Source: Candidatus Woesearchaeota archaeon
GTDB lineage: Archaea; Nanobdellota; Nanobdellia; Woesearchaeales; ARS49
Direction: 5' to 3'
Assembly: GCA_030750765.1 (NCBI GenBank)
Contig: JASMHM010000005.1
Span: forward strand, 14,256 to 78,255
DNA: 64,000 nucleotides
The translations under genes and the position numbers were made by a program. Below are positions 1 to 64,000 of this stretch, one piece after another; positions within the stretch are counted from its first letter, which is position 1, and each line of letters begins with the position of its first letter. Below the pieces are notes generated by a model. The model had not been told where the DNA came from. It saw only the letters and a program-made list of their open reading frames with translations, and did no database searches.

Positions 1-583
1 ACTAGAAAGCATCGGCGCAAAAGCCGGAGCACTCGCAGGAAGATTCGTGGACGCCACAACCTTTGAAAGTGAGCCAGAAGACGTTATCAGAAATGAACTA
101 CTCACGCTAGGCTTTGCAGAAGACGGCACAGAATCCATGTATGATGGACTAACCGGACACCGCATGCAAGCAAGAATATTCATAGGAAGCATGTACTATC
201 TCAAACTCAAACACATGGTGGCAAACAAGATCCACTCACGAGCAAGAGGACCCATCCAACTACTTACCAGACAACCCACAGAAGGCCGAGCAAAAGAAGG
301 AGGCCTACGACTAGGGGAGATGGAAAAAGACACCTTTGTAGCACACGGATCAGCACTCCTACTCAAGGAACGCTTCGACTCAGACAAGACCGTTGTTCCT
401 GTATGTGAAGAGTGTGGGATGATCGCAGTGTATGACGCATTCAAAGAAAAAAGCCTATGCCCTGTCTGCGGAGACAACGCAGTCATCCACGACGTAGAAA
501 TGAGCTACGCATTCAAACTTATACTAGACGAGTTCAAGAGTTTAGGAGTGTATCCAAAACTAGAACTAGGAAACCGATACTGA
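1..583 (+). CDS. rpoB: DNA-directed RNA polymerase subunit B, C-terminal part (5' end lies outside the window)
   Basis: Translation ...GSMYYLKLKHMVANKIHSRARGPIQLLTRQPTEGRAKEGGLRLGEMEKD...CEECGMIAVYD... is the conserved RpoB/Rpb2 C-terminal zinc-ribbon region. The frame is open to base 2. The stop TGA at 581-583 overlaps the rpoA1 ATG (TGATG). Confidence 0.9.
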   Translation, partial: LESIGAKAGALAGRFVDATTFESEPEDVIRNELLTLGFAEDGTESMYDGLTGHRMQARIFIGSMYYLKLKHMVANKIHSRARGPIQLLTRQPTEGRAKEGGLRLGEMEKDTFVAHGSALLLKERFDSDKTVVPVCEECGMIAVYDAFKEKSLCPVCGDNAVIHDVEMSYAFKLILDEFKSLGVYPKLELGNRY

Positions 584-3393
584 TGGCAGAAGAAGCACCA
601 CCCGAAGCAGAAGCGACAGAAGTAGTCGCCACTCCTGAAGGCGCCCCTGAAAGTACACCTGAAAGTACACCTGAAAGTACACCTGAAAGTACACCTGAAA
701 GTACACCTGAAAGTACACCTGAAGGTGCCCCTGAAGGTGCACCAGAAGAAGGAGACATGGTCGTTGAGCCACGTGTACCCCTCACACCAGAAGAGGAACG
801 CGCACTTCGTGAAAAATTCGAAGCCACAACTCGGTATGTTAACAAAAAAGTAACAAGCATTTTCTTCGGACTTCTAGGGCCGCGCATGATCAAAAAGATG
901 GCCCGCTCCAAGATAGTGACACCAGAATTGTACGACAAAGAAGGTTATCCAGTAGATGGAGGTCTTATGGACGTACGCCTAGGCGTTATCGACCCAGGAT
1001 TACGATGTAAGACTTGCGGAAGCAAGCTCAAAGAATGTATCGGCCACTTTGGCTACATCGAAATTGCCCGCCCTGTCATCCATATCAACTTCGTAAAGAT
1101 CGTACACACAATGTTACAATGCAGTTGCAGAGAATGCGGCCGCGTTTTGATCCCTGACGAAAACATCCAAAAAGCAAGAGAAGAGTTAGAACAAATAGAG
1201 ACAGACGAAGGTGTTGAGGCTCGAAGAGACGCAGTCAAAAACTTTGTGTCCAGCACAAAGAAAATGAGCAAGTGCCCGCACTGCAACGCCAAACAAGAAA
1301 AAATCACACTAGAAAAACCAACCACATTCATGGCTGATGCCGAACGAAGAATAACCCCTATCGAGATTAGGTCTCGCCTGGAAAAGATCCCAGACAATGA
1401 CTGTTGGGTGTTTGGTGTCAACCCAGAAAGCGCCAGACCAGAATGGATGGTGCTAACCGTACTAGCCATCCCTCCTGTCACCGTACGACCAAGCATCACA
1501 TTAGAAAGTGGAGAACGAAGTGAAGATGACCTTACCCACAAGCTAGGTGACATTGTTAGAATCAACCAACGACTCTTTGAAAACATCAACGCCGGAGCAC
1601 CAGAAATCATAGTAGAAGACTTGTGGGACTTGCTCCAATACCACGTCACCACATTCTTTGACAACGAAGTAGCACAATTACCGCCTGCCAGACACCGATC
1701 TGGTCAGCCCCTGAAAACAATCTCAGAAAGAATCAAGAGCAAAGAAGGACGTATCAGGCACAACCTGGCTGGAAAACGAACCAACTTCTGCGCTCGCACC
1801 GTGATCAGTCCAGACACCATGCTGGCAATCAACGAAGTAGGCGTGCCCAAAGTCATAGCCATGAAAATTACAGTACCCGAAATAATCAACGAGTGGAACC
1901 GGGAATACCTCAAGAAGTTCGTAGAAAACGGACCCACCAAGTACCCTGGAGCAAACTATCTCGTACGACCAGACGGAAAAAAGAAAAAAATCACTGACGA
2001 AACCAAAGAAGCCATACTCGAAGAATTGCAGCCTGGCTACGTGGTCGAACGCCACCTTATCGATGGAGATGTAAGCGTATTCAACCGACAACCTAGTCTG
2101 CACAGAATGAGTATGATGTGTCACAAGGTGCGTGTGCTTCCAGGAAGAACACTACGCCTGAACCCTGCAGTATGTGCGCCGTATAACGCAGACTTTGATG
2201 GGGACGAAATGAACCTTCACCTTCCACAAACAGAAGAAGCAAGAGCAGAGGCAGAGATCCTCCTAGATGTACAAACCCAACTTATCAGTCCAGGTTATGG
2301 CGGAAGCGCCATCGGTTGCATCCACGACGGTATCTCTGGCAACTTCGTACTCACCAAATTCATAGACTTAACCTATCAAGAAGCCGTAGACCTCTTATGT
2401 GCAATAGGCCTATTCAATGTTGACAAGCTACCAAACAAGAAGATAATCACCGGAAAAGAGCTGTTCAGCACACTCTTACCCGACGACTTCACCTTCCACG
2501 GCAAGTCCAAAAACGGAGAAGAAGTCGTGGTAGAGAAAGGTCAACTCGTCAAGGGAGTTATCGATCAGAAGACCGTTGGAGGAGAGGGAGCAGGAGAGAT
2601 GATCCGTGCACTCCAGAAAGAGTACGGAAGTCAGCAAACCATCGACATCATCCACTCCATCTTCAAACTAGGCATAGAAGTGTTGCTCCACACCGGCATC
2701 AGCGCTCCTGTGTCCGATATTGATATGCCAAAAGCAGCCAACACCAAGATACAAGAGTTACTCGTCCAAGCAGAGGAAGAGGTAGCTCAAATCATCCAGG
2801 ACTTTGAAGGTGGACAGCTCGAAGCACACCCAGGAAGAACGGTCAAGGAGACCATAGAATTACGCATCCTAGAAATCCTAAACAAAGCAAGAAATTCCTG
2901 CGGAGACACCATCCGAGAGCATTTCACCGAAGGATTGAACAGCACCAGCATCATCAGCTCGGGAGCAAGAGGAAACATACTCAACATAGTACAAATGGCG
3001 GCATGTGTAGGTCAGCAAGCACTAAGGGGAAAGCGAATCGACAAAGGATACAAAGGTCGAACACTCAGCTGCTTCAAACATGGAGATCTCAAACCAGAGT
3101 CACGCGGTTTTGTTCGTAACAGCTTCAGAAAGGGACTCAACCCTAAGGAGTTCTTCTTCCACGCCATCACAGGAAGAGACAGTCTGATGGACACTGCACT
3201 AAGAACGCCAAAGAGCGGATACCTCTACCGAAGACTAGCAAACGCAATGCAAGACTTGAAGGTAGAACATGACAAAACAGTAAGAGACGCAAACGGTCGA
3301 ATCATACAATTCTTGTACGGAGAAGACGGCATAGACGTCTCCCGTTCAGAAAAAGGAACAGTCAACGTTGACAGGATAACGAGGCAATCATGA
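583..3393 (+). CDS. rpoA1: DNA-directed RNA polymerase subunit A' (Rpo1N)
   Basis: Conserved blocks FGLLGPRMIKKMA, zinc site CKTCG...CIGHFG, RPDWMVLTVLAIPPVTVRPS, NADFDGDEMNLH (catalytic DFDGD) and RVLPGRTLRLNP. Start at ATG 583 overlaps the rpoB stop. There is a ~85-aa N-terminal extension with a PEST tandem repeat before the conserved core. Confidence 0.9.
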   Translation: MAEEAPPEAEATEVVATPEGAPESTPESTPESTPESTPESTPESTPEGAPEGAPEEGDMVVEPRVPLTPEEERALREKFEATTRYVNKKVTSIFFGLLGPRMIKKMARSKIVTPELYDKEGYPVDGGLMDVRLGVIDPGLRCKTCGSKLKECIGHFGYIEIARPVIHINFVKIVHTMLQCSCRECGRVLIPDENIQKAREELEQIETDEGVEARRDAVKNFVSSTKKMSKCPHCNAKQEKITLEKPTTFMADAERRITPIEIRSRLEKIPDNDCWVFGVNPESARPEWMVLTVLAIPPVTVRPSITLESGERSEDDLTHKLGDIVRINQRLFENINAGAPEIIVEDLWDLLQYHVTTFFDNEVAQLPPARHRSGQPLKTISERIKSKEGRIRHNLAGKRTNFCARTVISPDTMLAINEVGVPKVIAMKITVPEIINEWNREYLKKFVENGPTKYPGANYLVRPDGKKKKITDETKEAILEELQPGYVVERHLIDGDVSVFNRQPSLHRMSMMCHKVRVLPGRTLRLNPAVCAPYNADFDGDEMNLHLPQTEEARAEAEILLDVQTQLISPGYGGSAIGCIHDGISGNFVLTKFIDLTYQEAVDLLCAIGLFNVDKLPNKKIITGKELFSTLLPDDFTFHGKSKNGEEVVVEKGQLVKGVIDQKTVGGEGAGEMIRALQKEYGSQQTIDIIHSIFKLGIEVLLHTGISAPVSDIDMPKAANTKIQELLVQAEEEVAQIIQDFEGGQLEAHPGRTVKETIELRILEILNKARNSCGDTIREHFTEGLNSTSIISSGARGNILNIVQMAACVGQQALRGKRIDKGYKGRTLSCFKHGDLKPESRGFVRNSFRKGLNPKEFFFHAITGRDSLMDTALRTPKSGYLYRRLANAMQDLKVEHDKTVRDANGRIIQFLYGEDGIDVSRSEKGTVNVDRITRQS
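634..741. repeat. 12-nt in-frame tandem repeat (cctgaaagtaca x6 plus flanking variants) encoding (PEST)n/(PEGA)n in the RpoA' N-terminal extension
   Basis: Direct reading: cct gaa agt aca repeated 6 times perfectly (646-717), flanked by cctgaaggcgcc / cctgaaggtgcc / cctgaaggtgca units. Confidence 0.85.
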
Positions 3394-4502
3394 AACCAGA
3401 ACTCAAAGCATACGCAGACAGGCTCAACAAGAAACTCTTAGCACAGCTAGAGGAAGTACCTTCCTCCAAACTAGCCAAAGTCAGCAAGATCGTTGCTGAA
3501 GAGTTAGAGACCGCACAAGTAGATGCAGGAGAAGCAGTAGGCCTGATCTGCGCAGAAAGCATAGGCGAACAAGGCACACAGATGACTTTGGACACCTTCC
3601 ACTTTGCAGGTGTCGCAGAGATGAACGTTACCATGGGTCTACCAAGACTCATCGAAATCCTGGATGGAAGAAAACTGATCAAGACACCCATGATGGAGAT
3701 CTTCCTCAAAAGTCCATACAACAAAGGAAAGGACGTTCGAGAGCTAGCACGCAAGCTCAAAGCAACAAAAGTTGGCGACTTAGTCAAAGAATACAGCATG
3801 AACATCGCAGAACTCAAACTCCAACTCACCATGGACGAGGACAAAATGAAGACATGGGGAGTCACACCCGCAGCACTCAGCAAAGCCATCAGTAAAGGTG
3901 TCAAAGCCAAGGTAAAGATGGATGGCAACGTTGTGGAAGTCAAATTAAAGGACGATAGCGATCTTAGCGCACTCTATGCTCTAAGAGGAACGATTAACGA
4001 AATTCAAGCCGCAGGTATCAAGGGCATCAGCCAAGTACTTACTGTAGAAAGAGGGGAAGAGTTCCTCATCATTACTAGTGGTACCAACCTCAAAAAAGTG
4101 TTGGAACTAGAATTCGTTGACGGAGAACGAACAACCACCAATGATCTATACGAAATTGCGAAAGTGTTAGGCATCGAAGCCGCACGCCAAGCAATCATCA
4201 ACGAGGTAGACCGAGTCATTGACGCACAAGGATTGAGCATCGATACCCGACACGTGCTCCTTGTTGCAGACACGATGACGGTAAGTGGTAGCATCAAAGG
4301 TATCACCCGATACGGTGTCGTGAGTGAGAAGAGCTCCGTCCTTGCCAGAGCAAGTTTCGAGACACCCATCAAGCACTTGATTAACGCAACCCTTGCTGGT
4401 GAAAGGGACCCACTCAACAGCGTTGTGGAGAACGTCATGCTGAACCAACTCATTCCTGTAGGAACAGGACTGCCCAAATTGAACATGGAGAAGAAGAAGT
4501 AA
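3390..4502 (+). CDS. rpoA2: DNA-directed RNA polymerase subunit A'' (Rpo1C)
   Basis: Start overlaps the rpoA1 stop (ATGA). Translation contains GEAVGLICAESIGEQGTQMTLDTFHFAG (trigger-loop region) typical of archaeal A''. It lies in the canonical position after A'. Confidence 0.9.
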   Translation: MKPELKAYADRLNKKLLAQLEEVPSSKLAKVSKIVAEELETAQVDAGEAVGLICAESIGEQGTQMTLDTFHFAGVAEMNVTMGLPRLIEILDGRKLIKTPMMEIFLKSPYNKGKDVRELARKLKATKVGDLVKEYSMNIAELKLQLTMDEDKMKTWGVTPAALSKAISKGVKAKVKMDGNVVEVKLKDDSDLSALYALRGTINEIQAAGIKGISQVLTVERGEEFLIITSGTNLKKVLELEFVDGERTTTNDLYEIAKVLGIEAARQAIINEVDRVIDAQGLSIDTRHVLLVADTMTVSGSIKGITRYGVVSEKSSVLARASFETPIKHLINATLAGERDPLNSVVENVMLNQLIPVGTGLPKLNMEKKK

Positions 4503-4750
4503 TGGACATTCGCAAACTTGTTGAAGCAGACAAAGTCATTATTGGTTCTGACCGTGTACTCAAAGGTATGGCCAAGGAAACTCTCAAAGAAGTGCTGGTC
4601 ACGAGAAACATTGCCCAACTCATCAAACAAAAAGTTGAGCACTATGCAAAATTGCATGATATAAAGATTACCGAGCTAGAACAAAATTCTGAGGAACTTG
4701 GTGTTCTGTGTAAGAAACCCTTTAACATTTCTATTATTGGAGTAATATGA
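4502..4750 (+). CDS. rpl30e: ribosomal protein L30e
   Basis: 82 aa, L7Ae/L30e-fold pattern (GVLCKKPF..SIIGV). Canonical position between rpoA2 and nusA. TAATG overlap with the rpoA2 stop. Confidence 0.75.
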   Translation: MDIRKLVEADKVIIGSDRVLKGMAKETLKEVLVTRNIAQLIKQKVEHYAKLHDIKITELEQNSEELGVLCKKPFNISIIGVI

Positions 4751-5157
4751 CTCGAACCTTAAACGCAGACGATCTTAAACTAATGAATCTTTTTGAGAAG
4801 CGCACAGGCGCAGTACTCAAGGACTGCATTAAGACAGGTGAAATCATAGCCTTTATCGTTATCCAAGGACTAGAGAAGGCGATTGGACCTGGCGGCAAAA
4901 ACATCAAGCCCCTAGAAAAGGCCATGAACAAGCGCATTCGTGTGATCCAATGGGATGAGGACCAAGGACAGTTCATCAAGAACGCTTTCTCTCCCTACCA
5001 AATCTCAAACATCATTGAAAAGGACGGAAAAATCACCTTGGAAGCTGCTGATTACAAGACAAGAGGCATGCTTATAGGAAGGAATGCTTCCACCTTACGC
5101 ACCAATGAGTCTATCATAAAGCGTTATTTCCCTATTGGAGAACTTCGCGTAGCATAA
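4747..5157 (+). CDS. nusA: archaeal NusA-like transcription termination factor (two KH domains)
   Basis: 136 aa, KH GXXG motif (GPGGKNIK). Canonical position after L30e. ATGA overlap with the L30e stop. Confidence 0.8.
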   Translation: MTRTLNADDLKLMNLFEKRTGAVLKDCIKTGEIIAFIVIQGLEKAIGPGGKNIKPLEKAMNKRIRVIQWDEDQGQFIKNAFSPYQISNIIEKDGKITLEAADYKTRGMLIGRNASTLRTNESIIKRYFPIGELRVA

Positions 5158-5697
5158 CTACTTCCACTTAATACTACAACCCATCGCAGGAGTTACTGGT
5201 TCTGGGATTTCTTTGTCTTCTTGAATGGCAAGGATGGCATCCTTGAAATCTTCTTTGGCAACATTACCGGGGTCCTGCCAGTTGTCATCAAACCGTCCTT
5301 GGTAGCGTAACTTTCTTTCTTTGTCAAAGATAAAGAAGTGAGGGGTGCACTGGCCTCCGAAGTCTTTGGCCACCAATTGTGATTCATCGTGCAAATACAA
5401 AAAGTGCAGGTCCTTTTCCTTCACTCGTTTCACCATGGCATCAAACGAATCTTCTGGGTATTCTGAAGAGTTGTTGCTGTTGATGCCTACCACGCTAATG
5501 TTGGTGAAGTTCTTTGCTACCTCATTAATTCTGGGTTCTACGGCTATGGCGTAGGGGCAGTGATTGCAGGTGAAGAACACCGCAAGAATGTCTGCATGGA
5601 AGTCCTCGAGCTTGTACATTTTTCCATCGGTACCTGGAAGATCGAATCCAGGACACGAGTCGCCAATCTTGAGTTTGTATTCCACGCTTTCCATCAT
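5158..5697 (-). CDS. thioredoxin-fold thiol-disulfide oxidoreductase (AhpC/TSA/TlpA-like redoxin)
   Basis: CxxC-type motif (TCNHCPYA) embedded in a redoxin-like beta-alpha pattern. It replaces the rps12-rps7-EF2 genes that normally follow nusA. Confidence 0.55.
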   Translation of the reverse strand: MMESVEYKLKIGDSCPGFDLPGTDGKMYKLEDFHADILAVFFTCNHCPYAIAVEPRINEVAKNFTNISVVGINSNNSSEYPEDSFDAMVKRVKEKDLHFLYLHDESQLVAKDFGGQCTPHFFIFDKERKLRYQGRFDDNWQDPGNVAKEDFKDAILAIQEDKEIPEPVTPAMGCSIKWK

Positions 5698-7742
5698 TCA
5701 AACGGTATGGGTTGGTCTCCGCCGGCCCATGGTCGGTATTCTCCAAAGGGTGGTGCAACGCTTGCCACCATGTATTGTGGGGTGTATGATCCGCCCACGT
5801 AGGAGTTGTGGATCTGTGAGAAGGGCACGCCGGGCGCTCCGTATTGTGTTCTTAGTTTTGGATCAAAGTGCTGCCACGCCTTCATGAGGATGCGGCCTGA
5901 GCCGAACTTTTCTTCCTCGTGACCTTCGCTTACGACCGGTCCGTTAAATCCTTTTTTCTTAAGAATGCTTACTGCGTCCTTGATTGGGAGGATGCCCTGG
6001 CCTGGTGGCAGGTGCGCGTGCGCCCCTGTTGCGGTGTCCACTGCTTGGACACCGGAGATCATGTTGTTTTCTGCTAATTTCTCTACTTGTTCCAGATACC
6101 ACGTATTGAACTCTTTGACGCGCTTTTCCCACGGAAGGTCTGTGCGGAAGTGTTCTAGCCACATGCCAAGGTGGCCCGTGTCGAATATTCCTTTGATGTG
6201 TTCTTCTGCGGATTTCTTGGCCTGCACCGCACCCACTCCTTCCTTAACAAGATCTTGTTCCATCTCTTTTCGGGAGGAAGTGATGATGTCGATGAATTCG
6301 TCGGGGTGTCCGCCAAAGTATTGCGGCCAGCCAAGTTCAGGACCTATTTGTAGGCTGTGCTTGAGTTTTCCTCCTCGCGCTTTCTGTTCTTCATACGCGA
6401 TCATGCCTGCCTTTTTGTACCCTTCGACGGCCTTTTCTCTTGCGTGACTTTCAAAGAACTGTGCGTTATCCTTTCTTCGCTCGTTTTCTGCCACGGATTG
6501 CTGTTGTTGCTGGATCTCTTTGAGGTAGTCTTTCACGTTGGTGTCAAACTGCTCTATCTTGATGTCTGTGTCTCTTTTTGCTGCAGAAACATCGTTCAAT
6601 TGAGCAAGTGATTCCTTGATGTTGTTTATGGAATGGACGTCGCCCTGCGCTTCGGCACCTTCTAAGTGTTGGTTCAATTCAGTCCGGTAGGCGTCGGGAT
6701 TGTTCAGTTTTTCTCTTTTACCCTGAAAAGATGCTAATTTGGACTGGTCTCCTTCTAGGAAACTTCTCGTTCTTGCAATGCTTGATCGCGCCTGGCTGAG
6801 TTCTCGTGCGAACAATTCTTCTCTAATGAGTTTGAAGGCTGCCTCTCGCACTTTCAGGTCGTCTCCCCAGTCTTTTGGGTTGAGGTAGGCGGGGTTTTCT
6901 TCCATCTGGCCTTTTTCCACCTCAACTGTTTTTTGTTTGAACTCTTCTTTTTCTTTGAACTCTTTGAGGTAGTCTTCCCAGGTGATGTATCGTTGCAGAT
7001 TGAGCTTTGCCACCTCTTTTTCGTCCATTCCTGAGGTGTCCTTCTCGAACTCTGTTTCTTTGTTCTTGTACTTAAAGAATGGATTTGGTAGTCTTCTTCG
7101 TGGCAACGCTTGGATCGCACCGGTTTCTACATCTACTAATCGTAACTCATCACGTACTGCTTCATCAGGGATCTCAAAGGTTTTCTGGTCCACGATGTGG
7201 CCGTTCTTGTCCTTGGTCTCTCCGATAGTCTTATTCCATGTTTGTTCGAACAACGCTCTCGGGAACTCAAAGCTTACTAAGTCTACCTCTCCGCCTCCGA
7301 GATCTGCAGCAAATTGTAGGGCCTCGCGTATTTCATCTAAATTCTCTTTTTGTGCCTGTTCGTCTATCCTTCTTTGTTGGGGATCGTATCCAGAAAGATT
7401 GGTTACTGCTCCGGTGGGGAGTTCGAATCCTATGAGGTTTGTTTGATTGGCGAGTGCTACTTCCTTGAGCGCTTCTCGCACTTCTTGTCCTGTTGCTTTG
7501 CTCCCGCCGCCCATGGGTTGCTTTCTGCTTGTAGAAAGTACAATTTGGATGTTCCCTGCTCCAGCTCTTATGGCTGCTTGGACGTTTTGTAGTATGTTTT
7601 TCCCTGTTACTGGGTCTGTCTCTACAACTGTTTGACCTATTTGATTAAGAGTGAGTACTGGTTCTTCTAAGGCTTCTTTTGGCTTGATGTCTGCCACGGG
7701 TGAGTAGCCTCGGTCCATACTGTTTGTTGGCTCGTACGCCAT
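5694..7742 (-). CDS. xylose-isomerase-like TIM-barrel (sugar phosphate isomerase/epimerase / AP-endonuclease-2 fold) protein with a ~380-aa charged coiled-coil insertion
   Basis: N-terminal barrel strands (IQIVLSTSRK...LIGFELP...DLVSFEFP) and C-terminal signature (GHLGMWLEHF...TGAHAHLPPGQGILPIKDAVSILKKKGFNGPVVSEGHEE) are separated by a long K/E/Q-rich helical region. Confidence 0.45.
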   Translation of the reverse strand: MAYEPTNSMDRGYSPVADIKPKEALEEPVLTLNQIGQTVVETDPVTGKNILQNVQAAIRAGAGNIQIVLSTSRKQPMGGGSKATGQEVREALKEVALANQTNLIGFELPTGAVTNLSGYDPQQRRIDEQAQKENLDEIREALQFAADLGGGEVDLVSFEFPRALFEQTWNKTIGETKDKNGHIVDQKTFEIPDEAVRDELRLVDVETGAIQALPRRRLPNPFFKYKNKETEFEKDTSGMDEKEVAKLNLQRYITWEDYLKEFKEKEEFKQKTVEVEKGQMEENPAYLNPKDWGDDLKVREAAFKLIREELFARELSQARSSIARTRSFLEGDQSKLASFQGKREKLNNPDAYRTELNQHLEGAEAQGDVHSINNIKESLAQLNDVSAAKRDTDIKIEQFDTNVKDYLKEIQQQQQSVAENERRKDNAQFFESHAREKAVEGYKKAGMIAYEEQKARGGKLKHSLQIGPELGWPQYFGGHPDEFIDIITSSRKEMEQDLVKEGVGAVQAKKSAEEHIKGIFDTGHLGMWLEHFRTDLPWEKRVKEFNTWYLEQVEKLAENNMISGVQAVDTATGAHAHLPPGQGILPIKDAVSILKKKGFNGPVVSEGHEEEKFGSGRILMKAWQHFDPKLRTQYGAPGVPFSQIHNSYVGGSYTPQYMVASVAPPFGEYRPWAGGDQPIPFE

Positions 7743-7774
7743 GGTCTAAGAATAGACTGCGGGTATATAAACTA

Positions 7775-8353
7775 TTAGTTGTAGTCCCTCTTGTTGCCTT
7801 GGCTCATGTATCTTTGTTGTTCTTGGTCGCGCATGTTGTCTGCTAGACTTTGGGCGTATTTGCGTACGTTCCCTGCTCGCTCTTCTATCGCTTCAAACTG
7901 GGCCTTGCTTGCTTCTGTGTCTTGGTAGCCGCGGCCACGTTTGAGTTCTTCTGCTGCGGTTATTTCGTAGAGTTCCTTGTCTTGTGAGTAGTTCTTGTCT
8001 GAGATTTGAGAAAGCTGGGAGGCTCTTTGGTAGTTCTCTTCTGTACTTTTTTGCGCGAATCGGTTGACCTCTTCGCGTACCTCTTCTTGGTGGGCTCGCT
8101 CCTCCAGATTTTCCTCTTTTGGTTCCTCTTTCTTGAACAGATCTTCGAGTTTGGTTTCTTTTTTTTGCCCTATGAAGTTTTGGATGGCGTCTTGCTCTAT
8201 TTCTGCTTCTTGGATCATTCCCGTAGTGGCAAGATTTTGCTTTTTGGATCGTTCTTCGCGTTTCCTGAGAAATTCTTTGAGTTGTTGCAGCGCTTTCACT
8301 CTCTGTTCGGGCGGCAGCTTCTTGATCTGTTCTATTAAGTCTTTTAGTTTCAC
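7775..8353 (-). CDS. hypothetical highly charged (K/E-rich) protein
   Basis: ORF only; no recognisable motif. Co-directional with flanking genes. Confidence 0.3.
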   Translation of the reverse strand: MKLKDLIEQIKKLPPEQRVKALQQLKEFLRKREERSKKQNLATTGMIQEAEIEQDAIQNFIGQKKETKLEDLFKKEEPKEENLEERAHQEEVREEVNRFAQKSTEENYQRASQLSQISDKNYSQDKELYEITAAEELKRGRGYQDTEASKAQFEAIEERAGNVRKYAQSLADNMRDQEQQRYMSQGNKRDYN

Positions 8354-8384
8354 GGTAGATAGAGTTGGTCTCGCTATATAATCT

Positions 8385-10076
8385 TTACCATGAAGGCATT
8401 CTATTAGCTTTCTTGAAGAGTTTGTAGTTGATGAAGGTGAGGATGCGTCCGATCCCTATGGCGCCTTTAATTTCTGACCCGCTAGCTTTTTTGGGTTTTG
8501 CTTCGGCTCCGAAGAGCTTCTTAATTTCGTCCCAGGAGAAGGGCTTGAGCATGTCTTTGGCTTCTGAATGCCATTCCTTGAAGGGGCCGAGAAGATCCCC
8601 GGTGGGTCTGACGAAGTCGTCAATGATGTCTAGAGGGACGCCGGCCTCTTTCATTTTCTCTCTTGCTTTTTTGGGTTGTTCTTGGTATTGCTTGTGCAAA
8701 CTCTTGGCGGTTTTGTAGTCTTTGGAGAGCTTGACATCGCCCACGTCTTCTCCTGCCTCTGCTAGGAATATTTCCAAATCTTCGCCAATAGCTTTCATCG
8801 TGTCTGCTACCGAGCTATCTATCTCCCCTAGGATGCCGATGTCTTCAGACATCCTTAATTTTTTGTAGTTGTCTACTTGTTCTTTGGTCCAGGGGTACAA
8901 GCGCCATGTAATCTTGCTCTCCCCTACATGGATGGGGCCTCGGTGGAAGCCTTCTTGTTGGAAGCTCATCTGTGGGCGTGTTCGGTATTCTATGGTGACG
9001 AGTAGGCAGTTGAACACGTTTTCGTTCTTTTCTGGCATGTTCATTCCTAGTATTTCTATCTCTGCCAGGTTGCCTTCAAACGCAGTAACCATGTGCGGGC
9101 TGTCCATCATGGTTTCATTGCTTTGTAATCGTTCAATGTGGCGTAGGTAAGGTCGTACCCAGGACATGTACATCTTGAGGATGTTGTAGTGTTGTCGTAA
9201 GTATTTGAGCTCAAATCCTTTGCGTACTTTGAGCTCATCGTAGTTTACCTCTCGCCAGGTCATGTATTGTAGTAATTTCCTTTTGAGGGTTAACTTGAGC
9301 GTGCTGTTGACTTCTAACTCACCTACCAGCTTGTCTACTTGTTCTTTGTTCTTTGGCCTTAAGCTGAAGAAGAAATCAGGTAAGGAGGTAAACTGGAGTT
9401 GGGTTGCCATCTGGAATAGGTTGGCTGCGGTTCTTTGTCCTTGGAACACGCCATCTACAAGGTCTACCCATAATCCTTTGAGCGTGACCTCTGCGTCTTC
9501 TTGTCCTTTGCGCGCCATTTCGTGGTAGGTGAGTCGTTCTTGGATCCAGCGGAGGTCGCGTACGAGCTGGAAGAGATCTCTTCTGATAAACTGACCAATT
9601 TGGGCGAGATATTGGGATACTTTGTCTTGGGCTAGGCCAATTCTTTGTGCGCCTGCTCCGTAGAAGCTGGACTGTTCTGACGCAGTGAACAAGTCACGAA
9701 TCTTTTCTATGTGCCCATAGCCAGTATCAGTCATTAGATGGAGTATTATTTGGTATAAGGGTTCAATGCTGAGGTTGGGTGTTTCGTAGGTTATTTGGTA
9801 GCGTAGTTCTGGTTTGGGCCAGGGCATCATTTGCATCTGGTCTTTGGTAGTCTCTACCTCATCAAGTTCTACGTATTCTTCTATTTTGCCGTCTTTCTCC
9901 AGCGCTTCCATGAGCTGATCTTGTTTGGGCTTGCTCCACTTGCTAAAATTAGGGTGGTCGCTCGCAAAGCTGCTCTTGGCAAAGCCGTTTTCTATGAAAA
10001 GACGTGCAGTACTACTCATACGTCGAGGGTCTCCTTTTGGGTATTTACGCTTTATGAGGGCTTTCCTTCTTGGCAT
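8385..10076 (-). CDS. hypothetical protein (563 aa), no recognisable domain
   Basis: Long uninterrupted ORF, co-directional within the 5158-11368 minus-strand cluster. Confidence 0.35.
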   Translation of the reverse strand: MPRRKALIKRKYPKGDPRRMSSTARLFIENGFAKSSFASDHPNFSKWSKPKQDQLMEALEKDGKIEEYVELDEVETTKDQMQMMPWPKPELRYQITYETPNLSIEPLYQIILHLMTDTGYGHIEKIRDLFTASEQSSFYGAGAQRIGLAQDKVSQYLAQIGQFIRRDLFQLVRDLRWIQERLTYHEMARKGQEDAEVTLKGLWVDLVDGVFQGQRTAANLFQMATQLQFTSLPDFFFSLRPKNKEQVDKLVGELEVNSTLKLTLKRKLLQYMTWREVNYDELKVRKGFELKYLRQHYNILKMYMSWVRPYLRHIERLQSNETMMDSPHMVTAFEGNLAEIEILGMNMPEKNENVFNCLLVTIEYRTRPQMSFQQEGFHRGPIHVGESKITWRLYPWTKEQVDNYKKLRMSEDIGILGEIDSSVADTMKAIGEDLEIFLAEAGEDVGDVKLSKDYKTAKSLHKQYQEQPKKAREKMKEAGVPLDIIDDFVRPTGDLLGPFKEWHSEAKDMLKPFSWDEIKKLFGAEAKPKKASGSEIKGAIGIGRILTFINYKLFKKANRMPSW

Positions 10077-10773
10077 GCTTCCACAGTACGTCGAAATAGC
10101 TTTTGTAGGCTTTGGCTGCTGCGGCGTTTTCGATGATGATGCCTTCTGGCTCGTCTGTCCAGATCACGATACCTATCTTGTTGCCATAAATGTTGGTGAC
10201 TGCAGGACTTTCCGTGACGCCCTCTAAGTGTCTGTACTCGGTGGTCTGGCCATCCAACTCTGTTCTACCTCTTCTGATGATTAGTTTGGTGCGCACATTG
10301 TTCTCTTTCTTCAATCTATCAAACTGTAGGGCGAACTCGGGCATTCTTTCTGAGAACTGTCCTTCGCTGCCGAACACGAAGTTGTCTTTGCCTGTTCTAG
10401 CAATATCTGTAAAGATACTTTTCACTCCTTTAATACCTTTGAACAACCGTACTTGGCCTTCGATTTTGGCTGCTTTGTGTCTTTTGTGTAATTCCGGAAG
10501 CACGCTCTTGATGTCTTCTTCTTGTTCTTTAAGATAGTCTAGTAATCGTTTGGGTCCTGCTGCTTGGAACCATTTTATTTGGCCGATGACCACATAACTT
10601 ACCAATCCTTTTTCTGTTAACGTCTTGAGCGCGTTGTAACAACTACTTCGGTCTATCTTCGCCAGCCGCGCTATTTTTCCGGCTTTGGTTGATCCGTGGT
10701 CGTTAAGCGTGAGATAGACTTTGATTTCGTTCGGGCTGAACCCGAGGTTTTCTAGTACTATTTCTACGTTCAT
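10045..10773 (-). CDS. TrmB-family transcriptional regulator (paralog 1 of 3)
   Basis: N-terminal wHTH (LENLGFSPNEIKVYLTL...AGKIARLAKIDRSSCYNALKTLTEKGLVSY) plus a TrmB-type C-terminal domain. Similar to the ORFs at 18331-19089 and 24234-24971. Confidence 0.7.
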   Translation of the reverse strand: MNVEIVLENLGFSPNEIKVYLTLNDHGSTKAGKIARLAKIDRSSCYNALKTLTEKGLVSYVVIGQIKWFQAAGPKRLLDYLKEQEEDIKSVLPELHKRHKAAKIEGQVRLFKGIKGVKSIFTDIARTGKDNFVFGSEGQFSERMPEFALQFDRLKKENNVRTKLIIRRGRTELDGQTTEYRHLEGVTESPAVTNIYGNKIGIVIWTDEPEGIIIENAAAAKAYKSYFDVLWKHAKKESPHKA

Positions 10774-11368
10774 AGACTCTGCAGGGTGCTGCCCCTATAT
10801 AATTGTTGTCCATTCCTCCACAGCGAGGGGTGAGTGGGCTTTCAAGTATTCTGTCCAGTACTAACTTTTGTCGCAGGTGTCTGCTCATCGCAGGTATTGG
10901 TATGGGGTTGTATCCTAGCTCGGTGTAGACCTCTCTGAGCGCTCTGTGAGTCTCTAGCTGTTCGTTTCGGTCTTCTCTTCGGACTGCGGTGTTCTCTAGC
11001 TCGGTTAGGGGATCAACTAAGAACACTCCTGCGTAGTTGCTTCTCTCAGCAGCTTCTGTGAGTTCTGAGGGTGGCGTTATTCCGCCTATCCTGCAGTAGG
11101 CTATCCCGTCTGGAACTCCTCTATCTTGGAGTACGAAGTGGGGGTTGTTTAGATGGTCGTTTTCCCATTCTAGCTGTAGTTCTAGCACTCTTTTTTGGAA
11201 GTCTAGAAGTCTTTTCCAGGGTAGAAGGTTTCCTTTTCTTTTGAGTTCCCCTTCGATGACGAAGGTGGCAACCTCGCCTATGGATCCCATTCCAGGTCCT
11301 GAGAGATCGTCCAACAACGTGCTCTTGCCGGTTCCTGGCCCACCTGTCAGTACATAGTGAGGTATCAT
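10703..11368 (-). CDS. P-loop NTPase (AAA_28 / NadR-C-like predicted ATPase)
   Basis: Walker A YVLTGGPGTGKST near the N-terminus; Walker B-like VFLVDP. The tail overlaps the TrmB start by 71 nt. Confidence 0.55.
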   Translation of the reverse strand: MIPHYVLTGGPGTGKSTLLDDLSGPGMGSIGEVATFVIEGELKRKGNLLPWKRLLDFQKRVLELQLEWENDHLNNPHFVLQDRGVPDGIAYCRIGGITPPSELTEAAERSNYAGVFLVDPLTELENTAVRREDRNEQLETHRALREVYTELGYNPIPIPAMSRHLRQKLVLDRILESPLTPRCGGMDNNYIGAAPCRVYERRNSTRKPRVQPERNQSLSHA

Positions 11369-11465
11369 CTCACTACTCCTAGTGAGTATGAAACTATATC
11401 AAATGGTGTTGTAGCACGTGCTACACCTAGCAATTAATTTATACTAGCGTTTAACCCAAGCGTGC

Positions 11466-11972
11466 ATGGTACTCACTCGTCCAGAACTCTTGAAGGCTAT
11501 CAAGAAAGGCCAGATCCGCATCACGCCTTTTGATAAGAACGCAGTAGGGCCGGGAAGCATCGATCTCACTCTGGACAAACACTTCAGAGTCTTCACCAAG
11601 AGCAAGAAACAATATGTGGCAGATGAAAAGGCCAACTATCATGATGTCACCAAAGCAAAGACAGCAGATCACATCATAATCAAGCCAGGAGAGATGGTGC
11701 TGGGCATCACCAAAGAGAAGGTGACGCTACAAACGGGTTTCAGCGGATGGTTGGAGGGCAGATCACGTTTCGCTAGACTGGGCTTACTCGTGCATATCTC
11801 TGCAAGTTTCATGCAGCCAGGTATTGACAACAAGCAAGTTCTGGAGATGGTCAACCTTGGGAAGGTTCCGTTGAAACTCAAACAAGGTACAAAAGTGTGT
11901 CAATTAATCGTCCAACCTGCAAAGGGTAGGGCAAAGTATGAAGGAAAGTTTTCTAGTCAGCAGAAGCCCTGA
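11466..11972 (+). CDS. dcd: dCTP deaminase (dUTPase superfamily)
   Basis: Conserved dCTP deaminase pattern (GPGSIDLTL...GEMVLGITKEKV...GWLEGRSRFARLGLLVH...QLIV). TATA-like aatttatact lies ~25 nt upstream. Confidence 0.8.
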   Translation: MVLTRPELLKAIKKGQIRITPFDKNAVGPGSIDLTLDKHFRVFTKSKKQYVADEKANYHDVTKAKTADHIIIKPGEMVLGITKEKVTLQTGFSGWLEGRSRFARLGLLVHISASFMQPGIDNKQVLEMVNLGKVPLKLKQGTKVCQLIVQPAKGRAKYEGKFSSQQKP

Positions 11973-13595
11973 TTAGTTATACAGGGTGTACAAGTGCTTT
12001 TTGAACTTATCCTTGGGTAGTTTTTTCTGCTTGATAAGCGCGGACAAGTGTAATGCGCCCATTAAGTGGGGGATGATGACGTGTTCTGCTCCTGCATTGT
12101 ATAACATCAGTGCATCTCGAGGTTGTTCGGCAGTAACGATGATCTTGGTTTTCTTGCTGCCATGACTCAACAAGAGTAGGCTTGCTTTTGGATCGGTGAC
12201 GGTAGAGACCACCATCTTGGCATGTTTGAGCGGTACGGCATCGATGACCTCTGCGTCAGACACGTCGCCAAGAATAACGGGAATCTTGTCTTTTTGCAAT
12301 TCTTTGACTGTAGACGGATTGTACTCCACCACGAGCATGCTCTTACGCTTTTTCTTGAGCTGGTTGATCACCACTCTTCCAATGCGGTTGGCTCCAAAGA
12401 TGATCACGTCATACTTGCTGTTGCGCTCTCTAAAGAAGCGTGTTTGCTTGGTCAGGCTCAAGTGCTCAAAGGGTTTCAAGAATCTCTCAAATCGTTTGTA
12501 GATGTCGTGGCTGTTGGAGATATAATACGTACTGACCATGAACGTGAGGCCTACCAACAAAGCGATTGCTGACAGCGCCTCAGTATTTACCAACCCGTTG
12601 TTGTAGGCTAGCGCCACGAGCAAAAGCCCAAACTCTCCTACCTGGGCGATGCTCAACCCTGTGACAAAACTAGTGTGAGCTTTGAAGCCTGCCATAACCA
12701 TGAACAAGAAGACGATGATGGGGTTGCCGATAAGTACGAAGGCGGCGAGGGCGAGCATGCTTAGCAAGGATCCTGTATGCAATACGATCTGCGAACCAAC
12801 GCTGATGAAGAACAAGGTTGCAAAAAAGTCTCGGAGAGCCTTCACCCTGCTACTGATCTCTACAGAGTAGGCAGTGGATGCAAGACTGATTCCTGCGAGA
12901 AATCCTCCTATAGCAATAGAGAACTCTAAACGTGCGGCACCTGCGCTGAGCAAGAAACACCAAGCAATGGCGAGCATGAAAATGGTTTCCTGGCTTTTTG
13001 CCTTGCTAAAGATGGGGCGAATGACGTACGTGCCGCCAATCATTCCTGTCGCCAACAGCAAGATTCCTTTCAATACTGCCATCAGAGGCGTTGAGGCGCT
13101 GCCCAGTACACCAAGAGCTAGCACGGCTATCACATCTTGCACTAGTAAGATTCCGAGTGCTATCCTGCTGTGAAGCGAGTGCAGCTCTCGTTTATCACTT
13201 AAGAGTTTGACGACAAGCACTGTGCTGCTCAACGTCAGGGCAAGACTAAGGTACAGGCTGCTTTCTGGTGAGTAGGCGAGCATACGTAAGAGGTAGTATC
13301 CCACTCCAAAGGTGAACGCGACCTGGGCAAGCCCTGCCACCAACGAGATCTTTCCTACCTCCTTCAGCTTTCGCATGTCTAGTTCTAGTCCTACCATGAA
13401 GAGCAAGAAAGCGATACCAATCTCTGACAGTATCGTGATGAGTTGTTGGTCTTGTAGCACGCCCAAAAAGGAGGGACCTAAAATGAGTCCAGCAAGGATG
13501 TAGCCAATGATGGGTGGTTGTTTCAAGCGATCAGCAAGCACGGCCAGGACAGCTGCAATCACTAATATGATGGTTAACTCGTTCAATACTGTCAT
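11973..13595 (-). CDS. Kef-type monovalent cation:proton antiporter (CPA2) with C-terminal TrkA-N/RCK domain
   Basis: About 12 TM helices followed by the Rossmann motif IIFGANRIGRVV...VEYN...ILGDVSD. Confidence 0.8.
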   Translation of the reverse strand: MTVLNELTIILVIAAVLAVLADRLKQPPIIGYILAGLILGPSFLGVLQDQQLITILSEIGIAFLLFMVGLELDMRKLKEVGKISLVAGLAQVAFTFGVGYYLLRMLAYSPESSLYLSLALTLSSTVLVVKLLSDKRELHSLHSRIALGILLVQDVIAVLALGVLGSASTPLMAVLKGILLLATGMIGGTYVIRPIFSKAKSQETIFMLAIAWCFLLSAGAARLEFSIAIGGFLAGISLASTAYSVEISSRVKALRDFFATLFFISVGSQIVLHTGSLLSMLALAAFVLIGNPIIVFLFMVMAGFKAHTSFVTGLSIAQVGEFGLLLVALAYNNGLVNTEALSAIALLVGLTFMVSTYYISNSHDIYKRFERFLKPFEHLSLTKQTRFFRERNSKYDVIIFGANRIGRVVINQLKKKRKSMLVVEYNPSTVKELQKDKIPVILGDVSDAEVIDAVPLKHAKMVVSTVTDPKASLLLLSHGSKKTKIIVTAEQPRDALMLYNAGAEHVIIPHLMGALHLSALIKQKKLPKDKFKKHLYTLYN

Positions 13596-14335
13596 GAGAA
13601 GCCTCCAGAGGGAAGCACTTGGTAGACTGCTTGCATATCAACACCCAATTCTTCTGCCACCCTTTTGGCGGTGTCTTCTTTATTCTTTATACCTAAAGAT
13701 AGTTCTACTATCTTTTTGGCGTTCTTTTGCATGGCTGCCACCGGGCCGCAAGTTACTTTGTCACGCACCACCCCAACAGCGCACTTCAACTCTACCTTCT
13801 GCGTTTCCCTGCTGCCGTCCACGTAGAAAGATCCCTTTTTCAGGCTCTCTCCGTGTGGTCCTGCTTTTTTGAGTTGGTGACCTTTCATGATATGGACCTC
13901 TGCAAAGGCCATCCCTAACTTCCACCCTCTGCTAAACACGCCTGTGGCGATGCTCGCTTCCTCGATGTTGGTCTTGGTGGCCTCACCTTTAATCACAAAG
14001 AATGGGGAGCCGGCAAACACGGTGTGGCAGACGGTCTCTTCGGCTTCCACGTGTGTTTTCACGATAGCATCATTACTCTCTGCGTTCCTTCCCCCAACAC
14101 AGAGCACACCATCGCTGCTGACAAACCAGTGAAAGCGATCATACCATTCAGCTTTTGTTCGCACTGTTTTTTTCTTAGGAATAGCCGTGGCTGCCTTGTT
14201 CTTGAGACGATCCATCGCAAGTATGGCCCGCTCTCGTTTCTTTCGTGCTCGTTTAGCACCCTCGTAATACCTTGCCGCGTTTACCTCTAGCGACTTGGTA
14301 AAGTCCAGCTTGATTTCCATCATGTCCACGAACAA
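13592..14335 (-). CDS. NFACT-R (DUF814) domain protein, short archaeal Rqc2/FbpA-like
   Basis: WYDRFHWFVSSDGVLCVGGRNAESNDAIVKTHVEAEETVCHTVFAGSPFFVIKG matches the NFACT-R core, preceded by a coiled-coil. Confidence 0.6.
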   Translation of the reverse strand: MFVDMMEIKLDFTKSLEVNAARYYEGAKRARKKRERAILAMDRLKNKAATAIPKKKTVRTKAEWYDRFHWFVSSDGVLCVGGRNAESNDAIVKTHVEAEETVCHTVFAGSPFFVIKGEATKTNIEEASIATGVFSRGWKLGMAFAEVHIMKGHQLKKAGPHGESLKKGSFYVDGSRETQKVELKCAVGVVRDKVTCGPVAAMQKNAKKIVELSLGIKNKEDTAKRVAEELGVDMQAVYQVLPSGGFS

Positions 14336-14811
14336 TCAAAGGTCTTGACAACCGTGTTCTTGTCTGCGCAGAACACGACATTGCCGTTCACTTCTATCTT
14401 GGGCGTGAACTTAACCTGTCGTGGTCTGCCAATGTCTGGATGGGAGAACGAGACTTGCTGCACTGCTGTAGGTTCCATGTCTTGCGAGATCGTGCTTTCT
14501 GCAGTATGGACGTTCCTTGTTCCTATCAGTTTTATCTGGACGTCCTTGACAGCTATGTCGGGACCGTTTTCTAGGATGGCTTGGAAGGTGCCATCTTGGT
14601 CACAAACTTGATTTATGCTGTCAATACTGTATGCATGCACCTCTACTGCATCGCACCCTGCACTCATTTTATGAGCTCCTTCAACAAAGTCAGCGCTATC
14701 TTCAATGTACTTTTCCCCCCATGCCATAACTACTGTACCGATAAGGAATGAGAATGCGATTAGGATGATCGTGGCAACAATAGGTGTGATCCCCTTTTTA
14801 GAGCCTAACAT
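14320..14811 (-). CDS. archaeal type IV pilin-like protein (class III signal peptide)
   Basis: MLGSKKGITPIVATIILIAFSFLIGTVV is a classic KG|ITP prepilin cleavage site plus hydrophobic stretch. An internal Met start was chosen. The cognate A24 peptidase is at 17448-18293. Confidence 0.55.
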   Translation of the reverse strand: MLGSKKGITPIVATIILIAFSFLIGTVVMAWGEKYIEDSADFVEGAHKMSAGCDAVEVHAYSIDSINQVCDQDGTFQAILENGPDIAVKDVQIKLIGTRNVHTAESTISQDMEPTAVQQVSFSHPDIGRPRQVKFTPKIEVNGNVVFCADKNTVVKTFDCSWT

Positions 14812-14873
14812 AGTGTCCTCTTTTGTTGTTTCCAACCATTCGTATTTATAAATCTTGAGGTTCTGCAAGAGAG

Positions 14874-15875
14874 ATGCTTACTGTGTTGTGCACTGACATG
14901 GGCGCTGCCCAAGCCTTGATTCCTGTAATTCGCAAGGTCAAGAACGTCCAAGTCTTGGCAGATAGTCGAGGGCAGGCCAAAATAGCACTCAAAAAGGCAG
15001 GCATTCCCTTCAAATCACTCACCAAAAAACAGGTCATCCCTCTGGGGGACGCACTCTTAACGTCTACCACGCCCATCCAGCGAGAAAAAGGAAAAATAGT
15101 GCATTATGGCAGGGAAGCCGAGGCATGGCATCTTGCCAAGCACAAAAAGATACCTAGCCTGGCAGTCATGGACAAGTACACCAAAACAGAGGTGTTTGAC
15201 CTCTTTACTGAAGTGGTTAGTGGCGGAAAAGTGTTCCCTGACAAGGTATGCCTGCCACACGACTTCGCACTCAAAGAAATGCTCAAACTAGGCTTTGCTC
15301 GAAAGCATCTTACTGTTACAGGCAATCCACACTTTGATAATGTTAAAAGAAAAGCAAAAAGAAAGTACAAGCAACGTATTATCCCGGTGTTCTTGAGCAG
15401 CCAACGTTACATGCTACAAGCAGGCATGGACAATCTTCCACTTCTCAAGGTAGTGGTAGACGCTGTTACTGATGCGGACGTCATCGTCAAACCCCATCCT
15501 AAGGATACTGCTGCTACCATCAAAAAATACCAAAAATGCGGAGCAATCATAGACAAAACGTCAGACACAGAAGAGCTTGTGTTGAGCATGCGAGAGGATG
15601 AGTTTTGCACAGGCAGTGCCTCTACGGTGCTAGAGTTTGCCACCTTTGCAAACAAGCTAGCAGTAAGCATACAACTGGGTGCAACCCAAGAAGACATGAT
15701 TACTAATGTGATGAACATAACCCCTCATGCGTACTCTGCCCACGCTGCAAAAACGCTAATCAAGCAAGCTCTGCATAATGCAACGTTTCGCAGCAAGTGG
15801 GGGCAGCGAAGAAAGAAGTTGAAGCAGAAGGATGCCACGAAGGCTGTGCTAAAGAAATTACGCAAAGGTATTTAG
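14874..15875 (+). CDS. hypothetical protein, possible GT-B-fold glycosyl/glycerophosphotransferase-like
   Basis: Weak two-Rossmann pattern (N-terminal MLTVLCTDMGAAQALIPV; C-terminal VIVKPHPKD...TGSASTVLEF). Confidence 0.3.
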   Translation: MLTVLCTDMGAAQALIPVIRKVKNVQVLADSRGQAKIALKKAGIPFKSLTKKQVIPLGDALLTSTTPIQREKGKIVHYGREAEAWHLAKHKKIPSLAVMDKYTKTEVFDLFTEVVSGGKVFPDKVCLPHDFALKEMLKLGFARKHLTVTGNPHFDNVKRKAKRKYKQRIIPVFLSSQRYMLQAGMDNLPLLKVVVDAVTDADVIVKPHPKDTAATIKKYQKCGAIIDKTSDTEELVLSMREDEFCTGSASTVLEFATFANKLAVSIQLGATQEDMITNVMNITPHAYSAHAAKTLIKQALHNATFRSKWGQRRKKLKQKDATKAVLKKLRKGI

Positions 15876-15898
15876 CTGTTCTTAGTTTCCTCCTTACT

Positions 15899-16273
15899 AT
15901 GTCAGTCATCCATGAGGGCCTCGAACAATTTCTGGTTACCTCAGGAGATACGGATGACATACCTGTGCAGATATCCATCACTCCATCTCCCGCAACAGCC
16001 CTGGCTGCAGCTCCAGGAAGGGCCGCCAAATTAAGTATAATTGTGGGTGACCTCACGGCCAAGGCCAAGCCTCTGAAGGCGTATTTTTCGGCAAACAAAG
16101 TAGAACAAGTGAAGCTACAATCTCCTCCTGTTCCGGGCGTGCATATGGTGAATCTGACGCTTTCCCAGATCAGAGAGTTGGACGCGCAACACACGAAGTA
16201 CAACATAGCAAGCATACTCTACGATGATCCCGCCCTCACCGCTCGCACGGCTCAAACAAGCATGACAGTCTAA
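15899..16273 (+). CDS. hypothetical protein
   Basis: ORF with internal ATG after the stop of the upstream gene; no motif recognised. Confidence 0.2.
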   Translation: MSVIHEGLEQFLVTSGDTDDIPVQISITPSPATALAAAPGRAAKLSIIVGDLTAKAKPLKAYFSANKVEQVKLQSPPVPGVHMVNLTLSQIRELDAQHTKYNIASILYDDPALTARTAQTSMTV

Positions 16274-16312
16274 GCCTAAACACTTAAATACGTCGAGACA
16301 CACATTCTACGA

Positions 16313-16837
16313 ATGGCCGAGGAAGGACAAGACTGCATTTTTTGTCAGATAGCTAACGGTCAAGTGCCAGCAAAGAAAGTGTATGAAGACGCAAGCTTCA
16401 TGGCGGTCTTAGACATCAATCCTGCCAATCCTGGCCATGTACTCATCCTACCCAAGGCACACGCGAGTGTCTACCCACAACTGAGCGAAGGAGACTCTTC
16501 AGGTGTAGGTATCCTGTGCAAAAAGATATCCTTAGCCATGATCCAAGGATTAGGTGTGCAAGGCACCACAATCTTTGTGGCAAACGGTGGTGTTGCAGGA
16601 CAACGAGCACCACACTTAATCGTCCACGTCATCCCACGCATGCAAGATGACAAACTCTTCCAACCGCACCCTGTAACGCCGGTGGATGGTATGCCAGACG
16701 CTCCTGATGAAGGCAAAGATGACAAGGACGACAAAGACGATGACGAGGGTGAAAAGAAGGATACGCCTCCAGACAAGCAAGCAGCCCCACCAAAAGACGT
16801 AGATCTGGATGCGATCACGGCGGTGTTGGATGGTTGA
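16313..16837 (+). CDS. HIT-family (histidine triad-like) hydrolase with acidic DDKDD tail
   Basis: CIFCQI...ANPGHVLILPK...APHLIVHVIPR is the HIT fold with zinc-binding CxxC and a histidine motif variant. Confidence 0.75.
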   Translation: MAEEGQDCIFCQIANGQVPAKKVYEDASFMAVLDINPANPGHVLILPKAHASVYPQLSEGDSSGVGILCKKISLAMIQGLGVQGTTIFVANGGVAGQRAPHLIVHVIPRMQDDKLFQPHPVTPVDGMPDAPDEGKDDKDDKDDDEGEKKDTPPDKQAAPPKDVDLDAITAVLDG

Positions 16838-17318
16838 CTGTCCGGTATGCCTCACCAAGAAAGAGGACGAAGACAAGCTCATCGCCACCATCAAGACAGA
16901 AGATGGAATGGTGGTTGTGCCTAAAGAACACGTTGCTATCTTAGAACAGACTCCTGATGAGGTGGTGGGGGCTATGTTCGCCAAAGCAAACATAGTATTG
17001 CTGCAAATGTTCGAAAAGGGATTACAAGGTGCTAACTTAATCTTAAACAACGGGGTTACTGCTGGCCAAACCCTTCCACACGTTGCCTTACAACTCGTGG
17101 AAAGGAGCGAGAACGATGGGTTATTCCCGCTATGGCAGCCAAAGCAACTGCCAGAGGATGCCATGAACCAGATCCAGGAAAAGATGACGGAAGCCATCCA
17201 GGCAGTGGATAGCGGTCCTGTAGAAGAAAAGCCAAAGGTAGAAAGTAAACCAAAGAGTAAGGATGAAGAAAAAAAGGAGAATGCGTTTATGCGCCGCGTT
17301 TTCCGCCGTGTTCCCTAG
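16830..17318 (+). CDS. HIT-like paralog with degenerate histidine motif
   Basis: Tandem to the previous gene with an 8-nt overlap. CPVCL...VVPKEHV...LPHVALQLV shows only one His in the triad position. Ends in TAG. Confidence 0.5.
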   Translation: MVDCPVCLTKKEDEDKLIATIKTEDGMVVVPKEHVAILEQTPDEVVGAMFAKANIVLLQMFEKGLQGANLILNNGVTAGQTLPHVALQLVERSENDGLFPLWQPKQLPEDAMNQIQEKMTEAIQAVDSGPVEEKPKVESKPKSKDEEKKENAFMRRVFRRVP

Positions 17319-17447
17319 CCATCTCGGCGTGTAATTCTGTGAGTACTAGTTTTGCAATGATGACTACTGTAACAATACCTGCCATGATGATAAAATCACG
17401 AACATCCATTCACTCAGTCGAGGTCTAACGATATATAAGCGTTTCCC

Positions 17448-18293
17448 TCACAAGAGAAGGTGCAGCACAAAGGTGAGTAGAGAACCGTGCCATAAGGTAA
17501 CAACAAAGGCAATCAAAAAGCTAGGGATGAAAGGGATGCCTGTCTTAACCAAAACATTACCTACTTTTCCCTTATCGTGCAGTTCTTGCACTTTATTGAT
17601 CTCTGCAGCACTCAGGCCAGTGGATTCCTTGCTCACTATCGTTTTTCCTTCTGCCTTGATATCCTCACCAATCCAGTCACCCAACGTGAGCTTGTCTGGC
17701 TTGGCATAGTATTGCAGGCAAGAAAGTTGTACGGCATGAGAAAAGGGTAGCAAGTAGAACAGTATGGGGAAGAGCACTGCGATGGCTAGCATGGGCCAGT
17801 AGGGCATCATCGCAAACAGCACCAAAGTTACCAAAACGCCTGCGGCGCTTGCGTACCTTACCCAGCTAAACAGGTTCATGCTTGCAGTAAACTGTTTCCT
17901 GAACGCGTGATGGTGTCGGATAGCCAAACACACCAGCCATACGATGCTGTACGCTGCCCCGCACAGGAGCAGATTCATCAAGAACGCCAACCAAATGCCG
18001 TCCAAAGAGAGTTGGAGACCGATAAAGCTCCCCGTGACTGTGAGGATGCCTACGTCTCCTCCACCCCATTGTCTTGTGTAGAACAATGCGGCACCTATGG
18101 CAAAAAACACCAAACAGCCCATCAGTCGAGAGATGATCGGGATCCAGTTTTCAGTGTACGCTCCTGCAAGTGCTGCAAGCCCTAATCCTGCAAAGACGCT
18201 AGCATAGCACAGCCAGTCCGAAACCTCTCTGGTTTGGAGGTCGGTCACGCTAGCGATGGTTAAAATAGCCAATAGTACGATCCAATCAAGCAT
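17448..18293 (-). CDS. A24-family prepilin/preflagellin peptidase (PibD/FlaK-like)
   Basis: Polytopic membrane protein with both catalytic Asp contexts (VTDLQTREV and GGGDVGIL). Confidence 0.65.
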   Translation of the reverse strand: MLDWIVLLAILTIASVTDLQTREVSDWLCYASVFAGLGLAALAGAYTENWIPIISRLMGCLVFFAIGAALFYTRQWGGGDVGILTVTGSFIGLQLSLDGIWLAFLMNLLLCGAAYSIVWLVCLAIRHHHAFRKQFTASMNLFSWVRYASAAGVLVTLVLFAMMPYWPMLAIAVLFPILFYLLPFSHAVQLSCLQYYAKPDKLTLGDWIGEDIKAEGKTIVSKESTGLSAAEINKVQELHDKGKVGNVLVKTGIPFIPSFLIAFVVTLWHGSLLTFVLHLLL

Positions 18294-18330
18294 GGAAAAC
18301 GTGGAGACGCTTAGTTTAAAGCTCTTTTGG

Positions 18331-19089
18331 TTAGAGTTTTGCTTGTTTGTACAATTCGTAGAAGAATTGGCGAAACTGTTCAGTGATGGTATGGGAGGTA
18401 ATCACGATAGTTGTGGGCTTGTCCTCCCAGTTCACGATCACTAGCTTGTTTCCTACGAGGACGATTCCTTGCGGGAAGGTAAAGTTGGTGAAGCGAAGTT
18501 TGATGCGTTTTGCAATGTCTGTTCCGTATCGAAACATTATGTGGCGTGCGCTTTCGTGACATAACACTCTAATCTTCAGCCCCTTTTCTACCCTGCGCCA
18601 GGTAAGATTGGCATAAAATCGGTGAATGTCTGGATCTTCATGCTCTTTACCAAAACTAAAGCTCAAGTATTCCTCGCCTTTCTTTGCCTGTCTTACCAGA
18701 TTATAGATGGAGTTGAAAACCGCTTGTTTACCTTCGTACAACTCCACGTTTTGCTTGTCCTCCGCCTGCTTGCGTTTTTCCTGCAACAGGGGAAGGATTT
18801 CCATGAACTGTGCCTTTCGCTCATCATAATAGTGTACGATCTTTTCTGGCTCTGCAGCCTGGAAGTGTTTGGTGTGCTTGATGGTGACATAACTTACCAA
18901 TGATTTTTCTATCAATCGGTCTAAGACTTCATAAATCTTGGAGCTAGGGATGTCTGTTTTCTTGACTATGCTTCCAATTGTTGAGGTGCCAAGTTCTAGC
19001 AGTGCTAGGTACGCTTTGGCCTCACGTTTGGACAGGCCGAGTTGCTCTAGGGTAGAGGTGTCCATAGTCGTGTGAAGGGTGGGGCGCAT
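18331..19089 (-). CDS. TrmB-family transcriptional regulator (paralog 2)
   Basis: LEQLGLSKREAKAYLALLELG...IVKKTDIPSSKIYEVLDRLIEKSLVSY wHTH plus a TrmB C-domain. Divergent from the binding-protein gene at 19163. Confidence 0.7.
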   Translation of the reverse strand: MRPTLHTTMDTSTLEQLGLSKREAKAYLALLELGTSTIGSIVKKTDIPSSKIYEVLDRLIEKSLVSYVTIKHTKHFQAAEPEKIVHYYDERKAQFMEILPLLQEKRKQAEDKQNVELYEGKQAVFNSIYNLVRQAKKGEEYLSFSFGKEHEDPDIHRFYANLTWRRVEKGLKIRVLCHESARHIMFRYGTDIAKRIKLRFTNFTFPQGIVLVGNKLVIVNWEDKPTTIVITSHTITEQFRQFFYELYKQAKL

Positions 19090-19162
19090 TTAAACTTTGC
19101 TGTTTAACCACTCCCTTTGGGGGTAGAATCTATTTACATAGTGGGTTTACCTTATCTAGTGT

Positions 19163-20287
19163 ATGGCAACGCATAAACTACTACCCTTACTACTAGTAAC
19201 GCTGCTGGCCTGCGGAAGCCCAGAAGCCATAGAAATTGGTGTTATCGCACCACTCACCGGACCTGCTGCAAGCTACGGAGAGCCTAGCGCTCTCGCTCTA
19301 CAGGTAGGGGCAGACATCATCAATGAACAAGGTGGCGTACTCGGCAGACAGATCAAACTCATCATGCAAGACGGAGAGTGCAATCCTGCAAAAGCCGTCA
19401 CCGCAACCAAACACCTCATAGAAATTGAAGGGGTGAGCGTACTCCTAGGCGGCAGTTGCAGCTCAGAAAGTATTGCTATCGCTCCTGTAGCTAACGAAAA
19501 CAAAGTGTTACAGGTGGCAACCCTCACCTCTGCAGACAGTTACTCAGATGCAGGACCTTACAGCTTTAGAGTCTTCCCCACCTCAACCTACTACGTAGGG
19601 AAGCAAGCCCAGCTAGCCCTACAACAAGGCGTCACCAGCATAGTCATCATCTACGAACAAAAAGCATACCCTCAATCCGTGTTTGCCGCATTCAAAAAAG
19701 GATTTGAAGCAAATGGGGGCACAGTCATCCAAGAACATGCCTTCCCTTCAGAGGAGACCGACTTTAGAAGCTATCTCCTGAAAGCAAAGGAATCTGGAGC
19801 ACAGGCCATCCTGTTCTCTGCACAAGGAACCTCCAGCGCGGTTAACTTCTTGAAGCATTACCATGAACTAGACCTCCAAGACAGTTTCAAGCTTATAGGC
19901 AACAGTGTTGTTGCTGCCAAAAAAGTGTTTGACGAAAGCCAAGGATTAAACGTAGGCGTCACTGCTGTTGATGCCTACGCAGACAGAAGCACGCTCCAAG
20001 CACAAGAATTACTCACTCGCTATGCTGCAAAGTACGGACAAGAGCCACAGACCAACTTCGGATATGTTGCCGCGTCCTACGATCGCGTGTTCCTTGTGGC
20101 AAGGGCCATGGAAGCCTGCGAAAGTGTCACGGACACAGACTGCATGGCTGCATACCTTAGCGCTGTCCAGGGATACCGAGGCGTGTACGGCACGCTAAGC
20201 TTTGACGAGAGAGGAGACGTTACCTCGTCCATAGCCATCCACCACCTCGACGAGCAAGGCAACCATGTCTGGAAACCGATCCATTAG
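19163..20287 (+). CDS. LivJ/LivK-type (Peripla_BP_6) ABC substrate-binding protein with lipobox-like signal
   Basis: Signal LLLVTLLACGS. IGVIAPLTGPAASYGEP...GGSCSSESIAIAPVANENKV matches the branched-chain amino acid/amide binding-protein family. No cognate LivHMGF genes nearby. Ends in TAG. Confidence 0.75.
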   Translation: MATHKLLPLLLVTLLACGSPEAIEIGVIAPLTGPAASYGEPSALALQVGADIINEQGGVLGRQIKLIMQDGECNPAKAVTATKHLIEIEGVSVLLGGSCSSESIAIAPVANENKVLQVATLTSADSYSDAGPYSFRVFPTSTYYVGKQAQLALQQGVTSIVIIYEQKAYPQSVFAAFKKGFEANGGTVIQEHAFPSEETDFRSYLLKAKESGAQAILFSAQGTSSAVNFLKHYHELDLQDSFKLIGNSVVAAKKVFDESQGLNVGVTAVDAYADRSTLQAQELLTRYAAKYGQEPQTNFGYVAASYDRVFLVARAMEACESVTDTDCMAAYLSAVQGYRGVYGTLSFDERGDVTSSIAIHHLDEQGNHVWKPIH

Positions 20288-20352
20288 TCCAGATTACGCA
20301 TTCGCAAACTTTATTAACCACCTAGCTTGCAAAAAAGACAGTGTCAAGTGAG

Positions 20353-20505
20353 ATGAAAGATGCGGAGGCAATAACAAAAGAGATAGAGCGCTTGGAGACA
20401 AACCACTACTTCACCTTCTACGTCGAGCCCGTCCACAAGAAAGAAAGCGCCAAGCACTTGCAAGAAGAAAGGATACGGGCGTTGAAGTGGGTGCTTGGAG
20501 ACTAG
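20353..20505 (+). CDS. small ORF (50 aa), hypothetical
   Basis: ATG...TAG ORF in the gap after the binding-protein gene. Below the ORF-track threshold, with no support beyond the open frame. Confidence 0.2.
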   Translation: MKDAEAITKEIERLETNHYFTFYVEPVHKKESAKHLQEERIRALKWVLGD

Positions 20506-21284
20506 CCTCTCAACGTCATCGTGTTGCCTGACTCGTACCTTTTCAAACCTGCATAGAACACGCCAATAGCGAGCATGCAGAAAGCTATTGTCACTAACGT
20601 CATGTAGATCAGCCAAGTCCAGCTAAAACTTCTCATGAGCTCCACGGGAACGCCACCTGCCATGCCTGCAGGGAACACAAACAAGATGAAGAATTTGGTG
20701 AAACCACCAAACACCGAAAGGGGATAGCTAGAAATAATAAAAAAGGTGTCTCTGGAGGTTTGTGCTGCCTCCTCAAACCGTCCTAGCCAGAACCCTACCG
20801 AATTGACCAACACCGACCATGCGGTTAGTATCAACGCTCCCAAGACACTGGTATAGAGAAACAACGGCCATGCTCCCTCAGGTAAAAATATGAATGCTAA
20901 CACTAGCCCAAACACCAAATCGCCAATAGGGGGATAGTGGAATTTGAGGATGACATGCATGAGTACGTTCTTTGGCAGGGTAAGATAGTAATCTAGCATG
21001 CCATTTTGTATCATTCGAGCAATCTTGGAAGATTGTCTTAAGAACCCTGCTCCTAAGCCAAAGGAAAACGTGGTTACCGCCCATAGTAGCGCAACATCTT
21101 GGAAGACCCAGCCGTTAACGCTGCCGAATCTTTGAAAGAATAACCACCAGAAGAATACCCAAAAGATGTCGTTCACAAACATACCTACGCTTTGTACCAA
21201 GAAGTTAGCCTTGTACTCCATGGCCGCACCTATCTCTACGCTAAAGTACTTGAGGATGAACGCGAGGTTTTTCTTAACCCCCAT
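20502..21284 (-). CDS. ABC-2 family transporter permease
   Basis: Six predicted TM segments. Operonic with the neighbouring permease and ATPase (overlapping stop/starts). Confidence 0.55.
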   Translation of the reverse strand: MGVKKNLAFILKYFSVEIGAAMEYKANFLVQSVGMFVNDIFWVFFWWLFFQRFGSVNGWVFQDVALLWAVTTFSFGLGAGFLRQSSKIARMIQNGMLDYYLTLPKNVLMHVILKFHYPPIGDLVFGLVLAFIFLPEGAWPLFLYTSVLGALILTAWSVLVNSVGFWLGRFEEAAQTSRDTFFIISSYPLSVFGGFTKFFILFVFPAGMAGGVPVELMRSFSWTWLIYMTLVTIAFCMLAIGVFYAGLKRYESGNTMTLRG

Positions 21285-22065
21285 GCACGCTCACCGCCTT
21301 TGCTCCTTTTTTGTGCAGCCACCACACTATGATGCCCAACCCTGCAATCCAGCCTAGCTGGCCAAGTACGACGTGGACAAAGTCTGCAAAAGAAAATTTG
21401 ACAAACAATTTTGCAGGGCCGTACATCATGTAGCTAAACGGAAGTTTGTGAAGTATGGGCTGGATCCATGCGGGGTACACTTCGTAGGGCATGAACATAC
21501 CTCCCATGATAAACGTAAATTTTGTGTGAATCCAGGAAAGCGATTCAGTTTCCTCAAACCAAAAGCTTAGTAGTCCGTAGATCAGCACGAACAAAAAGTT
21601 CATGAACAACGCTCCCAGCACCGCAATCAGTATGAAGGGGATGTAGGAAAACGTGAAGGGGATGGTGCCAACAAAAAGCCAAGCTAGCACTAAACCCATG
21701 CTGCCAAAAAAGAGCAGCACAAAAGAACCATAGCCGAACAGGTTGGCCAGCCACCGGTACGCGTAGTTTATGGGTTTTAGCAAAGAAAGGCTAAACAATC
21801 CTGTGCGTACTTCCTCGTTGATGTCCTCCACCTTGTGGGAGGCGTTCGAGAACGTGATGATCTCGGCAACTGCTAAGTACCATATCATCTGTGCAATAGT
21901 GAAGCCTTCGATGGTTGTTTCTTGGCCGTACACGGTTTTCCAAATTTGTAAGAACACAAACAGCACGACGACGAGAATGGCTATGCCTACGAATGAGTTG
22001 CCACTATCGCTGAGCTCATGATGGAATTCCGACTTGGCAATCTGCCAGTACTTGGCCAGGTTCAT
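21274..22065 (-). CDS. ABC-2 family transporter permease
   Basis: Polytopic membrane protein immediately downstream of the ABC ATPase, with a 4-nt overlap. Confidence 0.55.
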   Translation of the reverse strand: MNLAKYWQIAKSEFHHELSDSGNSFVGIAILVVVLFVFLQIWKTVYGQETTIEGFTIAQMIWYLAVAEIITFSNASHKVEDINEEVRTGLFSLSLLKPINYAYRWLANLFGYGSFVLLFFGSMGLVLAWLFVGTIPFTFSYIPFILIAVLGALFMNFLFVLIYGLLSFWFEETESLSWIHTKFTFIMGGMFMPYEVYPAWIQPILHKLPFSYMMYGPAKLFVKFSFADFVHVVLGQLGWIAGLGIIVWWLHKKGAKAVSVHGG

Positions 22066-23033
22066 TGGTACAGTTTTTCGATGATCTCCTCAATGGGAGG
22101 TTCTTCGATGACGACGTCCGCCACTTTGCACGCAGTCATATACGCGCTCAACACTTTGCGTACGGGTGCTCGCTTTTTGTTCACTTCTAACTTGACCAAG
22201 GCAGGCGTGTGGATGAGTATCTTGACGCCAGGTATGGTGGGTAGTTTGTTAGTTTGTTCTGCAAGATGGAATTCCATGATTTTTGTGGTGATACGCTTGC
22301 GCATTCTTTCCATGCTGCCATCATACAACACCTTCCCTTGATTGATCACGATAACTCTAGGGCAGAGTTCTTCAATGTCATCTAAGTCATGGCTAGTTAG
22401 GATGACGGTGAGGTTTTGCTCCTTGTTGAGCTTCCTGATCAATTCTCGCACTCTTCTCTTGGCTATTATGTCTAACCCTATAGTGGGCTCGTCTAGGAAC
22501 AACACTTCTGGTTTGTGGAGTATGCTGGCTACAAACTCGCACCGCATGCGCTGGCCTAGTGAGAGTTTTTTGACAGGGATGTGCACGAGTTCATCTATCT
22601 TGAAGATCTTGATTAGTTCTTGTACGTGTTTCTTGAAATCACTCTCTTCTAGCTCGTAGATCTTGGAGTACAACTCGAACGTGTCCATGGCGGGTAGGTG
22701 GTACAACAACTGCTGTCGTTGACCAAAGATCGCACCAATATGGAAGGCTAGTTGTTGTCTTTCTTCTTGCGGATTGAAACCTAAGACGCTTATCTTTCCT
22801 CGGCTAGGGTGCAGGATGCCGGTCATCATCTTTATGGCAGTACTCTTTCCAGCACCGTTAGGTCCGATGAAACCTACCAACTCTCCTTGCTTGATCTGGA
22901 TGTTGATGTTTTTTACCGCTTTGACGTTTTTGTACTGTGGACTAACCAAACTTTTCAAACTATTCCACAGCCCTGGCGGCTTGACTTTTGCCCTGAAGTC
23001 TTTACTCACACCATGAACTTCGATAGCATTCAT
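22062..23033 (-). CDS. ABC transporter ATP-binding protein (ABC-2 exporter type) with C-terminal extension
   Basis: Walker A GPNGAGKST, signature LSLGQRMR, Walker B LFLDEPT, H-loop TSHDL. Confidence 0.8.
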   Translation of the reverse strand: MNAIEVHGVSKDFRAKVKPPGLWNSLKSLVSPQYKNVKAVKNINIQIKQGELVGFIGPNGAGKSTAIKMMTGILHPSRGKISVLGFNPQEERQQLAFHIGAIFGQRQQLLYHLPAMDTFELYSKIYELEESDFKKHVQELIKIFKIDELVHIPVKKLSLGQRMRCEFVASILHKPEVLFLDEPTIGLDIIAKRRVRELIRKLNKEQNLTVILTSHDLDDIEELCPRVIVINQGKVLYDGSMERMRKRITTKIMEFHLAEQTNKLPTIPGVKILIHTPALVKLEVNKKRAPVRKVLSAYMTACKVADVVIEEPPIEEIIEKLYQ

Positions 23034-23071
23034 AAGGCGTAAAGCAAGAATGCGAGTATTTAAGAGTATTG

Positions 23072-24145
23072 TCAGCTACGAACCGCCTGTCCATCTCGCA
23101 CTGTCGTGATGTAATAGTCCTTGCCCGTGTCCCATGTCTGTGGGTTGAAGGTGATGGGGCCAGCCACGCTTTGGTAGTTTTTTAGATTGATCATCCTATC
23201 CGCCGCACACTCTGTTTCTTCGCTACCGCAAGCATTAAACAGGTGCGCCATGAGATGTGCGGAGTCGTAGGCGTCTCTTGCCCACATGGTTGGCTCTTCG
23301 TGATATCTTGCTTCCCATCGAGAGGCAAACACTGCGTCCGTGCCTTTTTCTTCCTTGGCGCTGACTATGCCCTCCGCATTGTTTTCTGCGATACGTAACG
23401 TGTCTGGATTGTCAATGCCTTCAATGCCAAGTATGGTTGCTTTTGATCCTAGTTCGCGTATTTGGTTGATGACCTCTCCTGCGCTTCCCCATACGATGAA
23501 TATTGCATCAGCGTTTTTCATCTTGGTGATCATGGTTCGATAGTCTGGATTCTCCCAGGGAAGGAAGGATTCAGTGCCGACAATACTTCCTCCTTGATTG
23601 GTAAAATAATGTGCAAAGTGTTCCTTGTTCTTGACTCCGTACAAGTTGTCAAAGTAGATTATTCCTACCGTTCGCATGCCTGCTTTGTATGCGTGCTCTG
23701 CTAGAGTGCGCATTTGCTTTTCCAGCAGGCTTTTCGTGCTGAAATAGGTAGGGCCTAGTTTGCCAAAGTTGGTCTCAGAAGTGATGCCGATAAGGTTTTC
23801 TTTCTCAGCAAACTTCGCGGTTATTTCAATAGAGCTGCCGCAAAAGGGGCCCAGGAAGGCAGCTACGTCGTCTATGTGTCTTAGTTTGTTGAGTGCGGTC
23901 ACTGTGGGGGTTATATCGCACTTGGTGTCTTCATAGACCAATTGCAACAACTTTCCATTAACGCCGCCTTGTTCGTTGATTTCTTCTGCAGCAAGATCAA
24001 ATCCTTTTCGCATCTCCTCGCCAAAGTAGCTAAGCGACCCGGTTAGGGGCGCTAACGCACCTACTCTGACGGGTTCGCTCACGCCAGGAACCGCACCGTG
24101 GATGGTGCAGGCTGCCAGCATTAAGAACAACATTGCATACTTCAT
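23072..24145 (-). CDS. LivJ/LivK-type ABC substrate-binding protein (second orphan copy), lipobox-like signal
   Basis: MKYAMLFLMLAACTIHG signal. VGALAPLTGSLSYFGEE...GPFCGSS core. Divergent from TrmB paralog 3. Confidence 0.7.
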   Translation of the reverse strand: MKYAMLFLMLAACTIHGAVPGVSEPVRVGALAPLTGSLSYFGEEMRKGFDLAAEEINEQGGVNGKLLQLVYEDTKCDITPTVTALNKLRHIDDVAAFLGPFCGSSIEITAKFAEKENLIGITSETNFGKLGPTYFSTKSLLEKQMRTLAEHAYKAGMRTVGIIYFDNLYGVKNKEHFAHYFTNQGGSIVGTESFLPWENPDYRTMITKMKNADAIFIVWGSAGEVINQIRELGSKATILGIEGIDNPDTLRIAENNAEGIVSAKEEKGTDAVFASRWEARYHEEPTMWARDAYDSAHLMAHLFNACGSEETECAADRMINLKNYQSVAGPITFNPQTWDTGKDYYITTVRDGQAVRS

Positions 24146-24233
24146 GGAGATTTCTAGCCCCAGAACACATAAATTGTAATGTAGTCCTAAAAAGGAGGAC
24201 AACCTTTAAGTATGGCTAGGTACTTCTAAGAGT

Positions 24234-24971
24234 ATGGATCTGAAAGTGCTCGAAGAGGCAGGCCTCACCCAAGGAGAAATCAAGGTCTATCTCGCCCTAC
24301 TAAAATTGGGGAAGGTCAGCGCCGGCCCGATCACACAAGAGTCGGCACTACACCGTTCTCGCGTGTACGAAGCGCTCACCCGACTCGTTAACAAAGGGTT
24401 GGTATCCTACACGAACAAAGCTCAGACAAAATACTTCCAGGCCAACAATCCCGAAGAATTGCTGGATTATTTGGAAGAAAAGAAACGCAACGTCCAAACC
24501 TTGCTGCCACAGCTTAAGGCCCTACAAGCAAAACCTGAGGAGGCCTATGAAACTGCGGTGTATGAAGGGTTTCGAGGGCTCAAAAGCATTTTTGAGAACG
24601 CAAAGCGCGACACGCCAAAAGGGGGAGAGATTTTGGTGTTTGGTGCTAGGTCTGGGCATGACTTTCACAAAAAAACCTGGGAAACGTATTTTCTTAACTA
24701 CAACAGACAACTAGAATCCAAGAAGATCGGTCTTCGCCTCATCTACAATGAAGATCTGCGAGGAACGTCTGAAGCAACAGCCCACGAAAAGGGCAAGCAC
24801 AACAAGATTCGCTATCTCAAGCACTACACGCCTGCAGGGGTGAACATCCACGGAGACAACGTTGCCGTGTTTGTCTGGAGTAAGAACCTTGCTTACGTGA
24901 TGAAAGGAAAGGAAGTGGCGGATTCGTTCCGCGAATATTTCAAAATCTTGTGGAAGGCAGCGAAGAAGTAA
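24234..24971 (+). CDS. TrmB-family transcriptional regulator (paralog 3)
   Basis: LEEAGLTQGEIKVYLALLKLGKVSAGPITQESALHRSRVYEALTRLVNKGLVSY plus a TrmB C-domain. Confidence 0.7.
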   Translation: MDLKVLEEAGLTQGEIKVYLALLKLGKVSAGPITQESALHRSRVYEALTRLVNKGLVSYTNKAQTKYFQANNPEELLDYLEEKKRNVQTLLPQLKALQAKPEEAYETAVYEGFRGLKSIFENAKRDTPKGGEILVFGARSGHDFHKKTWETYFLNYNRQLESKKIGLRLIYNEDLRGTSEATAHEKGKHNKIRYLKHYTPAGVNIHGDNVAVFVWSKNLAYVMKGKEVADSFREYFKILWKAAKK

Positions 24972-25042
24972 CGCCCCTGCTGGGAGTCGAACCCAGATCT
25001 TACCGACCGCAACGGTACAGTCTATCCATTAGCCTACAGGGG
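24971..25042 (-). tRNA. tRNA-Arg (anticodon GCG)
   Basis: Manually folded reverse complement: acceptor GCCCCTG/CAGGGGC, D-arm, anticodon stem TACCG/CGGTA with loop TTGCGGT, T-arm CTGGG-TTCGACT-CCCAG, discriminator G. TATA-like ctttataaaac lies ~25 nt upstream. Confidence 0.7.
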
Positions 25043-25104
25043 CATGCCATGGAAGAGTGGCTGTTGTTTTATAAAGGTATAACCCTAGACACACAAAAAC
25101 TTAT

Positions 25105-25680
25105 ATGCCTCTAGGCCTAGGCACGTCCATGGATATGGACGCAAGACAAGCATGGGCAATACACGGTGTGATGATCCTAGAAAAGTGGGCAGGAAAGTTA
25201 GAGACAGACAATGCAGAGTTCTATGCCTCATTCTATGATATGTATGATGGCGCAGCAGAGAAGCTAGAGAGGGAGAGCGATATGGGCAAGTTTTGGGAGC
25301 AAGCAAACTCCTTCTCTGCGCAAGGAAAAATGTTCACAGAGTTCATCCCTGGAAGCCACACGGACACAGGGGTCTCGCTAAGCACCCAGGCAGGGACAGC
25401 ATTTGGCATACTGTTTGGCAGCATGGAATTTGGTTTGTTGGCCATGGACACCCAAGACCGGCAGTGGGAGAAGGCAAAAGAATCATTGCTCAACGAGTAC
25501 GCCCAGGTCGCTGAAAAAATGAAGCAAGCAGGGTTTGATATGTATAGCGTGAACTACGCGCTAAAAAAGCGTCTAAACGAGAAGAGGCAGCAAAAATGGA
25601 TTAATGCTGGCGGTACAGAATCGATTATTAGTCATGAGCACTTTGCCATCGCCCTCGGTGTCATAGCGTTGTTTGACTAG
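25105..25680 (+). CDS. hypothetical protein
   Basis: ORF only. Ends in TAG. Confidence 0.3.
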   Translation: MPLGLGTSMDMDARQAWAIHGVMILEKWAGKLETDNAEFYASFYDMYDGAAEKLERESDMGKFWEQANSFSAQGKMFTEFIPGSHTDTGVSLSTQAGTAFGILFGSMEFGLLAMDTQDRQWEKAKESLLNEYAQVAEKMKQAGFDMYSVNYALKKRLNEKRQQKWINAGGTESIISHEHFAIALGVIALFD

Positions 25681-27143
25681 GCCAATCGACTTTGGACCAC
25701 GTTCTCGCCAACTTGCTTTTTGAGATCTCTTGCCACTGCCTGTCCAAGCAACCGATTGAGTATGTCGAACTTTGCGCGCTTCACTTCTGTGGCAGTTTTG
25801 AGGCCGTTGTTGAACAACGTTCTTGCTCTGACGCGTCCAATGCCTTTGAAACGGATGAGGTCGAGCAACTCTTCTTTGACTCCTTTTTCCAATCTCAATT
25901 TAGTTTTGTAAACACGCTTGGAGAGTTCTCGCTGTCCAGAAATTTTGGCAATCTCCATGGCGGCATACGACAACCATTTGGCTTTTTCGATTTTGTTACG
26001 TAATTCTCCCGGAGTTATGTTTCTGTGCTCCAAGATGAATGCTTCATTCTTCTCATCCATCCAGTCTACCAAGACGGCGGCGGTCTTGACTGCTGGAAGA
26101 TAATCTTCGTTGAACATGTCGTCTATTCCTTCTTTTGTTGCCACGGCTTCTATGTCATCATATTCTGCTTGCCGAATGCTAAACAAGGGTTTCATTTCTA
26201 CGCAATCACAAAGCAGGTACAACATTCCGGTGTCGGACATGTCCGTGTGTAACCGTTTTCTTAGGCTGTGAGCGGTTAAGGGATCGATGTACAATTCTGC
26301 AACCCTTCTTCCTAATCGGGTTGCTTCCAAGGTTTTCCCTTTTTTGATTTGTTCTATCTCTTCCAAAAGGTTCACCATGCGTGAGATGATCTCTTCGATC
26401 TCGTCATGGTCTTCATACTGATGTGCCCAGAAGGTTTTGGAAAAGAAGTCCATCAGTTGTTCTTCTGTGCGTGCGATTCTGGTGACGATCAAACTCAGCA
26501 CGTATGTTCTGAGCACCGGTTCTACTGCGAGCTTGGATAGTATGTTTTCTGGATCGCCATTGATGTATTCTTCCATAATGTGTTCTGCATCATCTTCTGA
26601 ATTGGCGATGCATATCGCTTCTCCGAACGTGTCGTACTTGGGTCGGCCTGCACGACCTGCCATTTGGTGGTACTCCAGCACTGGTATGAAGTTCATGCCA
26701 AAGCTGTCAAAGCGTTTCAAATCTCTAATGATTGCGCGAAACGCAGGAAGGTCCAATCCTGCAGCAAGTGTTGGCGTGCACGCGATGATCTTGATGGTGC
26801 CATCGCGAAATCCATCTTCTACTAATGTTTTTTGTTTGGAATGCAAGCCTGCATGATGGAAGGCGGTTCCTTTTTGGACGCAGCGAAACAATCTTTCACA
26901 TTGTTTGGTTGGTGTTGGCAACACCTTTCTTACTTTTTCTGCCAACGCTTCGCATGATAGGTTTGTCTTTTTGCTGATACTTTCTGCTTCTTTCTCTGCG
27001 CTTCTTTTGGTGTTCACAAAGACGAGTGCTTGCTTGTCTTTTGCTATCGTGTCTAGCGCGAGGTTGATGGTGTGCTCTTTGGCTAATTGCTTTATTTCCA
27101 CGTGTTTTCCAAGGAGCGAAAGTTTATAAACCCTTGTCGGCAT
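25677..27143 (-). CDS. Hel308/Ski2-like helicase fragment lacking the N-terminal RecA1 ATPase domain
   Basis: Contains motif IV (ALVFVNTKRSAE) and motif VI (YHQMAGRAGRPKYD), plus the winged-helix, ratchet and C-terminal HhH-like (GIGRVRARTLF) domains. No Walker A or DEAH motif. The ORF starts 12 nt from tRNA-Ile. Confidence 0.7.
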   Translation of the reverse strand: MPTRVYKLSLLGKHVEIKQLAKEHTINLALDTIAKDKQALVFVNTKRSAEKEAESISKKTNLSCEALAEKVRKVLPTPTKQCERLFRCVQKGTAFHHAGLHSKQKTLVEDGFRDGTIKIIACTPTLAAGLDLPAFRAIIRDLKRFDSFGMNFIPVLEYHQMAGRAGRPKYDTFGEAICIANSEDDAEHIMEEYINGDPENILSKLAVEPVLRTYVLSLIVTRIARTEEQLMDFFSKTFWAHQYEDHDEIEEIISRMVNLLEEIEQIKKGKTLEATRLGRRVAELYIDPLTAHSLRKRLHTDMSDTGMLYLLCDCVEMKPLFSIRQAEYDDIEAVATKEGIDDMFNEDYLPAVKTAAVLVDWMDEKNEAFILEHRNITPGELRNKIEKAKWLSYAAMEIAKISGQRELSKRVYKTKLRLEKGVKEELLDLIRFKGIGRVRARTLFNNGLKTATEVKRAKFDILNRLLGQAVARDLKKQVGENVVQSRLA

Positions 27144-27154
27144 TTAATAAGCAT

Positions 27155-27229
27155 GGTCCCGTAGCTCAGCCTGGTTAGAGCGCCGCTCTGATAAGGCGGA
27201 GGTCCGGTGTTCGAATCACCGCGGGACCA
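27155..27229 (+). tRNA. tRNA-Ile (anticodon GAT)
   Basis: GGTCCCG acceptor, D-arm GCTC/GAGC, anticodon stem CCGCT/GGCGG with loop CTGATAA, T-arm CGGTG-TTCGAAT-CACCG, 3' CGGGACC-A. TATA tttataaa at 27123-27130. Confidence 0.8.
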
Positions 27230-27265
27230 TTCCTATTTTTATACTAGCTAAGTTTTCCTTGTCAT

Positions 27266-28399
27266 ATGAAAAAGAGGTTTGTTGAGACAGTAATTATTGG
27301 AGGAGGGATGGCTGGCGTGGGTTGTGCCCGGACTCTGCTCAAGAAGGGCTACAAGAACTTTAAATTGATTACGGAGGATATCGGTGGACGCCTGCGTATG
27401 TCTGAGGACGGGCATGTCGCCTACGGGGCTTATTTTATTGGCGATGATTATCACCATACCAAAAAATTTTTTAAGAAAGTGAGAGAAATTAACATTTTCA
27501 AGGTAAGATTTCATGACCGATCGGGTTCTTACAAGACGGCTAGTTCCTTTTTTCATCCTATCCAGGTCCTCAAATTCCTTTACTTAATCAACAAATTCCG
27601 AAGGCACTATGAGAGTTTGAAAAAAAGGTGCGAAAATGTGAGCCAACTTGTTGCTTTAAAGGAGGACGAATTCCTTTCCGGTCTTTACAAAGCAAGGGCA
27701 ATTGATTTTGTGAAGAGCGAAGGCATATACGGAATTAGCAAGAAGTTTATGTCAGAAACCATGTATGGACTTATTTTTCTGGGACTTGAGGAATACTCAG
27801 CTTTCGAATTCTTTAGATGGATGCAGTACTTCAACCGCCCGCTATATGAATTTCACTTTCTTAAGGAAAGATTCCTGTCGGGCATGGATCAAAAAATTAT
27901 TTTAGGAAAAGTCGTGAGGATTTCCAAGAAGAAGGAAGCTTATGAAGTCAAATTAAAACAAGGGTTTTTGTCTTGCAAAAATGTGGTTGTGGCCACCCCC
28001 CCACACATTTCAAAGAAGCTTGTTGGGATTAAAAAGATAAAAAAACCCGCAAAGGCCTACATGTTTCACATCAGAGGAGTTATCCGGCCTCCTTGGGCGG
28101 ATGATTATGAATTGTTTTCTCAACATTCCGAATTAATTGATATTGCACATCAGCATGATGGATCTTACTTGTTGTATTGTTTGTCGCCTCAACCTAACTT
28201 ACGCAAATACTTCTCTGAGTATGATTTGGTTCAGAAACTTCACTGGGACCCTGCTTTTAACGCCGCAGGTCATGTTCTGTGGGACTGCGAGATTAAACCG
28301 AACCTTTTCCTGATCGGTGATCACAACATAATAGGCATGGAGGATGCCTTCATAACGGGTATTTACGCAGCTAACCAAATTATCAAAAAAATGCAGTGA
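27266..28399 (+). CDS. FAD/NAD(P)-binding oxidoreductase (amine-oxidase / phytoene-desaturase-like)
   Basis: N-terminal dinucleotide motif VIIGGGMAGVGCA. Visibly AT- and Lys-rich relative to its neighbours. Lies within the repeat-bounded block next to tRNA-Ile. Confidence 0.6.
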   Translation: MKKRFVETVIIGGGMAGVGCARTLLKKGYKNFKLITEDIGGRLRMSEDGHVAYGAYFIGDDYHHTKKFFKKVREINIFKVRFHDRSGSYKTASSFFHPIQVLKFLYLINKFRRHYESLKKRCENVSQLVALKEDEFLSGLYKARAIDFVKSEGIYGISKKFMSETMYGLIFLGLEEYSAFEFFRWMQYFNRPLYEFHFLKERFLSGMDQKIILGKVVRISKKKEAYEVKLKQGFLSCKNVVVATPPHISKKLVGIKKIKKPAKAYMFHIRGVIRPPWADDYELFSQHSELIDIAHQHDGSYLLYCLSPQPNLRKYFSEYDLVQKLHWDPAFNAAGHVLWDCEIKPNLFLIGDHNIIGMEDAFITGIYAANQIIKKMQ

Positions 28400-28436
28400 T
28401 TCGAACACCAACCTACTGTGGTCCGCGGGACCACCA
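28397..28436 (+). repeat. tRNA-Ile 3'-end-like segment (TTCGAACACC...CGCGGGACCA-CCA) followed by a T-run
   Basis: Matches the T-loop and acceptor 3' half of tRNA-Ile, with a 14-nt insertion and an encoded CCA. No 5' half is present. Confidence 0.4.
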
Positions 28437-28514
28437 TTTTTTCTGCGTGTTGAGTCTTTCCCGGAAAGTTTCCGGACTTAAAACGAAAGGTATATAAATG
28501 GTAATACCTTTGTA

Positions 28515-28925
28515 ATGGCTATGGTTACTGAGATAATCCCCACCAAATTTCCTGTGCAGGATGTTAAGGAGATGGACGCGCTTGTTAAGAAGGGAGTCTT
28601 TATTTCTAGAAGCGATCTAATAAGAAACGCTGCTCGAGAGAAAATGAGGGAAGTTAAGAGTCCAAATGAGTTTGAGCATGCAGTAAGGGTAATGGCTGCA
28701 AAGGGCGATTTTTCCAGCCTAGAGGGTCGGACCTTAGCCTCGCTTTTCTTGAATCCGGAAAAACAAGGTTTTAATCCTGCTGAAAAAAAGGCTATCTCCA
28801 AACTTCTTCGTCATCCCTTTAAAATTCTCAAAAAGATTGGAAAAAAAATAGCACTGACAGATAATGGCCAAAGCGTTGCTAGAGGCTATCTGAAGGGCTT
28901 GGCCTTTGCTCAGACACTCGCATGA
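28515..28925 (+). CDS. ribbon-helix-helix (CopG/Arc-like) domain protein
   Basis: N-terminal DVKEMDALVKKGVFISRSDLIRNAAREKM fits the RHH beta-strand plus two-helix pattern. Confidence 0.4.
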   Translation: MAMVTEIIPTKFPVQDVKEMDALVKKGVFISRSDLIRNAAREKMREVKSPNEFEHAVRVMAAKGDFSSLEGRTLASLFLNPEKQGFNPAEKKAISKLLRHPFKILKKIGKKIALTDNGQSVARGYLKGLAFAQTLA

Positions 28926-29176
28926 CCTCCGTGGAAGGAAAGGATCTAGAACTTTTTTGCAAAACTGCTAAAACTATTTTCAGAAAAGGCCATCTAACGC
29001 TGGATGCTTTGCTACGATTTGTTGGTTCAAGAGACCATCGTAGAGATAAAAAGATACTAGAGAAACTGTTTAAGCTTGGATTGCTCGTTAAGCACCGCTC
29101 AGATACTTATGAACTTTCCAGCATTGGCAGAATGTTCGCTATGGACCGGTGCGAATGGTTTAAAGAGCGAAAGTAA
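28922..29176 (+). CDS. hypothetical small protein (possible wH)
   Basis: ORF overlapping the previous stop. Ends exactly at the att-like repeat. Confidence 0.25.
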   Translation: MTSVEGKDLELFCKTAKTIFRKGHLTLDALLRFVGSRDHRRDKKILEKLFKLGLLVKHRSDTYELSSIGRMFAMDRCEWFKERK

Positions 29177-29194
29177 ATCACCGCGGACCATCCA
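29176..29194 (+). repeat. direct repeat of the tRNA-Ile 3' end (aaatcaccgcgg-accatcc), attR-like
   Basis: About 17 of 19 nt identical to the tRNA-Ile 3' end at 27214-27233 (aatcaccgcgggaccattcc), with one G missing. Confidence 0.45.
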
Positions 29195-29200
29195 TTTCTT

Positions 29201-29584
29201 TCACAATAGAACTGCGTTCTTGAATCTCTTAAAATGCGGGTCGCCTGTGAGTATTTTGGCGTTGGCTTGTTTGGCGTTGGCCGCAACAAACGCGTCCAGC
29301 ATGCCAAATTCTTTTTCCTTCTTTTTTTCCTGCAACGTGAATCTTTCCTGCCTCTATGCTCGTATCTTGCTCAAGCGGGTCAACGGCGGAGAGACTGTTT
29401 ATTCCCTGGATGGCAATGTCTGAATTTTTGCCATTGCGTTCAAATTTGCTAACTATCTCTGCAACCGTGGCAGAAGACGTAATGATGTGGTGGTCTGCCT
29501 CCACTATCGCCGCCACCTTTTCCCCTTGTCAGAGCCATCTAAATACTCTATTCAGACGTAGACATCAACGACGTACTTAGTCAT
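29201..29584 (-). pseudogene. vapC: VapC (PIN-domain) toxin pseudogene, disrupted by at least two frameshifts
   Basis: ATG overlaps the AbrB stop (cATGActaa). It reads MTKYVVDVYV then a stop. The middle (AAIVEADHHIITSSATVAEI...) and the PIN C-terminus (EFGMLDAFVAANAKQANAKILTGDPHFKRFKNAVLL*) lie in two other frames. One shift coincides with an A7/T7 homopolymer at 29325-29331. Confidence 0.5.
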
Positions 29585-29783
29585 GATTACCTTCCATCCA
29601 TTTCTCATCCTGGGCAGTGAAAGGTCCAATTCCTCTTGCAGCACCAAAGAAACTTTTTTTCACTAGTTGCACGGTTATCTTTACGTGCTGTCCTGCGGTG
29701 AGTCCTTCCAATGCAATGATTTCCTTTGGGACCGTGGCAATCAAAGAACTGCCTGCCTTTCTCAATGTGGTGATACTTTCCAT
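29577..29783 (-). CDS. AbrB/MazE (SpoVT-AbrB) family antitoxin-like DNA-binding protein
   Basis: LRKAGSSLIATVPKEIIALEGLTAGQHVKI is a swapped-hairpin AbrB motif. Sits immediately upstream of the VapC remnant. Confidence 0.6.
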   Translation of the reverse strand: MESITTLRKAGSSLIATVPKEIIALEGLTAGQHVKITVQLVKKSFFGAARGIGPFTAQDEKWMEGNHD

Positions 29784-29813
29784 AGGACTTTATATGATTG
29801 TAAGTTATAATAC

Positions 29814-30314
29814 GTGTTTGGTTTTTACCATGGAGGATCAACACATCTTTTTATTCCGTGCGCGTCTTGCGGTGTTATGCCTGAACTCCTCACATGGTTG
29901 AAAGAAGCCGCCCCTGCGGACATTCAGAAAGAGTTTTTAGCATGTCCCATAGGGTTAGATGATGGGATCTCTTTCTTGTATAGGCTGAAGAGTGTTCCGT
30001 TGGGTTTGGCGAGCGTGGAGATCTGTCGTGACGTGCGTAGGATATTGTGGCATGCTTTCCGTCCTTTGCACGAAGTAGACTTGGATAGTTTTGGCGGGTT
30101 TGGCCTTGGCACGCTTGCGCATTGTGAAACGTTAGTGTATCTGTACACAGATGTTCGAAAAGGGTACACGATGGGGCATCAGGGAACTCCCGAAGATCTA
30201 AGAATGCGTCATCTTGGTTTCATGGGCATCGACTCTTCAGAGGAATTGCCTATTGATGAATACACACGCCGATCGTTTGCGTTCGCGACAAAGAAAGGTT
30301 TTGATTACTCGTAA
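29814..30314 (+). CDS. hypothetical protein
   Basis: ORF only. Confidence 0.25.
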   Translation: MFGFYHGGSTHLFIPCASCGVMPELLTWLKEAAPADIQKEFLACPIGLDDGISFLYRLKSVPLGLASVEICRDVRRILWHAFRPLHEVDLDSFGGFGLGTLAHCETLVYLYTDVRKGYTMGHQGTPEDLRMRHLGFMGIDSSEELPIDEYTRRSFAFATKKGFDYS

Positions 30315-30357
30315 GCTTAGAAACGTTTATAAACCGCCGAAGAGCTTTTTAGGGTAT

Positions 30358-30430
30358 GCCCCTGTAGCTCAGCCGGTAGAGCGACAGACTGTTAATCTGT
30401 AGGTCGGCAGTTCGAGTCTGCCCGGGGGCG
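30358..30430 (+). tRNA. tRNA-Asn (anticodon GTT)
   Basis: GCCCCTG/CGGGGGC acceptor, D-arm GCTC-AGCCGGTA-GAGC, anticodon stem ACAGA/TCTGT with loop CTGTTAA, T-arm GGCAG-TTCGAGT-CTGCC, discriminator G. TATA tttataaa at 30326-30333. Confidence 0.8.
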
Positions 30431-30448
30431 TTGGAATACAATCTAGAA

Positions 30449-30685
30449 ATGGATAGTGTGGTCAAACGCATTAAGGATGAAAAGGCAAAAACGGTTTGCG
30501 TCCAGCTACCGGACGGTCTGAAGACCCAAGCTGGCGAGATCGCTCAGCAGTTAGAAACATCTACTGACGCCACCATCCTGATCTGGTTGGGTAGTTGTTT
30601 TGGCGCGTGCGATCTTCCCTTAGAGGTGGAAGGTCTAGGCGTGGATCTGCTCGTCCAATGGGGTCACGCTGAATGGAATTTCTAG
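30449..30685 (+). pseudogene. dph2: truncated diphthamide synthase Dph2 fragment (N-terminal ~78 aa only)
   Basis: MDSVVKRIKDEKAKTVCVQLPDGLKTQAGEIAQQLE...ILIWLGSCFGACDLPLEVEGLGVDLLVQWGH matches the Dph2 N-terminus. The frame stops after 78 codons and the next ORF is an unrelated membrane protein. Confidence 0.5.
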
Positions 30686-30999
30686 TGTTATGGGGCTTGC
30701 TTGGCTTTCCTGCCGGCATTCTCGTGGCACAATACGCTAAGGACGAGATGGGTGGAGGCAGAGGCTGGCTTTTCTTGCTTAGAGGGTTACTGTTTGGTAT
30801 CCTCGCATGCGTAGGTTTGTTCGCCTACTTCGGATGGTATGGTCTTTTGCTCATTCCAGTAAGCATGTTCCTGACAGGATGGCTCAACAAGGGCGTGGAC
30901 GTACTCCTTATTTTGGGAATAATCTTTCTGAGAAGTGATCTACTCGTTGCTAGCTTGTTATTCTTGTACGGCTTGCCTGCTGGTTCGTTGTGGGACTAA
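30673..30999 (+). CDS. small membrane protein, hypothetical
   Basis: Three predicted TM helices. Confidence 0.3.
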   Translation: MEFLVLWGLLGFPAGILVAQYAKDEMGGGRGWLFLLRGLLFGILACVGLFAYFGWYGLLLIPVSMFLTGWLNKGVDVLLILGIIFLRSDLLVASLLFLYGLPAGSLWD

Positions 31000-31298
31000 G
31001 CTGCTTTATTACCTTCTACTCTTGCCACTATTTCTTGAACATCTCGGTCTGTGTTGTTCCTTTGTTGATGTATTTCCCTTCGTATATCTGCGATGCGTGC
31101 GCTGCGCTTTCTAATACCTACCTCAAAAGAACGTATCGTATATTGTAGGTCAACTAGGTTTTGAGCATATACTGGATTTCGTTGCAGCTTCGCAAGGGCG
31201 TGGGTCTCTCGCTGTTGCGTGGCGACCTCCTCTTCCAGTTTCTCCTCCAAATCCAGTAAACGCTGTACAATGGTAATTCCTTTCTTGAAGAACGCCAT
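30996..31298 (-). CDS. hypothetical coiled-coil protein
   Basis: ORF only. Confidence 0.3.
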   Translation of the reverse strand: MAFFKKGITIVQRLLDLEEKLEEEVATQQRETHALAKLQRNPVYAQNLVDLQYTIRSFEVGIRKRSARIADIRREIHQQRNNTDRDVQEIVARVEGNKAA

Positions 31299-31373
31299 AC
31301 CCTGCAGGAGTGGTACTCCTTTAAAACGTTATCGTGAGAAACATTTAAATACGTCCACGGCTGGCTAGCGTCC

Positions 31374-31727
31374 ATGGCGATGGTGATGTACGACTGGATC
31401 TATGGTATCTCGCAAATCGCAGCAGTAGTCCTATCGTGTATTGCAGGACTCATAGCTCTTTACATCTTTAAGGATGCACGAAAACAAGAATTGTTAGGCG
31501 CGTGGAAGCCCATGTGCGCAGCTTTGGCCTTGTTTGCCGTCGAGGAGCTTTTGGGTTTGTTTAGAACATTCGACGTCTACGGCACTGCAGCCTTCAGCTG
31601 GGTGCCTGCGGGTATGGTAAGATTTTTGACCACTGCCGCAACGCACATCCTTCCTTTCTTCATACTCATGCTTCTTATCGCAGCTCTCATCAAGCAAATC
31701 AACATTAAGAGGGGGTGGGTGGCGTGA
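31374..31727 (+). CDS. small membrane protein, hypothetical
   Basis: Three to four predicted TM helices. Confidence 0.3.
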   Translation: MAMVMYDWIYGISQIAAVVLSCIAGLIALYIFKDARKQELLGAWKPMCAALALFAVEELLGLFRTFDVYGTAAFSWVPAGMVRFLTTAATHILPFFILMLLIAALIKQINIKRGWVA

Positions 31728-32041
31728 TATTGCAGTCCTTTGCTGAGGTGGGGCCTATCTACAACCTTATCCTGGTTATAGTCGTGATCGTGCTCTTTGT
31801 TAAGCTCTTAAAAGCAGAAGCTTACCAGCACGTGTACACTAAGCCTTGGAAGCTTATCTTTATCGGCGTCATAATTTTCGTGGTAGAAAGCGTCATCACT
31901 GTCTTAAGAAACCTGTCTGCTACAGGTGTTGGCAGGCACATTAATGGCTTTTTCGAGTTAGCCATAGTAATACTGTTCATTCACGCCTTATTATTACAAA
32001 AAGAAGACATGAAGCAGGCGCAGCTGCTTAAGACTGAATAA
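31715..32041 (+). CDS. small membrane protein, hypothetical
   Basis: Three predicted TM helices. Overlaps the previous stop. Confidence 0.3.
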   Translation: MGGVILQSFAEVGPIYNLILVIVVIVLFVKLLKAEAYQHVYTKPWKLIFIGVIIFVVESVITVLRNLSATGVGRHINGFFELAIVILFIHALLLQKEDMKQAQLLKTE

Positions 32042-32051
32042 GACTATAACA

Positions 32052-32059
32052 TTTATATA
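32052..32059 (+). promoter_or_regulatory. TATA box (tttatata) 26 nt upstream of the GTG start of giant protein 1; leaderless arrangement
   Basis: The same box and spacing occur before tRNA-Ile, tRNA-Asn and the giant-3 operon. Confidence 0.5.
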
Positions 32060-32084
32060 CCCGTACGACTGCCGCATTCTCATT

Positions 32085-35000
32085 GTGAAAAAAAGGGGGA
32101 ACCGTTATCACATCTTGATACCGGTAGGTTTAATAGTCGTATTTCTAGCTAGCGCTCTCGCTGTCATAGCCGAGTACCAAGTACCTGCAGGACAGTGCGG
32201 TGTTGAAAGAATGCTTGTCGGTACACGCGTCACTCCGGGTACGGTCATAATCTTGTTCGGAGACGGTACAAGAACGTGCCAATACCCTCGAGACATTCCT
32301 CACCCCTCAGACATCGTTGACACTAACTGCGCGTACGTTGTCAAGGCGGGCGGCAAGAAGTTCTCATGTTACCAAGAGGTGCGAGAGCGCGTACGAACCG
32401 GTTTCCCTATCCACAACGCGTACTGTGGAGACTGTCCATTGTGTTCAGAACCTAGATACGAATGTGAGGGCATGAACGGTGAGATAACGTGCTGTAATGA
32501 GGCAGCACCGTACTGCCTCAATAGTGCAGAGCCAAACTCGCCACCGTCTTGTGCACGATGTCCGATGTACCCAGATCCGACGGGTAGCGACCCCATGTCT
32601 GGTCCGCAGGAAAAACCGGGTATAGCTTGCGGAAATTCAGGATGTTGTGATCCGTACAACGAACGATGCTACCAAGGAACATGCGCTCCTAAGTGCATGC
32701 AAGGAGATCCTATGGCCGGAATGCCTGCAGAGATAGAGTGTGGGGCTAACTGCTGCGAGAGTGACCAAACTTGCAGGAACGGAAAGTGCATCAACCCTAA
32801 CTGGTGTGAAAAACGAGAACAGACCAAATGTGGTGAAACCTGCTGCGAGTGGGATGAGGAATGTAACAACGGAGAATGTGAAGAATTGGGTTGTGCTAGC
32901 GGTCGAAAACACCGTTCTAACTCGTATCACTGTTTTGACGCCCACCGTCAAGGGATCTACAATCCTTTCGCGCTTGACGAAGCGTGTGACGCTAAAAGGA
33001 ATCCTAAACGGTTCTTCATGTCTGGAAGAGCAGATTACTACAATAGGGTCTGCTGCACCGAGAGAAGTTCCATGTGCTGCCAGGAAGGGTATACTGAAAG
33101 CATATGTGCAGAGCTCGGATGGATGGATCCTTCAGATCCTTTCCTAAAACTTCCCAAGGCTAACGATCCTCCACACCTTCAATGGTCTCCTATTATGGGT
33201 GGATCGCAATACGCATCGTGCGCCGGACATTTGGTGAACTTGATGGACCTTCGCGCTAGGTGCTTTCCGGTCTACACAGGTTCATGGGTAGCAATTATGC
33301 ACTCTCAAGGAGAGCGAAGAATGACTACTGATACCCAAGGCAATAAGCGTTCTGCGGTAAGCTGCTGTGTGAAGTATCCCGAACCAGAGGAGGTACCCTT
33401 TGAGTGCCCGCCTGATCCCTTCACCTTCCTGCCAACAGCCAAATGCGGCGAGTTCAATTGCTGCATGGAGGGTGAGAAGTGTGAGAACGGCGAATGTGTC
33501 GTTCCGTTTGAGTGTCCTATTGATCCGATGACGAATGTGAAGATGGCTAAGTGTGGTGAGGATAATTGTTGCATGGCCGGTGACACCTGCGAGAACGGCC
33601 AGTGTGTTCCGCCTGGTGATCGTGATCGTGATGGTGCTCCTCCCGGTCCGCCTAGGTGTCCTCCTGATCCTTACACGGGTAAGCAGCTCGCATGTGGTGG
33701 TACAGGACCTTGTGAAGGCAAGGATCTACTCGGTAGATCACAACACGTTTGTGGGGCAGGTTGCTGTGCTTCTGGACAAAAGTGTTTGGAAGAAGGTTGC
33801 ACCAAGACAAAACAAGAAGTCACCACTACGATAGCTCTAGGCAGTTCCTACACTACGGGTGATTTCCGTGTGTTGTTCGAGAGTGTGGATGCTCAGTACG
33901 CAAATTTCAGAGTGTTCAAACAAGATGAGGATAAGGGCCGTCTCCGTGTGGCTAAGACGCCCCCAGCCGAAGGAAGCAAAGCGGGCGTAGGCATCAGCCT
34001 ACTCAAATTGGAGGAGGGCTCTGCTCCTCAATCCACTCCCAGCACGGTAAGCAATGCTGTGACGGGGTGTCAAACATTAAGCAAACAAAATACGGTATAC
34101 ACGCTGACCCAAGATGTGGTGGCCGATAAAGGTTGCTTCGTGGCCAAGGGACAAGGTTCAACGTTGGATTGTGGGGGGCATACCATACGTGGCAGTGGTC
34201 AGGGTGCAGGCGTGAGAATCGAGACGTTTATGGGTGGATTCACCGTCAAAAACTGCAAAATCACAGAATTCCAGACGGGTATCGAGGTGGTCACGCACAC
34301 GCGAGGTGTGGTTTTGGAAAACAACGAACTTTTCAAAAACACCGAAAATGGGGTAAATTCTGGAGTCCACAACTGGGATGTGCAGTTAACGAACAACAAC
34401 GCGTATGACAACGGCAAGAACGGTTTCCAATTCAACGACAACTCTTACCGCGCCCTGGTAACCAACAACCGAGCAACCAACAATGGTGGGGGAGGTTTTG
34501 TATGGTTACACAACTCATACGATCCGGTATTCAAGAACAATCAAGCTTCAGGACACCCGTGTGACTATCGCTTCGCAAGTACTGTGGCCAAGTTTGGCCG
34601 CACGGTTATCTTCCAAAACAATATTGGGAAAACTTGTGGACTTCCGGGAGCGCCCACTCCTACTCCACTACCATCCAAGACGGTATGCACCGCTGAACAA
34701 CTGAAAATAACCCATGTGGCTATAGGCGTGCGGGATTATTACAGAAAAAGCCCTATTGAGGGTGTCACAGTATACGTCAGCCACAAAGGTAAGGGCTACA
34801 CCGTGACGTCTAAGCGTAACGGTGATGCGGTGGTTGATCTTGGCATTCCCACGTGGTGTGGTATGGTGCAAGGCACACTCAAGTACCTAGTGCAAATCCA
34901 GCACTACGGGTACGCAAATTTCCGACAAACGTACAATCGAGCAGGCGTGTCTGCATTACTGAGACTAGATGATGACAGAATGTTTATGACTGGGGCAAGC

Positions 35001-36437
35001 GTGACAGGTATGAGCATACTAGACACGCCACTTGAAATGAGCGTGCGCTTCACCGACAAGGCAACCGGAGCGCCCCTTCCTGGCATTCCTGTGAGCGTCA
35101 TTGAGGTCGTGCACAACGGTCCTCCTATTAAGACAACGTACCACTCAACTCGTTCGGACGGAAGCGTTAAAGTCTCACAAACGCCATCATCTCTGGGCAC
35201 ATCATTCTGGTTCGTGGCAAAGTCTGCTGACCACACAATCCATCCCCTGCCAATCTACATTACCGGACCCCTCACTACATCACAAGCGCTCTCCAAACCT
35301 GAGAATCCTTCGTTGTGGGATTCGGGTAAGGCCGTCTTCACCACCTACACCAAAAAGGACGATAAGGTTGTCCGTCTCCGGGCTAAGCTCACGTATTCCC
35401 TTGCTGACGGCCAAAAAGTCCAGGCCACGGCCAACAGCCAAGGAGAAACTACCTTCACGTACAAATGGGATACCAAAGGCGAGATCATCAACGGAAAGAA
35501 ACTTACCTCCAACAGAATTCGAACAGCTGCAGCCATAGGTAGGATAAAAATAGAGATGTCTGGTTACAAGACTAGAGATCTGGGTTCGGGTATGTGGTTG
35601 GGCAAGATAAGCAAGATCAACCTGAACATGGAGCCAACGTCAGGGTCAGGAGGTACCGTTAGTCCTCCACCGCCTCCCGTGCCTCCGCCTACACCTCCTC
35701 CGGTGCCACCGCCTAGTCCTACACCTCCTCCCACACCTCCTCCCGTACCGTCACCTACTCCGCCTCCCACACCTCCACAGCCGCCAGGACCGGATGCCAA
35801 GAAATTGCTAGCCACGATCAAGATAACCACAGAAACGGAAGAGTGCATACAAACAACCTGCGCAGAGCTCTGTCCTGCAAACCACATCAGCTGCGGAAAT
35901 AGCTGCTGCGGACCAGAACAAAAATGCAGTGATGGCGCATGTGTCGTCAAGGAGGATTGCGGTGGCGTACTCTGTCCTTCTGGAGAGGTTTGCATCAACG
36001 ATATTTGCGCGTTGGCGTGCGACGAGAAAGAAACCCGGTGTGGTAATGCCTGCTGCAACCGAGGACAAGAATGCTTCCAAGGAAGCTGTCTCAACAAGCC
36101 CTGTCCGACACTCAAGGGCGACAGACCAACAACTGCCTGTGGGGGAACATGCTGTGGTCCTAATGAGTATTGTGAATCCGAAAGATGCCAGCCAATGTGT
36201 GATGGACAAGGAGCAGGCACTCCCGTGCCGCCAACCCCTCCTATCCCTCCTACGCCTCCCGTTCCACCCACGCCGCTTACAGGCCAAGAGCATTGTGGAG
36301 TTATAGAAGGACCTATACCTGGACCTAACGGAAACGAGGTCTGTCAAGGGAAGAACTTACAATGTAAAGAAATTGAATATGTCCTTCTTGGTGATACTTC
36401 CTCACCCTCCTTAGCAAGTTGTGACAAAACCTTTTAG
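32085..36437 (+). CDS. giant secreted cysteine-rich surface protein 1 (1450 aa): signal/TM, Cys-rich modules, parallel beta-helix, Ig-like domain, Pro-rich linker, Cys-rich modules
   Basis: GTG start. N-terminal hydrophobic helix ILIPVGLIVVFLASALAVIA. Recurrent C-G-x-x-C-C-x(5-7)-C-x-x-G-x-C modules. PbH1-like repeats (CGGHTIRGSGQGAGVRIE...NNELFKNTENGVNSG...NNNAYDNGKNGFQFNDNS...NNRATNNGGGGF) at ~34050-34640. Domain SFWFVAKSADHTIHPLP...TTYTKKDDKVVRL...KWDTKGEIINGKKLTS...GMWLGK is shared with giant 2. PPPPVPPPTPPP linker at ~35660-35790. No C-terminal anchor. Ends at a single TAG that is in frame with giant 2. Confidence 0.7.
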   Translation: MKKRGNRYHILIPVGLIVVFLASALAVIAEYQVPAGQCGVERMLVGTRVTPGTVIILFGDGTRTCQYPRDIPHPSDIVDTNCAYVVKAGGKKFSCYQEVRERVRTGFPIHNAYCGDCPLCSEPRYECEGMNGEITCCNEAAPYCLNSAEPNSPPSCARCPMYPDPTGSDPMSGPQEKPGIACGNSGCCDPYNERCYQGTCAPKCMQGDPMAGMPAEIECGANCCESDQTCRNGKCINPNWCEKREQTKCGETCCEWDEECNNGECEELGCASGRKHRSNSYHCFDAHRQGIYNPFALDEACDAKRNPKRFFMSGRADYYNRVCCTERSSMCCQEGYTESICAELGWMDPSDPFLKLPKANDPPHLQWSPIMGGSQYASCAGHLVNLMDLRARCFPVYTGSWVAIMHSQGERRMTTDTQGNKRSAVSCCVKYPEPEEVPFECPPDPFTFLPTAKCGEFNCCMEGEKCENGECVVPFECPIDPMTNVKMAKCGEDNCCMAGDTCENGQCVPPGDRDRDGAPPGPPRCPPDPYTGKQLACGGTGPCEGKDLLGRSQHVCGAGCCASGQKCLEEGCTKTKQEVTTTIALGSSYTTGDFRVLFESVDAQYANFRVFKQDEDKGRLRVAKTPPAEGSKAGVGISLLKLEEGSAPQSTPSTVSNAVTGCQTLSKQNTVYTLTQDVVADKGCFVAKGQGSTLDCGGHTIRGSGQGAGVRIETFMGGFTVKNCKITEFQTGIEVVTHTRGVVLENNELFKNTENGVNSGVHNWDVQLTNNNAYDNGKNGFQFNDNSYRALVTNNRATNNGGGGFVWLHNSYDPVFKNNQASGHPCDYRFASTVAKFGRTVIFQNNIGKTCGLPGAPTPTPLPSKTVCTAEQLKITHVAIGVRDYYRKSPIEGVTVYVSHKGKGYTVTSKRNGDAVVDLGIPTWCGMVQGTLKYLVQIQHYGYANFRQTYNRAGVSALLRLDDDRMFMTGASVTGMSILDTPLEMSVRFTDKATGAPLPGIPVSVIEVVHNGPPIKTTYHSTRSDGSVKVSQTPSSLGTSFWFVAKSADHTIHPLPIYITGPLTTSQALSKPENPSLWDSGKAVFTTYTKKDDKVVRLRAKLTYSLADGQKVQATANSQGETTFTYKWDTKGEIINGKKLTSNRIRTAAAIGRIKIEMSGYKTRDLGSGMWLGKISKINLNMEPTSGSGGTVSPPPPPVPPPTPPPVPPPSPTPPPTPPPVPSPTPPPTPPQPPGPDAKKLLATIKITTETEECIQTTCAELCPANHISCGNSCCGPEQKCSDGACVVKEDCGGVLCPSGEVCINDICALACDEKETRCGNACCNRGQECFQGSCLNKPCPTLKGDRPTTACGGTCCGPNEYCESERCQPMCDGQGAGTPVPPTPPIPPTPPVPPTPLTGQEHCGVIEGPIPGPNGNEVCQGKNLQCKEIEYVLLGDTSSPSLASCDKTF

Positions 36438-36512
36438 GCGCACACCGGGCAGGGTAAGTTTAGAGCGGCATGCTGCACTACGCGAGATCTATCTTGTAAG
36501 AATGTTAGAGGT

Positions 36513-39500
36513 ATGAGTGGAAAATCTGGAAACGAGGTATGTGCTATACGTGGAGAAACGTGTGAAGATGTTTTCCTTCATTCCGGAGGTAAGGCGGTTC
36601 CGACAATGGAGTACATTCCGCCCGTGGGATGTGAATCGGTAGTTAGTTCGAATTCACAATGGGGATTGATGAATACTGTTAGCGGATTCAATGCAAATGT
36701 TGTGTGTTGCGACACTCCTGCTCCCCCTGTATCCCCTTCCGGAAAGACTTGCACTGCTGCAGAGCTAGCCGAAACAAAAGTGTATATTGCACCACAGGAC
36801 CGGGGAGCAACTACCCTGCTTAAGCGGCGAGTCCCCGTAAAGGTTATTCATAATGGAAAAGAGTTCAACGAACGGTCCAGTCATAGGGTGCCAGCAATAA
36901 TCGATCTTGGCATTCCTACGCGGTGTGGCGAGATACAAGGTACGCTCAATTATGAAGTAGTCATTGACGACCCGTTTTTCAAGCCTTACCGACGGTCTTT
37001 TAGGAAGGTTTCTACAAACGTCTACTTGGATCAATCCTCTTCACCCACTGGAGCATTGATCACAGGGATGGGCTATCTGGATACGCCGGTAGAAATGAAA
37101 GTGAGCTTTAGCGACAAAAACACGGGCGCGCCTATAGCGGGAGTTCCTGTAGAAGTGTATGAAGTTGAAGCTTCATTCCAGCCCCTACCTATTCGTAAGG
37201 CTCGATACACCACCAACGCAGATGGGCTCGTCACCGCATCCGAGACACGTGCCCAGTTTAGAAGCAGTTTCTGGTTCGTCGCCAAAGACTCCCGCCACAC
37301 AATCAATCCTTTACTCGTCTCTCCTGTGGGGAACAAACCTACCTCCAAAGCACAAAGTCTGGAAAGACCAAAGGACGAACGTTTTGACACCGGCGTTATG
37401 ACAGTTACTACCTATACCAAGGAAAATGGAAAGGTGATAAGACTTCCCGCAACCGTAACCTACTACCTTCCTAATGGTGAGTCCTCGGTTATCACGGCGA
37501 ACGCAAATGGGGTGGCCAAACTCATCTACAAATGGGACGCCATGAACGAAATCATTAACGGAAAGAAACTCACCTCGACGCGATTTCCTCGAGTGATCCC
37601 TGGCGGAAAGGTTCGCATAGAAATGCCTGGCTACAAAACCGAAGAAATTGGTGCCGGAATGTGGTTAGGCAAGAATAGCAAAGTCACTATGAGACTTGAA
37701 AAAGAGACCGTTTCCAAACCCGCGCCCCCTGTTCGCCCTCCAACACCTCCGCCAACTCCACCTCCTACTCCGCCTCCTACGCCGGTTCCAACTCCCACGC
37801 CTGCGCCACAGCCTAGTCCTGGGCTTCCGCCTCCCCGTCTGCCAGAGTTTGTTCCTGGATCAAGCACGTGCATAGTTCCTGCAGGTAACGCAGTGCCTCA
37901 ATCAGAATGTGGGCTGGATGAAAACTTCGTTCTAGACGACTTTGAAGGTTGGGAGCGGGTAACAGAAGGCTCAGGAACAATAGGGCACAAAAGCGGCAAG
38001 CTTCACCTAAAAATGGGCGGGGGCTCGAACTGGAAGGCAGTAGGCCTCAAGAAAAAGCTTCCGCATCCCATGCATGATTTTGCTGTCTCGGTAAGCATCC
38101 AAGGAGATTTCAAAGGAGGGGGTAATCAGCGTGGACAAATAGTACTGAGAGACGCTTGCGGCAAAGAATTCACACAACAAATAGGAAGAGACATGGGTAG
38201 TAGTACCTGGAAAGGGGAGATTTGCAATCCAAGATGTGACGAGAGCGAGACTAGATATCGTGGAGAGCCGATTCTTTATGTTTTCGTCAGAAAAGGCCCA
38301 GTCTTCACCATAACCGAAAACGGAAACCGAATTTTTTCCGGCAAGCTCAACATAGGTAGGTTAGACAGCGTTCAACTAGCCGCACTCACAAACGGGTACC
38401 CTCCTGCCTTCACCGTGGACTTTGATTACATTAACGTCGTTGGTACATGCACGACCGAGCCAGGTTGTGATTGTGATAACTTTGGGACCACGCCCGACAA
38501 CGAGCCTCCACCTGAACCGCCTGAGCCTCCTGCACCCGAACCTCCTCCTGAGATGGATACTGAAGAGTGCGCCACTTTCGCTGATGGAACAGAAACAATA
38601 GCCTGCGGCAACACTTGTTGTACACCTCAGGAAGATTGTGTTGGTGGCCAGTGCATCGTCAACTGCGCAGATCCTGGTGATTTTGATGATCCTGATGATT
38701 CAATTCCTGATGATTGCCCTGTTCTCCCTGGTCAAAGAGTCACAACGCCCTGCGGCAACACGTGCTGTGGGCCTAACCATGCGTGTGTGGACGGTGCTTG
38801 TGTGAATGCTTGTCCAGGACCTCCGCCTCCGCCTGAGAAACCTCAATGTGGAGGGGGCTGCCCCAATCGTAATAGAGGATGGGGTGGGGGAGAAATCTCA
38901 CCAACCACTCTTGCGCATAGTAGAGTAGGGATAAGCGTTGCTACTTCCCAGAACAAGATCGCTGTAGGGGCCGTGAGTAACCGAACGAGCGCTCCCTTCC
39001 CTACCCAAGTGTACACTTACGAACGTACCAACCCGCTTCTCACACCTACCAATGTGTATCCAACCCCTCCTGAGTACTTCATCCAGAAGGGAGGGCCCAT
39101 ATTTGGTCCGGCATATTACAAGGGAAGTGGGCAGCCAGCTAAGGCTGGTGGGCAAAACTTGTACTTGAGATTGCGCCAAGATGCCTTCCGTCAAATGCAG
39201 ACCTTAGACCCTCCTGGAGAGAGTTATGAACGCTTTGGACAAGCGGTTGCCATGCATGGCGACACGTTAGTGGTGGGTGCTCCTAATAGTGACGCTGCCG
39301 GACTCCCAGGAGCCGCGTACGTGTACCGGTACACTTCTGAAGGATGGGAGTTCTCGAAAAAACTAGAACCCGATGACTCACCTCAGAGCGCGCTCTTTGG
39401 AAGCTCGCTTTCCTTCGACGGAGACACACTACTTGTTGGAGCGGTTGATAAACTCTTCGACCCGCTCAACCTGCACTGCAAGCCAGGATTCAATTTCGGA

Positions 39501-42500
39501 AATGTCTATGTGTATGATGCGAGCATGGAGTTAGTCCAAAAGTTGGTCAGTCCTCAACCACAATTTGGTGACTTCTTTGGCAGTGCCATGGACGTTGATG
39601 GAGAGCTCATTGTCATAGGCGCTCATGGCCAGGATACTGCCGAGATTGACCAAGGGGCCGTGTTCTTGTACAGGAAAGTGGGAGGAAAATGGGGTCTACA
39701 GAAAAAAATAGTGAACGAGCTTCTCACGAAGGGTGCGCAGTTTGGGGCTGCCTTAGATTTGCATGAAGGCACGCTCGTGATTGGCGCACCTAGACACGCA
39801 CAGGCATATGACGGAGAGTGGAAGAGAGACATGGGGCACCTTTCGGAGTATAATATCGGACCTGCAAGCGTCACACTAGTGAGATCTGTAGAGCCGTCTC
39901 GCGGGTGCACTTTTCCCTTACTCTTTGGCTGGTCTATAGCTACCAACGGAACGCAAACGTTTGTTGGAGCAAAGGCCGCAAATAATGAGCACGGACTCGT
40001 GTTTATTGCAAACCACCCAGAAAGCGGAGATATCCAGCTCTCAAAAGAGTTATTGGGTCGGGATGCGGATTATGGACCCTTTACCGATCCTAGAGCAATA
40101 AAGCTCCATCCTAAACTTATCCTGGAACCATCTGTACACTTTGGTCACGAGCTGAGCTGGGATGAAGTGCTTGTGGTGGGTGCCCCACTTTCTGGCAAGA
40201 ATGATGAGGGTGCTGCCTTGGTCTTTGCCAACGAGCTTGACAGGCACTGGGTGGATGTCATTCCTAAATCCGATGCGGCCGCTCTCACTTCCTTTGCAGA
40301 TATTAATGAGGACCTTCTTGACTTAAACTTAGACGCTATTAGCCTTGATTTAGATCTGTCCAACTCCATAACCGGCGGCGCGGTCGTCACGCCAAGAAAC
40401 ATACTTGCTCTAACCGGACTAGCTTCCATCACAGGCGCGCAAGTATTTGATCCTATGTTTCCCATTTTCAAACCTGGTACTTGTAAAAGAGAGCTAGATA
40501 GTGATCTTGAGTGTATAGCTGAGTGCGAGTTTTCGTGTTCTGTTCCTCCAGGAACTATGTGCGACTTTACGATGTGTGGTGTGGAGTGTGACTCGCGTCC
40601 TGATCCTATCTCTTGCCACGAAAGTTGTGTTAACGCCGAAGTTGCCTGTCACGAAAGAGAAGAGGAAGCGAATATTCAAAATCGTGAGGTCTGCATGAAT
40701 GATTGCTTAATCTGCTGCGGCCCATCTCTTCCTTTCGAAGACTTTTCCTTTGTCCCTGAAAATCCTTCTATCCCTGAAGGACCTGGTCCGACCTCTGTGC
40801 CTAGTGACACATGTCACTTCCCGAAGTCGCCAGAGCCCTTATGCGTGGACGACTGCATGGGAGATTGCCATTCTTGGAGGACAAGGGTCTCTATGCATAA
40901 TCTCGAAGCAATCCGCGATGAATGTTTCGATGAATGCGTCGCCGCGAGTATGGACTTTGTGTGCTCTGATGAAGGCACGCAAGCGTGTGATGACATTGTC
41001 CGAGATGCAGAAAAAAAGATTCTCAAACTCGAACAAAATGTTGAAAGATTCTGCGACGGAGAAGCCGCGAAGTGCGAAAACAACTGTTGTGGTTGTGATG
41101 CGAGTCAGGTGAGCTGTGGCCAAACGTGTTGTGATGCAGGAACGACATGTGTAGCAGGAACCTGTGCTCCTCCTGTAGCCATCATCCCTGTGGTAAACAA
41201 GCCTATCATGCAGCAGCTGTGCAACGCCCGTTTCCAAGGAGACCAACAATTCTATTGCGGTGAGGACTCGACAAGCATAGACGTCGCAAGGGTACAAAGT
41301 GCTATTGATAATGGAGACACGGGCTTGGTCAACCAGTTAGTCATGTTCCAGTGTTGCGAACCACCACAAATATGCAAGAACGCAGGATCTTTCTCAGCGA
41401 CCTGTGGCAATCCTCCTGAATGCCAACCAGGCGACACACAATGCGCAGGCATAGAAAAGGAGACCTGCAATGCTGGATCGTGGCAATCTCTAGGTATCAT
41501 TCTGGGAGAATGTGGCGTGGATTGTGAGCCAGGTCAAACTCGATGCTCTCCAGGAAACGAATTCGAAGAGTGCGACAGCGAAGGAAAATGGCAAAATCAA
41601 GGATTACAACAGGGTAAGTGTGGCGTTGCATGCCTTCTAGGAGAAAAAACCTGCGACGATAGAGGGGTATTGCACGTGTGTGCTGACACCAACGTTTTCC
41701 AGGCCTCTGGATTGGTAATGGGAGAGTGTGGCGTAGACTGTGAGCCCACAAGCACACGATGTGATGGGACCAACGTCCTTCGGTGTGATAGCACAGGCAA
41801 GGAATTCAGCGAAGGCGAAGTTCCAGGCCAGTGTGGAGTGCCTCTGCCTGAGATAGAGATTACACCCGTTCCAGTGGCTGAAGAAGGAGAACAGGTTGTT
41901 GTTCCTGGTGAAGTGCCCGCTGGAGCCCAAGACAGACCATCCGAATCAGGATGCACCCAAGACGAGTGCCGAGAACAAGAATTCTGGCAGTGCAGAGATG
42001 GAGAACTCGTACAACGAGGATTCATCCGAGATCAGTGTGGGGTAGAATGTTCACCCGGCCAAGAAGCCTGCCAAGGATCAGAACTACACAAATGTAACGA
42101 TCAACGATTATGGGAGAATTTAGGCATTCGCTTCACAGTATGTGGTAGTTTGTGCACGCCTGGCCAAGAAAAATGTGAGGGCACCACTTTCCTCAAATGC
42201 AACAACAACTGGCAGTTTGATAACCTAGGAAGTCAACCGGGCAAGTGCAACGTGCCGGGTCCAGAGGGTGGAGACGGCTCTATCATGAGTGGGGGAACTG
42301 GTTGTGACTGTCCTGCAGACAGACCACTACCTACCCCTGGAAAAACCCCGTGCCCTGCTTTCCCTGATGGCACCACATCCTGGCCGTGTGGAGACATGTG
42401 CTGCGTGGAAGGAGAAAGCTGCATCGAAGGTCAGTGCACGCTGGAATGTCCAAAATACGAACAAGAGATACTCGTATGTGAGAATGGTGCCACAGGTCCA

Positions 42501-45500
42501 GGTGGAAAAGGACCTGGCGACTACTTCCTGAAGGAATGCAACCAATGCCCTGTACTGCCAGGAGGCAGACTGACCATACAATGTGGCAATGATTGCTGTG
42601 GACCTAACGAGCGCTGTATACGTGGAAGCTGTAAGGCTGCCTGCACCTATGCTGGCGGGGGTGTGGCTAACATCCTAAATATCGTGCATTACTCACAAGT
42701 AACCAACTACACCCAAGTCTTCCAAAACGTGATCAACGTCACCCAGGTAACTGAGATCGTCCAGGTAGAAAACATCACCCAGTTCTACAACGTCACCCAA
42801 GGATGTCAAGAGATACCCGTACACGTGCTGGAGATGCCTGGAAGAATACCTGCCCAGGGAGTCACGGTAGAGGCCATCAACTATGATGATTTGGCAGCGA
42901 ACGTTCGCAACGTAGCAGACACTGGAAAGACTGACGAGCTCGGAAGAACCAAACTCTTCCCTTGCGAGAGCAGTCGCTTCATCATCGAAACCCAACCACG
43001 CATCTTCACCAAGAGTTTCGGCTTTGCGAGCACAAACAAGATAAAACAGCTGACTCTATTCGTCACGAGACCTCTCGAAGGAACAACTACTGAGACAAGC
43101 AAGTTAACCGTCCACGTGAGTGCTGACTTCAGAGACGGAGTCAACAGATTCATCCAGCCATTCCCTGGCGTGGAAGTGACGCTCAAGAACAGCAACTTCC
43201 ATGAAGGGGTCAAGCTGACCGAGATAGCCGAAAAGATAACAGATGAAAATGGAAACGTAACCTTCCTCATAGGGGTAGGGCCGGGTTATCTGGAGATTGA
43301 CGGGGAAAAACTATTTACTACCCGTCTTGTCCAAGATCTGGATGAGGATCTGATCATAACGGCCTTGGCAACCAGAGATGTAGGAAAGAATCAGCGAGCA
43401 TCCACAAAGCGCATATCCATCAAGTCTCACGGCACCTTCTTGGAATCTCGCTTTGCTCTCAACACCCCACCAAAAGGGGGCGAGGGAAGAGTGCAAGTTA
43501 CTAAGGAGCTAAAAGATCCTACAGTGGATGAGTTGGTCATCACCATCCAGGGCCCTGACCGAAAAGTGCTTCCAGGAGCAATCATCAAAATATTCAGCGG
43601 TGACGTTCTCGTCACGCAGCGAGTTATGAGCGATAGGCTACCCGTAGAGATTACCCTTCCAGAAGGTGATTACACTGTTGTAGCAGAAGCAGGAGATCAC
43701 AAGAGCGTGTCAAAGAACGCTTCGATCAAGAACCGTTTCGGCAAGCTACGAGGAGAACGAGTACTAATTCGGCTGACGGAGAGTACCATCCCCTCACTCA
43801 CGGCACGTATTATACACCCGCTCCAACCCTCCCCACTAGCCAAGTTCTTCACCTGGCTCTCTGGACCACCCACTGGTGCACTGACTGTGCTCAACTGCGA
43901 CGAGCCAAACCTCCCATGTGGAAGTGGATGTTGCAACTGGCACACCGAAGCGTGCAAAGCAGGATTGTGCGTCCCTAAGGTCGTGCAGGACAATCTAGCT
44001 TGGACAGACACACCACCGCCGCCCATCAAGCCAGACACTGACGAGTGTGTAGAAATCTACACCCACCAAGGTCCTATACCGATGCGAAACGGTGGCATAC
44101 TCATAAAAGCAGGCACGCATGGAAATAAGGCTTGCCAGTACAGAGCAAATCTTCCCTGCAACTGTGTCAGAAAAGGTGAAGGAGAGTGCAACATCAAATG
44201 CGACGCGCACATCGAAAGCACAACTATCACCGGAACATTGCCCAATAATTATCAGGAACGCGCTGGTTGGCGTCAGGAATACGTGGCCAGTTGTGGTTAT
44301 TGTGAGGACAAAACGCAAGTAAGTGGAGATACGCCAATCGATACCTGTCCTACGACCGAAAGCTTTGACAGCGCCCTAAACATGAATCTTGCATCCTGGG
44401 GTAAGGAAAAACCAAAGTATGGATTCCACGTTCGGAGCGAAGAGCAAGTCATTAAGATACAACGCTTTGGTGCTTCCGAGGACGCGAATGTGGTCCTGTA
44501 CCGGACGCTCCAAGAGCCTCTCGCAGACTTCCGACTCAAAGGAAGTGTGTACGCTGTCTTTGATGGAAAAAGAATGACTGCTAGCATCGCAGTCGTGGAC
44601 CAAGCAGGAGCAGAACATGTGGTGGAACTTGGCAACTACGTTAGCTACCACGGAAGAACTCGCCACATAAATGGAGGAAGGCCGGGTGGAGCGTACGCTG
44701 AAAGAACCTGGCAAACCTTTGCCATAGAAAAAAGAGGAAGCAGCATCAAGGTATACTCGTATGTTGACGGCATCGAGACAATTGTCAAGGAATACGGTAG
44801 CAAAATCGGTGCGTTGAGCCGTATTGAACTTCGCACTTGGCAAGAGGGACTGGGCAGCGAGGCATGGTTCAAAGACTTCCATCTTTCAGGTATTTGTGGA
44901 CTGCCAGCAGAGGACGTACTCCCTGACATTGATGTTTGTGGCAGCCAAGGATCATGGGATGTGAACCAAGGACCCCAAAGCAAAGTCCAGGCGCAAGATG
45001 GTCGTATCCGTATTGAAACCGTGGGCGGAGAAGATTCCTCAACGCTCACCCATGAGATCACCAAACCACTCATTGACTTTGACATTAGCTGGAAATCCCA
45101 AGCAGACTTTGGTTCTTCCATCCCACGCCGTGGACGCAAAAGCATGTTAATTATAGAGGACGAGCAAGGTAGGAAATACAGCTATGGCCTCAACCAGTAC
45201 ACGCACATGCACGGTCGAACACCGAACAACAAACAGGCGATGGTGCATATATGCAATCCTTCGGACTGTAAAACCAACTTTAAAGACTATGACGGCAGTG
45301 TGGTACAGTACCGTTTGGTTAAAAAAGGAAGCACGCTAACGCTATACGCGAACGGAGAGTCTGTAAACACGCAAGGTGCACAATTCTTCAAGCTAAAGAA
45401 AATATCTTTCAACGCACACACCTGGGGCGGTTCGCCACCATTCACTACCTGGTTTGATGGCCTTTCCGTCAAGGGACTGTGTGAAAAACCACCAGAACCA

Positions 45501-47882
45501 CCGGATATTGATTTCTGTGGCAATCGCGGTGGAGCGAATAACGGCTGGGTTACGCTTGATAATGAAAAAATTGCACTTATCAAAGACGAAGGGACTATCC
45601 GCATTGACACTAACTCTGGAGACGGTAAGGATACGTGGCTTACTCGAGAGCTAGAAAACCCACTCGCTGACTTTGCTGTTTCCGCACGCATTCGCATGGA
45701 TCTTGGAGCACGATGGACTTACGATAAAAAACGAGTTGCTCTCAGAGCGTACGACGATGTAGGAAAAATGGTGGCTCTGGGACCAGGTCAGGGACCTAGA
45801 AGACACGGACGGTCAAGTAATCCAGGACCCTATCTGCTCATACGATGCACACACCAACGTTGTTACAATCAACAAGGTGCATTCACACCTGAGTACGTAG
45901 AATATGTCATCGGACGAAAGGACGGTCAAACCTTTGCCCTTGTAAACGGTGAGCCCCAAAACCCTCAGACTCCCTTGGCCAATCTAAAGAAGGTAGGTGT
46001 CTACACTGGTGGTTCGAGCCACAACCCGTACACGTCCTGGATCGAAGACCTCCAAGTGTGTGGCCTATGCGGTGACCAAGGCAAGCCATGCCCTTGCTTT
46101 GAGGGTCAGACGGACTGCGAGCCCACCATCCTTCCCACATGTGAAGTCGGAGAGACAAAATGCAACGGTCCAATCATGGAGGCGTGTGAAGAAGGTTCAT
46201 GGGTGGCAAAGGGAGTCCAAGAAGGCACATGTGGTGCTGTCTGCACTCCAGGAGAGTCGCTCTGTCAAGGAACCTTGACTGCGGTCTGTACCGACCAAGG
46301 TACTCTAGCGCCCGCGGGACTGGTTAAGGGGGAGTGTGGAGCTCTCTGCGCCCTTGGCGAGGAGTTCTGCGACGGCACAGAATACTCCGTCTGTAACGAC
46401 CAAGGAACAGCAGATGTTCGCGGCGAAGTCGAGGGCAAGTGTGGCGTACTCCAATGCCCAAGCATAGACGGAAGAGAGCCTCTGACCGCATGCGGAGAGA
46501 CCTGCTGTAGCGATACCCAAAACTGTATTGATGATACTTGCATCCCACAATGTGAAGGCCCAATCCGCAGTTTCTTCAATAGGCTGACAGGAAACACCGT
46601 TCTCCTCACCGGTCTGGTTGCGGCAGAGTTGGGTTGTCCCTTGTTGCCTGATGGAACTTCTACCTCTGCTTGCGGTACAACGTGCTGCGTGCCTGGGGAG
46701 GTATGCACCGACGGAGAATGTGAGGCTGACTGTCCAAAGGTACAAGAAAGTGTTGACTGTCCGATCTTCTTCAACGGTCTGAAGACCACCGAGTGCGGCA
46801 ACACCTGCTGTACGCCGAGGGAGACCTGTGTGGAGGGCGTATGTACGATTAATTGTCCAGGAAGTTGTGGAGGCACTACCTGTAAGGCTCCTTCCACGTG
46901 CTTGGACAACGTGTGTGTTGAAACATGCGGTAATGCCCTCTGTGGTGCTGGTGAGCTTTGCACAGACGATGTGTGCTCGCCAGGTTGCGATGGAAAATCG
47001 TGTTATCCGGGAGAGGCATGCATTGAAGAGGAGTGCGTACCTACTTGTGGCAATAAGATCTGTGAGGGAGGAGAAACCTGTGTTCTTGATTCTTGCGTCT
47101 CGGTATGTGGAGATACGGTGTGTGGTGAAGGACAAATGTGTACGGATGGCCAGTGCACGCCAGCTTGCGGTAGAAAACTCTGTCTTGGCAGAGAGATCTG
47201 CCTCGATCAAGAATGTGTGCTGCCTTGCGGTGTGGAAGTGTGTAGCCAGGATGAGGTGTGCGTTCTTGATGAATGTAAGCCAGGCGTACCTCCTGAACCG
47301 AAGACCAACATCACCACGCTATTCGTAACTAGAATGGTCAATGTCACTAAGGAGATCTTCATCACCCGATTGGTGAACGTTACCATTAGGGAACCTCTCA
47401 TTGTGGAGAAGGAGCGCATCGTGGAAAGAGAGCGAATAGTTGAGGTACCCCGAACGGTGATCAAGCGTGTGGTGCTAGAGCGACCGATCACGGTTACTAA
47501 ACAGGTTCTCAAGGAAGTCATCATAGAGAAACCCGTCACTGAAGATACGCCCATATTGATTGAGGCACCAACACCAAAAACTCCGCCAGTGATCATAGAG
47601 CCTCCAAAACCAAAGGTCGTGAAGACGCCGAGGGTCACTAAGAAACGTAGCTGGTGGTGGCTATGGTTCTTGTTGCTACTGCCCTTGTTGGCCCTGGGCT
47701 ACCTGAAGAAAAGGCATGATGATCTCATGCCTTTGGTGGACTACATCACGCAGTGCAAGCGCATTGGTTATCCTGATAGCCAAATACGCCAGTACGTCAT
47801 CTTGGGGGGATATGACCCTAAACTTGTTAACCGAGCCCTCGCCATGGCTGAAAAGGAGATGGAACGTGAAACACACAACTAG
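36513..47882 (+). CDS. giant cysteine-rich surface protein 2 (3789 aa): Ig-like domain, Pro-linker, ConA/LamG-like lectin domains (x4), FG-GAP integrin-like beta-propeller, EGF-like Cys repeats, C-terminal TM anchor and cytoplasmic tail
   Basis: No N-terminal signal peptide. The N-terminus is paralogous to the Ig-like domain of giant 1 (SFWFVAKDSRHTINPLL...TTYTKENGKVIRL...KWDAMNEIINGKKLTS...GMWLGK). Pro-rich linker ~37700-37850. LamG-like jelly rolls at ~37900-38450 and three more at ~44340-46070, each ending ...GLCG. FG-GAP repeats at ~38870-40260 (FGQAVAMHGDTLVVGAPNSDAAGLPGAAYVYRY; FGSSLSFDGDTLLVGA; GAVFLYRK). About 40-aa Cys repeats (CGVDCEPGQTRC...GKCGV) at ~41390-42260 and ~46075-46450. 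20-aa CGxxxCxxGExC repeats at ~46850-47280. NxT-rich segment ~42660-42800. TM SWWWLWFLLLLPLLALGYL at ~47645-47705. Ends in TAG. Confidence 0.7.
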   Translation: MSGKSGNEVCAIRGETCEDVFLHSGGKAVPTMEYIPPVGCESVVSSNSQWGLMNTVSGFNANVVCCDTPAPPVSPSGKTCTAAELAETKVYIAPQDRGATTLLKRRVPVKVIHNGKEFNERSSHRVPAIIDLGIPTRCGEIQGTLNYEVVIDDPFFKPYRRSFRKVSTNVYLDQSSSPTGALITGMGYLDTPVEMKVSFSDKNTGAPIAGVPVEVYEVEASFQPLPIRKARYTTNADGLVTASETRAQFRSSFWFVAKDSRHTINPLLVSPVGNKPTSKAQSLERPKDERFDTGVMTVTTYTKENGKVIRLPATVTYYLPNGESSVITANANGVAKLIYKWDAMNEIINGKKLTSTRFPRVIPGGKVRIEMPGYKTEEIGAGMWLGKNSKVTMRLEKETVSKPAPPVRPPTPPPTPPPTPPPTPVPTPTPAPQPSPGLPPPRLPEFVPGSSTCIVPAGNAVPQSECGLDENFVLDDFEGWERVTEGSGTIGHKSGKLHLKMGGGSNWKAVGLKKKLPHPMHDFAVSVSIQGDFKGGGNQRGQIVLRDACGKEFTQQIGRDMGSSTWKGEICNPRCDESETRYRGEPILYVFVRKGPVFTITENGNRIFSGKLNIGRLDSVQLAALTNGYPPAFTVDFDYINVVGTCTTEPGCDCDNFGTTPDNEPPPEPPEPPAPEPPPEMDTEECATFADGTETIACGNTCCTPQEDCVGGQCIVNCADPGDFDDPDDSIPDDCPVLPGQRVTTPCGNTCCGPNHACVDGACVNACPGPPPPPEKPQCGGGCPNRNRGWGGGEISPTTLAHSRVGISVATSQNKIAVGAVSNRTSAPFPTQVYTYERTNPLLTPTNVYPTPPEYFIQKGGPIFGPAYYKGSGQPAKAGGQNLYLRLRQDAFRQMQTLDPPGESYERFGQAVAMHGDTLVVGAPNSDAAGLPGAAYVYRYTSEGWEFSKKLEPDDSPQSALFGSSLSFDGDTLLVGAVDKLFDPLNLHCKPGFNFGNVYVYDASMELVQKLVSPQPQFGDFFGSAMDVDGELIVIGAHGQDTAEIDQGAVFLYRKVGGKWGLQKKIVNELLTKGAQFGAALDLHEGTLVIGAPRHAQAYDGEWKRDMGHLSEYNIGPASVTLVRSVEPSRGCTFPLLFGWSIATNGTQTFVGAKAANNEHGLVFIANHPESGDIQLSKELLGRDADYGPFTDPRAIKLHPKLILEPSVHFGHELSWDEVLVVGAPLSGKNDEGAALVFANELDRHWVDVIPKSDAAALTSFADINEDLLDLNLDAISLDLDLSNSITGGAVVTPRNILALTGLASITGAQVFDPMFPIFKPGTCKRELDSDLECIAECEFSCSVPPGTMCDFTMCGVECDSRPDPISCHESCVNAEVACHEREEEANIQNREVCMNDCLICCGPSLPFEDFSFVPENPSIPEGPGPTSVPSDTCHFPKSPEPLCVDDCMGDCHSWRTRVSMHNLEAIRDECFDECVAASMDFVCSDEGTQACDDIVRDAEKKILKLEQNVERFCDGEAAKCENNCCGCDASQVSCGQTCCDAGTTCVAGTCAPPVAIIPVVNKPIMQQLCNARFQGDQQFYCGEDSTSIDVARVQSAIDNGDTGLVNQLVMFQCCEPPQICKNAGSFSATCGNPPECQPGDTQCAGIEKETCNAGSWQSLGIILGECGVDCEPGQTRCSPGNEFEECDSEGKWQNQGLQQGKCGVACLLGEKTCDDRGVLHVCADTNVFQASGLVMGECGVDCEPTSTRCDGTNVLRCDSTGKEFSEGEVPGQCGVPLPEIEITPVPVAEEGEQVVVPGEVPAGAQDRPSESGCTQDECREQEFWQCRDGELVQRGFIRDQCGVECSPGQEACQGSELHKCNDQRLWENLGIRFTVCGSLCTPGQEKCEGTTFLKCNNNWQFDNLGSQPGKCNVPGPEGGDGSIMSGGTGCDCPADRPLPTPGKTPCPAFPDGTTSWPCGDMCCVEGESCIEGQCTLECPKYEQEILVCENGATGPGGKGPGDYFLKECNQCPVLPGGRLTIQCGNDCCGPNERCIRGSCKAACTYAGGGVANILNIVHYSQVTNYTQVFQNVINVTQVTEIVQVENITQFYNVTQGCQEIPVHVLEMPGRIPAQGVTVEAINYDDLAANVRNVADTGKTDELGRTKLFPCESSRFIIETQPRIFTKSFGFASTNKIKQLTLFVTRPLEGTTTETSKLTVHVSADFRDGVNRFIQPFPGVEVTLKNSNFHEGVKLTEIAEKITDENGNVTFLIGVGPGYLEIDGEKLFTTRLVQDLDEDLIITALATRDVGKNQRASTKRISIKSHGTFLESRFALNTPPKGGEGRVQVTKELKDPTVDELVITIQGPDRKVLPGAIIKIFSGDVLVTQRVMSDRLPVEITLPEGDYTVVAEAGDHKSVSKNASIKNRFGKLRGERVLIRLTESTIPSLTARIIHPLQPSPLAKFFTWLSGPPTGALTVLNCDEPNLPCGSGCCNWHTEACKAGLCVPKVVQDNLAWTDTPPPPIKPDTDECVEIYTHQGPIPMRNGGILIKAGTHGNKACQYRANLPCNCVRKGEGECNIKCDAHIESTTITGTLPNNYQERAGWRQEYVASCGYCEDKTQVSGDTPIDTCPTTESFDSALNMNLASWGKEKPKYGFHVRSEEQVIKIQRFGASEDANVVLYRTLQEPLADFRLKGSVYAVFDGKRMTASIAVVDQAGAEHVVELGNYVSYHGRTRHINGGRPGGAYAERTWQTFAIEKRGSSIKVYSYVDGIETIVKEYGSKIGALSRIELRTWQEGLGSEAWFKDFHLSGICGLPAEDVLPDIDVCGSQGSWDVNQGPQSKVQAQDGRIRIETVGGEDSSTLTHEITKPLIDFDISWKSQADFGSSIPRRGRKSMLIIEDEQGRKYSYGLNQYTHMHGRTPNNKQAMVHICNPSDCKTNFKDYDGSVVQYRLVKKGSTLTLYANGESVNTQGAQFFKLKKISFNAHTWGGSPPFTTWFDGLSVKGLCEKPPEPPDIDFCGNRGGANNGWVTLDNEKIALIKDEGTIRIDTNSGDGKDTWLTRELENPLADFAVSARIRMDLGARWTYDKKRVALRAYDDVGKMVALGPGQGPRRHGRSSNPGPYLLIRCTHQRCYNQQGAFTPEYVEYVIGRKDGQTFALVNGEPQNPQTPLANLKKVGVYTGGSSHNPYTSWIEDLQVCGLCGDQGKPCPCFEGQTDCEPTILPTCEVGETKCNGPIMEACEEGSWVAKGVQEGTCGAVCTPGESLCQGTLTAVCTDQGTLAPAGLVKGECGALCALGEEFCDGTEYSVCNDQGTADVRGEVEGKCGVLQCPSIDGREPLTACGETCCSDTQNCIDDTCIPQCEGPIRSFFNRLTGNTVLLTGLVAAELGCPLLPDGTSTSACGTTCCVPGEVCTDGECEADCPKVQESVDCPIFFNGLKTTECGNTCCTPRETCVEGVCTINCPGSCGGTTCKAPSTCLDNVCVETCGNALCGAGELCTDDVCSPGCDGKSCYPGEACIEEECVPTCGNKICEGGETCVLDSCVSVCGDTVCGEGQMCTDGQCTPACGRKLCLGREICLDQECVLPCGVEVCSQDEVCVLDECKPGVPPEPKTNITTLFVTRMVNVTKEIFITRLVNVTIREPLIVEKERIVERERIVEVPRTVIKRVVLERPITVTKQVLKEVIIEKPVTEDTPILIEAPTPKTPPVIIEPPKPKVVKTPRVTKKRSWWWLWFLLLLPLLALGYLKKRHDDLMPLVDYITQCKRIGYPDSQIRQYVILGGYDPKLVNRALAMAEKEMERETHN

Positions 47883-48300
47883 CATCCTCGTTGTAGGCTT
47901 GGTGGCTCTCTGTGCTCTGTGCTTGATATTGGGAGATGCTATCATCACGGGAGATATTAGTCTTCCAGCAGTCCACGTTACTGAAACGGTGTGTACAGAG
48001 GTAGATGGTGAGGAAGTGTGTGTTGAGGAGAAACGCATGGAGGGTATGAACCTTCCTTGGATGGAAGAACCCGCAGTGTGGTGGGGTAGTATTCTTCTCG
48101 GACTGGTTGTTTTCCTTGCATGCTTGTACGCGGTGGTGCACCTGCGAAGGACGCTGGCAGAAATGCGCCGAAGGCGAAAGCAACTAAAGGAGTATATTAG
48201 ACAGGCACGACAAGAGAACACCACAGATGAGCGGCTCACGTATTATTTGAAGAGTATGCGATACTCTGATCGCGATATCAAGAACGCTTTGAAGCATTAA
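47866..48300 (+). CDS. small two-TM membrane protein with a cytoplasmic tail resembling the giant-2 tail
   Basis: A putative GTG start overlaps the giant-2 stop. TM helices ILVVGLVALCALCLILG and ILLGLVVFLACLYAVVHL. Tail LKEYIRQARQ...YYLKSMRYSDRDIKNAL parallels the giant-2 tail LVDYITQCKR...QYVILGGYDPKLVNRAL. Confidence 0.35.
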   Translation: MKHTTSILVVGLVALCALCLILGDAIITGDISLPAVHVTETVCTEVDGEEVCVEEKRMEGMNLPWMEEPAVWWGSILLGLVVFLACLYAVVHLRRTLAEMRRRRKQLKEYIRQARQENTTDERLTYYLKSMRYSDRDIKNALKH

Positions 48301-48550
48301 TTTCGTTTGGTCTCATCAAGCAATGTATCATCTTTGACTTGCACTTCCATTCCTTGAGGAATTCCTTGACCTTCTTTTCCTGTTTTGGCCTTACGAGTAG
48401 AACGGTCTTTGCAAGTTGTACTATGCCGCATTCTTTTATGATGCCTGGTTGGCCTCCTCTTCCTTTGAGAGCATAGAAGAATCTGACTTTATCTTTGTAC
48501 ACCAAGTGTTTGGTGTCATATGTAACAATAATCATAGGGGTGAGCTTCAT
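48278..48550 (-). CDS. small conserved basic protein, paralog A (family of three; function unknown)
   Basis: MKLTPMIIVTYDTKHLVYKDKVRFFYALKGRGGQPGIIKEC...FLKEWKC. The ATG overlaps the stop of paralog B. The DNA is clearly a tandem duplicate of paralog B. Confidence 0.5.
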   Translation of the reverse strand: MKLTPMIIVTYDTKHLVYKDKVRFFYALKGRGGQPGIIKECGIVQLAKTVLLVRPKQEKKVKEFLKEWKCKSKMIHCLMRPNEINASKRS

Positions 48551-48894
48551 TTCTTGCCACCTCCAAACTTCTTTTTCAATTCGCGAAGTCTCTCAGCGTG
48601 GGGGTGTTCTTCCTTTGGCGCCGTTCGTATGGAGTCCTGGCCGCATTCTTCTGGTCGCATCAGGCAACGGAGCATTTTGGAATTGCACTCCCATTCCTTG
48701 AGGAAGGCTTGAACTCTCTTTTCATGTTCTGGTGCCACGAGCAACACGGTTTTGGCAAGCTGTGTGATGTTACATTCTTTGATTATGCCTGGCTGGCCCC
48801 CTCTACCTTTAAGCGCGTAGAAGAATCTGACTTTGTCTTTGTACTCTAAGTGCTTGGTGTCGTAGGTGAAGATGTTCATGGGGGCGCGCTTCAT
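48547..48894 (-). CDS. small conserved basic protein, paralog B, with a C-terminal tail (RLRELKKKFGGGKK) matching the giant-3 C-terminus
   Basis: MKRAPMNIFTYDTKHLEYKDKVRFFYALKGRGGQPGIIKEC...FLKEWEC plus the tail. Its ATG overlaps the giant-3 stop. The 25-bp junction sequence cttcatttcttgccacctccaaact is identical at 48545-48569 and 48889-48913. Confidence 0.5.
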   Translation of the reverse strand: MKRAPMNIFTYDTKHLEYKDKVRFFYALKGRGGQPGIIKECNITQLAKTVLLVAPEHEKRVQAFLKEWECNSKMLRCLMRPEECGQDSIRTAPKEEHPHAERLRELKKKFGGGKK

Positions 48895-51800
48895 TTCTTG
48901 CCACCTCCAAACTTTTTCTTCAAGTCACGTAAGCGCTTGGCGTGCTTGTATTCGTGCTCTTCCTGCTTTGGTTTTTCTTTTGGTTTATGCTTGATCGTTG
49001 GCTTTGGTTTCACCATTCGCTGGTAGTTCGTACCAAAGCTTCCTCGCAGTTTTTCTAGACTCTCGTTGTGGGTTCTCTGTCTCTTCTCAACGGGCGTGGG
49101 TTCTAGCGTGGTGCTTGGTGCGGGACGGACGTAGCTTGTCTTGGTCTTGTAGTTGGTGTCAAAGCTCTTCTTCAGGTTGTCCAGCATGTGGCTCTTGTGC
49201 TCATACGGCTTGCGCACGACCTTTGGTGCGGGCACAATAGGTGTTGGTTCTGGTTTTTTGTACTGTAGCCGCTCCTCAACTCTTCCACGGAATTGTTCCT
49301 TGAGCTTGTCAAAGCCATATCGTGGTTTGTGGACTGGTGCGCGAGGCTTCTTCTGGACAGGGAGGGCATGTGGTTGCGCCTTGGGTGTCTTTTCTAAGTA
49401 TCTTGCATAACTTGTACCGAATTGTTTCTTGAGTTGGTGGAGTGGTGTGGGTACTTTTTCAGTCTCTTTTGGCTTGGTCCAAGCGCTTGGGTGGCGTTTT
49501 CCAAGCATCTCTTGTAGTCGTTTCCCGCTGGTCTTAGGTTGCTGTTGTGGGGTGGGTTGAGGTCTAATGACGAACGGTTTGTACTTGACTTTTGGCATGT
49601 CCCACTTTGGTGGTGGGCTAGGTATCTGGGTTCTGGAGGGTAGTCGTATAGGTTTGAGTTTTGGTAGGCTAACTTTCAGGAAGACATCTTGCAACCTTCT
49701 CAAGGCAGGCACCATTACTGGTTTTCGTCTATGAGGCTTCCAGTCTCGTAATGGGTGCGGCACTTTGATGTGCGGTAGGCGGAGGTGTCTGAAGAATTCA
49801 ACAAGGACAGAGACAACAATGAGTGCGAGCAGAACATAGGCAGGGATGAGGGCTTGGTATAGGTAGTGGTGGAGTCCTATGGTTGCGCCTAGGAGGAGTG
49901 CGATGGCTACTTTTCCTAGGCGGAAGATGCGTGGAAGTGCTTTGCCGTACTTGTGCTTCTTGACCTCTCCCCACAAGATGAGGGCGATCATGGCGATGAG
50001 GAAGCCATAAATAACGATGGGTAGCAAGTTCTTGGCTCTTCTTTCAACGATCAAACAGTCACTTGGGCAGTTTACCTTGTCCTCTCCGTTTCCACACACA
50101 CCGTTTCCACACTTACAGTTGAGTGGGTCTGCTACGGTGTCTTCGTCGATTTCCTGGCCAACAACTGCGTATGTGTAGCCAGGTTGGCAGTTGTTAATGT
50201 TGAGCCGGATGTACTGATTGTATCCTAGTGTAACTTTTCCTTCTACTTGTTGTGCTACTAATCTTGCGATGACTTTTCTTGGTACGGAGTGGTCGATGAG
50301 TTGTCCGTGGTCTAGTTCCATCTCAAAGTAGTCTTCGCACTTGTTCTCCACAGGTTGACCTCCGACATTCTGGGCGCTGCTCACACTCACCACTCCGTCA
50401 TTGGGTTCCTTGAAGAACTCTCCAATTTGGTCACTCTCAACGGTGAAGATTGCGGTTTCGATGGTGAAGGGTCGGTTGCCTGCTAGTACGACGTATTCTT
50501 TGCCAGGCATTCTTGGTAGTTGGACTCCTTGGCTTAGGCTAGACACTACTGTGGGGCTTGCCGCGAGGAAGGGCACGATGTTTTTCTTTGCTCCGATCTT
50601 CTTTTGTACTTTCTTGTAGATGTCGATGGCGGGGCTTCCATCGTTTGGTGTTCCTACGAGGATGAGTTTTCTGATTTTTTCTTCAAACTCTTTGTTGGTC
50701 ATGTCCTTGAGTACTTGCTGAGTGATGAGTCCTCCCATACTGTGAGCGACGATGTCTACAGTGTCGAACTCTCGTAATGTACCTTCGATGAGTAGTCTTG
50801 TTTGTCTGGATATTTCTTTGAATTCTAGAGTGCTTGGGTACGCGATACTGTACACTTGTTGTGGTTGTTTGGTTAGTCTGAATTCTTCTATCATGGGTAG
50901 CCAGGTTGCTGGGCTGCTCATGAATCCGTGGATGAGGATGAGTGCTTGTCTGCTGCCGCCATCATATTCCTTACTCATCGTTACGTCGTCACAGCTGTCG
51001 CACCTGATTCCGTAGAATCCTAGTACGCTTGTGGTGTTTGTTTCAAAGCTTCCTTTGACTGTGGTGCCGTCGTAGTTGGTGACGATGGACTGCATGTCTC
51101 CGTTTTGTTTTCGGAATGCGGGGAATTCGCCTTCGAGGACGTTGTTGGTGCGCGGGTTCTTGACGCTTATGGTTACGGTTTGTGGTTTGCCACTGTTTTG
51201 GATGATTTCGATGGGGTCTACGAGTAGTGCGATGTGTTTGTCTACTTGTGGTAGGCTGAGTGCGTGTGGTTTCATGTTGAATTGGAAGGGTGTGGTGACG
51301 TCTTTGAATTCGATGGTGTATCCTTCTACCTGGACGCGTGGATTTTCAGGGGTGATGGTGGCTTGTTTTGTGAGCACTCTCTTTCTATCAATTTCTAATC
51401 CTTCTTTGGAGTACTCGCTCAACACGAGTTCGGAGTAGCTCACGCCACCGCATTCGAACTCTGTTGGTTTTTCTACGCCGACGAATTCGCAGCCTTCGTT
51501 GTTGCACTTTAGCGTTGTTATGTTTTCGTAGTTCTCAGAGACGCTTAGCGTTAGTACGACGTTGTCTCCGGCGCAGTCCATGGCGAATGGGTCTGCTAGC
51601 ACGCTGAAGCCTGTAGGTACTGGAGGGGTGCTGGCTTTCTTGATTTTTACTTGGCTTCCTGCTTCTCCTTGTGCGCATGCTACTTCTTCTGCTTCGATGT
51701 CTTCTTGGCTGATGAAGAGTTTTCCGATGTTGCTTCGTCTTTGGGAGGTTGCGGTGCTCACGCCTGCTGCTTTTGCTGCCGGTGCTGCTGCTGGCGCGGG

Positions 51801-54800
51801 GGCAGGCGCGGGTGCTGCGGGTGCATCTGGTGCTTCCTCGGCTGCAGCGGCTTTCTTGGCAGCATTGCTAGATCTGGAGGGAATTATTTTTCCCGTACCT
51901 GGATTGGTCTCTTCCCCGTAGCTGGTAAAGCCGGTGACGTTGAAGATGTGTCTCTGGTTGGAGAAGCTCACCTCTGTGCACGCCGAGCTTGGGCAGGTCT
52001 CAAAGACGCCATCATCTTCAGGATCTCTCGTCGCTCGAGGGGACAAGAATAACGTGTTGAAGAAGGTGACTTGTGATTCTACATTTAGTCCGGATTCTTG
52101 ACTGCTGTTTGCTAGGGCGTAATCTTCAGCAAAGACTAAGAAGCTAGAAAGGTTGGTGATGTTGTTTGCTATTCTTCCGAATTCTATGCCGCTCGTGTTC
52201 AGCTGTCCAAGTTTGAACGTGCTGTCTTTCATGATGTTGCTGTGGTTGTCGTGATATCGGTTGAGGTAGACAAACTTTGCTCCGGCACTGGTTCCGTTGA
52301 AGGTTGCGTTTCTTACAAAGATGAATTCTGCTTGTACTTGGGTGGATCCATTCCTGCCGTTGTAGGTTGCTCCGTCCATGATGTAGGTGCTGTTGATGAT
52401 TATGTTTCCACCTGCACCCCTTACTGTTGTTCCTGGGAGCATGGTGGCGTTGCTGAGGTTGAGATTTGCATCTCTAGGACTCCACTCCCAGTTTTGTATG
52501 CCGTACAGATGGTTGTGGGCGATGTCGTATCTTCCCCCAGTTCCAATCTCTCCCCCATTTGTCCCGTTGACAAGTAGGTGACTATCATTGATCAGGCTGG
52601 TGTTGTACTTGATCATGATCCTTCCTCCACCTCCACCTTCTCCAGTTCCTCCGCGTCCTCGCGCAAGGAAGTATCCTTGTCCGTCGATGACGTCTGTAAC
52701 TATGTTGATGCTTCCTCCGCTTCCTCCGCCTCCGTCTTGGTCACCAAAGCCGTCTACAGACAGGTTTCCAGAGATGTTCATGAGCCCTGCCTCGATGAAC
52801 ACTAGCCCTCCGCCTAGCGAACCGTTAACCTCTGGAGCTGCACCTCCGCCTCCGCCCCCACTTCCTAGCTCTACGGGATTGAAGGCGCTGCCGTACGTTG
52901 ATCCGTACGATTCTGTGCTTATTTCGGGGTTCTCTGTGGGTAGCCATGTGGGTGCTCCGGTTCCTCCGTGACTGCCGCCGCTTCCGTTGCCTTCTGTTGC
53001 GCCGGTGGGTCCTGCGCCCGGTCCTGTCTCTGCTCCAAACCCTTTGGTGGTGATGGTGCTTCCGACGTCCATGGTCATGTTGGTGGTGCTGATGTTGAGC
53101 CTGGTGACGTTAGCGATCTGTGACATGTCCATGAGTATGTGTTGGGCGGTGATGCTTAGGTTGGAGAGATTTTGGCTTGGGTTTGGGATGATGCTTGCGT
53201 TGTACAAGATCAGGTTGGTGACGTTCAGCACGAGACTGCTGTTGCTTTTTGTTACTGCCTGGGTGACGTTGATGGTGGCGTAATTCCAAATGCTGAGATC
53301 GGTGAGCACCCATCTCCAGCCGCCTCGGATTTGGACGCTGCTGGCGTTCAACTCAAAGAAGGCGATGGTGCCTATCCCTCCTCCACTCTTTCCAGACACG
53401 TCCGCATTCTCGATGGATAGGGTGCTGAAATTGGTTCTTACTGTGATCATGCCTCCTGAGCTGTTGTCGCCTCCTTTTACGTCAAAATTTCCATTGCCTG
53501 TGAGATTGTTTACGATTACGTTGATGGTGCCTCCGCTTCCTCCTGCTCCGGATTCTGTTCCTTGATAATTTTCGCCCTTAGCGCTGACATTTCCGCTAAT
53601 ATTCACTTGGTTGCCGCGGATGAACACCACGCCTCCTCCTGCTCCTGCTCCTCCTTGGTCCATTTTATCCCCGCCTCCACTTCCTGGTTGGGTAGGGTTG
53701 AAGGGGCGGTCATAAGGACTGCCTCCTGGCATGGTCCCGCCAGCAGTTTCGACAAATTCAGCACCCTTGCCGCCGTGACCTGCCCCTGAGCCTCCTTCGG
53801 TGGCTGATGTTCCTGCTCCAGGTCCTTTCTCTGCGATAAATCCTGCTTTATCTGCGGAAATAAACGAGTTTGCCGTGAGCGTGAAGTTTGGGCTGGTGAT
53901 GTTCATTACGCTTGTTCTGTTGATGGTGGAGTCCATGATGAGGCTGGTGCCTGCGCTTAGTGTGAAGTTTCCGATGAAGCTATCGTTGGTGTTGCCTTCG
54001 ATGGTGCTGTTTATTAGGTGGAAGACGCTGGCTGAGATGTTTAAGGTGTCATTTGCTTTTGTGCGGGCGTTGCTAACGTTCAACAAGGTGTAGTTCCAGC
54101 TGGCTTGTTTGACCCATCGCCATCCTTGCCTGATGTTGAGGCTGTTGTCGTCCAGGTCGAACATGGCGGCAGTGCCATGTTCTGCGCCACCATCTCCCTG
54201 CACCTCAAGATTTGTGATGGGTATCTGGGTGAAATTGTACTGTACAAGGATCATGCCGCCGCTGCTAGCGTTGGCTCCTTTTGCTGTGAGGAATCCGCCG
54301 CCGGTGAGGTTGCCTACCAAAATATTAATGGAGCCGCCTGCCCCTCCTGTGTTCTTAGTACCTTCTGGTGGGGGGAGTACTCCATCAACGCTGATGTTGC
54401 CCGACAGGTTAGAAAAGGAAGAACGGATGAACACCACGCCCCCTCCTCGCCCGCCTAGGAAACTTGCACTTTCGCTGGCGCCTCCGCTTCCTGCCTCTTC
54501 AGGGTTTAGAGGATTGTCATAGGGTTGATTGGGAACGCTCTCTCCTGGCATGCCCTTTCCACCGTGGCCGGCCCCGCTGCCTGCTAAGGTCGCTCCTGCT
54601 ACACCAAAGGCAGGTCCAGAATCTGAGGCAAAGCCGGCACCATCAGAAAGAATGACGGACCCTGCCGTGAGGGTGAAATTAGGACTGGTGATGTTGAACC
54701 TGCTCGTTCTGTTGATGACTGAGTTCATGATGAGGCTGGTGCCTGCGCTTAGTGTGAAGTTGCCGATGAAGGACACGTTGTTTTTTGGTTCGATGATGCT

Positions 54801-57800
54801 GTCTACAAGGTGGAAGACGCTGGCTGAGATGTTTAAGGTGTCATTTGCTTTTGTGCGGGCGTTGCTAACGTTCAACAAGGTGTAGTTCCAGCTGGCTTGT
54901 TTGACCCATCGCCATCCTTGTCGGATGTTTAGGCTGTTGTCATCCTCGTCATACATTGCTGTCGTGCCTTGTTCTCCGCCAGAGCTGCCGCTGGTGTTGA
55001 GCTTCTCTATAGAGATGGTGGTGGTGTTGTAACCAACGAAAATCATGCCACCGCCGCTTCTGGCTCCAGTACCTGTCGCGTCGAACGTTCCATTACCTAC
55101 AAGTTCGTTTACGAGGATGTTGATGCTGCCTCCGCTTCCCCCTCCTGCTAAGCCACTTCCCGCAACGCCTTGGACGCTGATGTTGCCGGAGAGGTTAGCG
55201 AAGTTGGATCGTATAATGACCACGCCTCCACCGAAACCTCCACGAGGTCCGCCGACTCCCTCAGAACCGCCGCCGCTGCCATGCTCAACAGGGTTTGTGG
55301 GGTCGTCATACACTTGGCCCTCGGGCATGGGAGGATCTGCTTCGGGGGGGCCGCCTAGTCCTCCGTGTCCTGCCCCGGCGCCGTCTCCGCTTCCCGAAGC
55401 CATGCCTGCTCCTGGGCCTAGGTCGTTAGAAAACCCTGTGCCGTCTGCGATGATGATCGAGCCAATAGTGAAGGTGAAGTTAGGGCTGGTGATGTTGAGT
55501 CTGCTTGTTTTATTGATGACAGCATCTACCAAGAATGAGGTTCCTGCGCCAATCGTAATGTTGCCGATGATGCTTTCATTGTTCTTGGGCTCGATGCTTG
55601 CGTTTGTCAAGTGGAAGACGCTGGCGGTGATGTTGAGTGAGTCGTTCGCTAACGTGATAGCATTTGTGACGTTCAACAAAGTGAAGTTCCAGGCCGCGAG
55701 CTTGACCCATCGCCAGCTCTGTCTGATGTTGAGGCTGTTGCTGTCCATGTCAAACATGGCTGAGGTACCGGGATTGCTTCCGCTGGCTCCGTCAACAAAC
55801 ATATTCTCAATGCTTGATGTGGTGGTGTTGTAACTAAGAAGGATCATACCTCCCCCGCCTCCTGAAGATCCAATACCTCGTGACAGGTACTTTCCGTCTC
55901 CGTGTAGAGTGTTCGCGAGTACGTTGATGGTGCCTCCGCTTCCTCCTCCATGGGGGCCGTCGCTAGCCCCTCCGTCTGTGCTGATGTTGCCTGACATGTT
56001 CAGCATGTCGGCTCTGATAAAGACTGCTCCGCCTCCTCTCTGTCCGCCCTTGCCTCCTCCACTTCCTAACTCGATAGGATTCAAGGGATCATCGTACACT
56101 TCGCTGCGAGGCAAGGGAGGAGTATCTTCGGGTACGGCTCTGCCTGCTCCACCGTGTCCTCCTGGACCGCCAAAGCTTCCACCATCTTGTCCTCCTCCAG
56201 GTCCGTCTGAGGAGTCGAATCCAGAGGCGTCCAGAATGATGAAGGATCCGCTGTCAATGCTGACGTTTACCGAGGTCACGTTGAATCTTGTGAAGTTTCC
56301 GATGGTCGAGCTTAGTATGAACATTTCGGTGGTGTTCACGGTCAGGTTCTTGTCCAAATCCAGGCTTACGTTTCCGGCAAGAAGCAAAGTGCTGTTTTGC
56401 ATGCGGAAGAACGCTCCAGAGATGTTGATACTGACGTTATACGTGGCCACTACATTTGTCAGGTTCATGGAAAACGCGTATACTGGTGTCTCGTCAAACG
56501 TCCACGACTGTCGCATGTTGAACACGCCGGTGCCTAGGTCCACAAATGCTAGCGAGCCAGGGAAGGCATTTCCTCTGCTGCTCACAGAAGAGCGAGAGGG
56601 GTCAAGAGTGCTGCTGTTTGCCCTAACCATGATGCGTCCGCCGCCTCCAGAAGCATTTTCATTACTTGAGGCTCCTTCTGCCTCGAGACGTCCGTTTCCT
56701 ACGAGAGTGTCTACGAGGATGTTGATGCTGCCTCCGCTGCCTCCGCCAGCTGCATCATTATCAGTAAAGACTGTTCCCCCTGACACGGTTATGTTTCCGC
56801 TCATGTTGAGCCTGCTTCCTCTTATGAACACTGCGCCTCCTCCTCGGGCAGCTCCAGAGTTACCGTCATCGCCCCTTCCGCCCTGGCTTCCAGGGTTTAC
56901 AGGGTTGCGTGCGCTGTCATAGCTCAGACCTGCTAGTGTGGGAGGTGTTCCGGGAGAGTCTAACCCTTTGCCTCCGTGTCCTGCGCCAGAACCGTAGGGG
57001 TGACCTCCGTCGTCGTCCGCCCCTGCTCCTGGACCGTCGTAGGCAGTGTCGCTTGCGTTAATGACTGAGCTCTCATCAATGGTTGTGTTTGTACTGGTGA
57101 TGTTTACTATGAGAAGGCTTGTTAGTATGCTGTTTTTGATCTCCATGTTGGTCGCGTTCATGGTGAGGTTGGTCGTGGTGTTTTCTGGGGCACCCTCAAT
57201 GGATGCGTTTACCATGCTGAACATCCCAACGCTAAAGTTGAGTGTGGCGTTCATGGTGATGTTAACGCCAATAATGCGAATGCTGCCCATGTTTTGCAAG
57301 GCTGCAGAGGGGAATCTGAAATCCTCAATGAGATAGACTGTGTCGTCGTCCACGTCCAAAATGATTAGCGAACCTGGATCTGCGTCGGCCTCGCCTGGTG
57401 AAACGTCGTAATTGTCGCGGGTGAGACTGGAGTGGTTGTACTCAATGCGCATTCTTCCTCCGCCGCCTGCACCTCCGCCTCCGCCTCCGCCTCTGGCAGT
57501 GATGTTTCCTGTACCATTGATGTGGTTGGCGATGATGTGGATGGTGCCGCCTCCGCCTCCGCCGCCTATTCCTGAGCCAAAGCTCTGGATGCCTGAGATA
57601 CCGTCTGCACTTATCGTACCGTTAACGATGAGCACGTCTGCCTCGAGCTTGAGTATGCCTCCTCCTGCTCCTCCAATGCCGTCATCCGTAGTGCCTGCAT
57701 GCCCTCCTCCACTTCCTGCCTGGAATGGGTTGACAGGATCTCCATACGCTACTCCTCCGTCGGAGGGAGGGTCGTTGTTATTCGCTCCGCCTCCACCGCC

Positions 57801-60152
57801 GTGGCTTCCTCCAGGGCCATGCTTTTCATCATCGCTAGAGCGGTCCACTTGGCTGATGCCTTCAAGAACTTGGTAGCCGGTACCATTCAACAGGATGTCT
57901 CCTTCTACAGTGATGTTATCTGCCTTGATGAGTATGCTTTCGTTGCCTATGCTGGTGGCGTTGATGATCATGATGGCTCCTGCACTAATGTTGATGTTGC
58001 TACAGGTTTTGTTGCTCGTTACGTACTCAGTACCGGTGATGACCCAGTTGCCTGTTGAGTCTGGACAGCTCGCAAACTTGGTGACGTTAAACTCGATGTA
58101 GACGCTGTGGTTCTTGTTGTTGGAGGTGTCGTTAGCTAGTATTGTGAGGTTGTACTCTCCCGAGGTGTCTGTGGCTAGCGTAACAAACGTGTTGTTGAAC
58201 TCGGTGCCAGAACGATTGAACAATTGTATCAGTGTGTTGCTGCCGTTGGGGATGGTGATGTTGGCAAACACAGTGTCTGTTATGTTGTCATCTGTAACAT
58301 TAACATCGATGGTGGTGGTGTTGCCTCTGGCGAACTGTTTGGGCGTGATGTTGAGCTTGGTTACTGCGGGTACTTTGATGTCTGAAGGGAGGTTGATCTC
58401 GTACTGGATGATCAGCACAGGATAGTTGGTAATGTTGTCATCATTCTGCATCACGATCTCTGCCGTGGAGTTGGTCTCGTTATTTTCCGGTGTTCTTATG
58501 CCTAGCGTGAACACGTCGCTCCCTGTTAGCGCGCTCTCGATGTCGGCTGAGGCATTAAGGCCTAGTTGCTGGGTGGTCTTCCAGTAGCAGCCAGAAGACA
58601 TAAGACAGTTGTCCTTCTCTTCATGGCCTGCCACGTTACACCCGTCCGCGTGGTCCAAGCACACGGAGCCATTCCATTGACAGCCGGTGTTCGTACCGCA
58701 AGAGCCTTCATCTCCCTGCTCTGCACAATTATCTCGGAAGCCTCGGCACAGGGTTCTGCTGCTGGTGAAGTTGGTGTGGTCCTCAAAGTAGACGTTACTG
58801 GTGCCATTAGTGCCGTTGTAGAGGTCGTTGTTGCCTTGCGAGTTGTCGGTGTAGTCTGCCGCGGGCTTGGAGATTCCGGCAATCGTGATGTTGTCCTCGC
58901 CAGTGCTCTTTGTTGCTGTAAGCGTTAGATTAACCAATGTGATGTTGGCGTTGTCAGGAATTATGGTGGTGTTGAAGTCTAGGAAGATGCGATAGCCTGC
59001 ATGCTTGGTGTCGCCCCAAGAGCACGTAAATTGGGCAGAGCAATCTCCTTCGCCGGAGGTTATATTGCTGCACGGTTCAGCTGTGCCCTCGCAGCTGTCT
59101 CCGTCCCAGGTGCATCCTCGCTGGGTGTCGCAGGAAGGCTCATCTGCGATCTCGCCGCAGGTCATAACTTCACCTGAGCAACCTGGATGGGTTTTGTTTC
59201 CAAGGGAAGCGTTTGAGGATGTGGTATCTCGGGTGTGTGCTGTCACGTTCGTGCTGGTCTCGTTTCTAAGGGTGTGCCCGTCTAGCGTGAGATTGCCTCC
59301 GTCTAGGGAGATCGCGGTTATGGAGACCACTTGTATGAGGAGGTCTCCTTGTTGTTGGACTGGCGAGACAGAGAAGCCCACTGCCTCTCCTGCAGACCTG
59401 AACAAGGTGAAGTGGTCAACGGTAAAACTTACGTCTCCGCTGTCGTACTGGATGTTGGTACAGCTAGGGCTTGTCGTGTCATCACACGTTCCCCAAGTTG
59501 TTCCATCATCGCTGTATTCGATCTTGCTGCCGATGGCGCTGTTGATGGTGAGTGTTGCTGTTTTGTTGAGCTGGACACACTTGGCAGTGTCTAGTCCGAT
59601 AAGGTTATCCTCCACAACAAGACATTCGTGGATGTTGGTGTAGTTTTGCTTGCCACCAAAGTCGATCTTTCCAAGATCGCCGCTAACGCTGCCGTCTTCT
59701 TGTATTTGCATTCCTTTGGGTATGAGTAAGAAATTGTAGTTGAGGATTGCAGCATCATCCTCTTCGTCCGCTGCGTCCTCTAGCGTGGTTGTGTCTTCAA
59801 TAAGACTGGGAAGGTCGGTAAGGTCGGGTAGTGCTTCAACAACTGGCCCTTGGAACTCGTGACTAAGCACCTGTTGAGAGATATTGGAGCCCACGAGTAA
59901 GGATACTGTGAGCTCCACCTCTCTAACATCTGCGTGGTTTTTGGTTAGTGTTAGCAATTCTCCATCAACTTCTGTCGTCACATTCTCGTGTGTCTGGACG
60001 AGGAAAGAGTCAGCCGGGCCTAGTCGCTCCGTGAGGTTTAGCGTGGTTGTTGGTAGATCAAGACCGAATAGTCCGGTGATCGTGCCTCCCCAAAGAGCTA
60101 AACTAAGCCCAGCAATGACGATGAATACGGCGAGCAGCTTCCTTACTTCCAT
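48891..60152 (-). CDS. giant surface protein 3 (3753 aa): signal peptide, NxT/S-sequon-rich beta-solenoid-like region, Cys clusters, ~6 tandem ~265-aa Gly-rich modules, Ala/Pro linker, lipase-type alpha/beta-hydrolase domain, two TM segments, basic repeat cytoplasmic tail
   Basis: N-terminal signal MEVRKLLAVFIVIAGLSLALWGG. Repeated modules (...NISASVFHL...GGAGGSINILV...NSLNIRQGWRWVKQASWNYTLLNV...) at ~52100-57400. AAKKAAAAEEAPDAPAAPAPAPAP linker. Hydrolase core ~50600-50960 (ALILIHGF oxyanion region, nucleophile elbow AHSMGG, LVGTPNDGSP). TM helices at ~49824-49901 and ~49959-50066. Tail with repeated L(K/R)KxFGTxY units ending KRLRDLKKKFGGGKK. Stop is TGA. Confidence 0.7.
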   Translation of the reverse strand: MEVRKLLAVFIVIAGLSLALWGGTITGLFGLDLPTTTLNLTERLGPADSFLVQTHENVTTEVDGELLTLTKNHADVREVELTVSLLVGSNISQQVLSHEFQGPVVEALPDLTDLPSLIEDTTTLEDAADEEDDAAILNYNFLLIPKGMQIQEDGSVSGDLGKIDFGGKQNYTNIHECLVVEDNLIGLDTAKCVQLNKTATLTINSAIGSKIEYSDDGTTWGTCDDTTSPSCTNIQYDSGDVSFTVDHFTLFRSAGEAVGFSVSPVQQQGDLLIQVVSITAISLDGGNLTLDGHTLRNETSTNVTAHTRDTTSSNASLGNKTHPGCSGEVMTCGEIADEPSCDTQRGCTWDGDSCEGTAEPCSNITSGEGDCSAQFTCSWGDTKHAGYRIFLDFNTTIIPDNANITLVNLTLTATKSTGEDNITIAGISKPAADYTDNSQGNNDLYNGTNGTSNVYFEDHTNFTSSRTLCRGFRDNCAEQGDEGSCGTNTGCQWNGSVCLDHADGCNVAGHEEKDNCLMSSGCYWKTTQQLGLNASADIESALTGSDVFTLGIRTPENNETNSTAEIVMQNDDNITNYPVLIIQYEINLPSDIKVPAVTKLNITPKQFARGNTTTIDVNVTDDNITDTVFANITIPNGSNTLIQLFNRSGTEFNNTFVTLATDTSGEYNLTILANDTSNNKNHSVYIEFNVTKFASCPDSTGNWVITGTEYVTSNKTCSNINISAGAIMIINATSIGNESILIKADNITVEGDILLNGTGYQVLEGISQVDRSSDDEKHGPGGSHGGGGGANNNDPPSDGGVAYGDPVNPFQAGSGGGHAGTTDDGIGGAGGGILKLEADVLIVNGTISADGISGIQSFGSGIGGGGGGGTIHIIANHINGTGNITARGGGGGGGAGGGGRMRIEYNHSSLTRDNYDVSPGEADADPGSLIILDVDDDTVYLIEDFRFPSAALQNMGSIRIIGVNITMNATLNFSVGMFSMVNASIEGAPENTTTNLTMNATNMEIKNSILTSLLIVNITSTNTTIDESSVINASDTAYDGPGAGADDDGGHPYGSGAGHGGKGLDSPGTPPTLAGLSYDSARNPVNPGSQGGRGDDGNSGAARGGGAVFIRGSRLNMSGNITVSGGTVFTDNDAAGGGSGGSINILVDTLVGNGRLEAEGASSNENASGGGGRIMVRANSSTLDPSRSSVSSRGNAFPGSLAFVDLGTGVFNMRQSWTFDETPVYAFSMNLTNVVATYNVSINISGAFFRMQNSTLLLAGNVSLDLDKNLTVNTTEMFILSSTIGNFTRFNVTSVNVSIDSGSFIILDASGFDSSDGPGGGQDGGSFGGPGGHGGAGRAVPEDTPPLPRSEVYDDPLNPIELGSGGGKGGQRGGGAVFIRADMLNMSGNISTDGGASDGPHGGGSGGTINVLANTLHGDGKYLSRGIGSSGGGGGMILLSYNTTTSSIENMFVDGASGSNPGTSAMFDMDSNSLNIRQSWRWVKLAAWNFTLLNVTNAITLANDSLNITASVFHLTNASIEPKNNESIIGNITIGAGTSFLVDAVINKTSRLNITSPNFTFTIGSIIIADGTGFSNDLGPGAGMASGSGDGAGAGHGGLGGPPEADPPMPEGQVYDDPTNPVEHGSGGGSEGVGGPRGGFGGGVVIIRSNFANLSGNISVQGVAGSGLAGGGSGGSINILVNELVGNGTFDATGTGARSGGGMIFVGYNTTTISIEKLNTSGSSGGEQGTTAMYDEDDNSLNIRQGWRWVKQASWNYTLLNVSNARTKANDTLNISASVFHLVDSIIEPKNNVSFIGNFTLSAGTSLIMNSVINRTSRFNITSPNFTLTAGSVILSDGAGFASDSGPAFGVAGATLAGSGAGHGGKGMPGESVPNQPYDNPLNPEEAGSGGASESASFLGGRGGGVVFIRSSFSNLSGNISVDGVLPPPEGTKNTGGAGGSINILVGNLTGGGFLTAKGANASSGGMILVQYNFTQIPITNLEVQGDGGAEHGTAAMFDLDDNSLNIRQGWRWVKQASWNYTLLNVSNARTKANDTLNISASVFHLINSTIEGNTNDSFIGNFTLSAGTSLIMDSTINRTSVMNITSPNFTLTANSFISADKAGFIAEKGPGAGTSATEGGSGAGHGGKGAEFVETAGGTMPGGSPYDRPFNPTQPGSGGGDKMDQGGAGAGGGVVFIRGNQVNISGNVSAKGENYQGTESGAGGSGGTINVIVNNLTGNGNFDVKGGDNSSGGMITVRTNFSTLSIENADVSGKSGGGIGTIAFFELNASSVQIRGGWRWVLTDLSIWNYATINVTQAVTKSNSSLVLNVTNLILYNASIIPNPSQNLSNLSITAQHILMDMSQIANVTRLNISTTNMTMDVGSTITTKGFGAETGPGAGPTGATEGNGSGGSHGGTGAPTWLPTENPEISTESYGSTYGSAFNPVELGSGGGGGGAAPEVNGSLGGGLVFIEAGLMNISGNLSVDGFGDQDGGGGSGGSINIVTDVIDGQGYFLARGRGGTGEGGGGGRIMIKYNTSLINDSHLLVNGTNGGEIGTGGRYDIAHNHLYGIQNWEWSPRDANLNLSNATMLPGTTVRGAGGNIIINSTYIMDGATYNGRNGSTQVQAEFIFVRNATFNGTSAGAKFVYLNRYHDNHSNIMKDSTFKLGQLNTSGIEFGRIANNITNLSSFLVFAEDYALANSSQESGLNVESQVTFFNTLFLSPRATRDPEDDGVFETCPSSACTEVSFSNQRHIFNVTGFTSYGEETNPGTGKIIPSRSSNAAKKAAAAEEAPDAPAAPAPAPAPAAAPAAKAAGVSTATSQRRSNIGKLFISQEDIEAEEVACAQGEAGSQVKIKKASTPPVPTGFSVLADPFAMDCAGDNVVLTLSVSENYENITTLKCNNEGCEFVGVEKPTEFECGGVSYSELVLSEYSKEGLEIDRKRVLTKQATITPENPRVQVEGYTIEFKDVTTPFQFNMKPHALSLPQVDKHIALLVDPIEIIQNSGKPQTVTISVKNPRTNNVLEGEFPAFRKQNGDMQSIVTNYDGTTVKGSFETNTTSVLGFYGIRCDSCDDVTMSKEYDGGSRQALILIHGFMSSPATWLPMIEEFRLTKQPQQVYSIAYPSTLEFKEISRQTRLLIEGTLREFDTVDIVAHSMGGLITQQVLKDMTNKEFEEKIRKLILVGTPNDGSPAIDIYKKVQKKIGAKKNIVPFLAASPTVVSSLSQGVQLPRMPGKEYVVLAGNRPFTIETAIFTVESDQIGEFFKEPNDGVVSVSSAQNVGGQPVENKCEDYFEMELDHGQLIDHSVPRKVIARLVAQQVEGKVTLGYNQYIRLNINNCQPGYTYAVVGQEIDEDTVADPLNCKCGNGVCGNGEDKVNCPSDCLIVERRAKNLLPIVIYGFLIAMIALILWGEVKKHKYGKALPRIFRLGKVAIALLLGATIGLHHYLYQALIPAYVLLALIVVSVLVEFFRHLRLPHIKVPHPLRDWKPHRRKPVMVPALRRLQDVFLKVSLPKLKPIRLPSRTQIPSPPPKWDMPKVKYKPFVIRPQPTPQQQPKTSGKRLQEMLGKRHPSAWTKPKETEKVPTPLHQLKKQFGTSYARYLEKTPKAQPHALPVQKKPRAPVHKPRYGFDKLKEQFRGRVEERLQYKKPEPTPIVPAPKVVRKPYEHKSHMLDNLKKSFDTNYKTKTSYVRPAPSTTLEPTPVEKRQRTHNESLEKLRGSFGTNYQRMVKPKPTIKHKPKEKPKQEEHEYKHAKRLRDLKKKFGGGKK

Positions 60153-60394
60153 ACTGCCCTCCTATCGTAGGAACATTTCCATTCCTTGAGAAATGCGTCT
60201 ACGGTGTTAGCGTGTTGTTTGGGTACTAAGAAGGCGGTGCGACCTAACTGGTCTATTTTGCAGTCTTTGATGATGCCACTTTTCCCATCTCTTCCTTTGA
60301 TGGCGTAGTAAAATCTAACCTTGTCAGAGTATTTTAGATGGGTGGTAGAATAGGTAAAAAGTGCAAATTCAGTGTAACTACTACCAGCAACCAC
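60143..60394 (-). CDS. small conserved basic protein, paralog C (first gene of the giant-3 operon)
   Basis: ...FALFTYSTTHLKYSDKVRFYYAIKGRDGKSGIIKDC...FLKEWKC is homologous to paralogs A and B. Putative GTG start at 60394-60392, 26 nt downstream of the TATA. Overlaps the giant-3 start by 10 nt. Confidence 0.45.
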   Translation of the reverse strand: MVAGSSYTEFALFTYSTTHLKYSDKVRFYYAIKGRDGKSGIIKDCKIDQLGRTAFLVPKQHANTVDAFLKEWKCSYDRRAVWK

Positions 60395-60419
60395 GCTGTT
60401 AAATAATTTAACAGTTTGG

Positions 60420-60427
60420 TATATAAA
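60420..60427 (-). promoter_or_regulatory. TATA box (tttatata on the minus strand) for the paralog-C/giant-3/B/A operon
   Basis: Forward tatataaa. The GTG lies 26 nt downstream on the minus strand, the same architecture as giant 1 and the tRNAs. Confidence 0.5.
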
Positions 60428-60429
60428 GC

Positions 60430-60450
60430 TTTCGACGTTTCTCGTCGAAA
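60430..60450 (-). promoter_or_regulatory. perfect 8-bp inverted repeat hairpin (tttcgacg-tttct-cgtcgaaa) abutting the TATA box; terminator of the upstream gene and/or operator
   Basis: Seen directly. On the minus strand the hairpin is followed by gc and then the T-rich TATA. It lies 70 nt downstream of the Rpp21 stop. Confidence 0.4.
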
Positions 60451-60518
60451 ACCCTACAATCACTCGCGTGGGTCAAAACTATCAAAAAACTCGATTCTTT
60501 AAATTACTACCGTACCAC

Positions 60519-60764
60519 TTACAGATCGTACCTTGTCACAGCATCACAATCGCTGCAAGTTTGCACCAACACGCCCTTTCTGATGCGTTTTTGCCATCGC
60601 GCAAGCGCGAAACATTCCTTACAGTACGTACGTTTGAGCTCTGGAGAAAGGTCTAGCCTTTTTTTCAAGCGAAGCAAATGAGCTTTCCTTACCAATTTTC
60701 GTTCATTAGCCTTATCTTTGGTCGCTTCCACCAACAATTTTTGAAACTCGTCTAACCCTGCCAC
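60519..60764 (-). CDS. rnp4: RNase P protein subunit Rpp21/Rpr2 (zinc ribbon)
   Basis: ANERKLVRKAHLLRLKKRLDLSPELKRTYCKECFALARWQKRIRKGVLVQTCSDCDAVTRYDL matches the Rpp21 basic helix plus CxxC...CxxC ribbon. Confidence 0.55.
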   Translation of the reverse strand: MAGLDEFQKLLVEATKDKANERKLVRKAHLLRLKKRLDLSPELKRTYCKECFALARWQKRIRKGVLVQTCSDCDAVTRYDL

Positions 60765-60833
60765 GACGGTGATAGAGATGTTTTGTATTTAAATGATACC
60801 CATCTTAATAAGCGGAACCACGCTTTCACTCTC

Positions 60834-61970
60834 ATGGGATGGCGTGATTGGTTCCGTCGAGAGACAGAAATTCCTGCTGCAGAACTAGAGGTGTGGCTCA
60901 AGGAAAAGGCTACAGAAAGACGCGAAGAGCAGCAAGAGGAAGCAAAAGCGTTCGCTAACAAACAAGAAGAGAGCCGAAAAAGTATTCTCACTGGACTAGA
61001 AGCCTTAGAAGCTGCAGAGTTGGGTAATGAAAAGATCCCTGTCAAGCACAAACATTTCATGGAAGGCAATCGTGCCACCTTTATGAAAGTGATCAATCAA
61101 GGCCTAGAGAACAATCGCTTGGATGATTTAGGAACAAAACTCCAAAGAAGCATGACCATACTGAACGAATTTTTCCAGAACGAAGTGATGGCGATCTTAG
61201 AATCTGTACGCAATTACGAAAACGCAAGGAAAGAACAGCTCGAACTCGAAGCAGAGAACGAATTTGAGGTTGTTCTCAATCGTTTGTCTGCGTACCAAAG
61301 AGGAAAGAAAGAAAAGTCGCATGTAGAAAACCAACAAGCGGTCCTTACCAAGGAAGTGGAAAGTTTACAACAACAATACGCTGACAGAGATGAGCGAGCG
61401 AGCAACCGATTGCTCCAACCTGACTTTCTTGGTGCCCAAGAAAACGCTGACAAGTTGGAAACGGCAAGCAAGCGCATGCGCGGTGAGATAGCAGACCTGT
61501 TCTCCCCTTTACGAGATGTACTAAAAAAATACGGTCACGCTCGCTTCCACCACAAGCAGTTGATGGACCAATACCTCGACGACGCGAGCGTTGCTCTGAG
61601 CACAGACATAGATCTAGAAGTGGTGGATGCTTTGGCATACGCAAAGAGCATGATAGCAAAGGAAGAGATCACGTTCAAGGATGATGGGAAAAAACAACGC
61701 GCACTGGATGCCATCGATTTTATTTCCAAAGAAGAGCTCACCGTGATGCTTCGCGAGTATGCTTTGTTGAGCAAGCAGGCAAAGGATGCAGATCGTTCGA
61801 GCAAAGAGCATGATGCCATCAAGATTTCAAAAAAACTGTCTGAAGAAGCGAAACAATTGCAAGCAAAACTGTCAGACAAAGAAAAAGCATTGCGCCGCGT
61901 GGAGGACATCAACGTGGAAATTGAGTATCCTCATGAATTGTTAGAAAAACTGAAAGTTAAAGTGGTTTGA
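60834..61970 (+). CDS. hypothetical coiled-coil protein
   Basis: Long K/E/Q-rich helical ORF. First in-frame ATG at 60834, ~40 nt downstream of TATA-like tatttaaa (60788-60793). Confidence 0.35.
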   Translation: MGWRDWFRRETEIPAAELEVWLKEKATERREEQQEEAKAFANKQEESRKSILTGLEALEAAELGNEKIPVKHKHFMEGNRATFMKVINQGLENNRLDDLGTKLQRSMTILNEFFQNEVMAILESVRNYENARKEQLELEAENEFEVVLNRLSAYQRGKKEKSHVENQQAVLTKEVESLQQQYADRDERASNRLLQPDFLGAQENADKLETASKRMRGEIADLFSPLRDVLKKYGHARFHHKQLMDQYLDDASVALSTDIDLEVVDALAYAKSMIAKEEITFKDDGKKQRALDAIDFISKEELTVMLREYALLSKQAKDADRSSKEHDAIKISKKLSEEAKQLQAKLSDKEKALRRVEDINVEIEYPHELLEKLKVKVV

Positions 61971-63069
61971 GTGCGGGTAATTCTTTGCCTTCCAGCACCA
62001 TCAGCATGGCACCGCCGCCACTGCACACATGGCTGTAACCTTTAATTTTTGCTGCCACGGTTATGGTGTCTCCGCCACCAATCACGCTCATCGCTTTTGC
62101 TTTCGCGATGGCTTTGGCAATCTTTTTGCTGCCGCTGGAAAATCTTTTGTCCTCAAACATGCCCATTGGCCCGCTCCACAAAATTGTTTTTGCGTTGTTG
62201 ATGATCTCTGAAAAGATTGCGGTTGTTTCTGGTCCGTTGTCCAAGCATCGGGCATCTTTTGGCACGTTATCTGCCCCTACCGTGTTCGTTTTCCCTTTGT
62301 GTAAGATTTTGAAATCTACCGGAAGCATGATTTTTTTGGATTGCAACAACGCTTTGGTTGGGTACTCTTCTCCGACGGTGATGCCTACTTCTTTCCCCAT
62401 ATTTTTGTAAAAAGTAAGTGCCATCGCACCTCCAATGAGGATGGCGTCTGCTTTCTTGAGAAGGGTTTTTATGACTGCTCCTTTGTCTTTCATTTTCACG
62501 CCACCCAGCACCACAACGTACGGTTTCTTGGGTTTGTTCAAACTTTGTAGCATGCGCATCTCTGCTTCCACTTCCAAACCTGCAGCTGACGGCAACAATT
62601 TTGGGATGCCAGTCATGCTGGCATGGTCTCTATGCGAGTTAGAAAACGCATCTTGGACAAACACTTGCGCCTGGCTTGCTAATTTCTTGGCAAATGATAG
62701 ATCATTTTCTTCTTCCTCTTTATGGTAGCGAAGATTTTCGAGCATGAAGATCTGGCCTGGTTTTGCGTGCGCAACAATAGGTCCTACGCCAACGCAATCA
62801 TCCAAATGAGTCACCTTCTTGTTGAGCAGTTCGCTTAATCGTTCGGCTATGGGGAGGGTGCTCACACCTTTCAATCTTTTTCCATGCGGTCTGCCCACGT
62901 GACAGATGATTATAATGACTGCTTGTTGTTTGAGCAAGTATTTGATGGTGGGCAACCCATCAACAATCCTTTGATCGTCCACGACCTTACCCTCTTTAAT
63001 GGGCACGTCAAAACCTGCTCTTAGAAGTACTCGCTTATTTTTTACTGGAAGCTGCTTGAGTGTTCGCAT
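61957..63069 (-). CDS. pgk: phosphoglycerate kinase
   Basis: N-domain KRVLLRAGFDVP...DDQRI...LPTIKYLL...CHVGRPHG. C-domain WSGPMGMFE...IGGGDT...SGGGAMLMVLEGKELP. Confidence 0.85.
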   Translation of the reverse strand: MRTLKQLPVKNKRVLLRAGFDVPIKEGKVVDDQRIVDGLPTIKYLLKQQAVIIIICHVGRPHGKRLKGVSTLPIAERLSELLNKKVTHLDDCVGVGPIVAHAKPGQIFMLENLRYHKEEEENDLSFAKKLASQAQVFVQDAFSNSHRDHASMTGIPKLLPSAAGLEVEAEMRMLQSLNKPKKPYVVVLGGVKMKDKGAVIKTLLKKADAILIGGAMALTFYKNMGKEVGITVGEEYPTKALLQSKKIMLPVDFKILHKGKTNTVGADNVPKDARCLDNGPETTAIFSEIINNAKTILWSGPMGMFEDKRFSSGSKKIAKAIAKAKAMSVIGGGDTITVAAKIKGYSHVCSGGGAMLMVLEGKELPALKPL

Positions 63070-63093
63070 GACTTTGAGCAGGCCTTCCCTTAT

Positions 63094-63489
63094 TTATTGT
63101 TGTCGGAACTCGTCCCAGATTAATCCGATAACGCCTAGGGTTATCGCAGCATCAGCAATGTTGAAGACCGGCCAGAAACCTACGTTGATGAAATCTATCA
63201 CGCCACCGTACAGTATTCGGTCAAGGATGTTGCCTGCGGCACCGCCAACCACAAGTGCGAGCATGTGACTGCACCACGCATTCTTGATCAAACTCGTTCG
63301 ATACTTGTAGATACCGACGAGAATCAGGACACTCACTGCTAGCCAGAGCAGATTGTTTTGACCCATACCAAACAACGTGCCGGTGTTCTGGATAGACATG
63401 GAAGCAAAGATATGTTTTGATATTCTGTCTAGCACAAGAATGAGTAATGCTATGCGAACAAAGCTACCACTGAGCGTCTTTTTTATCAT
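63094..63489 (-). CDS. lspA: lipoprotein signal peptidase (SPase II)
   Basis: Four TM helices with conserved LspA blocks NTG..FG and [10 protein letters not shown]...[26 protein letters not shown] (both catalytic Asp contexts). Confidence 0.65.
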
Positions 63490-63871
63490 TGGATTTTTGT
63501 TCGATTCTTTCTAATCGTTGCAACACATTTTCTAACTGTGCGCGTAGGGTATCCAGCTTTGCAATCACGACCTGCACATCTCGTTCCACGTTCATCATGG
63601 GCGGGCTAGGTGCTACCGGGTTTGGTTCGGGTGGCCCGGCTGGTGTGGTGAAGGGTTGTGGTGGTTCGGGTGGTGCGTTAAACGCGCCCATGTCCGGAGG
63701 TTTGGGATCTACCAATCCTCCGTGGGTGACACCTACCAAAGGTTCTGGATCTATGGCTGGAGCGCTGTCCGCTGCTGGTGGCGGGTTGTCTGGCTCTGGC
63801 AGGTCAAGATCTTTTTGTTTTCGCAAATGAAAATGTTTCAACCGGTCAAGAATGCCCATAAGCGCTTGCAA
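63464..63871 (-). CDS. hypothetical Pro-rich / coiled-coil protein, operonic with lspA
   Basis: ORF only. Overlaps the lspA start by 26 nt. Confidence 0.3.
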
Positions 63872-64000
63872 GAACTACTCGTATAATAATGTTAGCATGT
63901 GCACACTCTATCCGGGTCGGTAGGGTGGGGGACGATTTATACATCTCCAGGATTGATCCGGTCCAAGTCGGTGCTTACAGATGGATAAGGATTTCTTTGG

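Follow-up and report, generated by a model that had tools for sequence, protein, structure and literature searches.

DPANN archaea carry giant surface proteins and LamG proteins that have been proposed to act as host-contact factors, and the SPEARE-type giants of Nanohaloarchaeota have been proposed to be secretion devices (PMC10266531). The SPEARE giants and the multi-LamG surface proteins of DPANN archaea are covered by this source and by earlier work that it cites (Hamm et al. 2019, cited in PMC10266531). Within Nanoarchaeota populations, surface proteins diversify (PMC6142677).

Here we describe a locus of two convergent giant genes in a stretch of 64,000 nucleotides from Candidatus Woesearchaeota archaeon (GCA_030750765.1, JASMHM010000005.1:14256-78255), referred to as the window in the following. 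We name its products Giant A, which unites giants 1 and 2 (G1 and G2) of a preliminary description of this DNA, and Giant B, its giant 3 (G3). Like the DPANN giants, they comprise thousands of residues, with an N-terminal signal and a large ectodomain of adhesion-type modules (Ig-like and ConA/LamG-fold), are anchored in the membrane, are proposed to contact a partner cell, and are encoded by a genome-reduced DPANN archaeon. Sequence similarity to the SPEARE and multi-LamG giants, however, is undetectable, and, in contrast to SPEARE, Pfam and NCBIfam scans of the giants and the neighbouring ORFs yield no VirB4/TraG-like ATPase. Further differences are the extreme cysteine content and avoidance of N-glycosylation sequons in Giant A, the extreme sequon density in Giant B, the FG-GAP propeller and juxtamembrane lipase-like domain, and the position of the locus, which is conserved across lineages and not specific to one organism. 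The two proteins are a variant of already known DPANN giant surface proteins.

We read this region as a cell-surface locus that is native to a marine Woesearchaeota (DPANN) archaeon and has been inherited vertically, with two convergent giant membrane-anchored proteins, and estimate the probability of this reading at roughly 0.6. The N-terminal signal/anchor, the C-terminal transmembrane (TM) anchors and the lectin-fold, propeller, beta-helix and lipase-like modules all support the original view of these proteins as surface proteins, which would be displayed on the cell, glycosylated and disulfide-bonded.

Organization of the locus

Three ORFs of 1450, 3789 and 3753 aa (32085-36437 and 36513-47882 on the plus strand, 48891-60152 on the minus strand) occupy 26,985 of the 30,033 nt (90%) between positions 30431 and 60463, and the plus-strand and minus-strand units converge, as previously noted. 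They do not, however, represent three giant proteins but two, since the first two ORFs form a single reading frame of ~5,265 codons (Giant A, 32085..47882, plus strand) with one internal stop, an in-frame TAG at 36435..36437. Two other conspecific assemblies have TCG (Ser) at this place, and the frame is open across the G1/G2 junction in L007 and L008, the former being 99-100% identical to the window from about position 36000 onward; a further assembly (L046) is annotated with a 5,387-aa product of Giant A. The TAG reflects either a nonsense change from C to A, in which case this strain would lack the anchored adhesin, or a wrong base call in the assembly or consensus. Pyrrolysine or another reassignment of TAG is rejected, given the serine codon in other strains and the use of TAG as the stop of 10 of the 42 listed ORFs. 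In a simple hydropathy scan, on which all TM and signal calls in this study are based, an N-terminal hydrophobic segment is present in G1 and G3 and absent from G2, and C-terminal TM segments are found in G2 and G3.

A leaderless-type promoter with the TATA box TTTATATA (32052..32059, plus strand) lies 33 nt upstream of the GTG start of G1, and a promoter scan places another box at 60420-60427 (minus strand), in front of the gene for the small paralog C described below. The two units had been thought to share an identical promoter architecture, but what they share is the generic archaeal box at -29 to -33, which housekeeping genes possess as well; a locus-specific promoter is thus rejected.

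Domain architecture of the giants

Giant A contains 308 cysteines, 99 in G1 and 209 in G2 (the flanking genes have 0.89% Cys), and 18 copies of the motif CGxxCC..C..GxC. Its cysteine richness is confirmed, but EGF-like repeats, also reported earlier, are not supported: no EGF family matches at E <= 0.5 in any segment scanned, and on direct reading the Cys-rich repeats hold 4 Cys per 20-40 aa, as opposed to the six-Cys EGF pattern. Two of the reported modules are confirmed by Pfam. A right-handed, PbH1-type beta-helix (34137..34544, plus strand; G1 aa 685-820) matches Pfam Beta_helix (E 8e-13; 48.8 bits, cut-off 25.9) and NosD (E 1e-8; 35.2 bits, cut-off 23.6), while NCBIfam para_beta_helix, at 19.0, remains slightly below its cut-off of 19.45 and NCBIfam gave nothing further. 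An integrin-alpha-like FG-GAP beta-propeller region (39090..40712, plus strand; G2 aa ~860-1400) matches FG-GAP_2 (PF14312) with five clear repeats (E 4.7e-42; 142.4 bits, cut-off 23). This is a feature of integrin alpha-type proteins; unlike in integrins, however, the propeller makes up only about 10% of Giant A, an integrin beta partner is missing and no I-domain was found.

The four proposed ConA/LamG jelly rolls hold up as folds, but not as members of the Laminin_G_3 sequence family, for which the best HMM score in G2 is 12.7 bits against a cut-off of 27.6 (E 0.14). Module 1 (37869..38450) is assigned by fold and by its alignment with modules 2 (44346-44897), 3 (44931-45482) and 4 (45510-46070), which together span 44346..46070, all on the plus strand. 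Their predicted fold is a jelly-roll beta-sandwich that can be superposed on known members of the ConA-like lectin/glucanase superfamily (legume-lectin-like, CBM66, DUF1080/3mep-like, GH16), a likeness at the fold level, with identities of only 9-13%. Among 1.84 billion representative proteins, just 20 relatives were found. Giant A ends in a TM anchor (47649-47705) and a 58-aa cytoplasmic tail (together 47649..47879, plus strand).

Giant B (3,753 aa, minus strand) is poor in Cys, with 38 residues, but contains 148 sequons, an enrichment of z = +17. It is this protein that carries the dense sequons previously ascribed to giants 1 and 2, where they are in fact depleted (none in G1, with 9.3 expected, and 11 in G2). 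It contains seven tandem Gly-rich and sequon-rich repeats of ~266 aa (52251..57872, minus strand; GxGHGG...NP..GSGGG...GGSGGSINI), which have no match in Pfam, PDB (profile), PHROGs or IMG/VR and are unrelated to the G1 beta-helix by hhalign.

Closer to the membrane lies an alpha/beta-hydrolase domain of the PGAP1/lipase class 2-like type (50283..50942, minus strand), with a nucleophile elbow AHSMGG (50730-50747) and with a candidate Asp (NDG, 50388-50408) and His (DHG, 50298-50318) that are placed by motif alone. The isolated domain narrowly passes the cut-offs of PGAP1 (26.6 bits, cut-off 24.3) and LCAT (22.3, cut-off 21) and stays below those of Lipase_2 (19.8, 20.3) and DUF7379 (30.3, 33); when the whole protein is scanned, all hydrolase models fall under their cut-offs. 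In an alignment with a putative lipase in the PDB (7x2p; E 0.0037), the HG oxyanion motif, SxGG (in the elbow AHSMGG) and GTPxxGS (GTPxDGS) match, a likeness to PGAP1-like and class 2 lipase hydrolases (PF07819, PF01674). The lipase domain of the preliminary description is thereby narrowly supported. What sets it apart from these lipases is its place within a surface protein of 3,753 aa, directly ahead of the TM anchor. This anchor consists of three TM segments (49794-50027) about 300 aa before the end and is followed by a 300-aa Lys/Arg/Pro-rich tail with four L..LK..F[GD] motifs (48894..50027 in total, minus strand). C-terminal anchors had been correctly noted for giants 2 and 3, but the G3 tail, described as structured, is Lys/Pro-rich, of low complexity and not evidently structured.

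Strain polymorphism in Giant A

Among strains that are otherwise 99.9% identical, the N-terminal third of Giant A occurs in at least three mosaic haplotypes. The polymorphic zone (33572..38700, plus strand) takes in the beta-helix, the Ig-like and Cys modules and a duplication of 2,067 nt within the gene; L007, for example, has a divergent beta-helix in its alternative allele. Mutagenesis by a DGR is rejected as the source of this diversity, as substitutions show no adenine bias but a symmetric spectrum, and it is cassettes and indels that distinguish the variants. Giant bacterial repeat adhesins of the RTX, Bap and LapA types combine extender and ligand-binding modules, have Ca-binding Ig repeats and are secreted by T1SS. 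Giant A resembles them in its extender and ligand-binding-type modules and in a distal region that varies by strain, but differs in its archaeal Sec signal, its TM anchor and its Cys-knot repeats.

Small genes around the giants

The plus-strand unit ends with a 144-aa two-TM membrane protein (47866..48300, plus strand; gene calls in 10 assemblies), whose counterpart in Candidatus Woesearchaeota ARS49, the nearest available species, has 142 aa. In the minus-strand unit, three small paralogs with a ferredoxin fold surround Giant B: paralog C (83 aa from a GTG start; 60143..60394, minus strand; AF2 pLDDT 94) overlaps the start of G3 by 10 nt, and paralogs B (115 aa; 48547..48894, minus strand) and A (90 aa; 48278..48550, minus strand) follow it. 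In ARS49, paralog A is the sole copy downstream of G3 and paralog B is absent. The C-terminus of paralog B copies the G3 tail through a 344-nt tandem duplication (48302-48601 / 48646-48945, 77% identity). The small proteins had been described as sharing tails with the giants, which is true of this pair by way of the duplication, but not of G2 and the 144-aa protein, whose tails lack significant similarity (E 1.7). At the other end of the locus, four small ORFs of 100-117 aa (30673..32041), three hydrophobic and one coiled-coil-like, are conserved in conspecific contigs; they match no Pfam family and may or may not be part of the system.

The ferredoxin-fold proteins belong to a widespread family of cytoplasmic proteins with at least 311 members, which are 83-92 aa long and 50-66% identical across Woesearchaeota and Nanoarchaeia, and which is absent from the copies of Pfam-A, NCBIfam and PHROGs that we searched. 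Its members also occur away from giants, and one lies upstream of a giant ORF in five of seven sampled lineages. In four other sequences (L056/L057, L060 and L061), a giant ORF comes after the small protein; it has a signal peptide, about 1% Cys and a sequon density of 5.1-5.9 per 100 aa, and in three of the four, pgk and Rpp21 adjoin this pair. Woesearchaeota with a PGK of no more than 39-46% identity repeat the arrangement of pgk, a coiled-coil gene, Rpp21, the small protein and a giant sequon-rich protein. G3 is a member of this positional class of giant sequon-rich proteins, which in many Woesearchaeota stand right behind a small ferredoxin-fold gene, in most cases by Rpp21/pgk.

The small protein may be an expression, processivity or export factor for the genes of giant N-glycosylated envelope proteins, and the cassettes and nonsense allele of Giant A may switch partner specificity and the on/off state in a marine DPANN symbiont. 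Taken together, a dedicated partner of giant genes and population switching make up a tentative proposal, which we consider rather doubtful at present. If the partner role were true, the pair would be an undescribed two-gene module, often fixed at the pgk/Rpp21 locus.

Conservation and constraint

The PGK of this genome is 83% identical to that of ARS49, and members of the small-protein cluster carry the NCBI name Woesearchaeota, in line with the assignment of the organism. The ARS49 contig ends inside Giant A, so that the comparison covers the part from there to the pgk side; in this part, the convergent giants and the small genes are syntenic, G3 is 82% and G2 66% identical at the amino-acid level, and the cytoplasmic tail of Giant A is conserved. 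At this 66% overall identity, 185 of 187 cysteines of the Cys-rich giant (98.9%) are retained, and at 82% identity, 131 of 134 sequons of G3 (97.8%). In both giants, pN lies far below pS (0.105 against 0.51 in G3, 0.22 against 0.72 in Giant A), which suggests that both are under functional constraint.

A different division of roles would make G3 the main S-layer-like envelope glycoprotein, with no part in partner recognition, and Giant A a decaying pseudogene that varies by relaxed constraint. Archaeal S-layer glycoproteins with C-terminal membrane anchors include the haloarchaeal SLG and the tetrabrachion of Staphylothermus, which has a bound protease. G3 is similar to them in its predicted heavy N-glycosylation, its C-terminal anchor, its occurrence in all strains and the purifying selection acting on it, and similar to tetrabrachion with its protease in that a putative enzyme domain is attached to its stalk. 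It is also about as slow as PGK (pN 0.100) and invariant among strains, with 99.9-100% identity in at least 10 assemblies, whereas Giant A evolves about twice as fast and has a premature stop here. On the other hand, G3 is several times larger than S-layer glycoproteins, and no S-layer domain family was detected in it. For Giant A, intact copies in at least three other assemblies and the confinement of its variability to one zone (the other ~9 kb are 99.9-100% identical among strains) speak against decay, and the low pN/pS and the cysteine conservation are incompatible with decay over the long term. We therefore regard this explanation as unlikely.

Less probable still is a mis-assembly across internal repeats as the cause of both the TAG split and the alternative cassettes. 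The zone with its 2,067-nt duplication also holds Pro/Thr-coding low-complexity repeats, numerous contigs of other assemblies break at its edges (33560-33572 and 38693-38703), and an exact look-up of the G1 and G2 products finds no record elsewhere. Yet 2.3 kb of the common alternative allele are 100% identical in four independent assemblies, all alleles keep the frame open, the giant ORFs are recovered in more than 10 assemblies, and the annotation of a 3,789-aa product in L042 hints that the TAG allele recurs.

Origin of the locus

The preliminary description viewed the locus as a ~30 kb accessory island, horizontally acquired beside a tRNA gene and encoding three giant adhesins for host interaction. 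The placement on which this view drew is correct. On the left lie tRNA-Asn (GTT; 30357..30431, plus strand; ARAGORN, Rfam 72.5 bits) and a dph2 remnant (30437..30679, plus strand) of the first ~82 codons only: in tblastn, a full-length Woesearchaeota Dph2 query aligns over residues 2-83 only, and Pfam Diphthamide_syn covers profile positions 1-56 of 302. On the right lie the core genes Rpp21 (60519-60764, minus strand; Pfam) and pgk (61957-63069, minus strand; Pfam), with a 395-aa coiled-coil protein (60783-61970, plus strand) between them. The remnant is identical across all conspecific assemblies and, beside the tRNA gene, indicates an old rearrangement at the left boundary; tblastn with the full-length protein ruled out that the missing part of dph2 lies beyond the far end of the block.

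Bulk composition also appears to favour acquisition, with a GC of 0.50-0.55 where the flanks have 0.46-0.48, and with deviating tetranucleotide profiles. Synonymous sites, however, are not foreign: GC3 is 0.49-0.57, inside the range of the flanking genes (0.47-0.62), and synonymous codon usage correlates with the flanks at 0.80-0.94, no worse than the flanking genes do with one another. The GC excess sits in codon position 2 and thus reflects amino-acid composition.

Homologues of Giant A were detected in close relatives only, which could likewise point to an accessory gene. A whole-database search with the fused G1+G2 returned three weak FG-GAP matches only, the best being giant bacterial FG-GAP/cadherin/Calx-beta proteins. 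As it missed even the conspecific copies, and low-complexity words hampered searches with the giant proteins, the absence of homologues is unreliable and weak evidence. Similarly, a search with the C-terminal 1,100 aa of G3 was swamped by low-complexity words and gave no match, phmmer comparisons of each giant with PDB sequences gave marginal matches only, and metagenome scans with junction patterns retrieved only L055, a chance match without similarity to the window. These very genes are split or dropped as pseudogenes in annotation, and are for this reason missing from protein databases.

Against an island stand the presence of the locus in all conspecific assemblies and, with both giants and the small genes in synteny, in ARS49; the recurrence of the pgk/Rpp21-side arrangement in distant lineages (Rpp21, the coiled-coil gene and pgk are repeated in this order in L056/L057 and L060, as they are in ARS49); the number of giants, two instead of three; and the lack of an integrase or other mobility domain in Pfam scans of the ORFs. 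Targeted integration into the tRNA gene is rejected for want of an att-like repeat, since no second copy of its 3'-end exists in the window at up to three mismatches. With synteny in relatives and ordinary synonymous composition, a horizontally acquired accessory island is highly improbable.

Proposed function

We give almost no credence to an apparatus for secretion or effector delivery of the kind proposed for the SPEARE giants of Nanohaloarchaeota, or to a polymorphic-toxin system whose toxin/immunity modules vary: giant membrane-anchored DPANN proteins, a small gene after each and one polymorphic region would fit, but Pfam and NCBIfam scans show neither a VirB4/TraG ATPase nor a protease or nuclease domain, variation is found near the N-terminus, in binding-type modules, instead of in a C-terminal toxin, and the downstream small genes belong to the cytoplasmic ferredoxin-fold family, which is also found away from giants.

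In the native surface locus that we favour, Giant B would be a heavily N-glycosylated envelope or coat protein, starting with a signal peptide and continuing with about 2,800 sequon-rich residues, including the seven Gly-rich repeats, up to a lipase-like esterase right outside the three-TM anchor and a basic cytoplasmic tail. Giant A, about 5,265 aa long and held by a C-terminal TM anchor, would be an adhesin that avoids sequons and is stabilised by disulfides; its Cys-knot repeats would be combined with a beta-helix, an FG-GAP propeller, Ig-like modules and the four lectin modules of ConA fold. The alternative mosaic cassettes of its membrane-distal third would tune, within the population, what it binds. 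Judging from the modules, Giant A may bind a partner cell or glycans, and the G3 domain may have esterase activity; a partner cell as its target, in preference to particles or polysaccharide, is our guess for Giant A.

For the marine Woesearchaeota, which have not been cultured, the locus offers concrete candidates where cell envelopes and partners are concerned. In G3, the lineage may have its envelope protein, with a built-in putative esterase, a combination made interesting by the view that DPANN archaea rely on other organisms for lipids. In Giant A, the polymorphism of the distal third within a population is what one would expect of a part that determines specificity. The conservation of cysteines in one giant and of sequons in the other provides unusually clean comparative evidence for two ways to stabilise extracellular giants in one cell, and the small gene recurring before giants is a lead on how archaea express or export them.

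Two giant reading frames

The preliminary description placed three giant proteins at this locus, and an ORF scan reproduces their coordinates exactly: G1 (32085-36437, plus strand, 1450 aa), G2 (36513-47882, plus strand, 3789 aa) and G3 (48891-60152, minus strand, 3753 aa) occupy 90% of the interval 30431-60463, which starts at the 3' end of tRNA-Asn (30431). The real giants, however, are just two, as G1 and G2 join in a common reading frame to form what we call giant A. They are separated by 25 sense codons and a single TAG (36435-36437), across which a cysteine-containing module continues uninterrupted. G1 has a hydrophobic N-terminal segment and no anchor, while G2 has no signal and a C-terminal transmembrane (TM) segment. 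In two conspecific assemblies (L007 and L008), the codon at 36435-36437 is TCG (Ser) and the frame is open, over 2,470 codons up to the contig end in L007 and over 2,370 codons in L008; a third assembly (L046) has a gene call of 5,387 aa. Since the window and L007 share 99-100% identity beyond about position 36000, the difference between TAG and TCG amounts to a single C-to-A change. A 3,789-aa gene call in L042 hints that the TAG allele recurs in another assembly. There is no indication that this codon is recoded, because TAG serves as a normal stop signal in this genome, where 10 of 42 ORFs terminate with it.

Synteny and composition of the locus

The same interval had been interpreted as an accessory island, a view that neither its position nor its composition supports. 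Numerous marine metagenome assemblies and MAGs contain the exact PGK and neighboring proteins, and the closest species in the genome collection, Ca. Woesearchaeota ARS49 (PGK identity 83%), keeps the layout of the window: it begins with pgk, a coiled-coil gene and Rpp21, followed by a small protein, a G3 homolog of 3,742 aa, a single small paralog plus a 142-aa membrane protein, and a convergent G2 homolog that carries FG-GAP and is at least 3,619 aa long. Amino acid identity to ARS49 is 82% for G3 (pN 0.105, pS 0.51), 66% for G2 (pN 0.22, pS 0.72) and 83% for PGK (pN 0.10, pS 0.73); 185 of 187 aligned G2 cysteines and 131 of 134 G3 sequons are conserved. The GC excess of the giants resides in codon position 2 (0.47-0.51 versus 0.36), their GC3 (0.49-0.57) lies inside the range of the flanks (0.47-0.62), and their synonymous codon usage correlates with that of flank genes as well as flank genes do among themselves. 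A search for an att-like copy of the tRNA-Asn end found none. Taken together, syntenic conservation and ordinary composition essentially refute an accessory origin. The sole sign of an old rearrangement is the dph2 gene cut next to the tRNA: its first ~82 codons (30437-30679) immediately follow tRNA-Asn, and the rest was not found within the window. Diphthamide synthesis could have been lost, or the gene could have been relocated.

The pS of G3 against ARS49 (L051) is 0.38-0.63 per 300-codon block, below that of pgk (0.73) and G2 (0.72), for which constraint on codons, gene conversion between the repeats or a more recent exchange between the two species are possible reasons.

A small protein family with a predicted ferredoxin fold, often next to giant genes

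The three small minus-strand paralogs, A (48278-48550), B (48547-48894) and C (60143-60394), belong to a family with at least 311 matches at 50-66% identity, nearly all from Woesearchaeota or Nanoarchaeia; loci outside the window include L038, L039, L056, L060 and L061. Its members are unannotated, measure ~85-92 aa, sometimes occur in tandem at ~165 aa, and share the invariant motif DKVRFYYALKGRDGKSG. Searches of Pfam, NCBIfam and PHROGs returned no family for the paralogs; an AF2 model shows a confident ferredoxin-like fold (pLDDT 94), for which no specific structural relative was found.

We sampled seven neighborhoods of the small gene, selected solely for long contigs. In five (the window, ARS49, L056/L057, L060 and L061), it immediately precedes an ORF of 2,966-3,958 aa, and four of these five retain the block of pgk, coiled-coil gene, Rpp21, small gene and giant, an order that persists though PGK identity drops to 39-46%. 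The giants of L056/L057, L060 and L061 have hardly any sequence in common with G3, but share with it a signal peptide, about 1% cysteine and 5.1-5.9 sequons per 100 aa. In the sixth neighborhood (L039), a sequon-rich 1,353-aa protein is encoded just upstream of the small gene; in the seventh (L038), housekeeping genes surround it. As gene order and traits are kept without sequence likeness, G3 appears to be the version found here of a giant envelope glycoprotein that evolves fast but is conserved in position.

Small proteins sharing tails with the giants had been proposed as well. This holds for G3 and paralog B, whose common tail stems from a 344-nt tandem duplication absent from ARS49, but not for G2 and a 144-aa membrane protein, whose tails show no significant match. 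The promoter architecture described as identical in the two giant units is not specific to them: a TTTATATA box lies 33 nt ahead of the G1 start and another ahead of the paralog C start, but boxes of this type also precede Rpp21 and several housekeeping genes. It belongs to the general type of archaeal promoter whose leader is short or missing. The convergent units overlap by 23 nt at their 3' ends (48278-48300), where the gene for the 144-aa membrane protein runs up to 48300 and paralog A terminates at 48278.

Composition and domains of the giants

The reported cysteine richness is borne out, with 99 cysteines in G1 (6.8%) and 209 in G2 (5.5%), compared to 0.89% in 13 flanking genes. Cysteine spacing in G1 and G2 peaks at 4-7 residues; the motif CGxxCC..C..GxC occurs 18 times and CC pairs 27 times. 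The dense N-x-S/T sequons ascribed to G1 and G2 are in fact a feature of G3: relative to shuffled sequences, G1 has 0 (9.3 ± 2.8 expected) and G2 11 (19.3 expected), while G3 has 148 (45.6 ± 6.0 expected, z = 17), at a density of 5.2 per 100 aa over its first 2,800 residues. The majority of the 11 G2 sequons are clustered in (V/I)xNxTQ-like heptad repeats that form two short regions, at aa ~2040-2090 (~42630-42780 in the window) and ~3640-3670 (~47430-47520), one of them directly outside the TM anchor. These may be glycosylated stalk segments within an otherwise sequon-free protein.

Among the predicted domains, Pfam recovers the propeller of G2 (FG-GAP_2, 142 bits, five repeats) and the beta-helix of G1 (Beta_helix and NosD). 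The lipase-type domain is found in the isolated G3 segment 3040-3380, an alpha/beta-hydrolase with PGAP1 (26.6 bits, cut-off 24.3) and LCAT (22.3 bits, cut-off 21) above and Lipase_2 slightly below their cut-offs; it aligns to the putative lipase 7x2p via HG, AHSMGG and GTPxDGS motifs. EGF-like repeats are not supported, as domain searches detected no EGF family in the giants and the repeats hold four cysteines, not six. Ig-like, transthyretin-like and CarboxypepD_reg-like modules score weakly. Residues 761-2634 of G3 form seven Gly-rich, sequon-rich repeats of ~266 aa each, without a match in Pfam, PDB, PHROGs or IMG/VR; their periodic N-x-T rungs suggest a putative beta-solenoid. Three TM segments (aa 3376-3453) anchor G3, followed by a 300-aa Lys/Arg/Pro-rich tail with four L..LK..F[GD] motifs.

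Population variation of giant A

Between 38278 and 58550, the window is 99.9-100% identical among at least 10 assemblies, as are the flanks. This identity collapses at 33572, after which the window allele spans 1.43 kb and an alternative, 100% identical in four other assemblies, 2.18 kb, with no DNA similarity between the two. Additional mosaic segments extend to about 36000 against L007 and to about 37026 against L008, and contig ends are frequent at 33560-33572 and 38693-38703. The alternative allele encodes another beta-helix and additional cysteine modules, and all alleles keep the frame open. A DGR-like origin is rejected, since the substitution spectrum is symmetric. The variable zone overlaps an internal duplication of 2,067 nt, a plausible recombination substrate, and given the C-terminal anchor of giant A, it constitutes the membrane-distal part of the protein.

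Discussion

The best-supported reading is that the locus is native and encodes two giant cell-surface proteins, although their position at the surface, glycans, disulfide bonds, ligand and enzyme activity are inferred. G3 would be a conserved envelope or coat protein, covered with glycans and equipped with a juxtamembrane esterase. Giant A would be a disulfide-rich adhesin with lectin and propeller modules and a polymorphic distal third, apparently broken in this genome by a nonsense codon. As giant surface proteins and LamG proteins of DPANN archaea are already viewed as host-contact factors (PMC10266531), and the diversification of surface proteins inside DPANN populations is on record (PMC6142677), the locus does not represent a new class. 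About 14 kb upstream, a gene for a type IV prepilin-like peptidase (Peptidase_A24, 17448-18293) hints at archaeal type IV pili or an archaellum as a further part of the surface repertoire of this organism.

Giant A is missing from both large protein collections, though its DNA occurs in many assemblies, likely because the gene is always broken by contig ends or handled as a pseudogene. Genes such as giant A are systematically under-represented in protein databases.

Follow-up and report, generated by a model that had tools for sequence, protein, structure and literature searches.

The region 32085-47882 (+) of the window, by which we mean the whole stretch of 64,000 nucleotides of DNA that was analysed, is one gene; its product is a giant surface protein rich in cysteine, and its host is a marine DPANN archaeon (Woesearchaeota). 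The stop codon that interrupts this gene is non-programmed and due to a single base: it is either an ordinary recent nonsense mutation or a consensus error. In the ORF listing, the region appears as two ORFs. One is ORF1 (32085..36437; 1450 aa), which starts with GTG and ends with TAG. The other is ORF2 (36513..47882; 3789 aa), which starts with ATG, also ends with TAG, and lies in the frame of ORF1. When 32085-47882 was translated throughout, 5,266 codons including the terminal one were obtained, and stops were found at codon 1451 and at the terminus alone. Thus, the region is a single frame of 5,265 codons, and its sole internal stop is the TAG at 36435-36437 (the bases at 36432-36440 are TTT TAG GCG). 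This translation confirmed the claim, made in a sequence-only reading of this DNA, that the two giant ORFs are one frame of ~5265 codons with a single in-frame TAG. The 25 codons at 36438-36512, which separate the two ORFs, contain no stop, and 3,814 open codons in total follow the internal TAG immediately; chance is therefore ruled out as the source of the open frame behind the stop. The longest ORF in any other frame of the region is at most 301 aa.

The position of the internal stop within the protein is as follows. Two units of a five-cysteine module (C..C..C..CC) adjoin each other here: unit 1 at 36294..36512 (+) and unit 2 at 36513..36710 (+). In an alignment of six units (two from the window, one from the contig L008, and three that lie in the alternative cassette of the contig L007; for both contigs, see below), Cys17, Cys24, Cys43, Cys60, and Cys61 are invariant. 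The TAG falls between the third Cys of unit 1 and the invariant CC pair. The 25-codon spacer (36438..36512, +) is coding in other strains, and it provides exactly this CC pair together with the final TRDxSCKNVRG of unit 1. The spacer had previously been described as stop-free and as continuing the Cys pattern; both descriptions hold, and the pattern that it continues is the invariant Cys-Cys pair of unit 1. Since the spacer encodes the CC pair of the five-Cys module in which the internal stop sits, this stop cuts a coding sequence.

The intact protein is predicted to begin with an N-terminal signal peptide and to end in a C-terminal TM anchor and a tail of 58 residues; the large ectodomain between them would contain a beta-helix, two ~320-aa beta-sandwich-like modules, FG-GAP repeats, and many small Cys knots. 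The N-terminal signal peptide or signal anchor (32085..32189, +) is formed by KKRGNRYH and then a hydrophobic stretch (residues 7-35). A strongly hydrophobic N-terminal stretch is found only in ORF1 and not at the start of ORF2: the maximum 15-residue Kyte-Doolittle mean at the N-terminus is 2.9 for ORF1 versus 1.0 for ORF2. At the opposite end, the TM-like segment SWWWLWFLLLLPLLALGYL occupies residues 5189-5207 (47649..47705, +), and it is followed by the 58-residue cytoplasmic tail (47706-47879) and the TAG stop (47880-47882). The hydrophobicity profile thus agrees with the earlier view that the signal peptide belongs only to ORF1, and the C-terminal TM helix and tail to ORF2.

Between these ends, the ~320-aa beta-sandwich-like module occurs twice (43% identity between the copies, E 3e-81): copy 1 is located at 34686..35633 (+), with a Pro-rich linker next to it (35658-35786), and copy 2 at 36750..37703 (+), likewise followed by a Pro-rich linker (37737-37820). 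A second copy of the module had been said to open ORF2; the copy does exist, but it starts at ORF2 residue 80 and not directly at the ORF start. The Pfam matches to the giant protein are Beta_helix/NosD, FG-GAP_2, and a weak Transthyretin only. The beta-helix/NosD-like domain is that of an allelic cassette of 477 codons (cassette A; 33573..35003, +), in the place of which other strains have a cassette of 727 codons (cassette B). The FG-GAP repeats (PF14312, E 4e-37 for the protein) comprise three matched stretches, the top-scoring one being located at 39216..39326 (+). The giant protein contains 311 Cys in total, and the mini-motif CGxxCCx(5-6)CxxGxC is found in nine copies on the 5′ side of the TAG and nine copies on the 3′ side. 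In a PDB sequence search, the sole match was that of a Pro-linker to Internalin K.

As the sequence stands, the stop divides the ORFs and an ATG occurs 25 codons downstream, and the two ORFs might be taken for genuinely separate adjacent genes, one coding for a secreted protein and the other for an anchored protein. However, the stop is located inside the conserved Cys module, and the ATG that opens ORF2 (36513..36515, +) encodes, in the intact alleles, a Met within the protein chain (VRGMSGK). This ATG lies in the short link between the two five-Cys units (...SCKNVRG-M-SGKSGNEVC...), and a usable Shine-Dalgarno spacing was not found for it. The signals for transcription are also those of one gene start. 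A TTTATATA box, which is likely the archaeal TATA box of the giant gene, is located at 32052..32059 (+), 25 nt upstream of the GTG start; from this position, the mRNA of the giant gene is likely to be leaderless or to have a short leader. In the window, there are 4 exact TTTATATA matches versus 0.64 expected, and the exact-match search of the whole window revealed none near 36513 or the ORF junction. Thus, ORF2 has neither a TATA box nor a signal peptide, and no terminator-like site was found 3′ of the internal TAG. Furthermore, another contig (L032) carries a complete single gene of 5,387 codons. As judged from the assembled sequences, the two-gene reading is already refuted by the intact alleles, and the probability that we leave to it is close to nil.

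The intact alleles were found in other assemblies. The neighbouring genes of the locus are archaeal (RNA polymerase A′ and an archaeal-type helicase, among others), identical proteins are on public record under the name Candidatus Woesearchaeota archaeon, and the locus recurs in marine assemblies (TARA, JGI, ENA, NCBI, and Logan). Codon 1451 is open in four independent assemblies of the same near-clonal population. Two of them show the codon itself: L007 (ENA ERZ27286502), in which a 2,470-aa call is open up to the contig end, and L008 (JGI 3300035203), which has 2,370 open codons from the same GTG start. Both read TCG at codon 1451 (peptide ...CDKTF-S-A...); that is, base 36436 is A in the window and C in the two contigs (TCG, Ser). 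Base 36436 is also the only one at which L007 departs from the window in the ~200 bases around it. In the third assembly (L024/L027; ENA ERZ27245248), a 3,876-aa call reaches the contig edge at about window position 36250, and the site is therefore open there. The fourth contig, L032 (ENA ERZ27245254; 43 kb), has a 5,387-aa gene call wholly within the contig. This is the exact length of a complete allele of the L008 type, made up of 2,370 codons (to L008 position 17821) and 3,017 codons (window 38829-47879).

The complete call of L032, together with the open L007, L008, and L024, indicates that an uninterrupted full-length gene exists, and that the window TAG arose by a derived C-to-A change at 36436. 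The comparison of the assembled alleles, on which this conclusion depends, has shown the window TAG to be derived, neither conserved nor programmed, and explained by one C-to-A change that turns TCG (Ser) into TAG. Comparison of the orthologous loci thus settled in favour of one gene the question of whether there is one gene or two, L007 and L008 reading TCG and L032 having the full 5,387-codon allele. It likewise bore out the proposal of a recent nonsense mutation or a sequencing error, since the other assemblies are TCG or unbroken at codon 1451.

The allele types should be kept in mind when this comparison is read: the window has cassette A, and those intact alleles that could be typed (L007 and L008, and L032 by inference; not L024) have cassette B. 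The TAG could be linked to the cassette A lineage instead of being private to the window. Another MAG with cassette A (GCA_030750235.1) has, on JASMIJ010000006.1, a contig that should span the codon, a gene call of 3,737 aa that begins at an internal ATG. The contig L035 is identical to the window and has an open frame, yet its gene call opens at an internal ATG that lies 164 codons in from the contig edge, and L029 and L030 are alike in this respect; the short call on JASMIJ010000006.1 is therefore no evidence for a TAG. The short calls of the contigs L028 (3,789 aa) and L031 (3,737 aa) were considered as a sign of the TAG elsewhere, and this was rejected, internal starts being a habit of the gene caller.

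The TAG was not seen in a second assembly by exact-product look-ups or by junction-peptide and DNA-pattern searches of metagenome and genome contigs. The exact products looked up were those of ORF1 (1,450 aa) and ORF2 (3,789 aa), the 3,737-aa variant, and the V1774L version, none of which is on record; the junction peptide and the exact DNA pattern (its variable base given as N) gave no match in the metagenome and genome contigs. In the homolog searches, a 361-aa query across the junction retrieved only P0001, a partial type-B fragment that ends short of the junction, and the first 396 aa of ORF2 retrieved no match. The homolog database searched apparently lacks the giant proteins of this lineage.

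These allele comparisons also bear on programmed amber read-through or recoding (by pyrrolysine, a suppressor tRNA, or leaky termination), in which one gene would give two forms, a short one that is secreted and a long one that is anchored. The perfect intactness of the downstream 3,814 codons would suit such a mechanism, and the domain logic is compatible with two isoforms. However, the TAG is not conserved, the codon being TCG in two contigs and the site being open in two more. This is the decisive point that disfavours recoding, and four features of the window are also against it. One is that TAG ends 8 other ORFs there; among the 42 longest non-overlapping ORFs of the window, the stop is TAG in 10, TAA in 17, and TGA in 15. 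Another is that no second pair of long ORFs split by TAG is present in the window. The third is that no tRNA-CUA exists within the 64-kb window: its tRNAs are Arg(GCG), Ile(GAT), and Asn(GTT), and these three are its only Rfam matches. The last is that the 126 nt 3′ of the TAG fold no better than shuffled sequences (MFE -25.3 kcal/mol versus a shuffle mean of -28.5, z = +0.97).

Accordingly, the programmed amber read-through that had been offered as one explanation did not stand, given an unconserved TAG without downstream structure and a window with no tRNA-CUA and no other TAG-split gene, and we regard it as very improbable. The accompanying view that genome-wide TAG reassignment is unlikely was retained: TAG stops 10/42 ORFs, and only this pair is split by it. 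In the Pyl genes of methanogenic archaea, orthologs share the TAG, and pylTSBCD are present in the genome. The present gene resembles those cases in having an in-frame TAG within an archaeal ORF, and it differs from them in that orthologs have TCG at this codon and the window uses TAG as an ordinary stop.

There remain the two forms of a non-programmed interruption, for which the uniformity of the population provides the background. Over 9163-33572 and 38278-64000, more than 15 contigs are 99.92-100% identical to the window with zero indels. In 35976-38716, only two bases of the window differ from both L007 and L008: one is 36436, and the other is 37404 (+), where the window has GTT (Val) and the two contigs have CTT (Leu). 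No window-private substitution was found in the 24.4 kb upstream (coverage by 2-15 contigs), and one was found in 38891-64000, at 63812. The window-private total is thus 3 in ~52 kb, and the other contigs have 0-3 private differences per 25 kb; as far as can be told from these contigs, three private changes in ~52 kb fit ordinary microdiversity.

Past the internal TAG, no degenerative changes were found, and no further stop occurs in the 3,814 codons. The 9.6 kb of ORF2 that end at its stop (38278-47882) are the same, base for base, in L027, L028, and L031, and 38891-47882 is likewise identical in L024 and L025. Since this segment agrees fully with several contigs, the change either arose very recently or is artefactual. 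Since no second lesion exists in the giant gene, it is not an old pseudogene, from which it differs in this very point. It is rather like other genes with an internal stop in genomes and MAGs, in that a single derived base change interrupts an intact ORF and relatives have a sense codon at the site; it differs from them in being unusually large (15.8 kb), that is, a large mutational target.

For the TAG to be a genuine, very recent nonsense allele of the sampled strain, we put the chance at slightly better than even. The assembly of the window looks clean: it aligns to more than 15 contigs without an indel, and private SNPs are about as frequent in it as in the others. A consensus error has a substantial chance too, albeit one clearly below even. 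In that case, the organism would have TCG and an intact gene of 5,265 codons, and the A would come from a part of the assembly with low coverage or mixed strains. The part of the locus that contains the site varies most among strains, other contigs end there (near 36250, 36263, 36423, and 36537), and two of the three private changes are within 1 kb of each other in the giant gene. The absence of downstream decay also agrees with an error. Moreover, the window-private changes are all transversions (C>A, C>G, and G>T), two of the three being in the C>A/G>T class, whereas 38/62 of the other polymorphisms are transitions. C>A/G>T changes are typical of oxidative damage. The all-transversion pattern (chance ~0.06, with too few sites to decide) gives a weak hint at an artefact. 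On the other hand, indels are absent from the window, and across 24 kb, for which up to 15 contigs were compared, it shows no further private difference, which indicates a high general quality, and its private-SNP rate does not exceed that of the other contigs.

If the TAG is real, translation would end at codon 1451 and yield a 1,450-residue fragment that carries the signal peptide and lacks the anchor. The 3,814 codons that follow would remain untranslated or, at best, be re-initiated at ATG 36513 to give a product that has no signal peptide and would not reach the surface. Among the codons lost past the TAG would be those for the TM anchor, for the second module with the FG-GAP repeats, and for the greater part of the Cys-rich domains, and the TAG allele would presumably be a null or truncated form of an adhesin-like protein. 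An erroneous TAG would mean that the protein is intact, with 5,265 residues, and anchored at the surface. A further idea is that a real TAG allele is kept in part of the population, possibly in linkage with cassette A, as an on/off or secreted/anchored switch. The drivers could be selection by viruses or hosts able to recognise the protein, or near-cognate read-through at a low level giving a minor anchored isoform beside a major secreted fragment. We consider such a maintained switch quite improbable.

In annotations, the two "giant proteins" should become a single gene that carries an internal-stop flag, and a recoding or two-isoform story should not be built on this locus. The biological interest is in the gene itself, a 15.8-kb gene of a marine DPANN archaeon for a cysteine-rich surface protein, with allelic cassettes. 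Two known systems may be compared with it. The SPEARE proteins of nanohaloarchaea (DPANN) are giant membrane-anchored surface proteins of 8,880-9,409 aa with a VirB4/TraG-like ATPase domain (PMC10266531). The window protein shares with them the DPANN host, the N-terminal Sec-type signal, the giant ectodomain of the Ig-like/adhesion type, and the membrane anchor. It differs in having no VirB4/TraG-like ATPase (no Pfam ATPase was found, and the tail has 58 residues) and in being very Cys-rich; the likeness seen is one of general plan. Halomucin (HmuI) of Haloquadratum walsbyi is a giant secreted protein whose gene has conserved ends and a divergent, indel-rich interior within a near-identical global population (PMC3119063). 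Cassettes A and B and the deletions are the equivalent features of the window locus. The domain content is different, and the window protein is anchored at its C-terminus whereas halomucin is released; here, the likeness seen is one of population structure.

Apart from the question of the stop codon, it was observed that the giant gene has discrete allelic cassettes, whereas elsewhere the sequences of this population, which come from many ocean metagenomes, are at least 99.9% identical. This cassette pattern suggests that the cell-surface interface is under strong pressure to diversify, and the cassette variation explains why short-read assemblies break inside the giant gene.

Contigs of the TARA, JGI, ENA, NCBI and Logan assemblies, which derive from different samples, were compared across the window. 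Outside the giant genes (9163-33572 and 38278-64000), these contigs share 99.92-100% identity with zero indels. Judged from these alignments, the marine DPANN population is near-clonal and widely distributed.

Within the giant gene (32085-47882, plus strand), which encodes a cysteine-rich surface protein and carries the internal TAG, one internal cassette was found to occur as two discrete alleles. One is cassette A (window 33573-35003; 1,431 bp), which contains a beta-helix domain and is carried by the window and by two matching contigs from other assemblies, L018 and L021. Another is cassette B (2,181 bp), which is carried by L007 (ENA ERZ27286502; positions 12200-14380 of that contig), L008 (JGI 3300035203), L011, L015 and L023. 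The sequences are 100% identical within each cassette type, both cassettes keep the reading frame, and the left edge is sharp, at window position 33572. Further mosaic breakpoints of the giant gene are located at 35004-35975, 36727-37034 and ~38670-38716, and L007 and a further contig, L033, part ways at ~38.7 kb. In one segment, the window diverges by ~27% from L007 and L008, which agree with each other there; the L008-type allele also lacks ~103 codons. These breakpoints, which coincide with the positions where the short-read contigs stop, look like the product of recombination between co-existing strains.

The third giant ORF (48891-60152, minus strand; 3,753 aa) is convergent with the giant gene, and its exact product is recorded as MDP7199105.1 (locus tag QF486_05830, a Ca. 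Woesearchaeota MAG). It contains only 38 Cys residues, has a Lys-rich C-terminal tail, and gives weak Pfam matches of the alpha/beta-hydrolase type at residues ~3070-3180; its JGI label is 'pimeloyl-ACP methyl ester carboxylesterase'. Two internal repeats of 319 nt (53871-54189 and 54663-54981) are 87% identical, and a cluster of strain SNPs is found at 58143-58388. Between the convergent giant genes are two small ORFs (115 aa and 90 aa), which are paralogs, since two stretches of ~285 nt there (48302-48585 and 48646-48929) share 79% identity.

Exact TTTATATA boxes, which resemble promoter elements, occur four times in the window, as compared with 0.64 expected: at 7764-7771, 28491-28498, 32052-32059 and 60420-60427. 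At least for the boxes at 7764-7771 and 32052-32059, the start codons lie 22-25 nt downstream, and this spacing suggests leaderless transcripts.

Two other ORFs are located near the window end. The 395-aa ORF at 60783-61970 (plus strand) matches Pfam P22_CoatProtein with 24.0 bits (E 2e-5), a score that just equals the gathering threshold, and gave no PHROG match; the Pfam match is probably without significance. The ORF at 63094-63489 (minus strand) encodes a clear homolog of signal peptidase II (Peptidase_A8, E 1.7e-24) in an archaeal genome, which may be relevant to how DPANN process lipoproteins.

Follow-up and report, generated by a model that had tools for sequence, protein, structure and literature searches.

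The window analyzed here, the whole stretch of 64,000 nt of a marine Candidatus Woesearchaeota archaeon (GCA_030750765.1, contig JASMHM010000005.1, 14,256-78,255 of the forward strand), carries on its reverse strand a giant surface-protein gene, giant gene 3, bracketed by three small paralogous genes, A, B and C (Table 1). The four genes form a single predicted operon in the order C, giant gene 3, B and A, with a TATA box, a first cistron that is predicted to be leaderless, and subsequent cistrons that are led by Shine-Dalgarno sequences and joined by start/stop overlaps of 10 nt (C/giant gene 3) or 4 nt (ATGA; giant gene 3/B and B/A). An earlier sequence-only reading had chained the paralogues to the giant gene in this order, which the coordinates and overlaps bear out. 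The assignment of the C start to the GTG at 60394 is backed by the position of the TATA box and by an 83-aa orthologue (P0284), and the same TATA-to-GTG geometry is common to C, giant gene 1 (32085) and the Rpr2 gene (60764). The C orthologue in L088 has 83 aa, 86% identity and the same synteny (PGK, a 430-aa gene, C, giant). At the other end of the operon, A converges with an open reading frame on the forward strand (47716-48300), and an orthologue of A holds the same place after the giant in L001-L004. Searches by tblastn and by six-frame HMM recovered A, B and C as the sole family members in the window (HMM E of about 1e-34 each, the next best 0.48); by the same two methods, giant genes 1 and 2 of the window were found to be without a small family partner. 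Scanning the operon against Rfam gave no match. A scan for bacterial-type promoters and terminators at the operon 3' end was uninformative.

Table 1. Features of the C-giant gene 3-B-A operon, in window coordinates.
Feature	Position	Strand	Description
Palindrome I2 (TTTCGACG-AGAAA-CGTCGAAA)	60430-60450	.	directly upstream of BRE/TATA; 8-nt arms 100% complementary
TATA box TTTATATA	60420-60427	-	operon promoter, -33..-26 of the GTG of C; first cistron predicted leaderless
Operator-like palindrome TGTTAA-ATAAT-TTAACA	60397-60413	.	between TATA and start; extended palindrome 60390-60420
Paralogue C	60143-60394	-	83 aa if the start is GTG 60394; pI 9.6; first cistron, canonical 'leader' member
Shine-Dalgarno GGAGG	60158-60162	-	within the final codons of C; the ATG of giant gene 3 (60152) follows after 5 nt
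Giant gene 3	48891-60152	-	3753 aa
Five tail repeats, motif L..L[KR]..F	48909-49442	-	spacing 42-43 aa
Tail motif cores	49419-49442, 49290-49313, 49161-49184, 49035-49058, 48909-48932	-
27-nt block AAGTTTGGAGGTGGCAAGAAATGAAGC	48888-48914	-	Shine-Dalgarno GGAGGTG, spacer and ATGA stop/start at the giant gene 3/B junction
27-nt block, second copy	48544-48570	-	Shine-Dalgarno, spacer and ATGA at the B/A junction
Paralogue B	48547-48894	-	115 aa, pI 9.6; chimera of family core and giant-tail repeat copy
Paralogue A	48278-48550	-	90 aa, pI 10.1; last cistron
344-nt duplication, nominal proximal copy	48646-48989	-	giant tail end and first 83 codons of B
344-nt duplication, nominal distal copy	48302-48645	-	tail of B and first 83 codons of A

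The product of giant gene 3 starts with an N-terminal signal anchor (...GGTITGLFG, nt 60078-60134), followed by a large, repeat-rich ectodomain with a weak alpha/beta-hydrolase match, three transmembrane (TM) helices (nt 49794-50027) and a basic cytoplasmic tail (pI 10.5 for the last 275 aa). Its identity to the orthologous giants in L001 and L088 is 81%. About five tail repeats had been noticed past the TM helices; exactly five motifs were located there, and L..L[KR]..F motifs are also present in the orthologous tails of L001, L086 and L087. L..LKK.F is a genuine peptide motif, with five copies in the cytoplasmic tail of the giant. Tail peptides of this type include LHQLKKQFGTSY and AKRLRDLKKKF. 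The sense strand of the gene contains no run of five or more T against 14 runs of five or more A, so that oligo-T, terminator-like runs are avoided.

The duplicated tail and its junctions

B joins the family core (residues 1-83) to a copy of the last tail repeat of the giant (residues 84-115, nt 48550-48645). The sequence-only reading had reported that the last 14 residues of giant gene 3 recur at the C-terminus of B, and that 25 bp are identical at the two gene junctions. The recurrence holds, with 13 of the last 15 residues identical (KRLRDLKKKFGGGKK in the giant, ERLRELKKKFGGGKK in B); the identity of the junctions holds as well, at a corrected length of 27 nt, a match that none of 100 shuffles gave. 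These blocks belong to a longer repeat with a period of 344 nt, in which positions 48302-48601 and 48646-48945 are 77% identical and the duplicated segment extends from about 33 codons before the giant stop to 7 codons before the stop of A. Together with a three-way alignment of both copies and the single-copy sister locus, the repeat confirms that a module of tail, stop/ATG overlap and small paralogue has been tandemly duplicated. Since 344 equals 2 modulo 3 and the ATGA overlap shifts the coupled genes relative to each other, the copied tail is in frame with the core of B.

B arose by an old 344-nt tandem duplication. Between the cores of A and B, dN/dS is 0.056 and dS is about 2.2 (saturated), and the last 16 tail codons of B and the giant differ by six synonymous and four non-synonymous changes. 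The sister lineage passes from the giant to A without B, and a neighbour-joining tree places B outside (A, L001-A); the distances are equally compatible with a duplication near the lineage split and a later acceleration of B. That the repeat stems from faulty assembly, or from a trivial duplication of recent date without biological content, a concern raised by the sequence-only reading and for which the 27 identical nt might speak, is contradicted by the mere 77% identity over 300 nt, by saturated synonymous divergence, by intact reading frames under purifying selection and by the presence of B, identical, in at least five independent MAG protein records and on 12 contigs, and its chance of being right is negligible.

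Most of the shared 'FGGGKK' end comes from the Shine-Dalgarno sequence GGAGGTG and the spacer of the next cistron. Its GGG-KK part is encoded by GGAGGTGGCAAGAAATGA, which comprises the ribosome-binding site, the spacer and the start of the following cistron, and the junctions at B and at A both read GGAGGTG-N8-ATG. 'GGGKK' is conserved because the 27 identical nt are these very elements. A related tail ends in ...LKKRFEVRR, with GAGGTG instead; the tail of L086 ends in LMRLKKRFEVRR, with GAGGTG and ATGA, and that of L087 in LKLKKKFGGTTK, with ATGA. The proposal that KKKFGGGKK serves as a sorting or processing signal is not supported, as the string is not one signal. The case illustrates that a 'conserved C-terminal peptide' can in truth reflect a ribosome-binding site lying within the upstream reading frame.

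A small-protein family, its giant neighbours and its promoter palindrome

A, B and C belong to a family of proteins of about 85 aa with a median pI of 9.6 (96% of members above 8.5, 2% below 7), which is confined to Woesearchaeota/Nanoarchaeia (DPANN archaea) and of which a search of 1.84 billion proteins gave 308 representatives at E ≤ 1e-3. All of the 417 family matches are recorded as 'hypothetical', with no Pfam domain on record. The core had been described as not assignable to a known family, and the searches agree: A, B and C gave no family match to Pfam, NCBIfam, PADLOC or PHROGs profiles, and 75 relatives gave nothing consistent against Pfam. HTH, wHTH, RHH, AbrB and Zn ribbon domains were likewise not found in the family with Pfam and NCBIfam. 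Weak matches to DUF7205, 3-PAP and PII were judged to be noise, and an IS200-type HUH transposase was ruled out, the protein being too small and having no HUH motif. PDB sequence searches with profiles of the family and of a nucleotidyltransferase-fused relative returned nothing useful, viral contigs contained no relatives, and literature searches on giant DPANN proteins and on such fusions turned up no description of this family.

The fold of the family is confidently predicted to be ferredoxin-like, the AlphaFold2 model of A (pLDDT 92.5) having the order b-a-b-b-a-b plus a C-terminal helix. In the model of B, the core is similarly well defined (pLDDT > 90), the linker is disordered, and the tail helix (residues 99-110) has low confidence and makes no contact with the core. 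The most conserved element is the basic helix alpha1 with the Gly-Arg loop that follows it, DKVRFYYALKGRxGxxG; at alignment column 12, where beta1 ends, 59% of members have Ser and 9% have Asp. Some relatives are fused to MntA-like nucleotidyltransferase or NucS-type nuclease domains, and in about one fifth an MntA-like minimal nucleotidyltransferase (MNT) stands N-terminal to the family domain (e.g., P0073, P0131 and P0132). These MNT-fused relatives match the MntA antitoxin model below threshold, gave no HEPN match in Pfam, and in at least one instance lie in a housekeeping context, as do DPANN MNT fusions already described. They may overlap the DPANN cluster 'MNT fused to HEPN' (cls.004259) that is mentioned in PMC6393860.

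Across about 80 species loci, whose genes were called crudely as longest open reading frames with greedy selection, the family gene is usually the first of its operon and is coupled, through ATGA and an internal Shine-Dalgarno sequence, to the gene of a large surface protein; ATGA with a Shine-Dalgarno sequence inside the last codons of the small gene occurs in 47 of 66 related loci. Of the downstream neighbours, 53% reach at least 1000 aa, compared with 2.8% of background genes (p = 1.7e-26), and 90% carry an N-terminal TM helix, compared with 32% (p = 5.6e-19), which settles affirmatively the question, raised with the sequence-only reading, of whether homologues elsewhere also neighbour giant genes. 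In a second pass over all 80 loci, 66 neighbours had an N-terminal TM helix and 56 were either at least 600 aa long or cut by a contig end. The position of C upstream of the giant is therefore the norm of the family, and that of A and B after the giant's tail is the exception. Many of the linked giants end in a similar amphipathic basic helix, and many lack the tail motif.

Two palindromes flank the TATA box of C. The downstream one, TGTTAA-N5-TTAACA, has a single match in the 64-kb window, without mismatch, and this match is the one in the C promoter. The upstream one, I2, likewise has its only perfect match in the window there and, apart from one mismatch, is kept in the sister lineage L088/L089, with which the C promoter is 91% conserved though synonymous sites are saturated; I2 is unlike the other palindrome in sequence and similar to it in its 5-nt spacer layout (8+5+8 vs 6+5+6 arms). 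Family-wide, TGTTAA-N5-TTAACA is present in 66 of 77 family promoters and in 3 of 149 control promoters (Fisher p = 2.6e-41). Its copy number ranges from one to ten, with two or more sites in 38 family promoters. The site density in family promoters is 44 times that of the rest of the loci, and 119 sites were observed vs 3.0 in shuffles. The proximal copy lies at a fixed distance 3' of TATA, over the predicted transcription start, and a TATA-like hexamer starts 15-16 nt upstream of the palindrome in 34 of 63 loci; most extra sites (≤1 mismatch) are found 150-610 nt upstream of the same gene. The palindrome and the family protein are both nearly invariant. Tandem two-domain relatives (21 of 154) carry the same palindrome and look like single-chain dimers, and the locus of an MNT-fused relative had no significant operator.

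A candidate autoregulator among known systems

An operon that is autoregulated is predicted to have a palindrome that is specific to its own promoter and overlaps core promoter elements, and such a palindrome is what the C promoter contains. We propose, with an even chance of being right, that the small family protein binds DNA as a dimer and thereby autoregulates the operons of giant surface proteins, a reading drawn from sequence comparison and predicted structure. A dimer of the small protein would bind the palindrome, whose half-sites are 11 bp apart, and DNA would be contacted through helix alpha1 and the Gly-Arg loop. The basic charge, the conserved basic helix, the tandem two-domain relatives and the nucleotidyltransferase and nuclease fusions are consistent with such binding; the locus of an MNT-fused relative without a significant operator and the lack of E2/EBNA1 domains among the best structural matches listed speak against it. 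The protein would then autoregulate its operon, and the location of the proximal site between TATA and start makes repression the likeliest mode. A and B would be extra copies of the regulator, made only after the ribosome has finished the 11-kb giant reading frame, and this timing could provide completion-dependent feedback; more speculatively, the L..LKK.F helix may place B where the cytoplasmic tail of the giant is bound. The roles proposed here for A, B and the tail of B are conjecture. A further-reaching version, which we hold possible with the balance somewhat against it, makes the family a new archaeal class of sequence-specific DNA-binding proteins that would use a ferredoxin-like fold in the manner of E2, with a dimer and its alpha1 helices on TGTTAA-N5-TTAACA, and that would be dedicated, across Woesearchaeota/Nanoarchaeia, to autoregulating giant surface-protein operons; in the present lineage, A and B would report the completed giant, and tethering of B by the giant's tail motif would link the status of the surface protein to transcription. 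If several operons of one genome have operators in common, their regulators would cross-talk. An unlinked regulator could also bind the palindrome, with the small protein having another role.

Among the alternatives, the one that survives best, although it is unlikely, is that the small proteins are cytoplasmic adaptors or chaperones that bind the L..LKK.F repeats or the signal anchor of the giant, B being a decoy or a self-associating adaptor. Tight translational coupling is typical of physical partners, the tail motif is kept in four lineages with an A-type gene directly after the tail, RLR[DE]LKKKF is retained in B despite its synonymous changes, and the amphipathic basic helix at the end of many linked giants would fit as well. 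However, the four lineages are not independent evidence because they are close relatives, most family members lie upstream of the giant, many giants are without the motif, and the promoter palindrome and the nucleotidyltransferase and nuclease fusions are left unexplained. Moreover, both partners are strongly basic, and AlphaFold2 predicts no confident contact between the tail and the core of B, so that the sequence-only idea of the tail-bearing B as an adaptor, chaperone or decoy has gained no positive evidence.

The basic charge, the nucleotidyltransferase and nuclease fusions, the conserved coupling to very long reading frames and the b-a-b-b-a-b fold, which is common to many RNA-binding domains, would suit an RRM-like/ferredoxin-like RNA-binding factor that acts in cis on the long mRNA or the translating ribosome to affect stability, processivity or targeting; it would be placed there because the ribosome that translates it goes on to reinitiate at the giant frame. 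Yet a first cistron without a leader, as predicted here, offers no 5' UTR to bind, the operon has no Rfam element, and the one non-coding element that is conserved is DNA lying upstream of the predicted transcription start. Giant gene 3 already avoids oligo-T runs, and giant genes 1 and 2 do without a partner in the same window. We consider such a factor improbable.

Far less plausible is that the proteins are Cas2/VapD-like nucleases or toxins, with the MNT-fused relatives, given their sub-threshold matches to the MntA antitoxin model, as single-chain toxin-antitoxin pairs. The structural E-values are weak (0.04) for a generic fold, there is no profile match to Cas2 or defence families, the catalytic Asp that Cas2 has at the end of beta1 is mostly Ser here, and the family, which is absent from viral contigs, differs from toxin-antitoxin or CRISPR loci in that its synteny with surface-protein genes is stable and species-wide. 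Finally, the tandem duplication of the giant end with the next small gene gives giant-B-A a superficial likeness to a polymorphic-toxin array of exoprotein, immunity genes and an 'orphan' C-terminal tip with its immunity module, a reading with scarcely any chance that is contradicted by the absence of a toxin domain at the end of the giant, where there are three TM helices and a basic cytoplasmic tail of low complexity, by the high conservation of the small proteins (dN/dS 0.06; family invariants) in place of hypervariability, and by the usual position of the family upstream of the giant.

DPANN archaea are thought to rely on huge surface proteins for host-cell contact, and the genes are very costly. 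A small protein and a promoter palindrome, both specific to the family and conserved across dozens of uncultured species, make a concrete candidate for a regulatory module. If the protein binds the site, archaeal transcription would gain a new family of DNA-binding domains, and the small gene with TGTTAA-N5-TTAACA would tag host-interaction loci in metagenomes.

Several known systems resemble parts of this arrangement. First, hlyC-hlyA and secretion chaperone-effector pairs also place small genes by giant exoproteins, the small partners being acyltransferases or acidic chaperones of known folds. The likeness lies in a small cytoplasmic protein whose gene adjoins that of a very large secreted protein and is expressed together with it, whereas the present family is basic, has no enzyme signature and has its own promoter palindrome; compared with dedicated secretion chaperones (T3SS class I, TorD-like), it shares the adjacency and, at its median pI, not the acidity. 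Second, the nearest structural neighbours, weak as the matches are, are Cas2, VapD and the middle domain of PaaX, which agree with the family in size and topology. Cas2 chains head the Foldseek matches, themselves weak, and the ferredoxin-like fold of about 90 aa that is found is generic; the Cas2/VapD models of Pfam and NCBIfam matched neither A, B and C nor 75 members, even at E ≤ 1, and no PDB Cas2 sequence matched at E ≤ 10. No cas1 was noted among the reading frames read, and the family associates instead with surface-protein genes. Third, antitoxins typically carry a DNA-binding autoregulatory domain, and the fused relatives carry a domain like that of MntA in the type VII toxin-antitoxin system MntA/HepT; A, B and C have no MNT domain, and the partner domain here is alpha/beta rather than helical HEPN, without an Rx4-6H motif in its conserved columns.

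The closest mechanistic precedent would be the DNA-binding domain of papillomavirus E2 and EBNA1, a b-a-b-b-a-b domain of about 85 aa that dimerises and reads a short palindrome, the spacer of which is not contacted, with alpha1 as the recognition helix. Our family resembles it in the order of secondary structures, as modelled by AlphaFold2, and in that alpha1 and its loop are the most conserved part and basic; E2/EBNA1 domains were absent among the best 50-60 structural matches listed for the PDB or viral libraries. As regards the site, operon-specific archaeal repressors of the MDR1, LrpA, Phr and TrmB type bind between TATA and the transcription start. They use helix-turn-helix, winged-helix or ribbon-helix-helix domains, in place of which the present family has a ferredoxin-like domain of about 85 aa with a putative DNA-binding role. 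The likeness is in the arrangement: the regulator, here a candidate one, is encoded within the operon that it would control, and a palindrome overlaps the core promoter of that operon at a fixed position, often with a second site upstream of BRE/TATA.

Organization of the giant gene 3 operon and the origin of paralogue B

The sequence-only reading described three small basic paralogues chained to giant gene 3 in one operon, and with small corrections its ORFs, copy number, junctions and tail motifs were all confirmed. By tblastn and six-frame HMM search, the small domain occurs exactly three times in the 64-kb window; ATGA overlaps occur at both the giant/B and B/A junctions, and C overlaps the giant gene by 10 nt. 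Giant 3 has a hydrophobic anchor at its N-terminus and, C-terminally, three TM helices followed by a cytoplasmic tail (pI 10.5 over the last 275 aa), where five L..L[KR]..F motifs recur with a period of 42-43 residues. Its interior (52600-57600, minus strand) comprises seven repeats of ~800 nt (~267 aa) each with many Gly-runs and N-x-S/T sequons, and residues 3071-3181 weakly match alpha/beta-hydrolases (PGAP1/LCAT/DUF7379-like).

Features of the giant gene 3 operon and of the C promoter
Feature	Position	Strand	Remarks
Paralogue A, 90 aa	48278-48550	-	ORF reading
Paralogue B, 115 aa	48547-48894	-	ORF reading
Giant 3, 3753 aa	48891-60152	-	ORF reading
Paralogue C	60143-60394/60463	-	ORF reading
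Proximal palindrome TGTTAAATAATTTAACA	60397-60413		Perfect; arms extendable to 15 nt, covering the start codon
TATA box TTTATATA	60420-60427		C promoter
Second palindrome TTTCGACG-AGAAA-CGTCGAAA	60430-60450		Perfect 8+5+8; sequence differs from proximal palindrome

The identical DNA reported at the two junctions is real but extends over 27 nt, not 25 (48544-48570 = 48888-48914; no match in 100 shuffles), and is contained in a longer direct repeat (48302-48601 versus 48646-48945, 77% identity, spacing 344 nt). This 344-nt-period repeat and a three-way alignment bear out the proposed tandem duplication of tail, stop/ATG overlap and paralogue. In the alignment, codons 1-83 of B match A, its last ~24 codons match the final repeat of the giant apart from a two-codon indel, and ten middle codons are unalignable; thus, the duplicated unit starts inside the giant's tail and ends just before A's stop. 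As 344 nt is 2 mod 3 and offsets the frame shift of the ATGA overlap, the copied tail and the B core share one reading frame. In a sister lineage of marine Woesearchaeota (L001-L004), whose giant protein is 81% identical to giant 3, the giant gene is followed by A at the same ATGA junction, and B is missing. The duplication is an old one: the A and B cores are saturated at synonymous sites (dS ~2.2, dN/dS 0.056), and the last 16 tail codons differ by six synonymous and four non-synonymous changes. The tail helix of B is kept under amino-acid-level constraint. An assembly artefact as the source of B was excluded by its identical recovery from several MAGs and 12 contigs.

KKKFGGGKK had also been proposed as a sorting or processing signal. 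At the nucleotide level the region reads AAG TTT GGA GGT GGC AAG AAA TGA, in which GGAGGTG is a full Shine-Dalgarno sequence (SD) 8 nt 5' of the next cistron's ATG. Two related loci served as control: in L086 the upstream membrane protein ends ...ELMRLKKRFEVRR, with E-V encoded by GAGGTG and followed by ATGA, and in L087 the upstream tail ends ...ELLKLKKKFGGTTK, then ATGA. The conserved peptide is therefore L..LKK.F, the last of the giant's tail repeats, and the ribosome-binding site determines which residues come after it, so that KKKFGGGKK does not hold as one signal. In L087 (1-549), another lineage, two small paralogues coupled by ATGA overlaps come after the tail, and neither has acquired a piece of it, indicating that small-gene doubling after the tail occurred more than once, there without tail capture. 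Taken together, this account of the duplication and the SD is very probably correct.

Several further features were observed in and around the operon. The giant 3 anchor (60078-60134) ends ...LALWGGTITGLFG, and the anchors of surface proteins encoded after family genes (L006-L084) very often end I-T-G-[FLYQ], which may be a lineage-specific site for processing or sorting. The giant 3 sense strand (11.3 kb) is only 17% T, with no run of at least five T versus 14 of at least five A, and AT skew tracks the coding strand across the window, consistent with long archaeal genes avoiding oligo-T termination signals. A second cytoplasmic C-terminal tail type, built of ~40-aa helical modules (..YI....G....I...L...G.....I..A), is present in other giant proteins and a 194-aa ORF convergent with A: in the window at 47716-48300 (+) and the giant gene 2 C-terminus (~47700-47882), and elsewhere in L038, L041, L047, L048, L061, L079 and L082. 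In addition, a 395-aa ORF with a TTG start (60783-61970, +) matched the Pfam model of P22 coat protein only at the cut-off (E 2e-5); the match is probably spurious, as the ORF is Glu/Lys-rich by eye.

The small-protein family and its genomic context

A word-based search detected just five close relatives of the small proteins; a six-sequence profile, run as a full HMMER scan, retrieved 308 cluster representatives at E<=1e-3, and a 75-sequence profile 417 proteins, all labelled 'hypothetical' and lacking a recorded Pfam domain, the named ones all from Woesearchaeota or Nanoarchaeia. Among the best 154 relatives, 95 are stand-alone (~85-100 aa), 21 consist of two domains in tandem and 34 carry N-terminal extensions; those scanned proved to be MntA-like minimal nucleotidyltransferases and, before one, a NucS-type nuclease domain. 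The family is basic throughout (median pI 9.6; 96% above 8.5), with Y26, G30, R31 and G36 invariant and F24, F64 and W68 almost so, and conservation centres on helix alpha1 and the next loop (DKVRFYYALKGRxGxxG). In the relatives P0009, P0011, P0013, P0014, P0021, P0024, P0026, P0030 and P0037, a degenerate nucleotidyltransferase-like segment (..DIILLDN..., end ..GISL..) lies between two family domains or ahead of one, which suggests that active MNT-fused proteins grade into stand-alone domains. The MNT-like relatives and the 'MNT fused to HEPN' cluster of DPANN (PMC6393860) possibly overlap.

Genomic context was scanned in one genome per species (147 relatives), taking the best 80 loci, all DPANN, with crude ORF calls and the other genes of those loci as background. 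The same-strand gene directly downstream was at least 1000 aa long in 53% of cases versus 2.8% of background (odds ratio 40, p 1.7e-26) and had an N-terminal TM helix in 90% versus 32% (p 5.6e-19). When all 80 loci were gone through again, 66 downstream genes had such a helix, and 56 of the 80 genes either reached at least 600 aa or ran off the end of the contig; in 7/80 the small gene was directly preceded by the end of a large ORF. The small-gene stop overlaps the large-gene ATG (ATGA) in 47 of 66 loci, the coupled loci having an SD (GAGGTG or GGAGG) within the final codons of the small gene. C represents the canonical leader type, and its orthologue in the sister-lineage locus L088 is 86% identical with the same synteny; the A and B sub-branch occupies the position after the giant's tail (window, L001, L086, L087). 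A three-TM protein of ~117 aa (MAMVMYDWIYGISQIAAV...) encoded upstream of giant gene 1 (31374-31727, +) is homologous to the gene after the small family gene in L034 (5389-5990), and may be another recurrent companion of family loci.

Promoter palindromes and start signals

Over 150 nt, the C promoter shares 91% identity with its sister-lineage counterpart, although synonymous sites are saturated, and it holds the only match to TGTTAA-N5-TTAACA in the 64-kb window. With <=2 mismatches allowed, at least one site was present in the 150 nt upstream in 66 of 77 family promoters, and two or more in 38 (119 sites observed, 3.0 expected from shuffles), versus only 3/149 other promoters of the same loci (p 2.6e-41). 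Most further near-perfect sites lay 150-610 nt upstream of the same family gene, one gene having up to ten (<=2 mismatches) within 700 nt. The cis element accompanies the small gene and nothing else that could be detected. In 34/63 loci a TATA-like hexamer begins 15-16 nt ahead of the proximal site, so that the site covers the predicted transcription start; in many loci a second operator site lies just upstream of the BRE/TATA. At C, the palindrome at 60430-60450 replaces this usual upstream copy in a similar 5-nt-spacer layout, is conserved in the sister lineage, and might be the site of divergent A/B-type paralogues.

Within the window, the first cistrons C, giant 1 and Rpr2 start with GTG and carry their TATA box at -33..-26, a geometry that predicts leaderless mRNAs, and internal cistrons (giant 2, giant 3, B and A) have GGAGG-type ribosome-binding sites. 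For giant 1 (32085) and the Rpr2 RNase P subunit gene (60764), GTG lies exactly 26-33 nt past a TTTAWATA box. First cistrons in the source organism look leaderless on this sequence geometry.

A putative operon-encoded regulator

We infer that the small protein may be the trans factor of the palindrome, on the basis of the exclusive co-occurrence of cis element and gene, the uniform positive charge of the family, its most conserved surface (a basic helix and Gly/Arg loop), half-sites 11 bp apart that would suit a dimer, tandem-domain relatives that resemble single-chain dimers and keep the same operator, and relatives fused to antitoxin-like and nuclease domains. DNA-binding modules are common in such domains. 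The position of the site speaks for repression; upstream sites could serve activation instead, or in addition. A and B would be extra regulator copies, whose synthesis would need the ribosome to complete the giant ORF. We give the autoregulator model as a whole an even chance of being right.

An RNA-binding factor acting in cis is possible, against which count the lack of a UTR and of an Rfam element and the location of the conserved non-coding element upstream of the predicted start. The chaperone or adaptor of the giant protein suggested earlier is disfavoured by the charge, by the family's usual position upstream of the giant and by the lack of predicted docking, and it is silent on the operator. 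A Cas2/VapD-like nuclease (the position of the Cas2 catalytic Asp is unconserved in the family), a polymorphic-toxin array and an artefact are contradicted.

The literature searched contains no description of the family, its putative DNA-recognition fold or its giant-operon dedication. The underlying logic is known: an autoregulator encoded in its own operon, translational coupling, and tandem duplication giving rise to a chimeric gene. What is new is the protein family, the probable recognition of DNA through its ferredoxin-like fold, and its dedication to the giant surface-protein operons of DPANN archaea.
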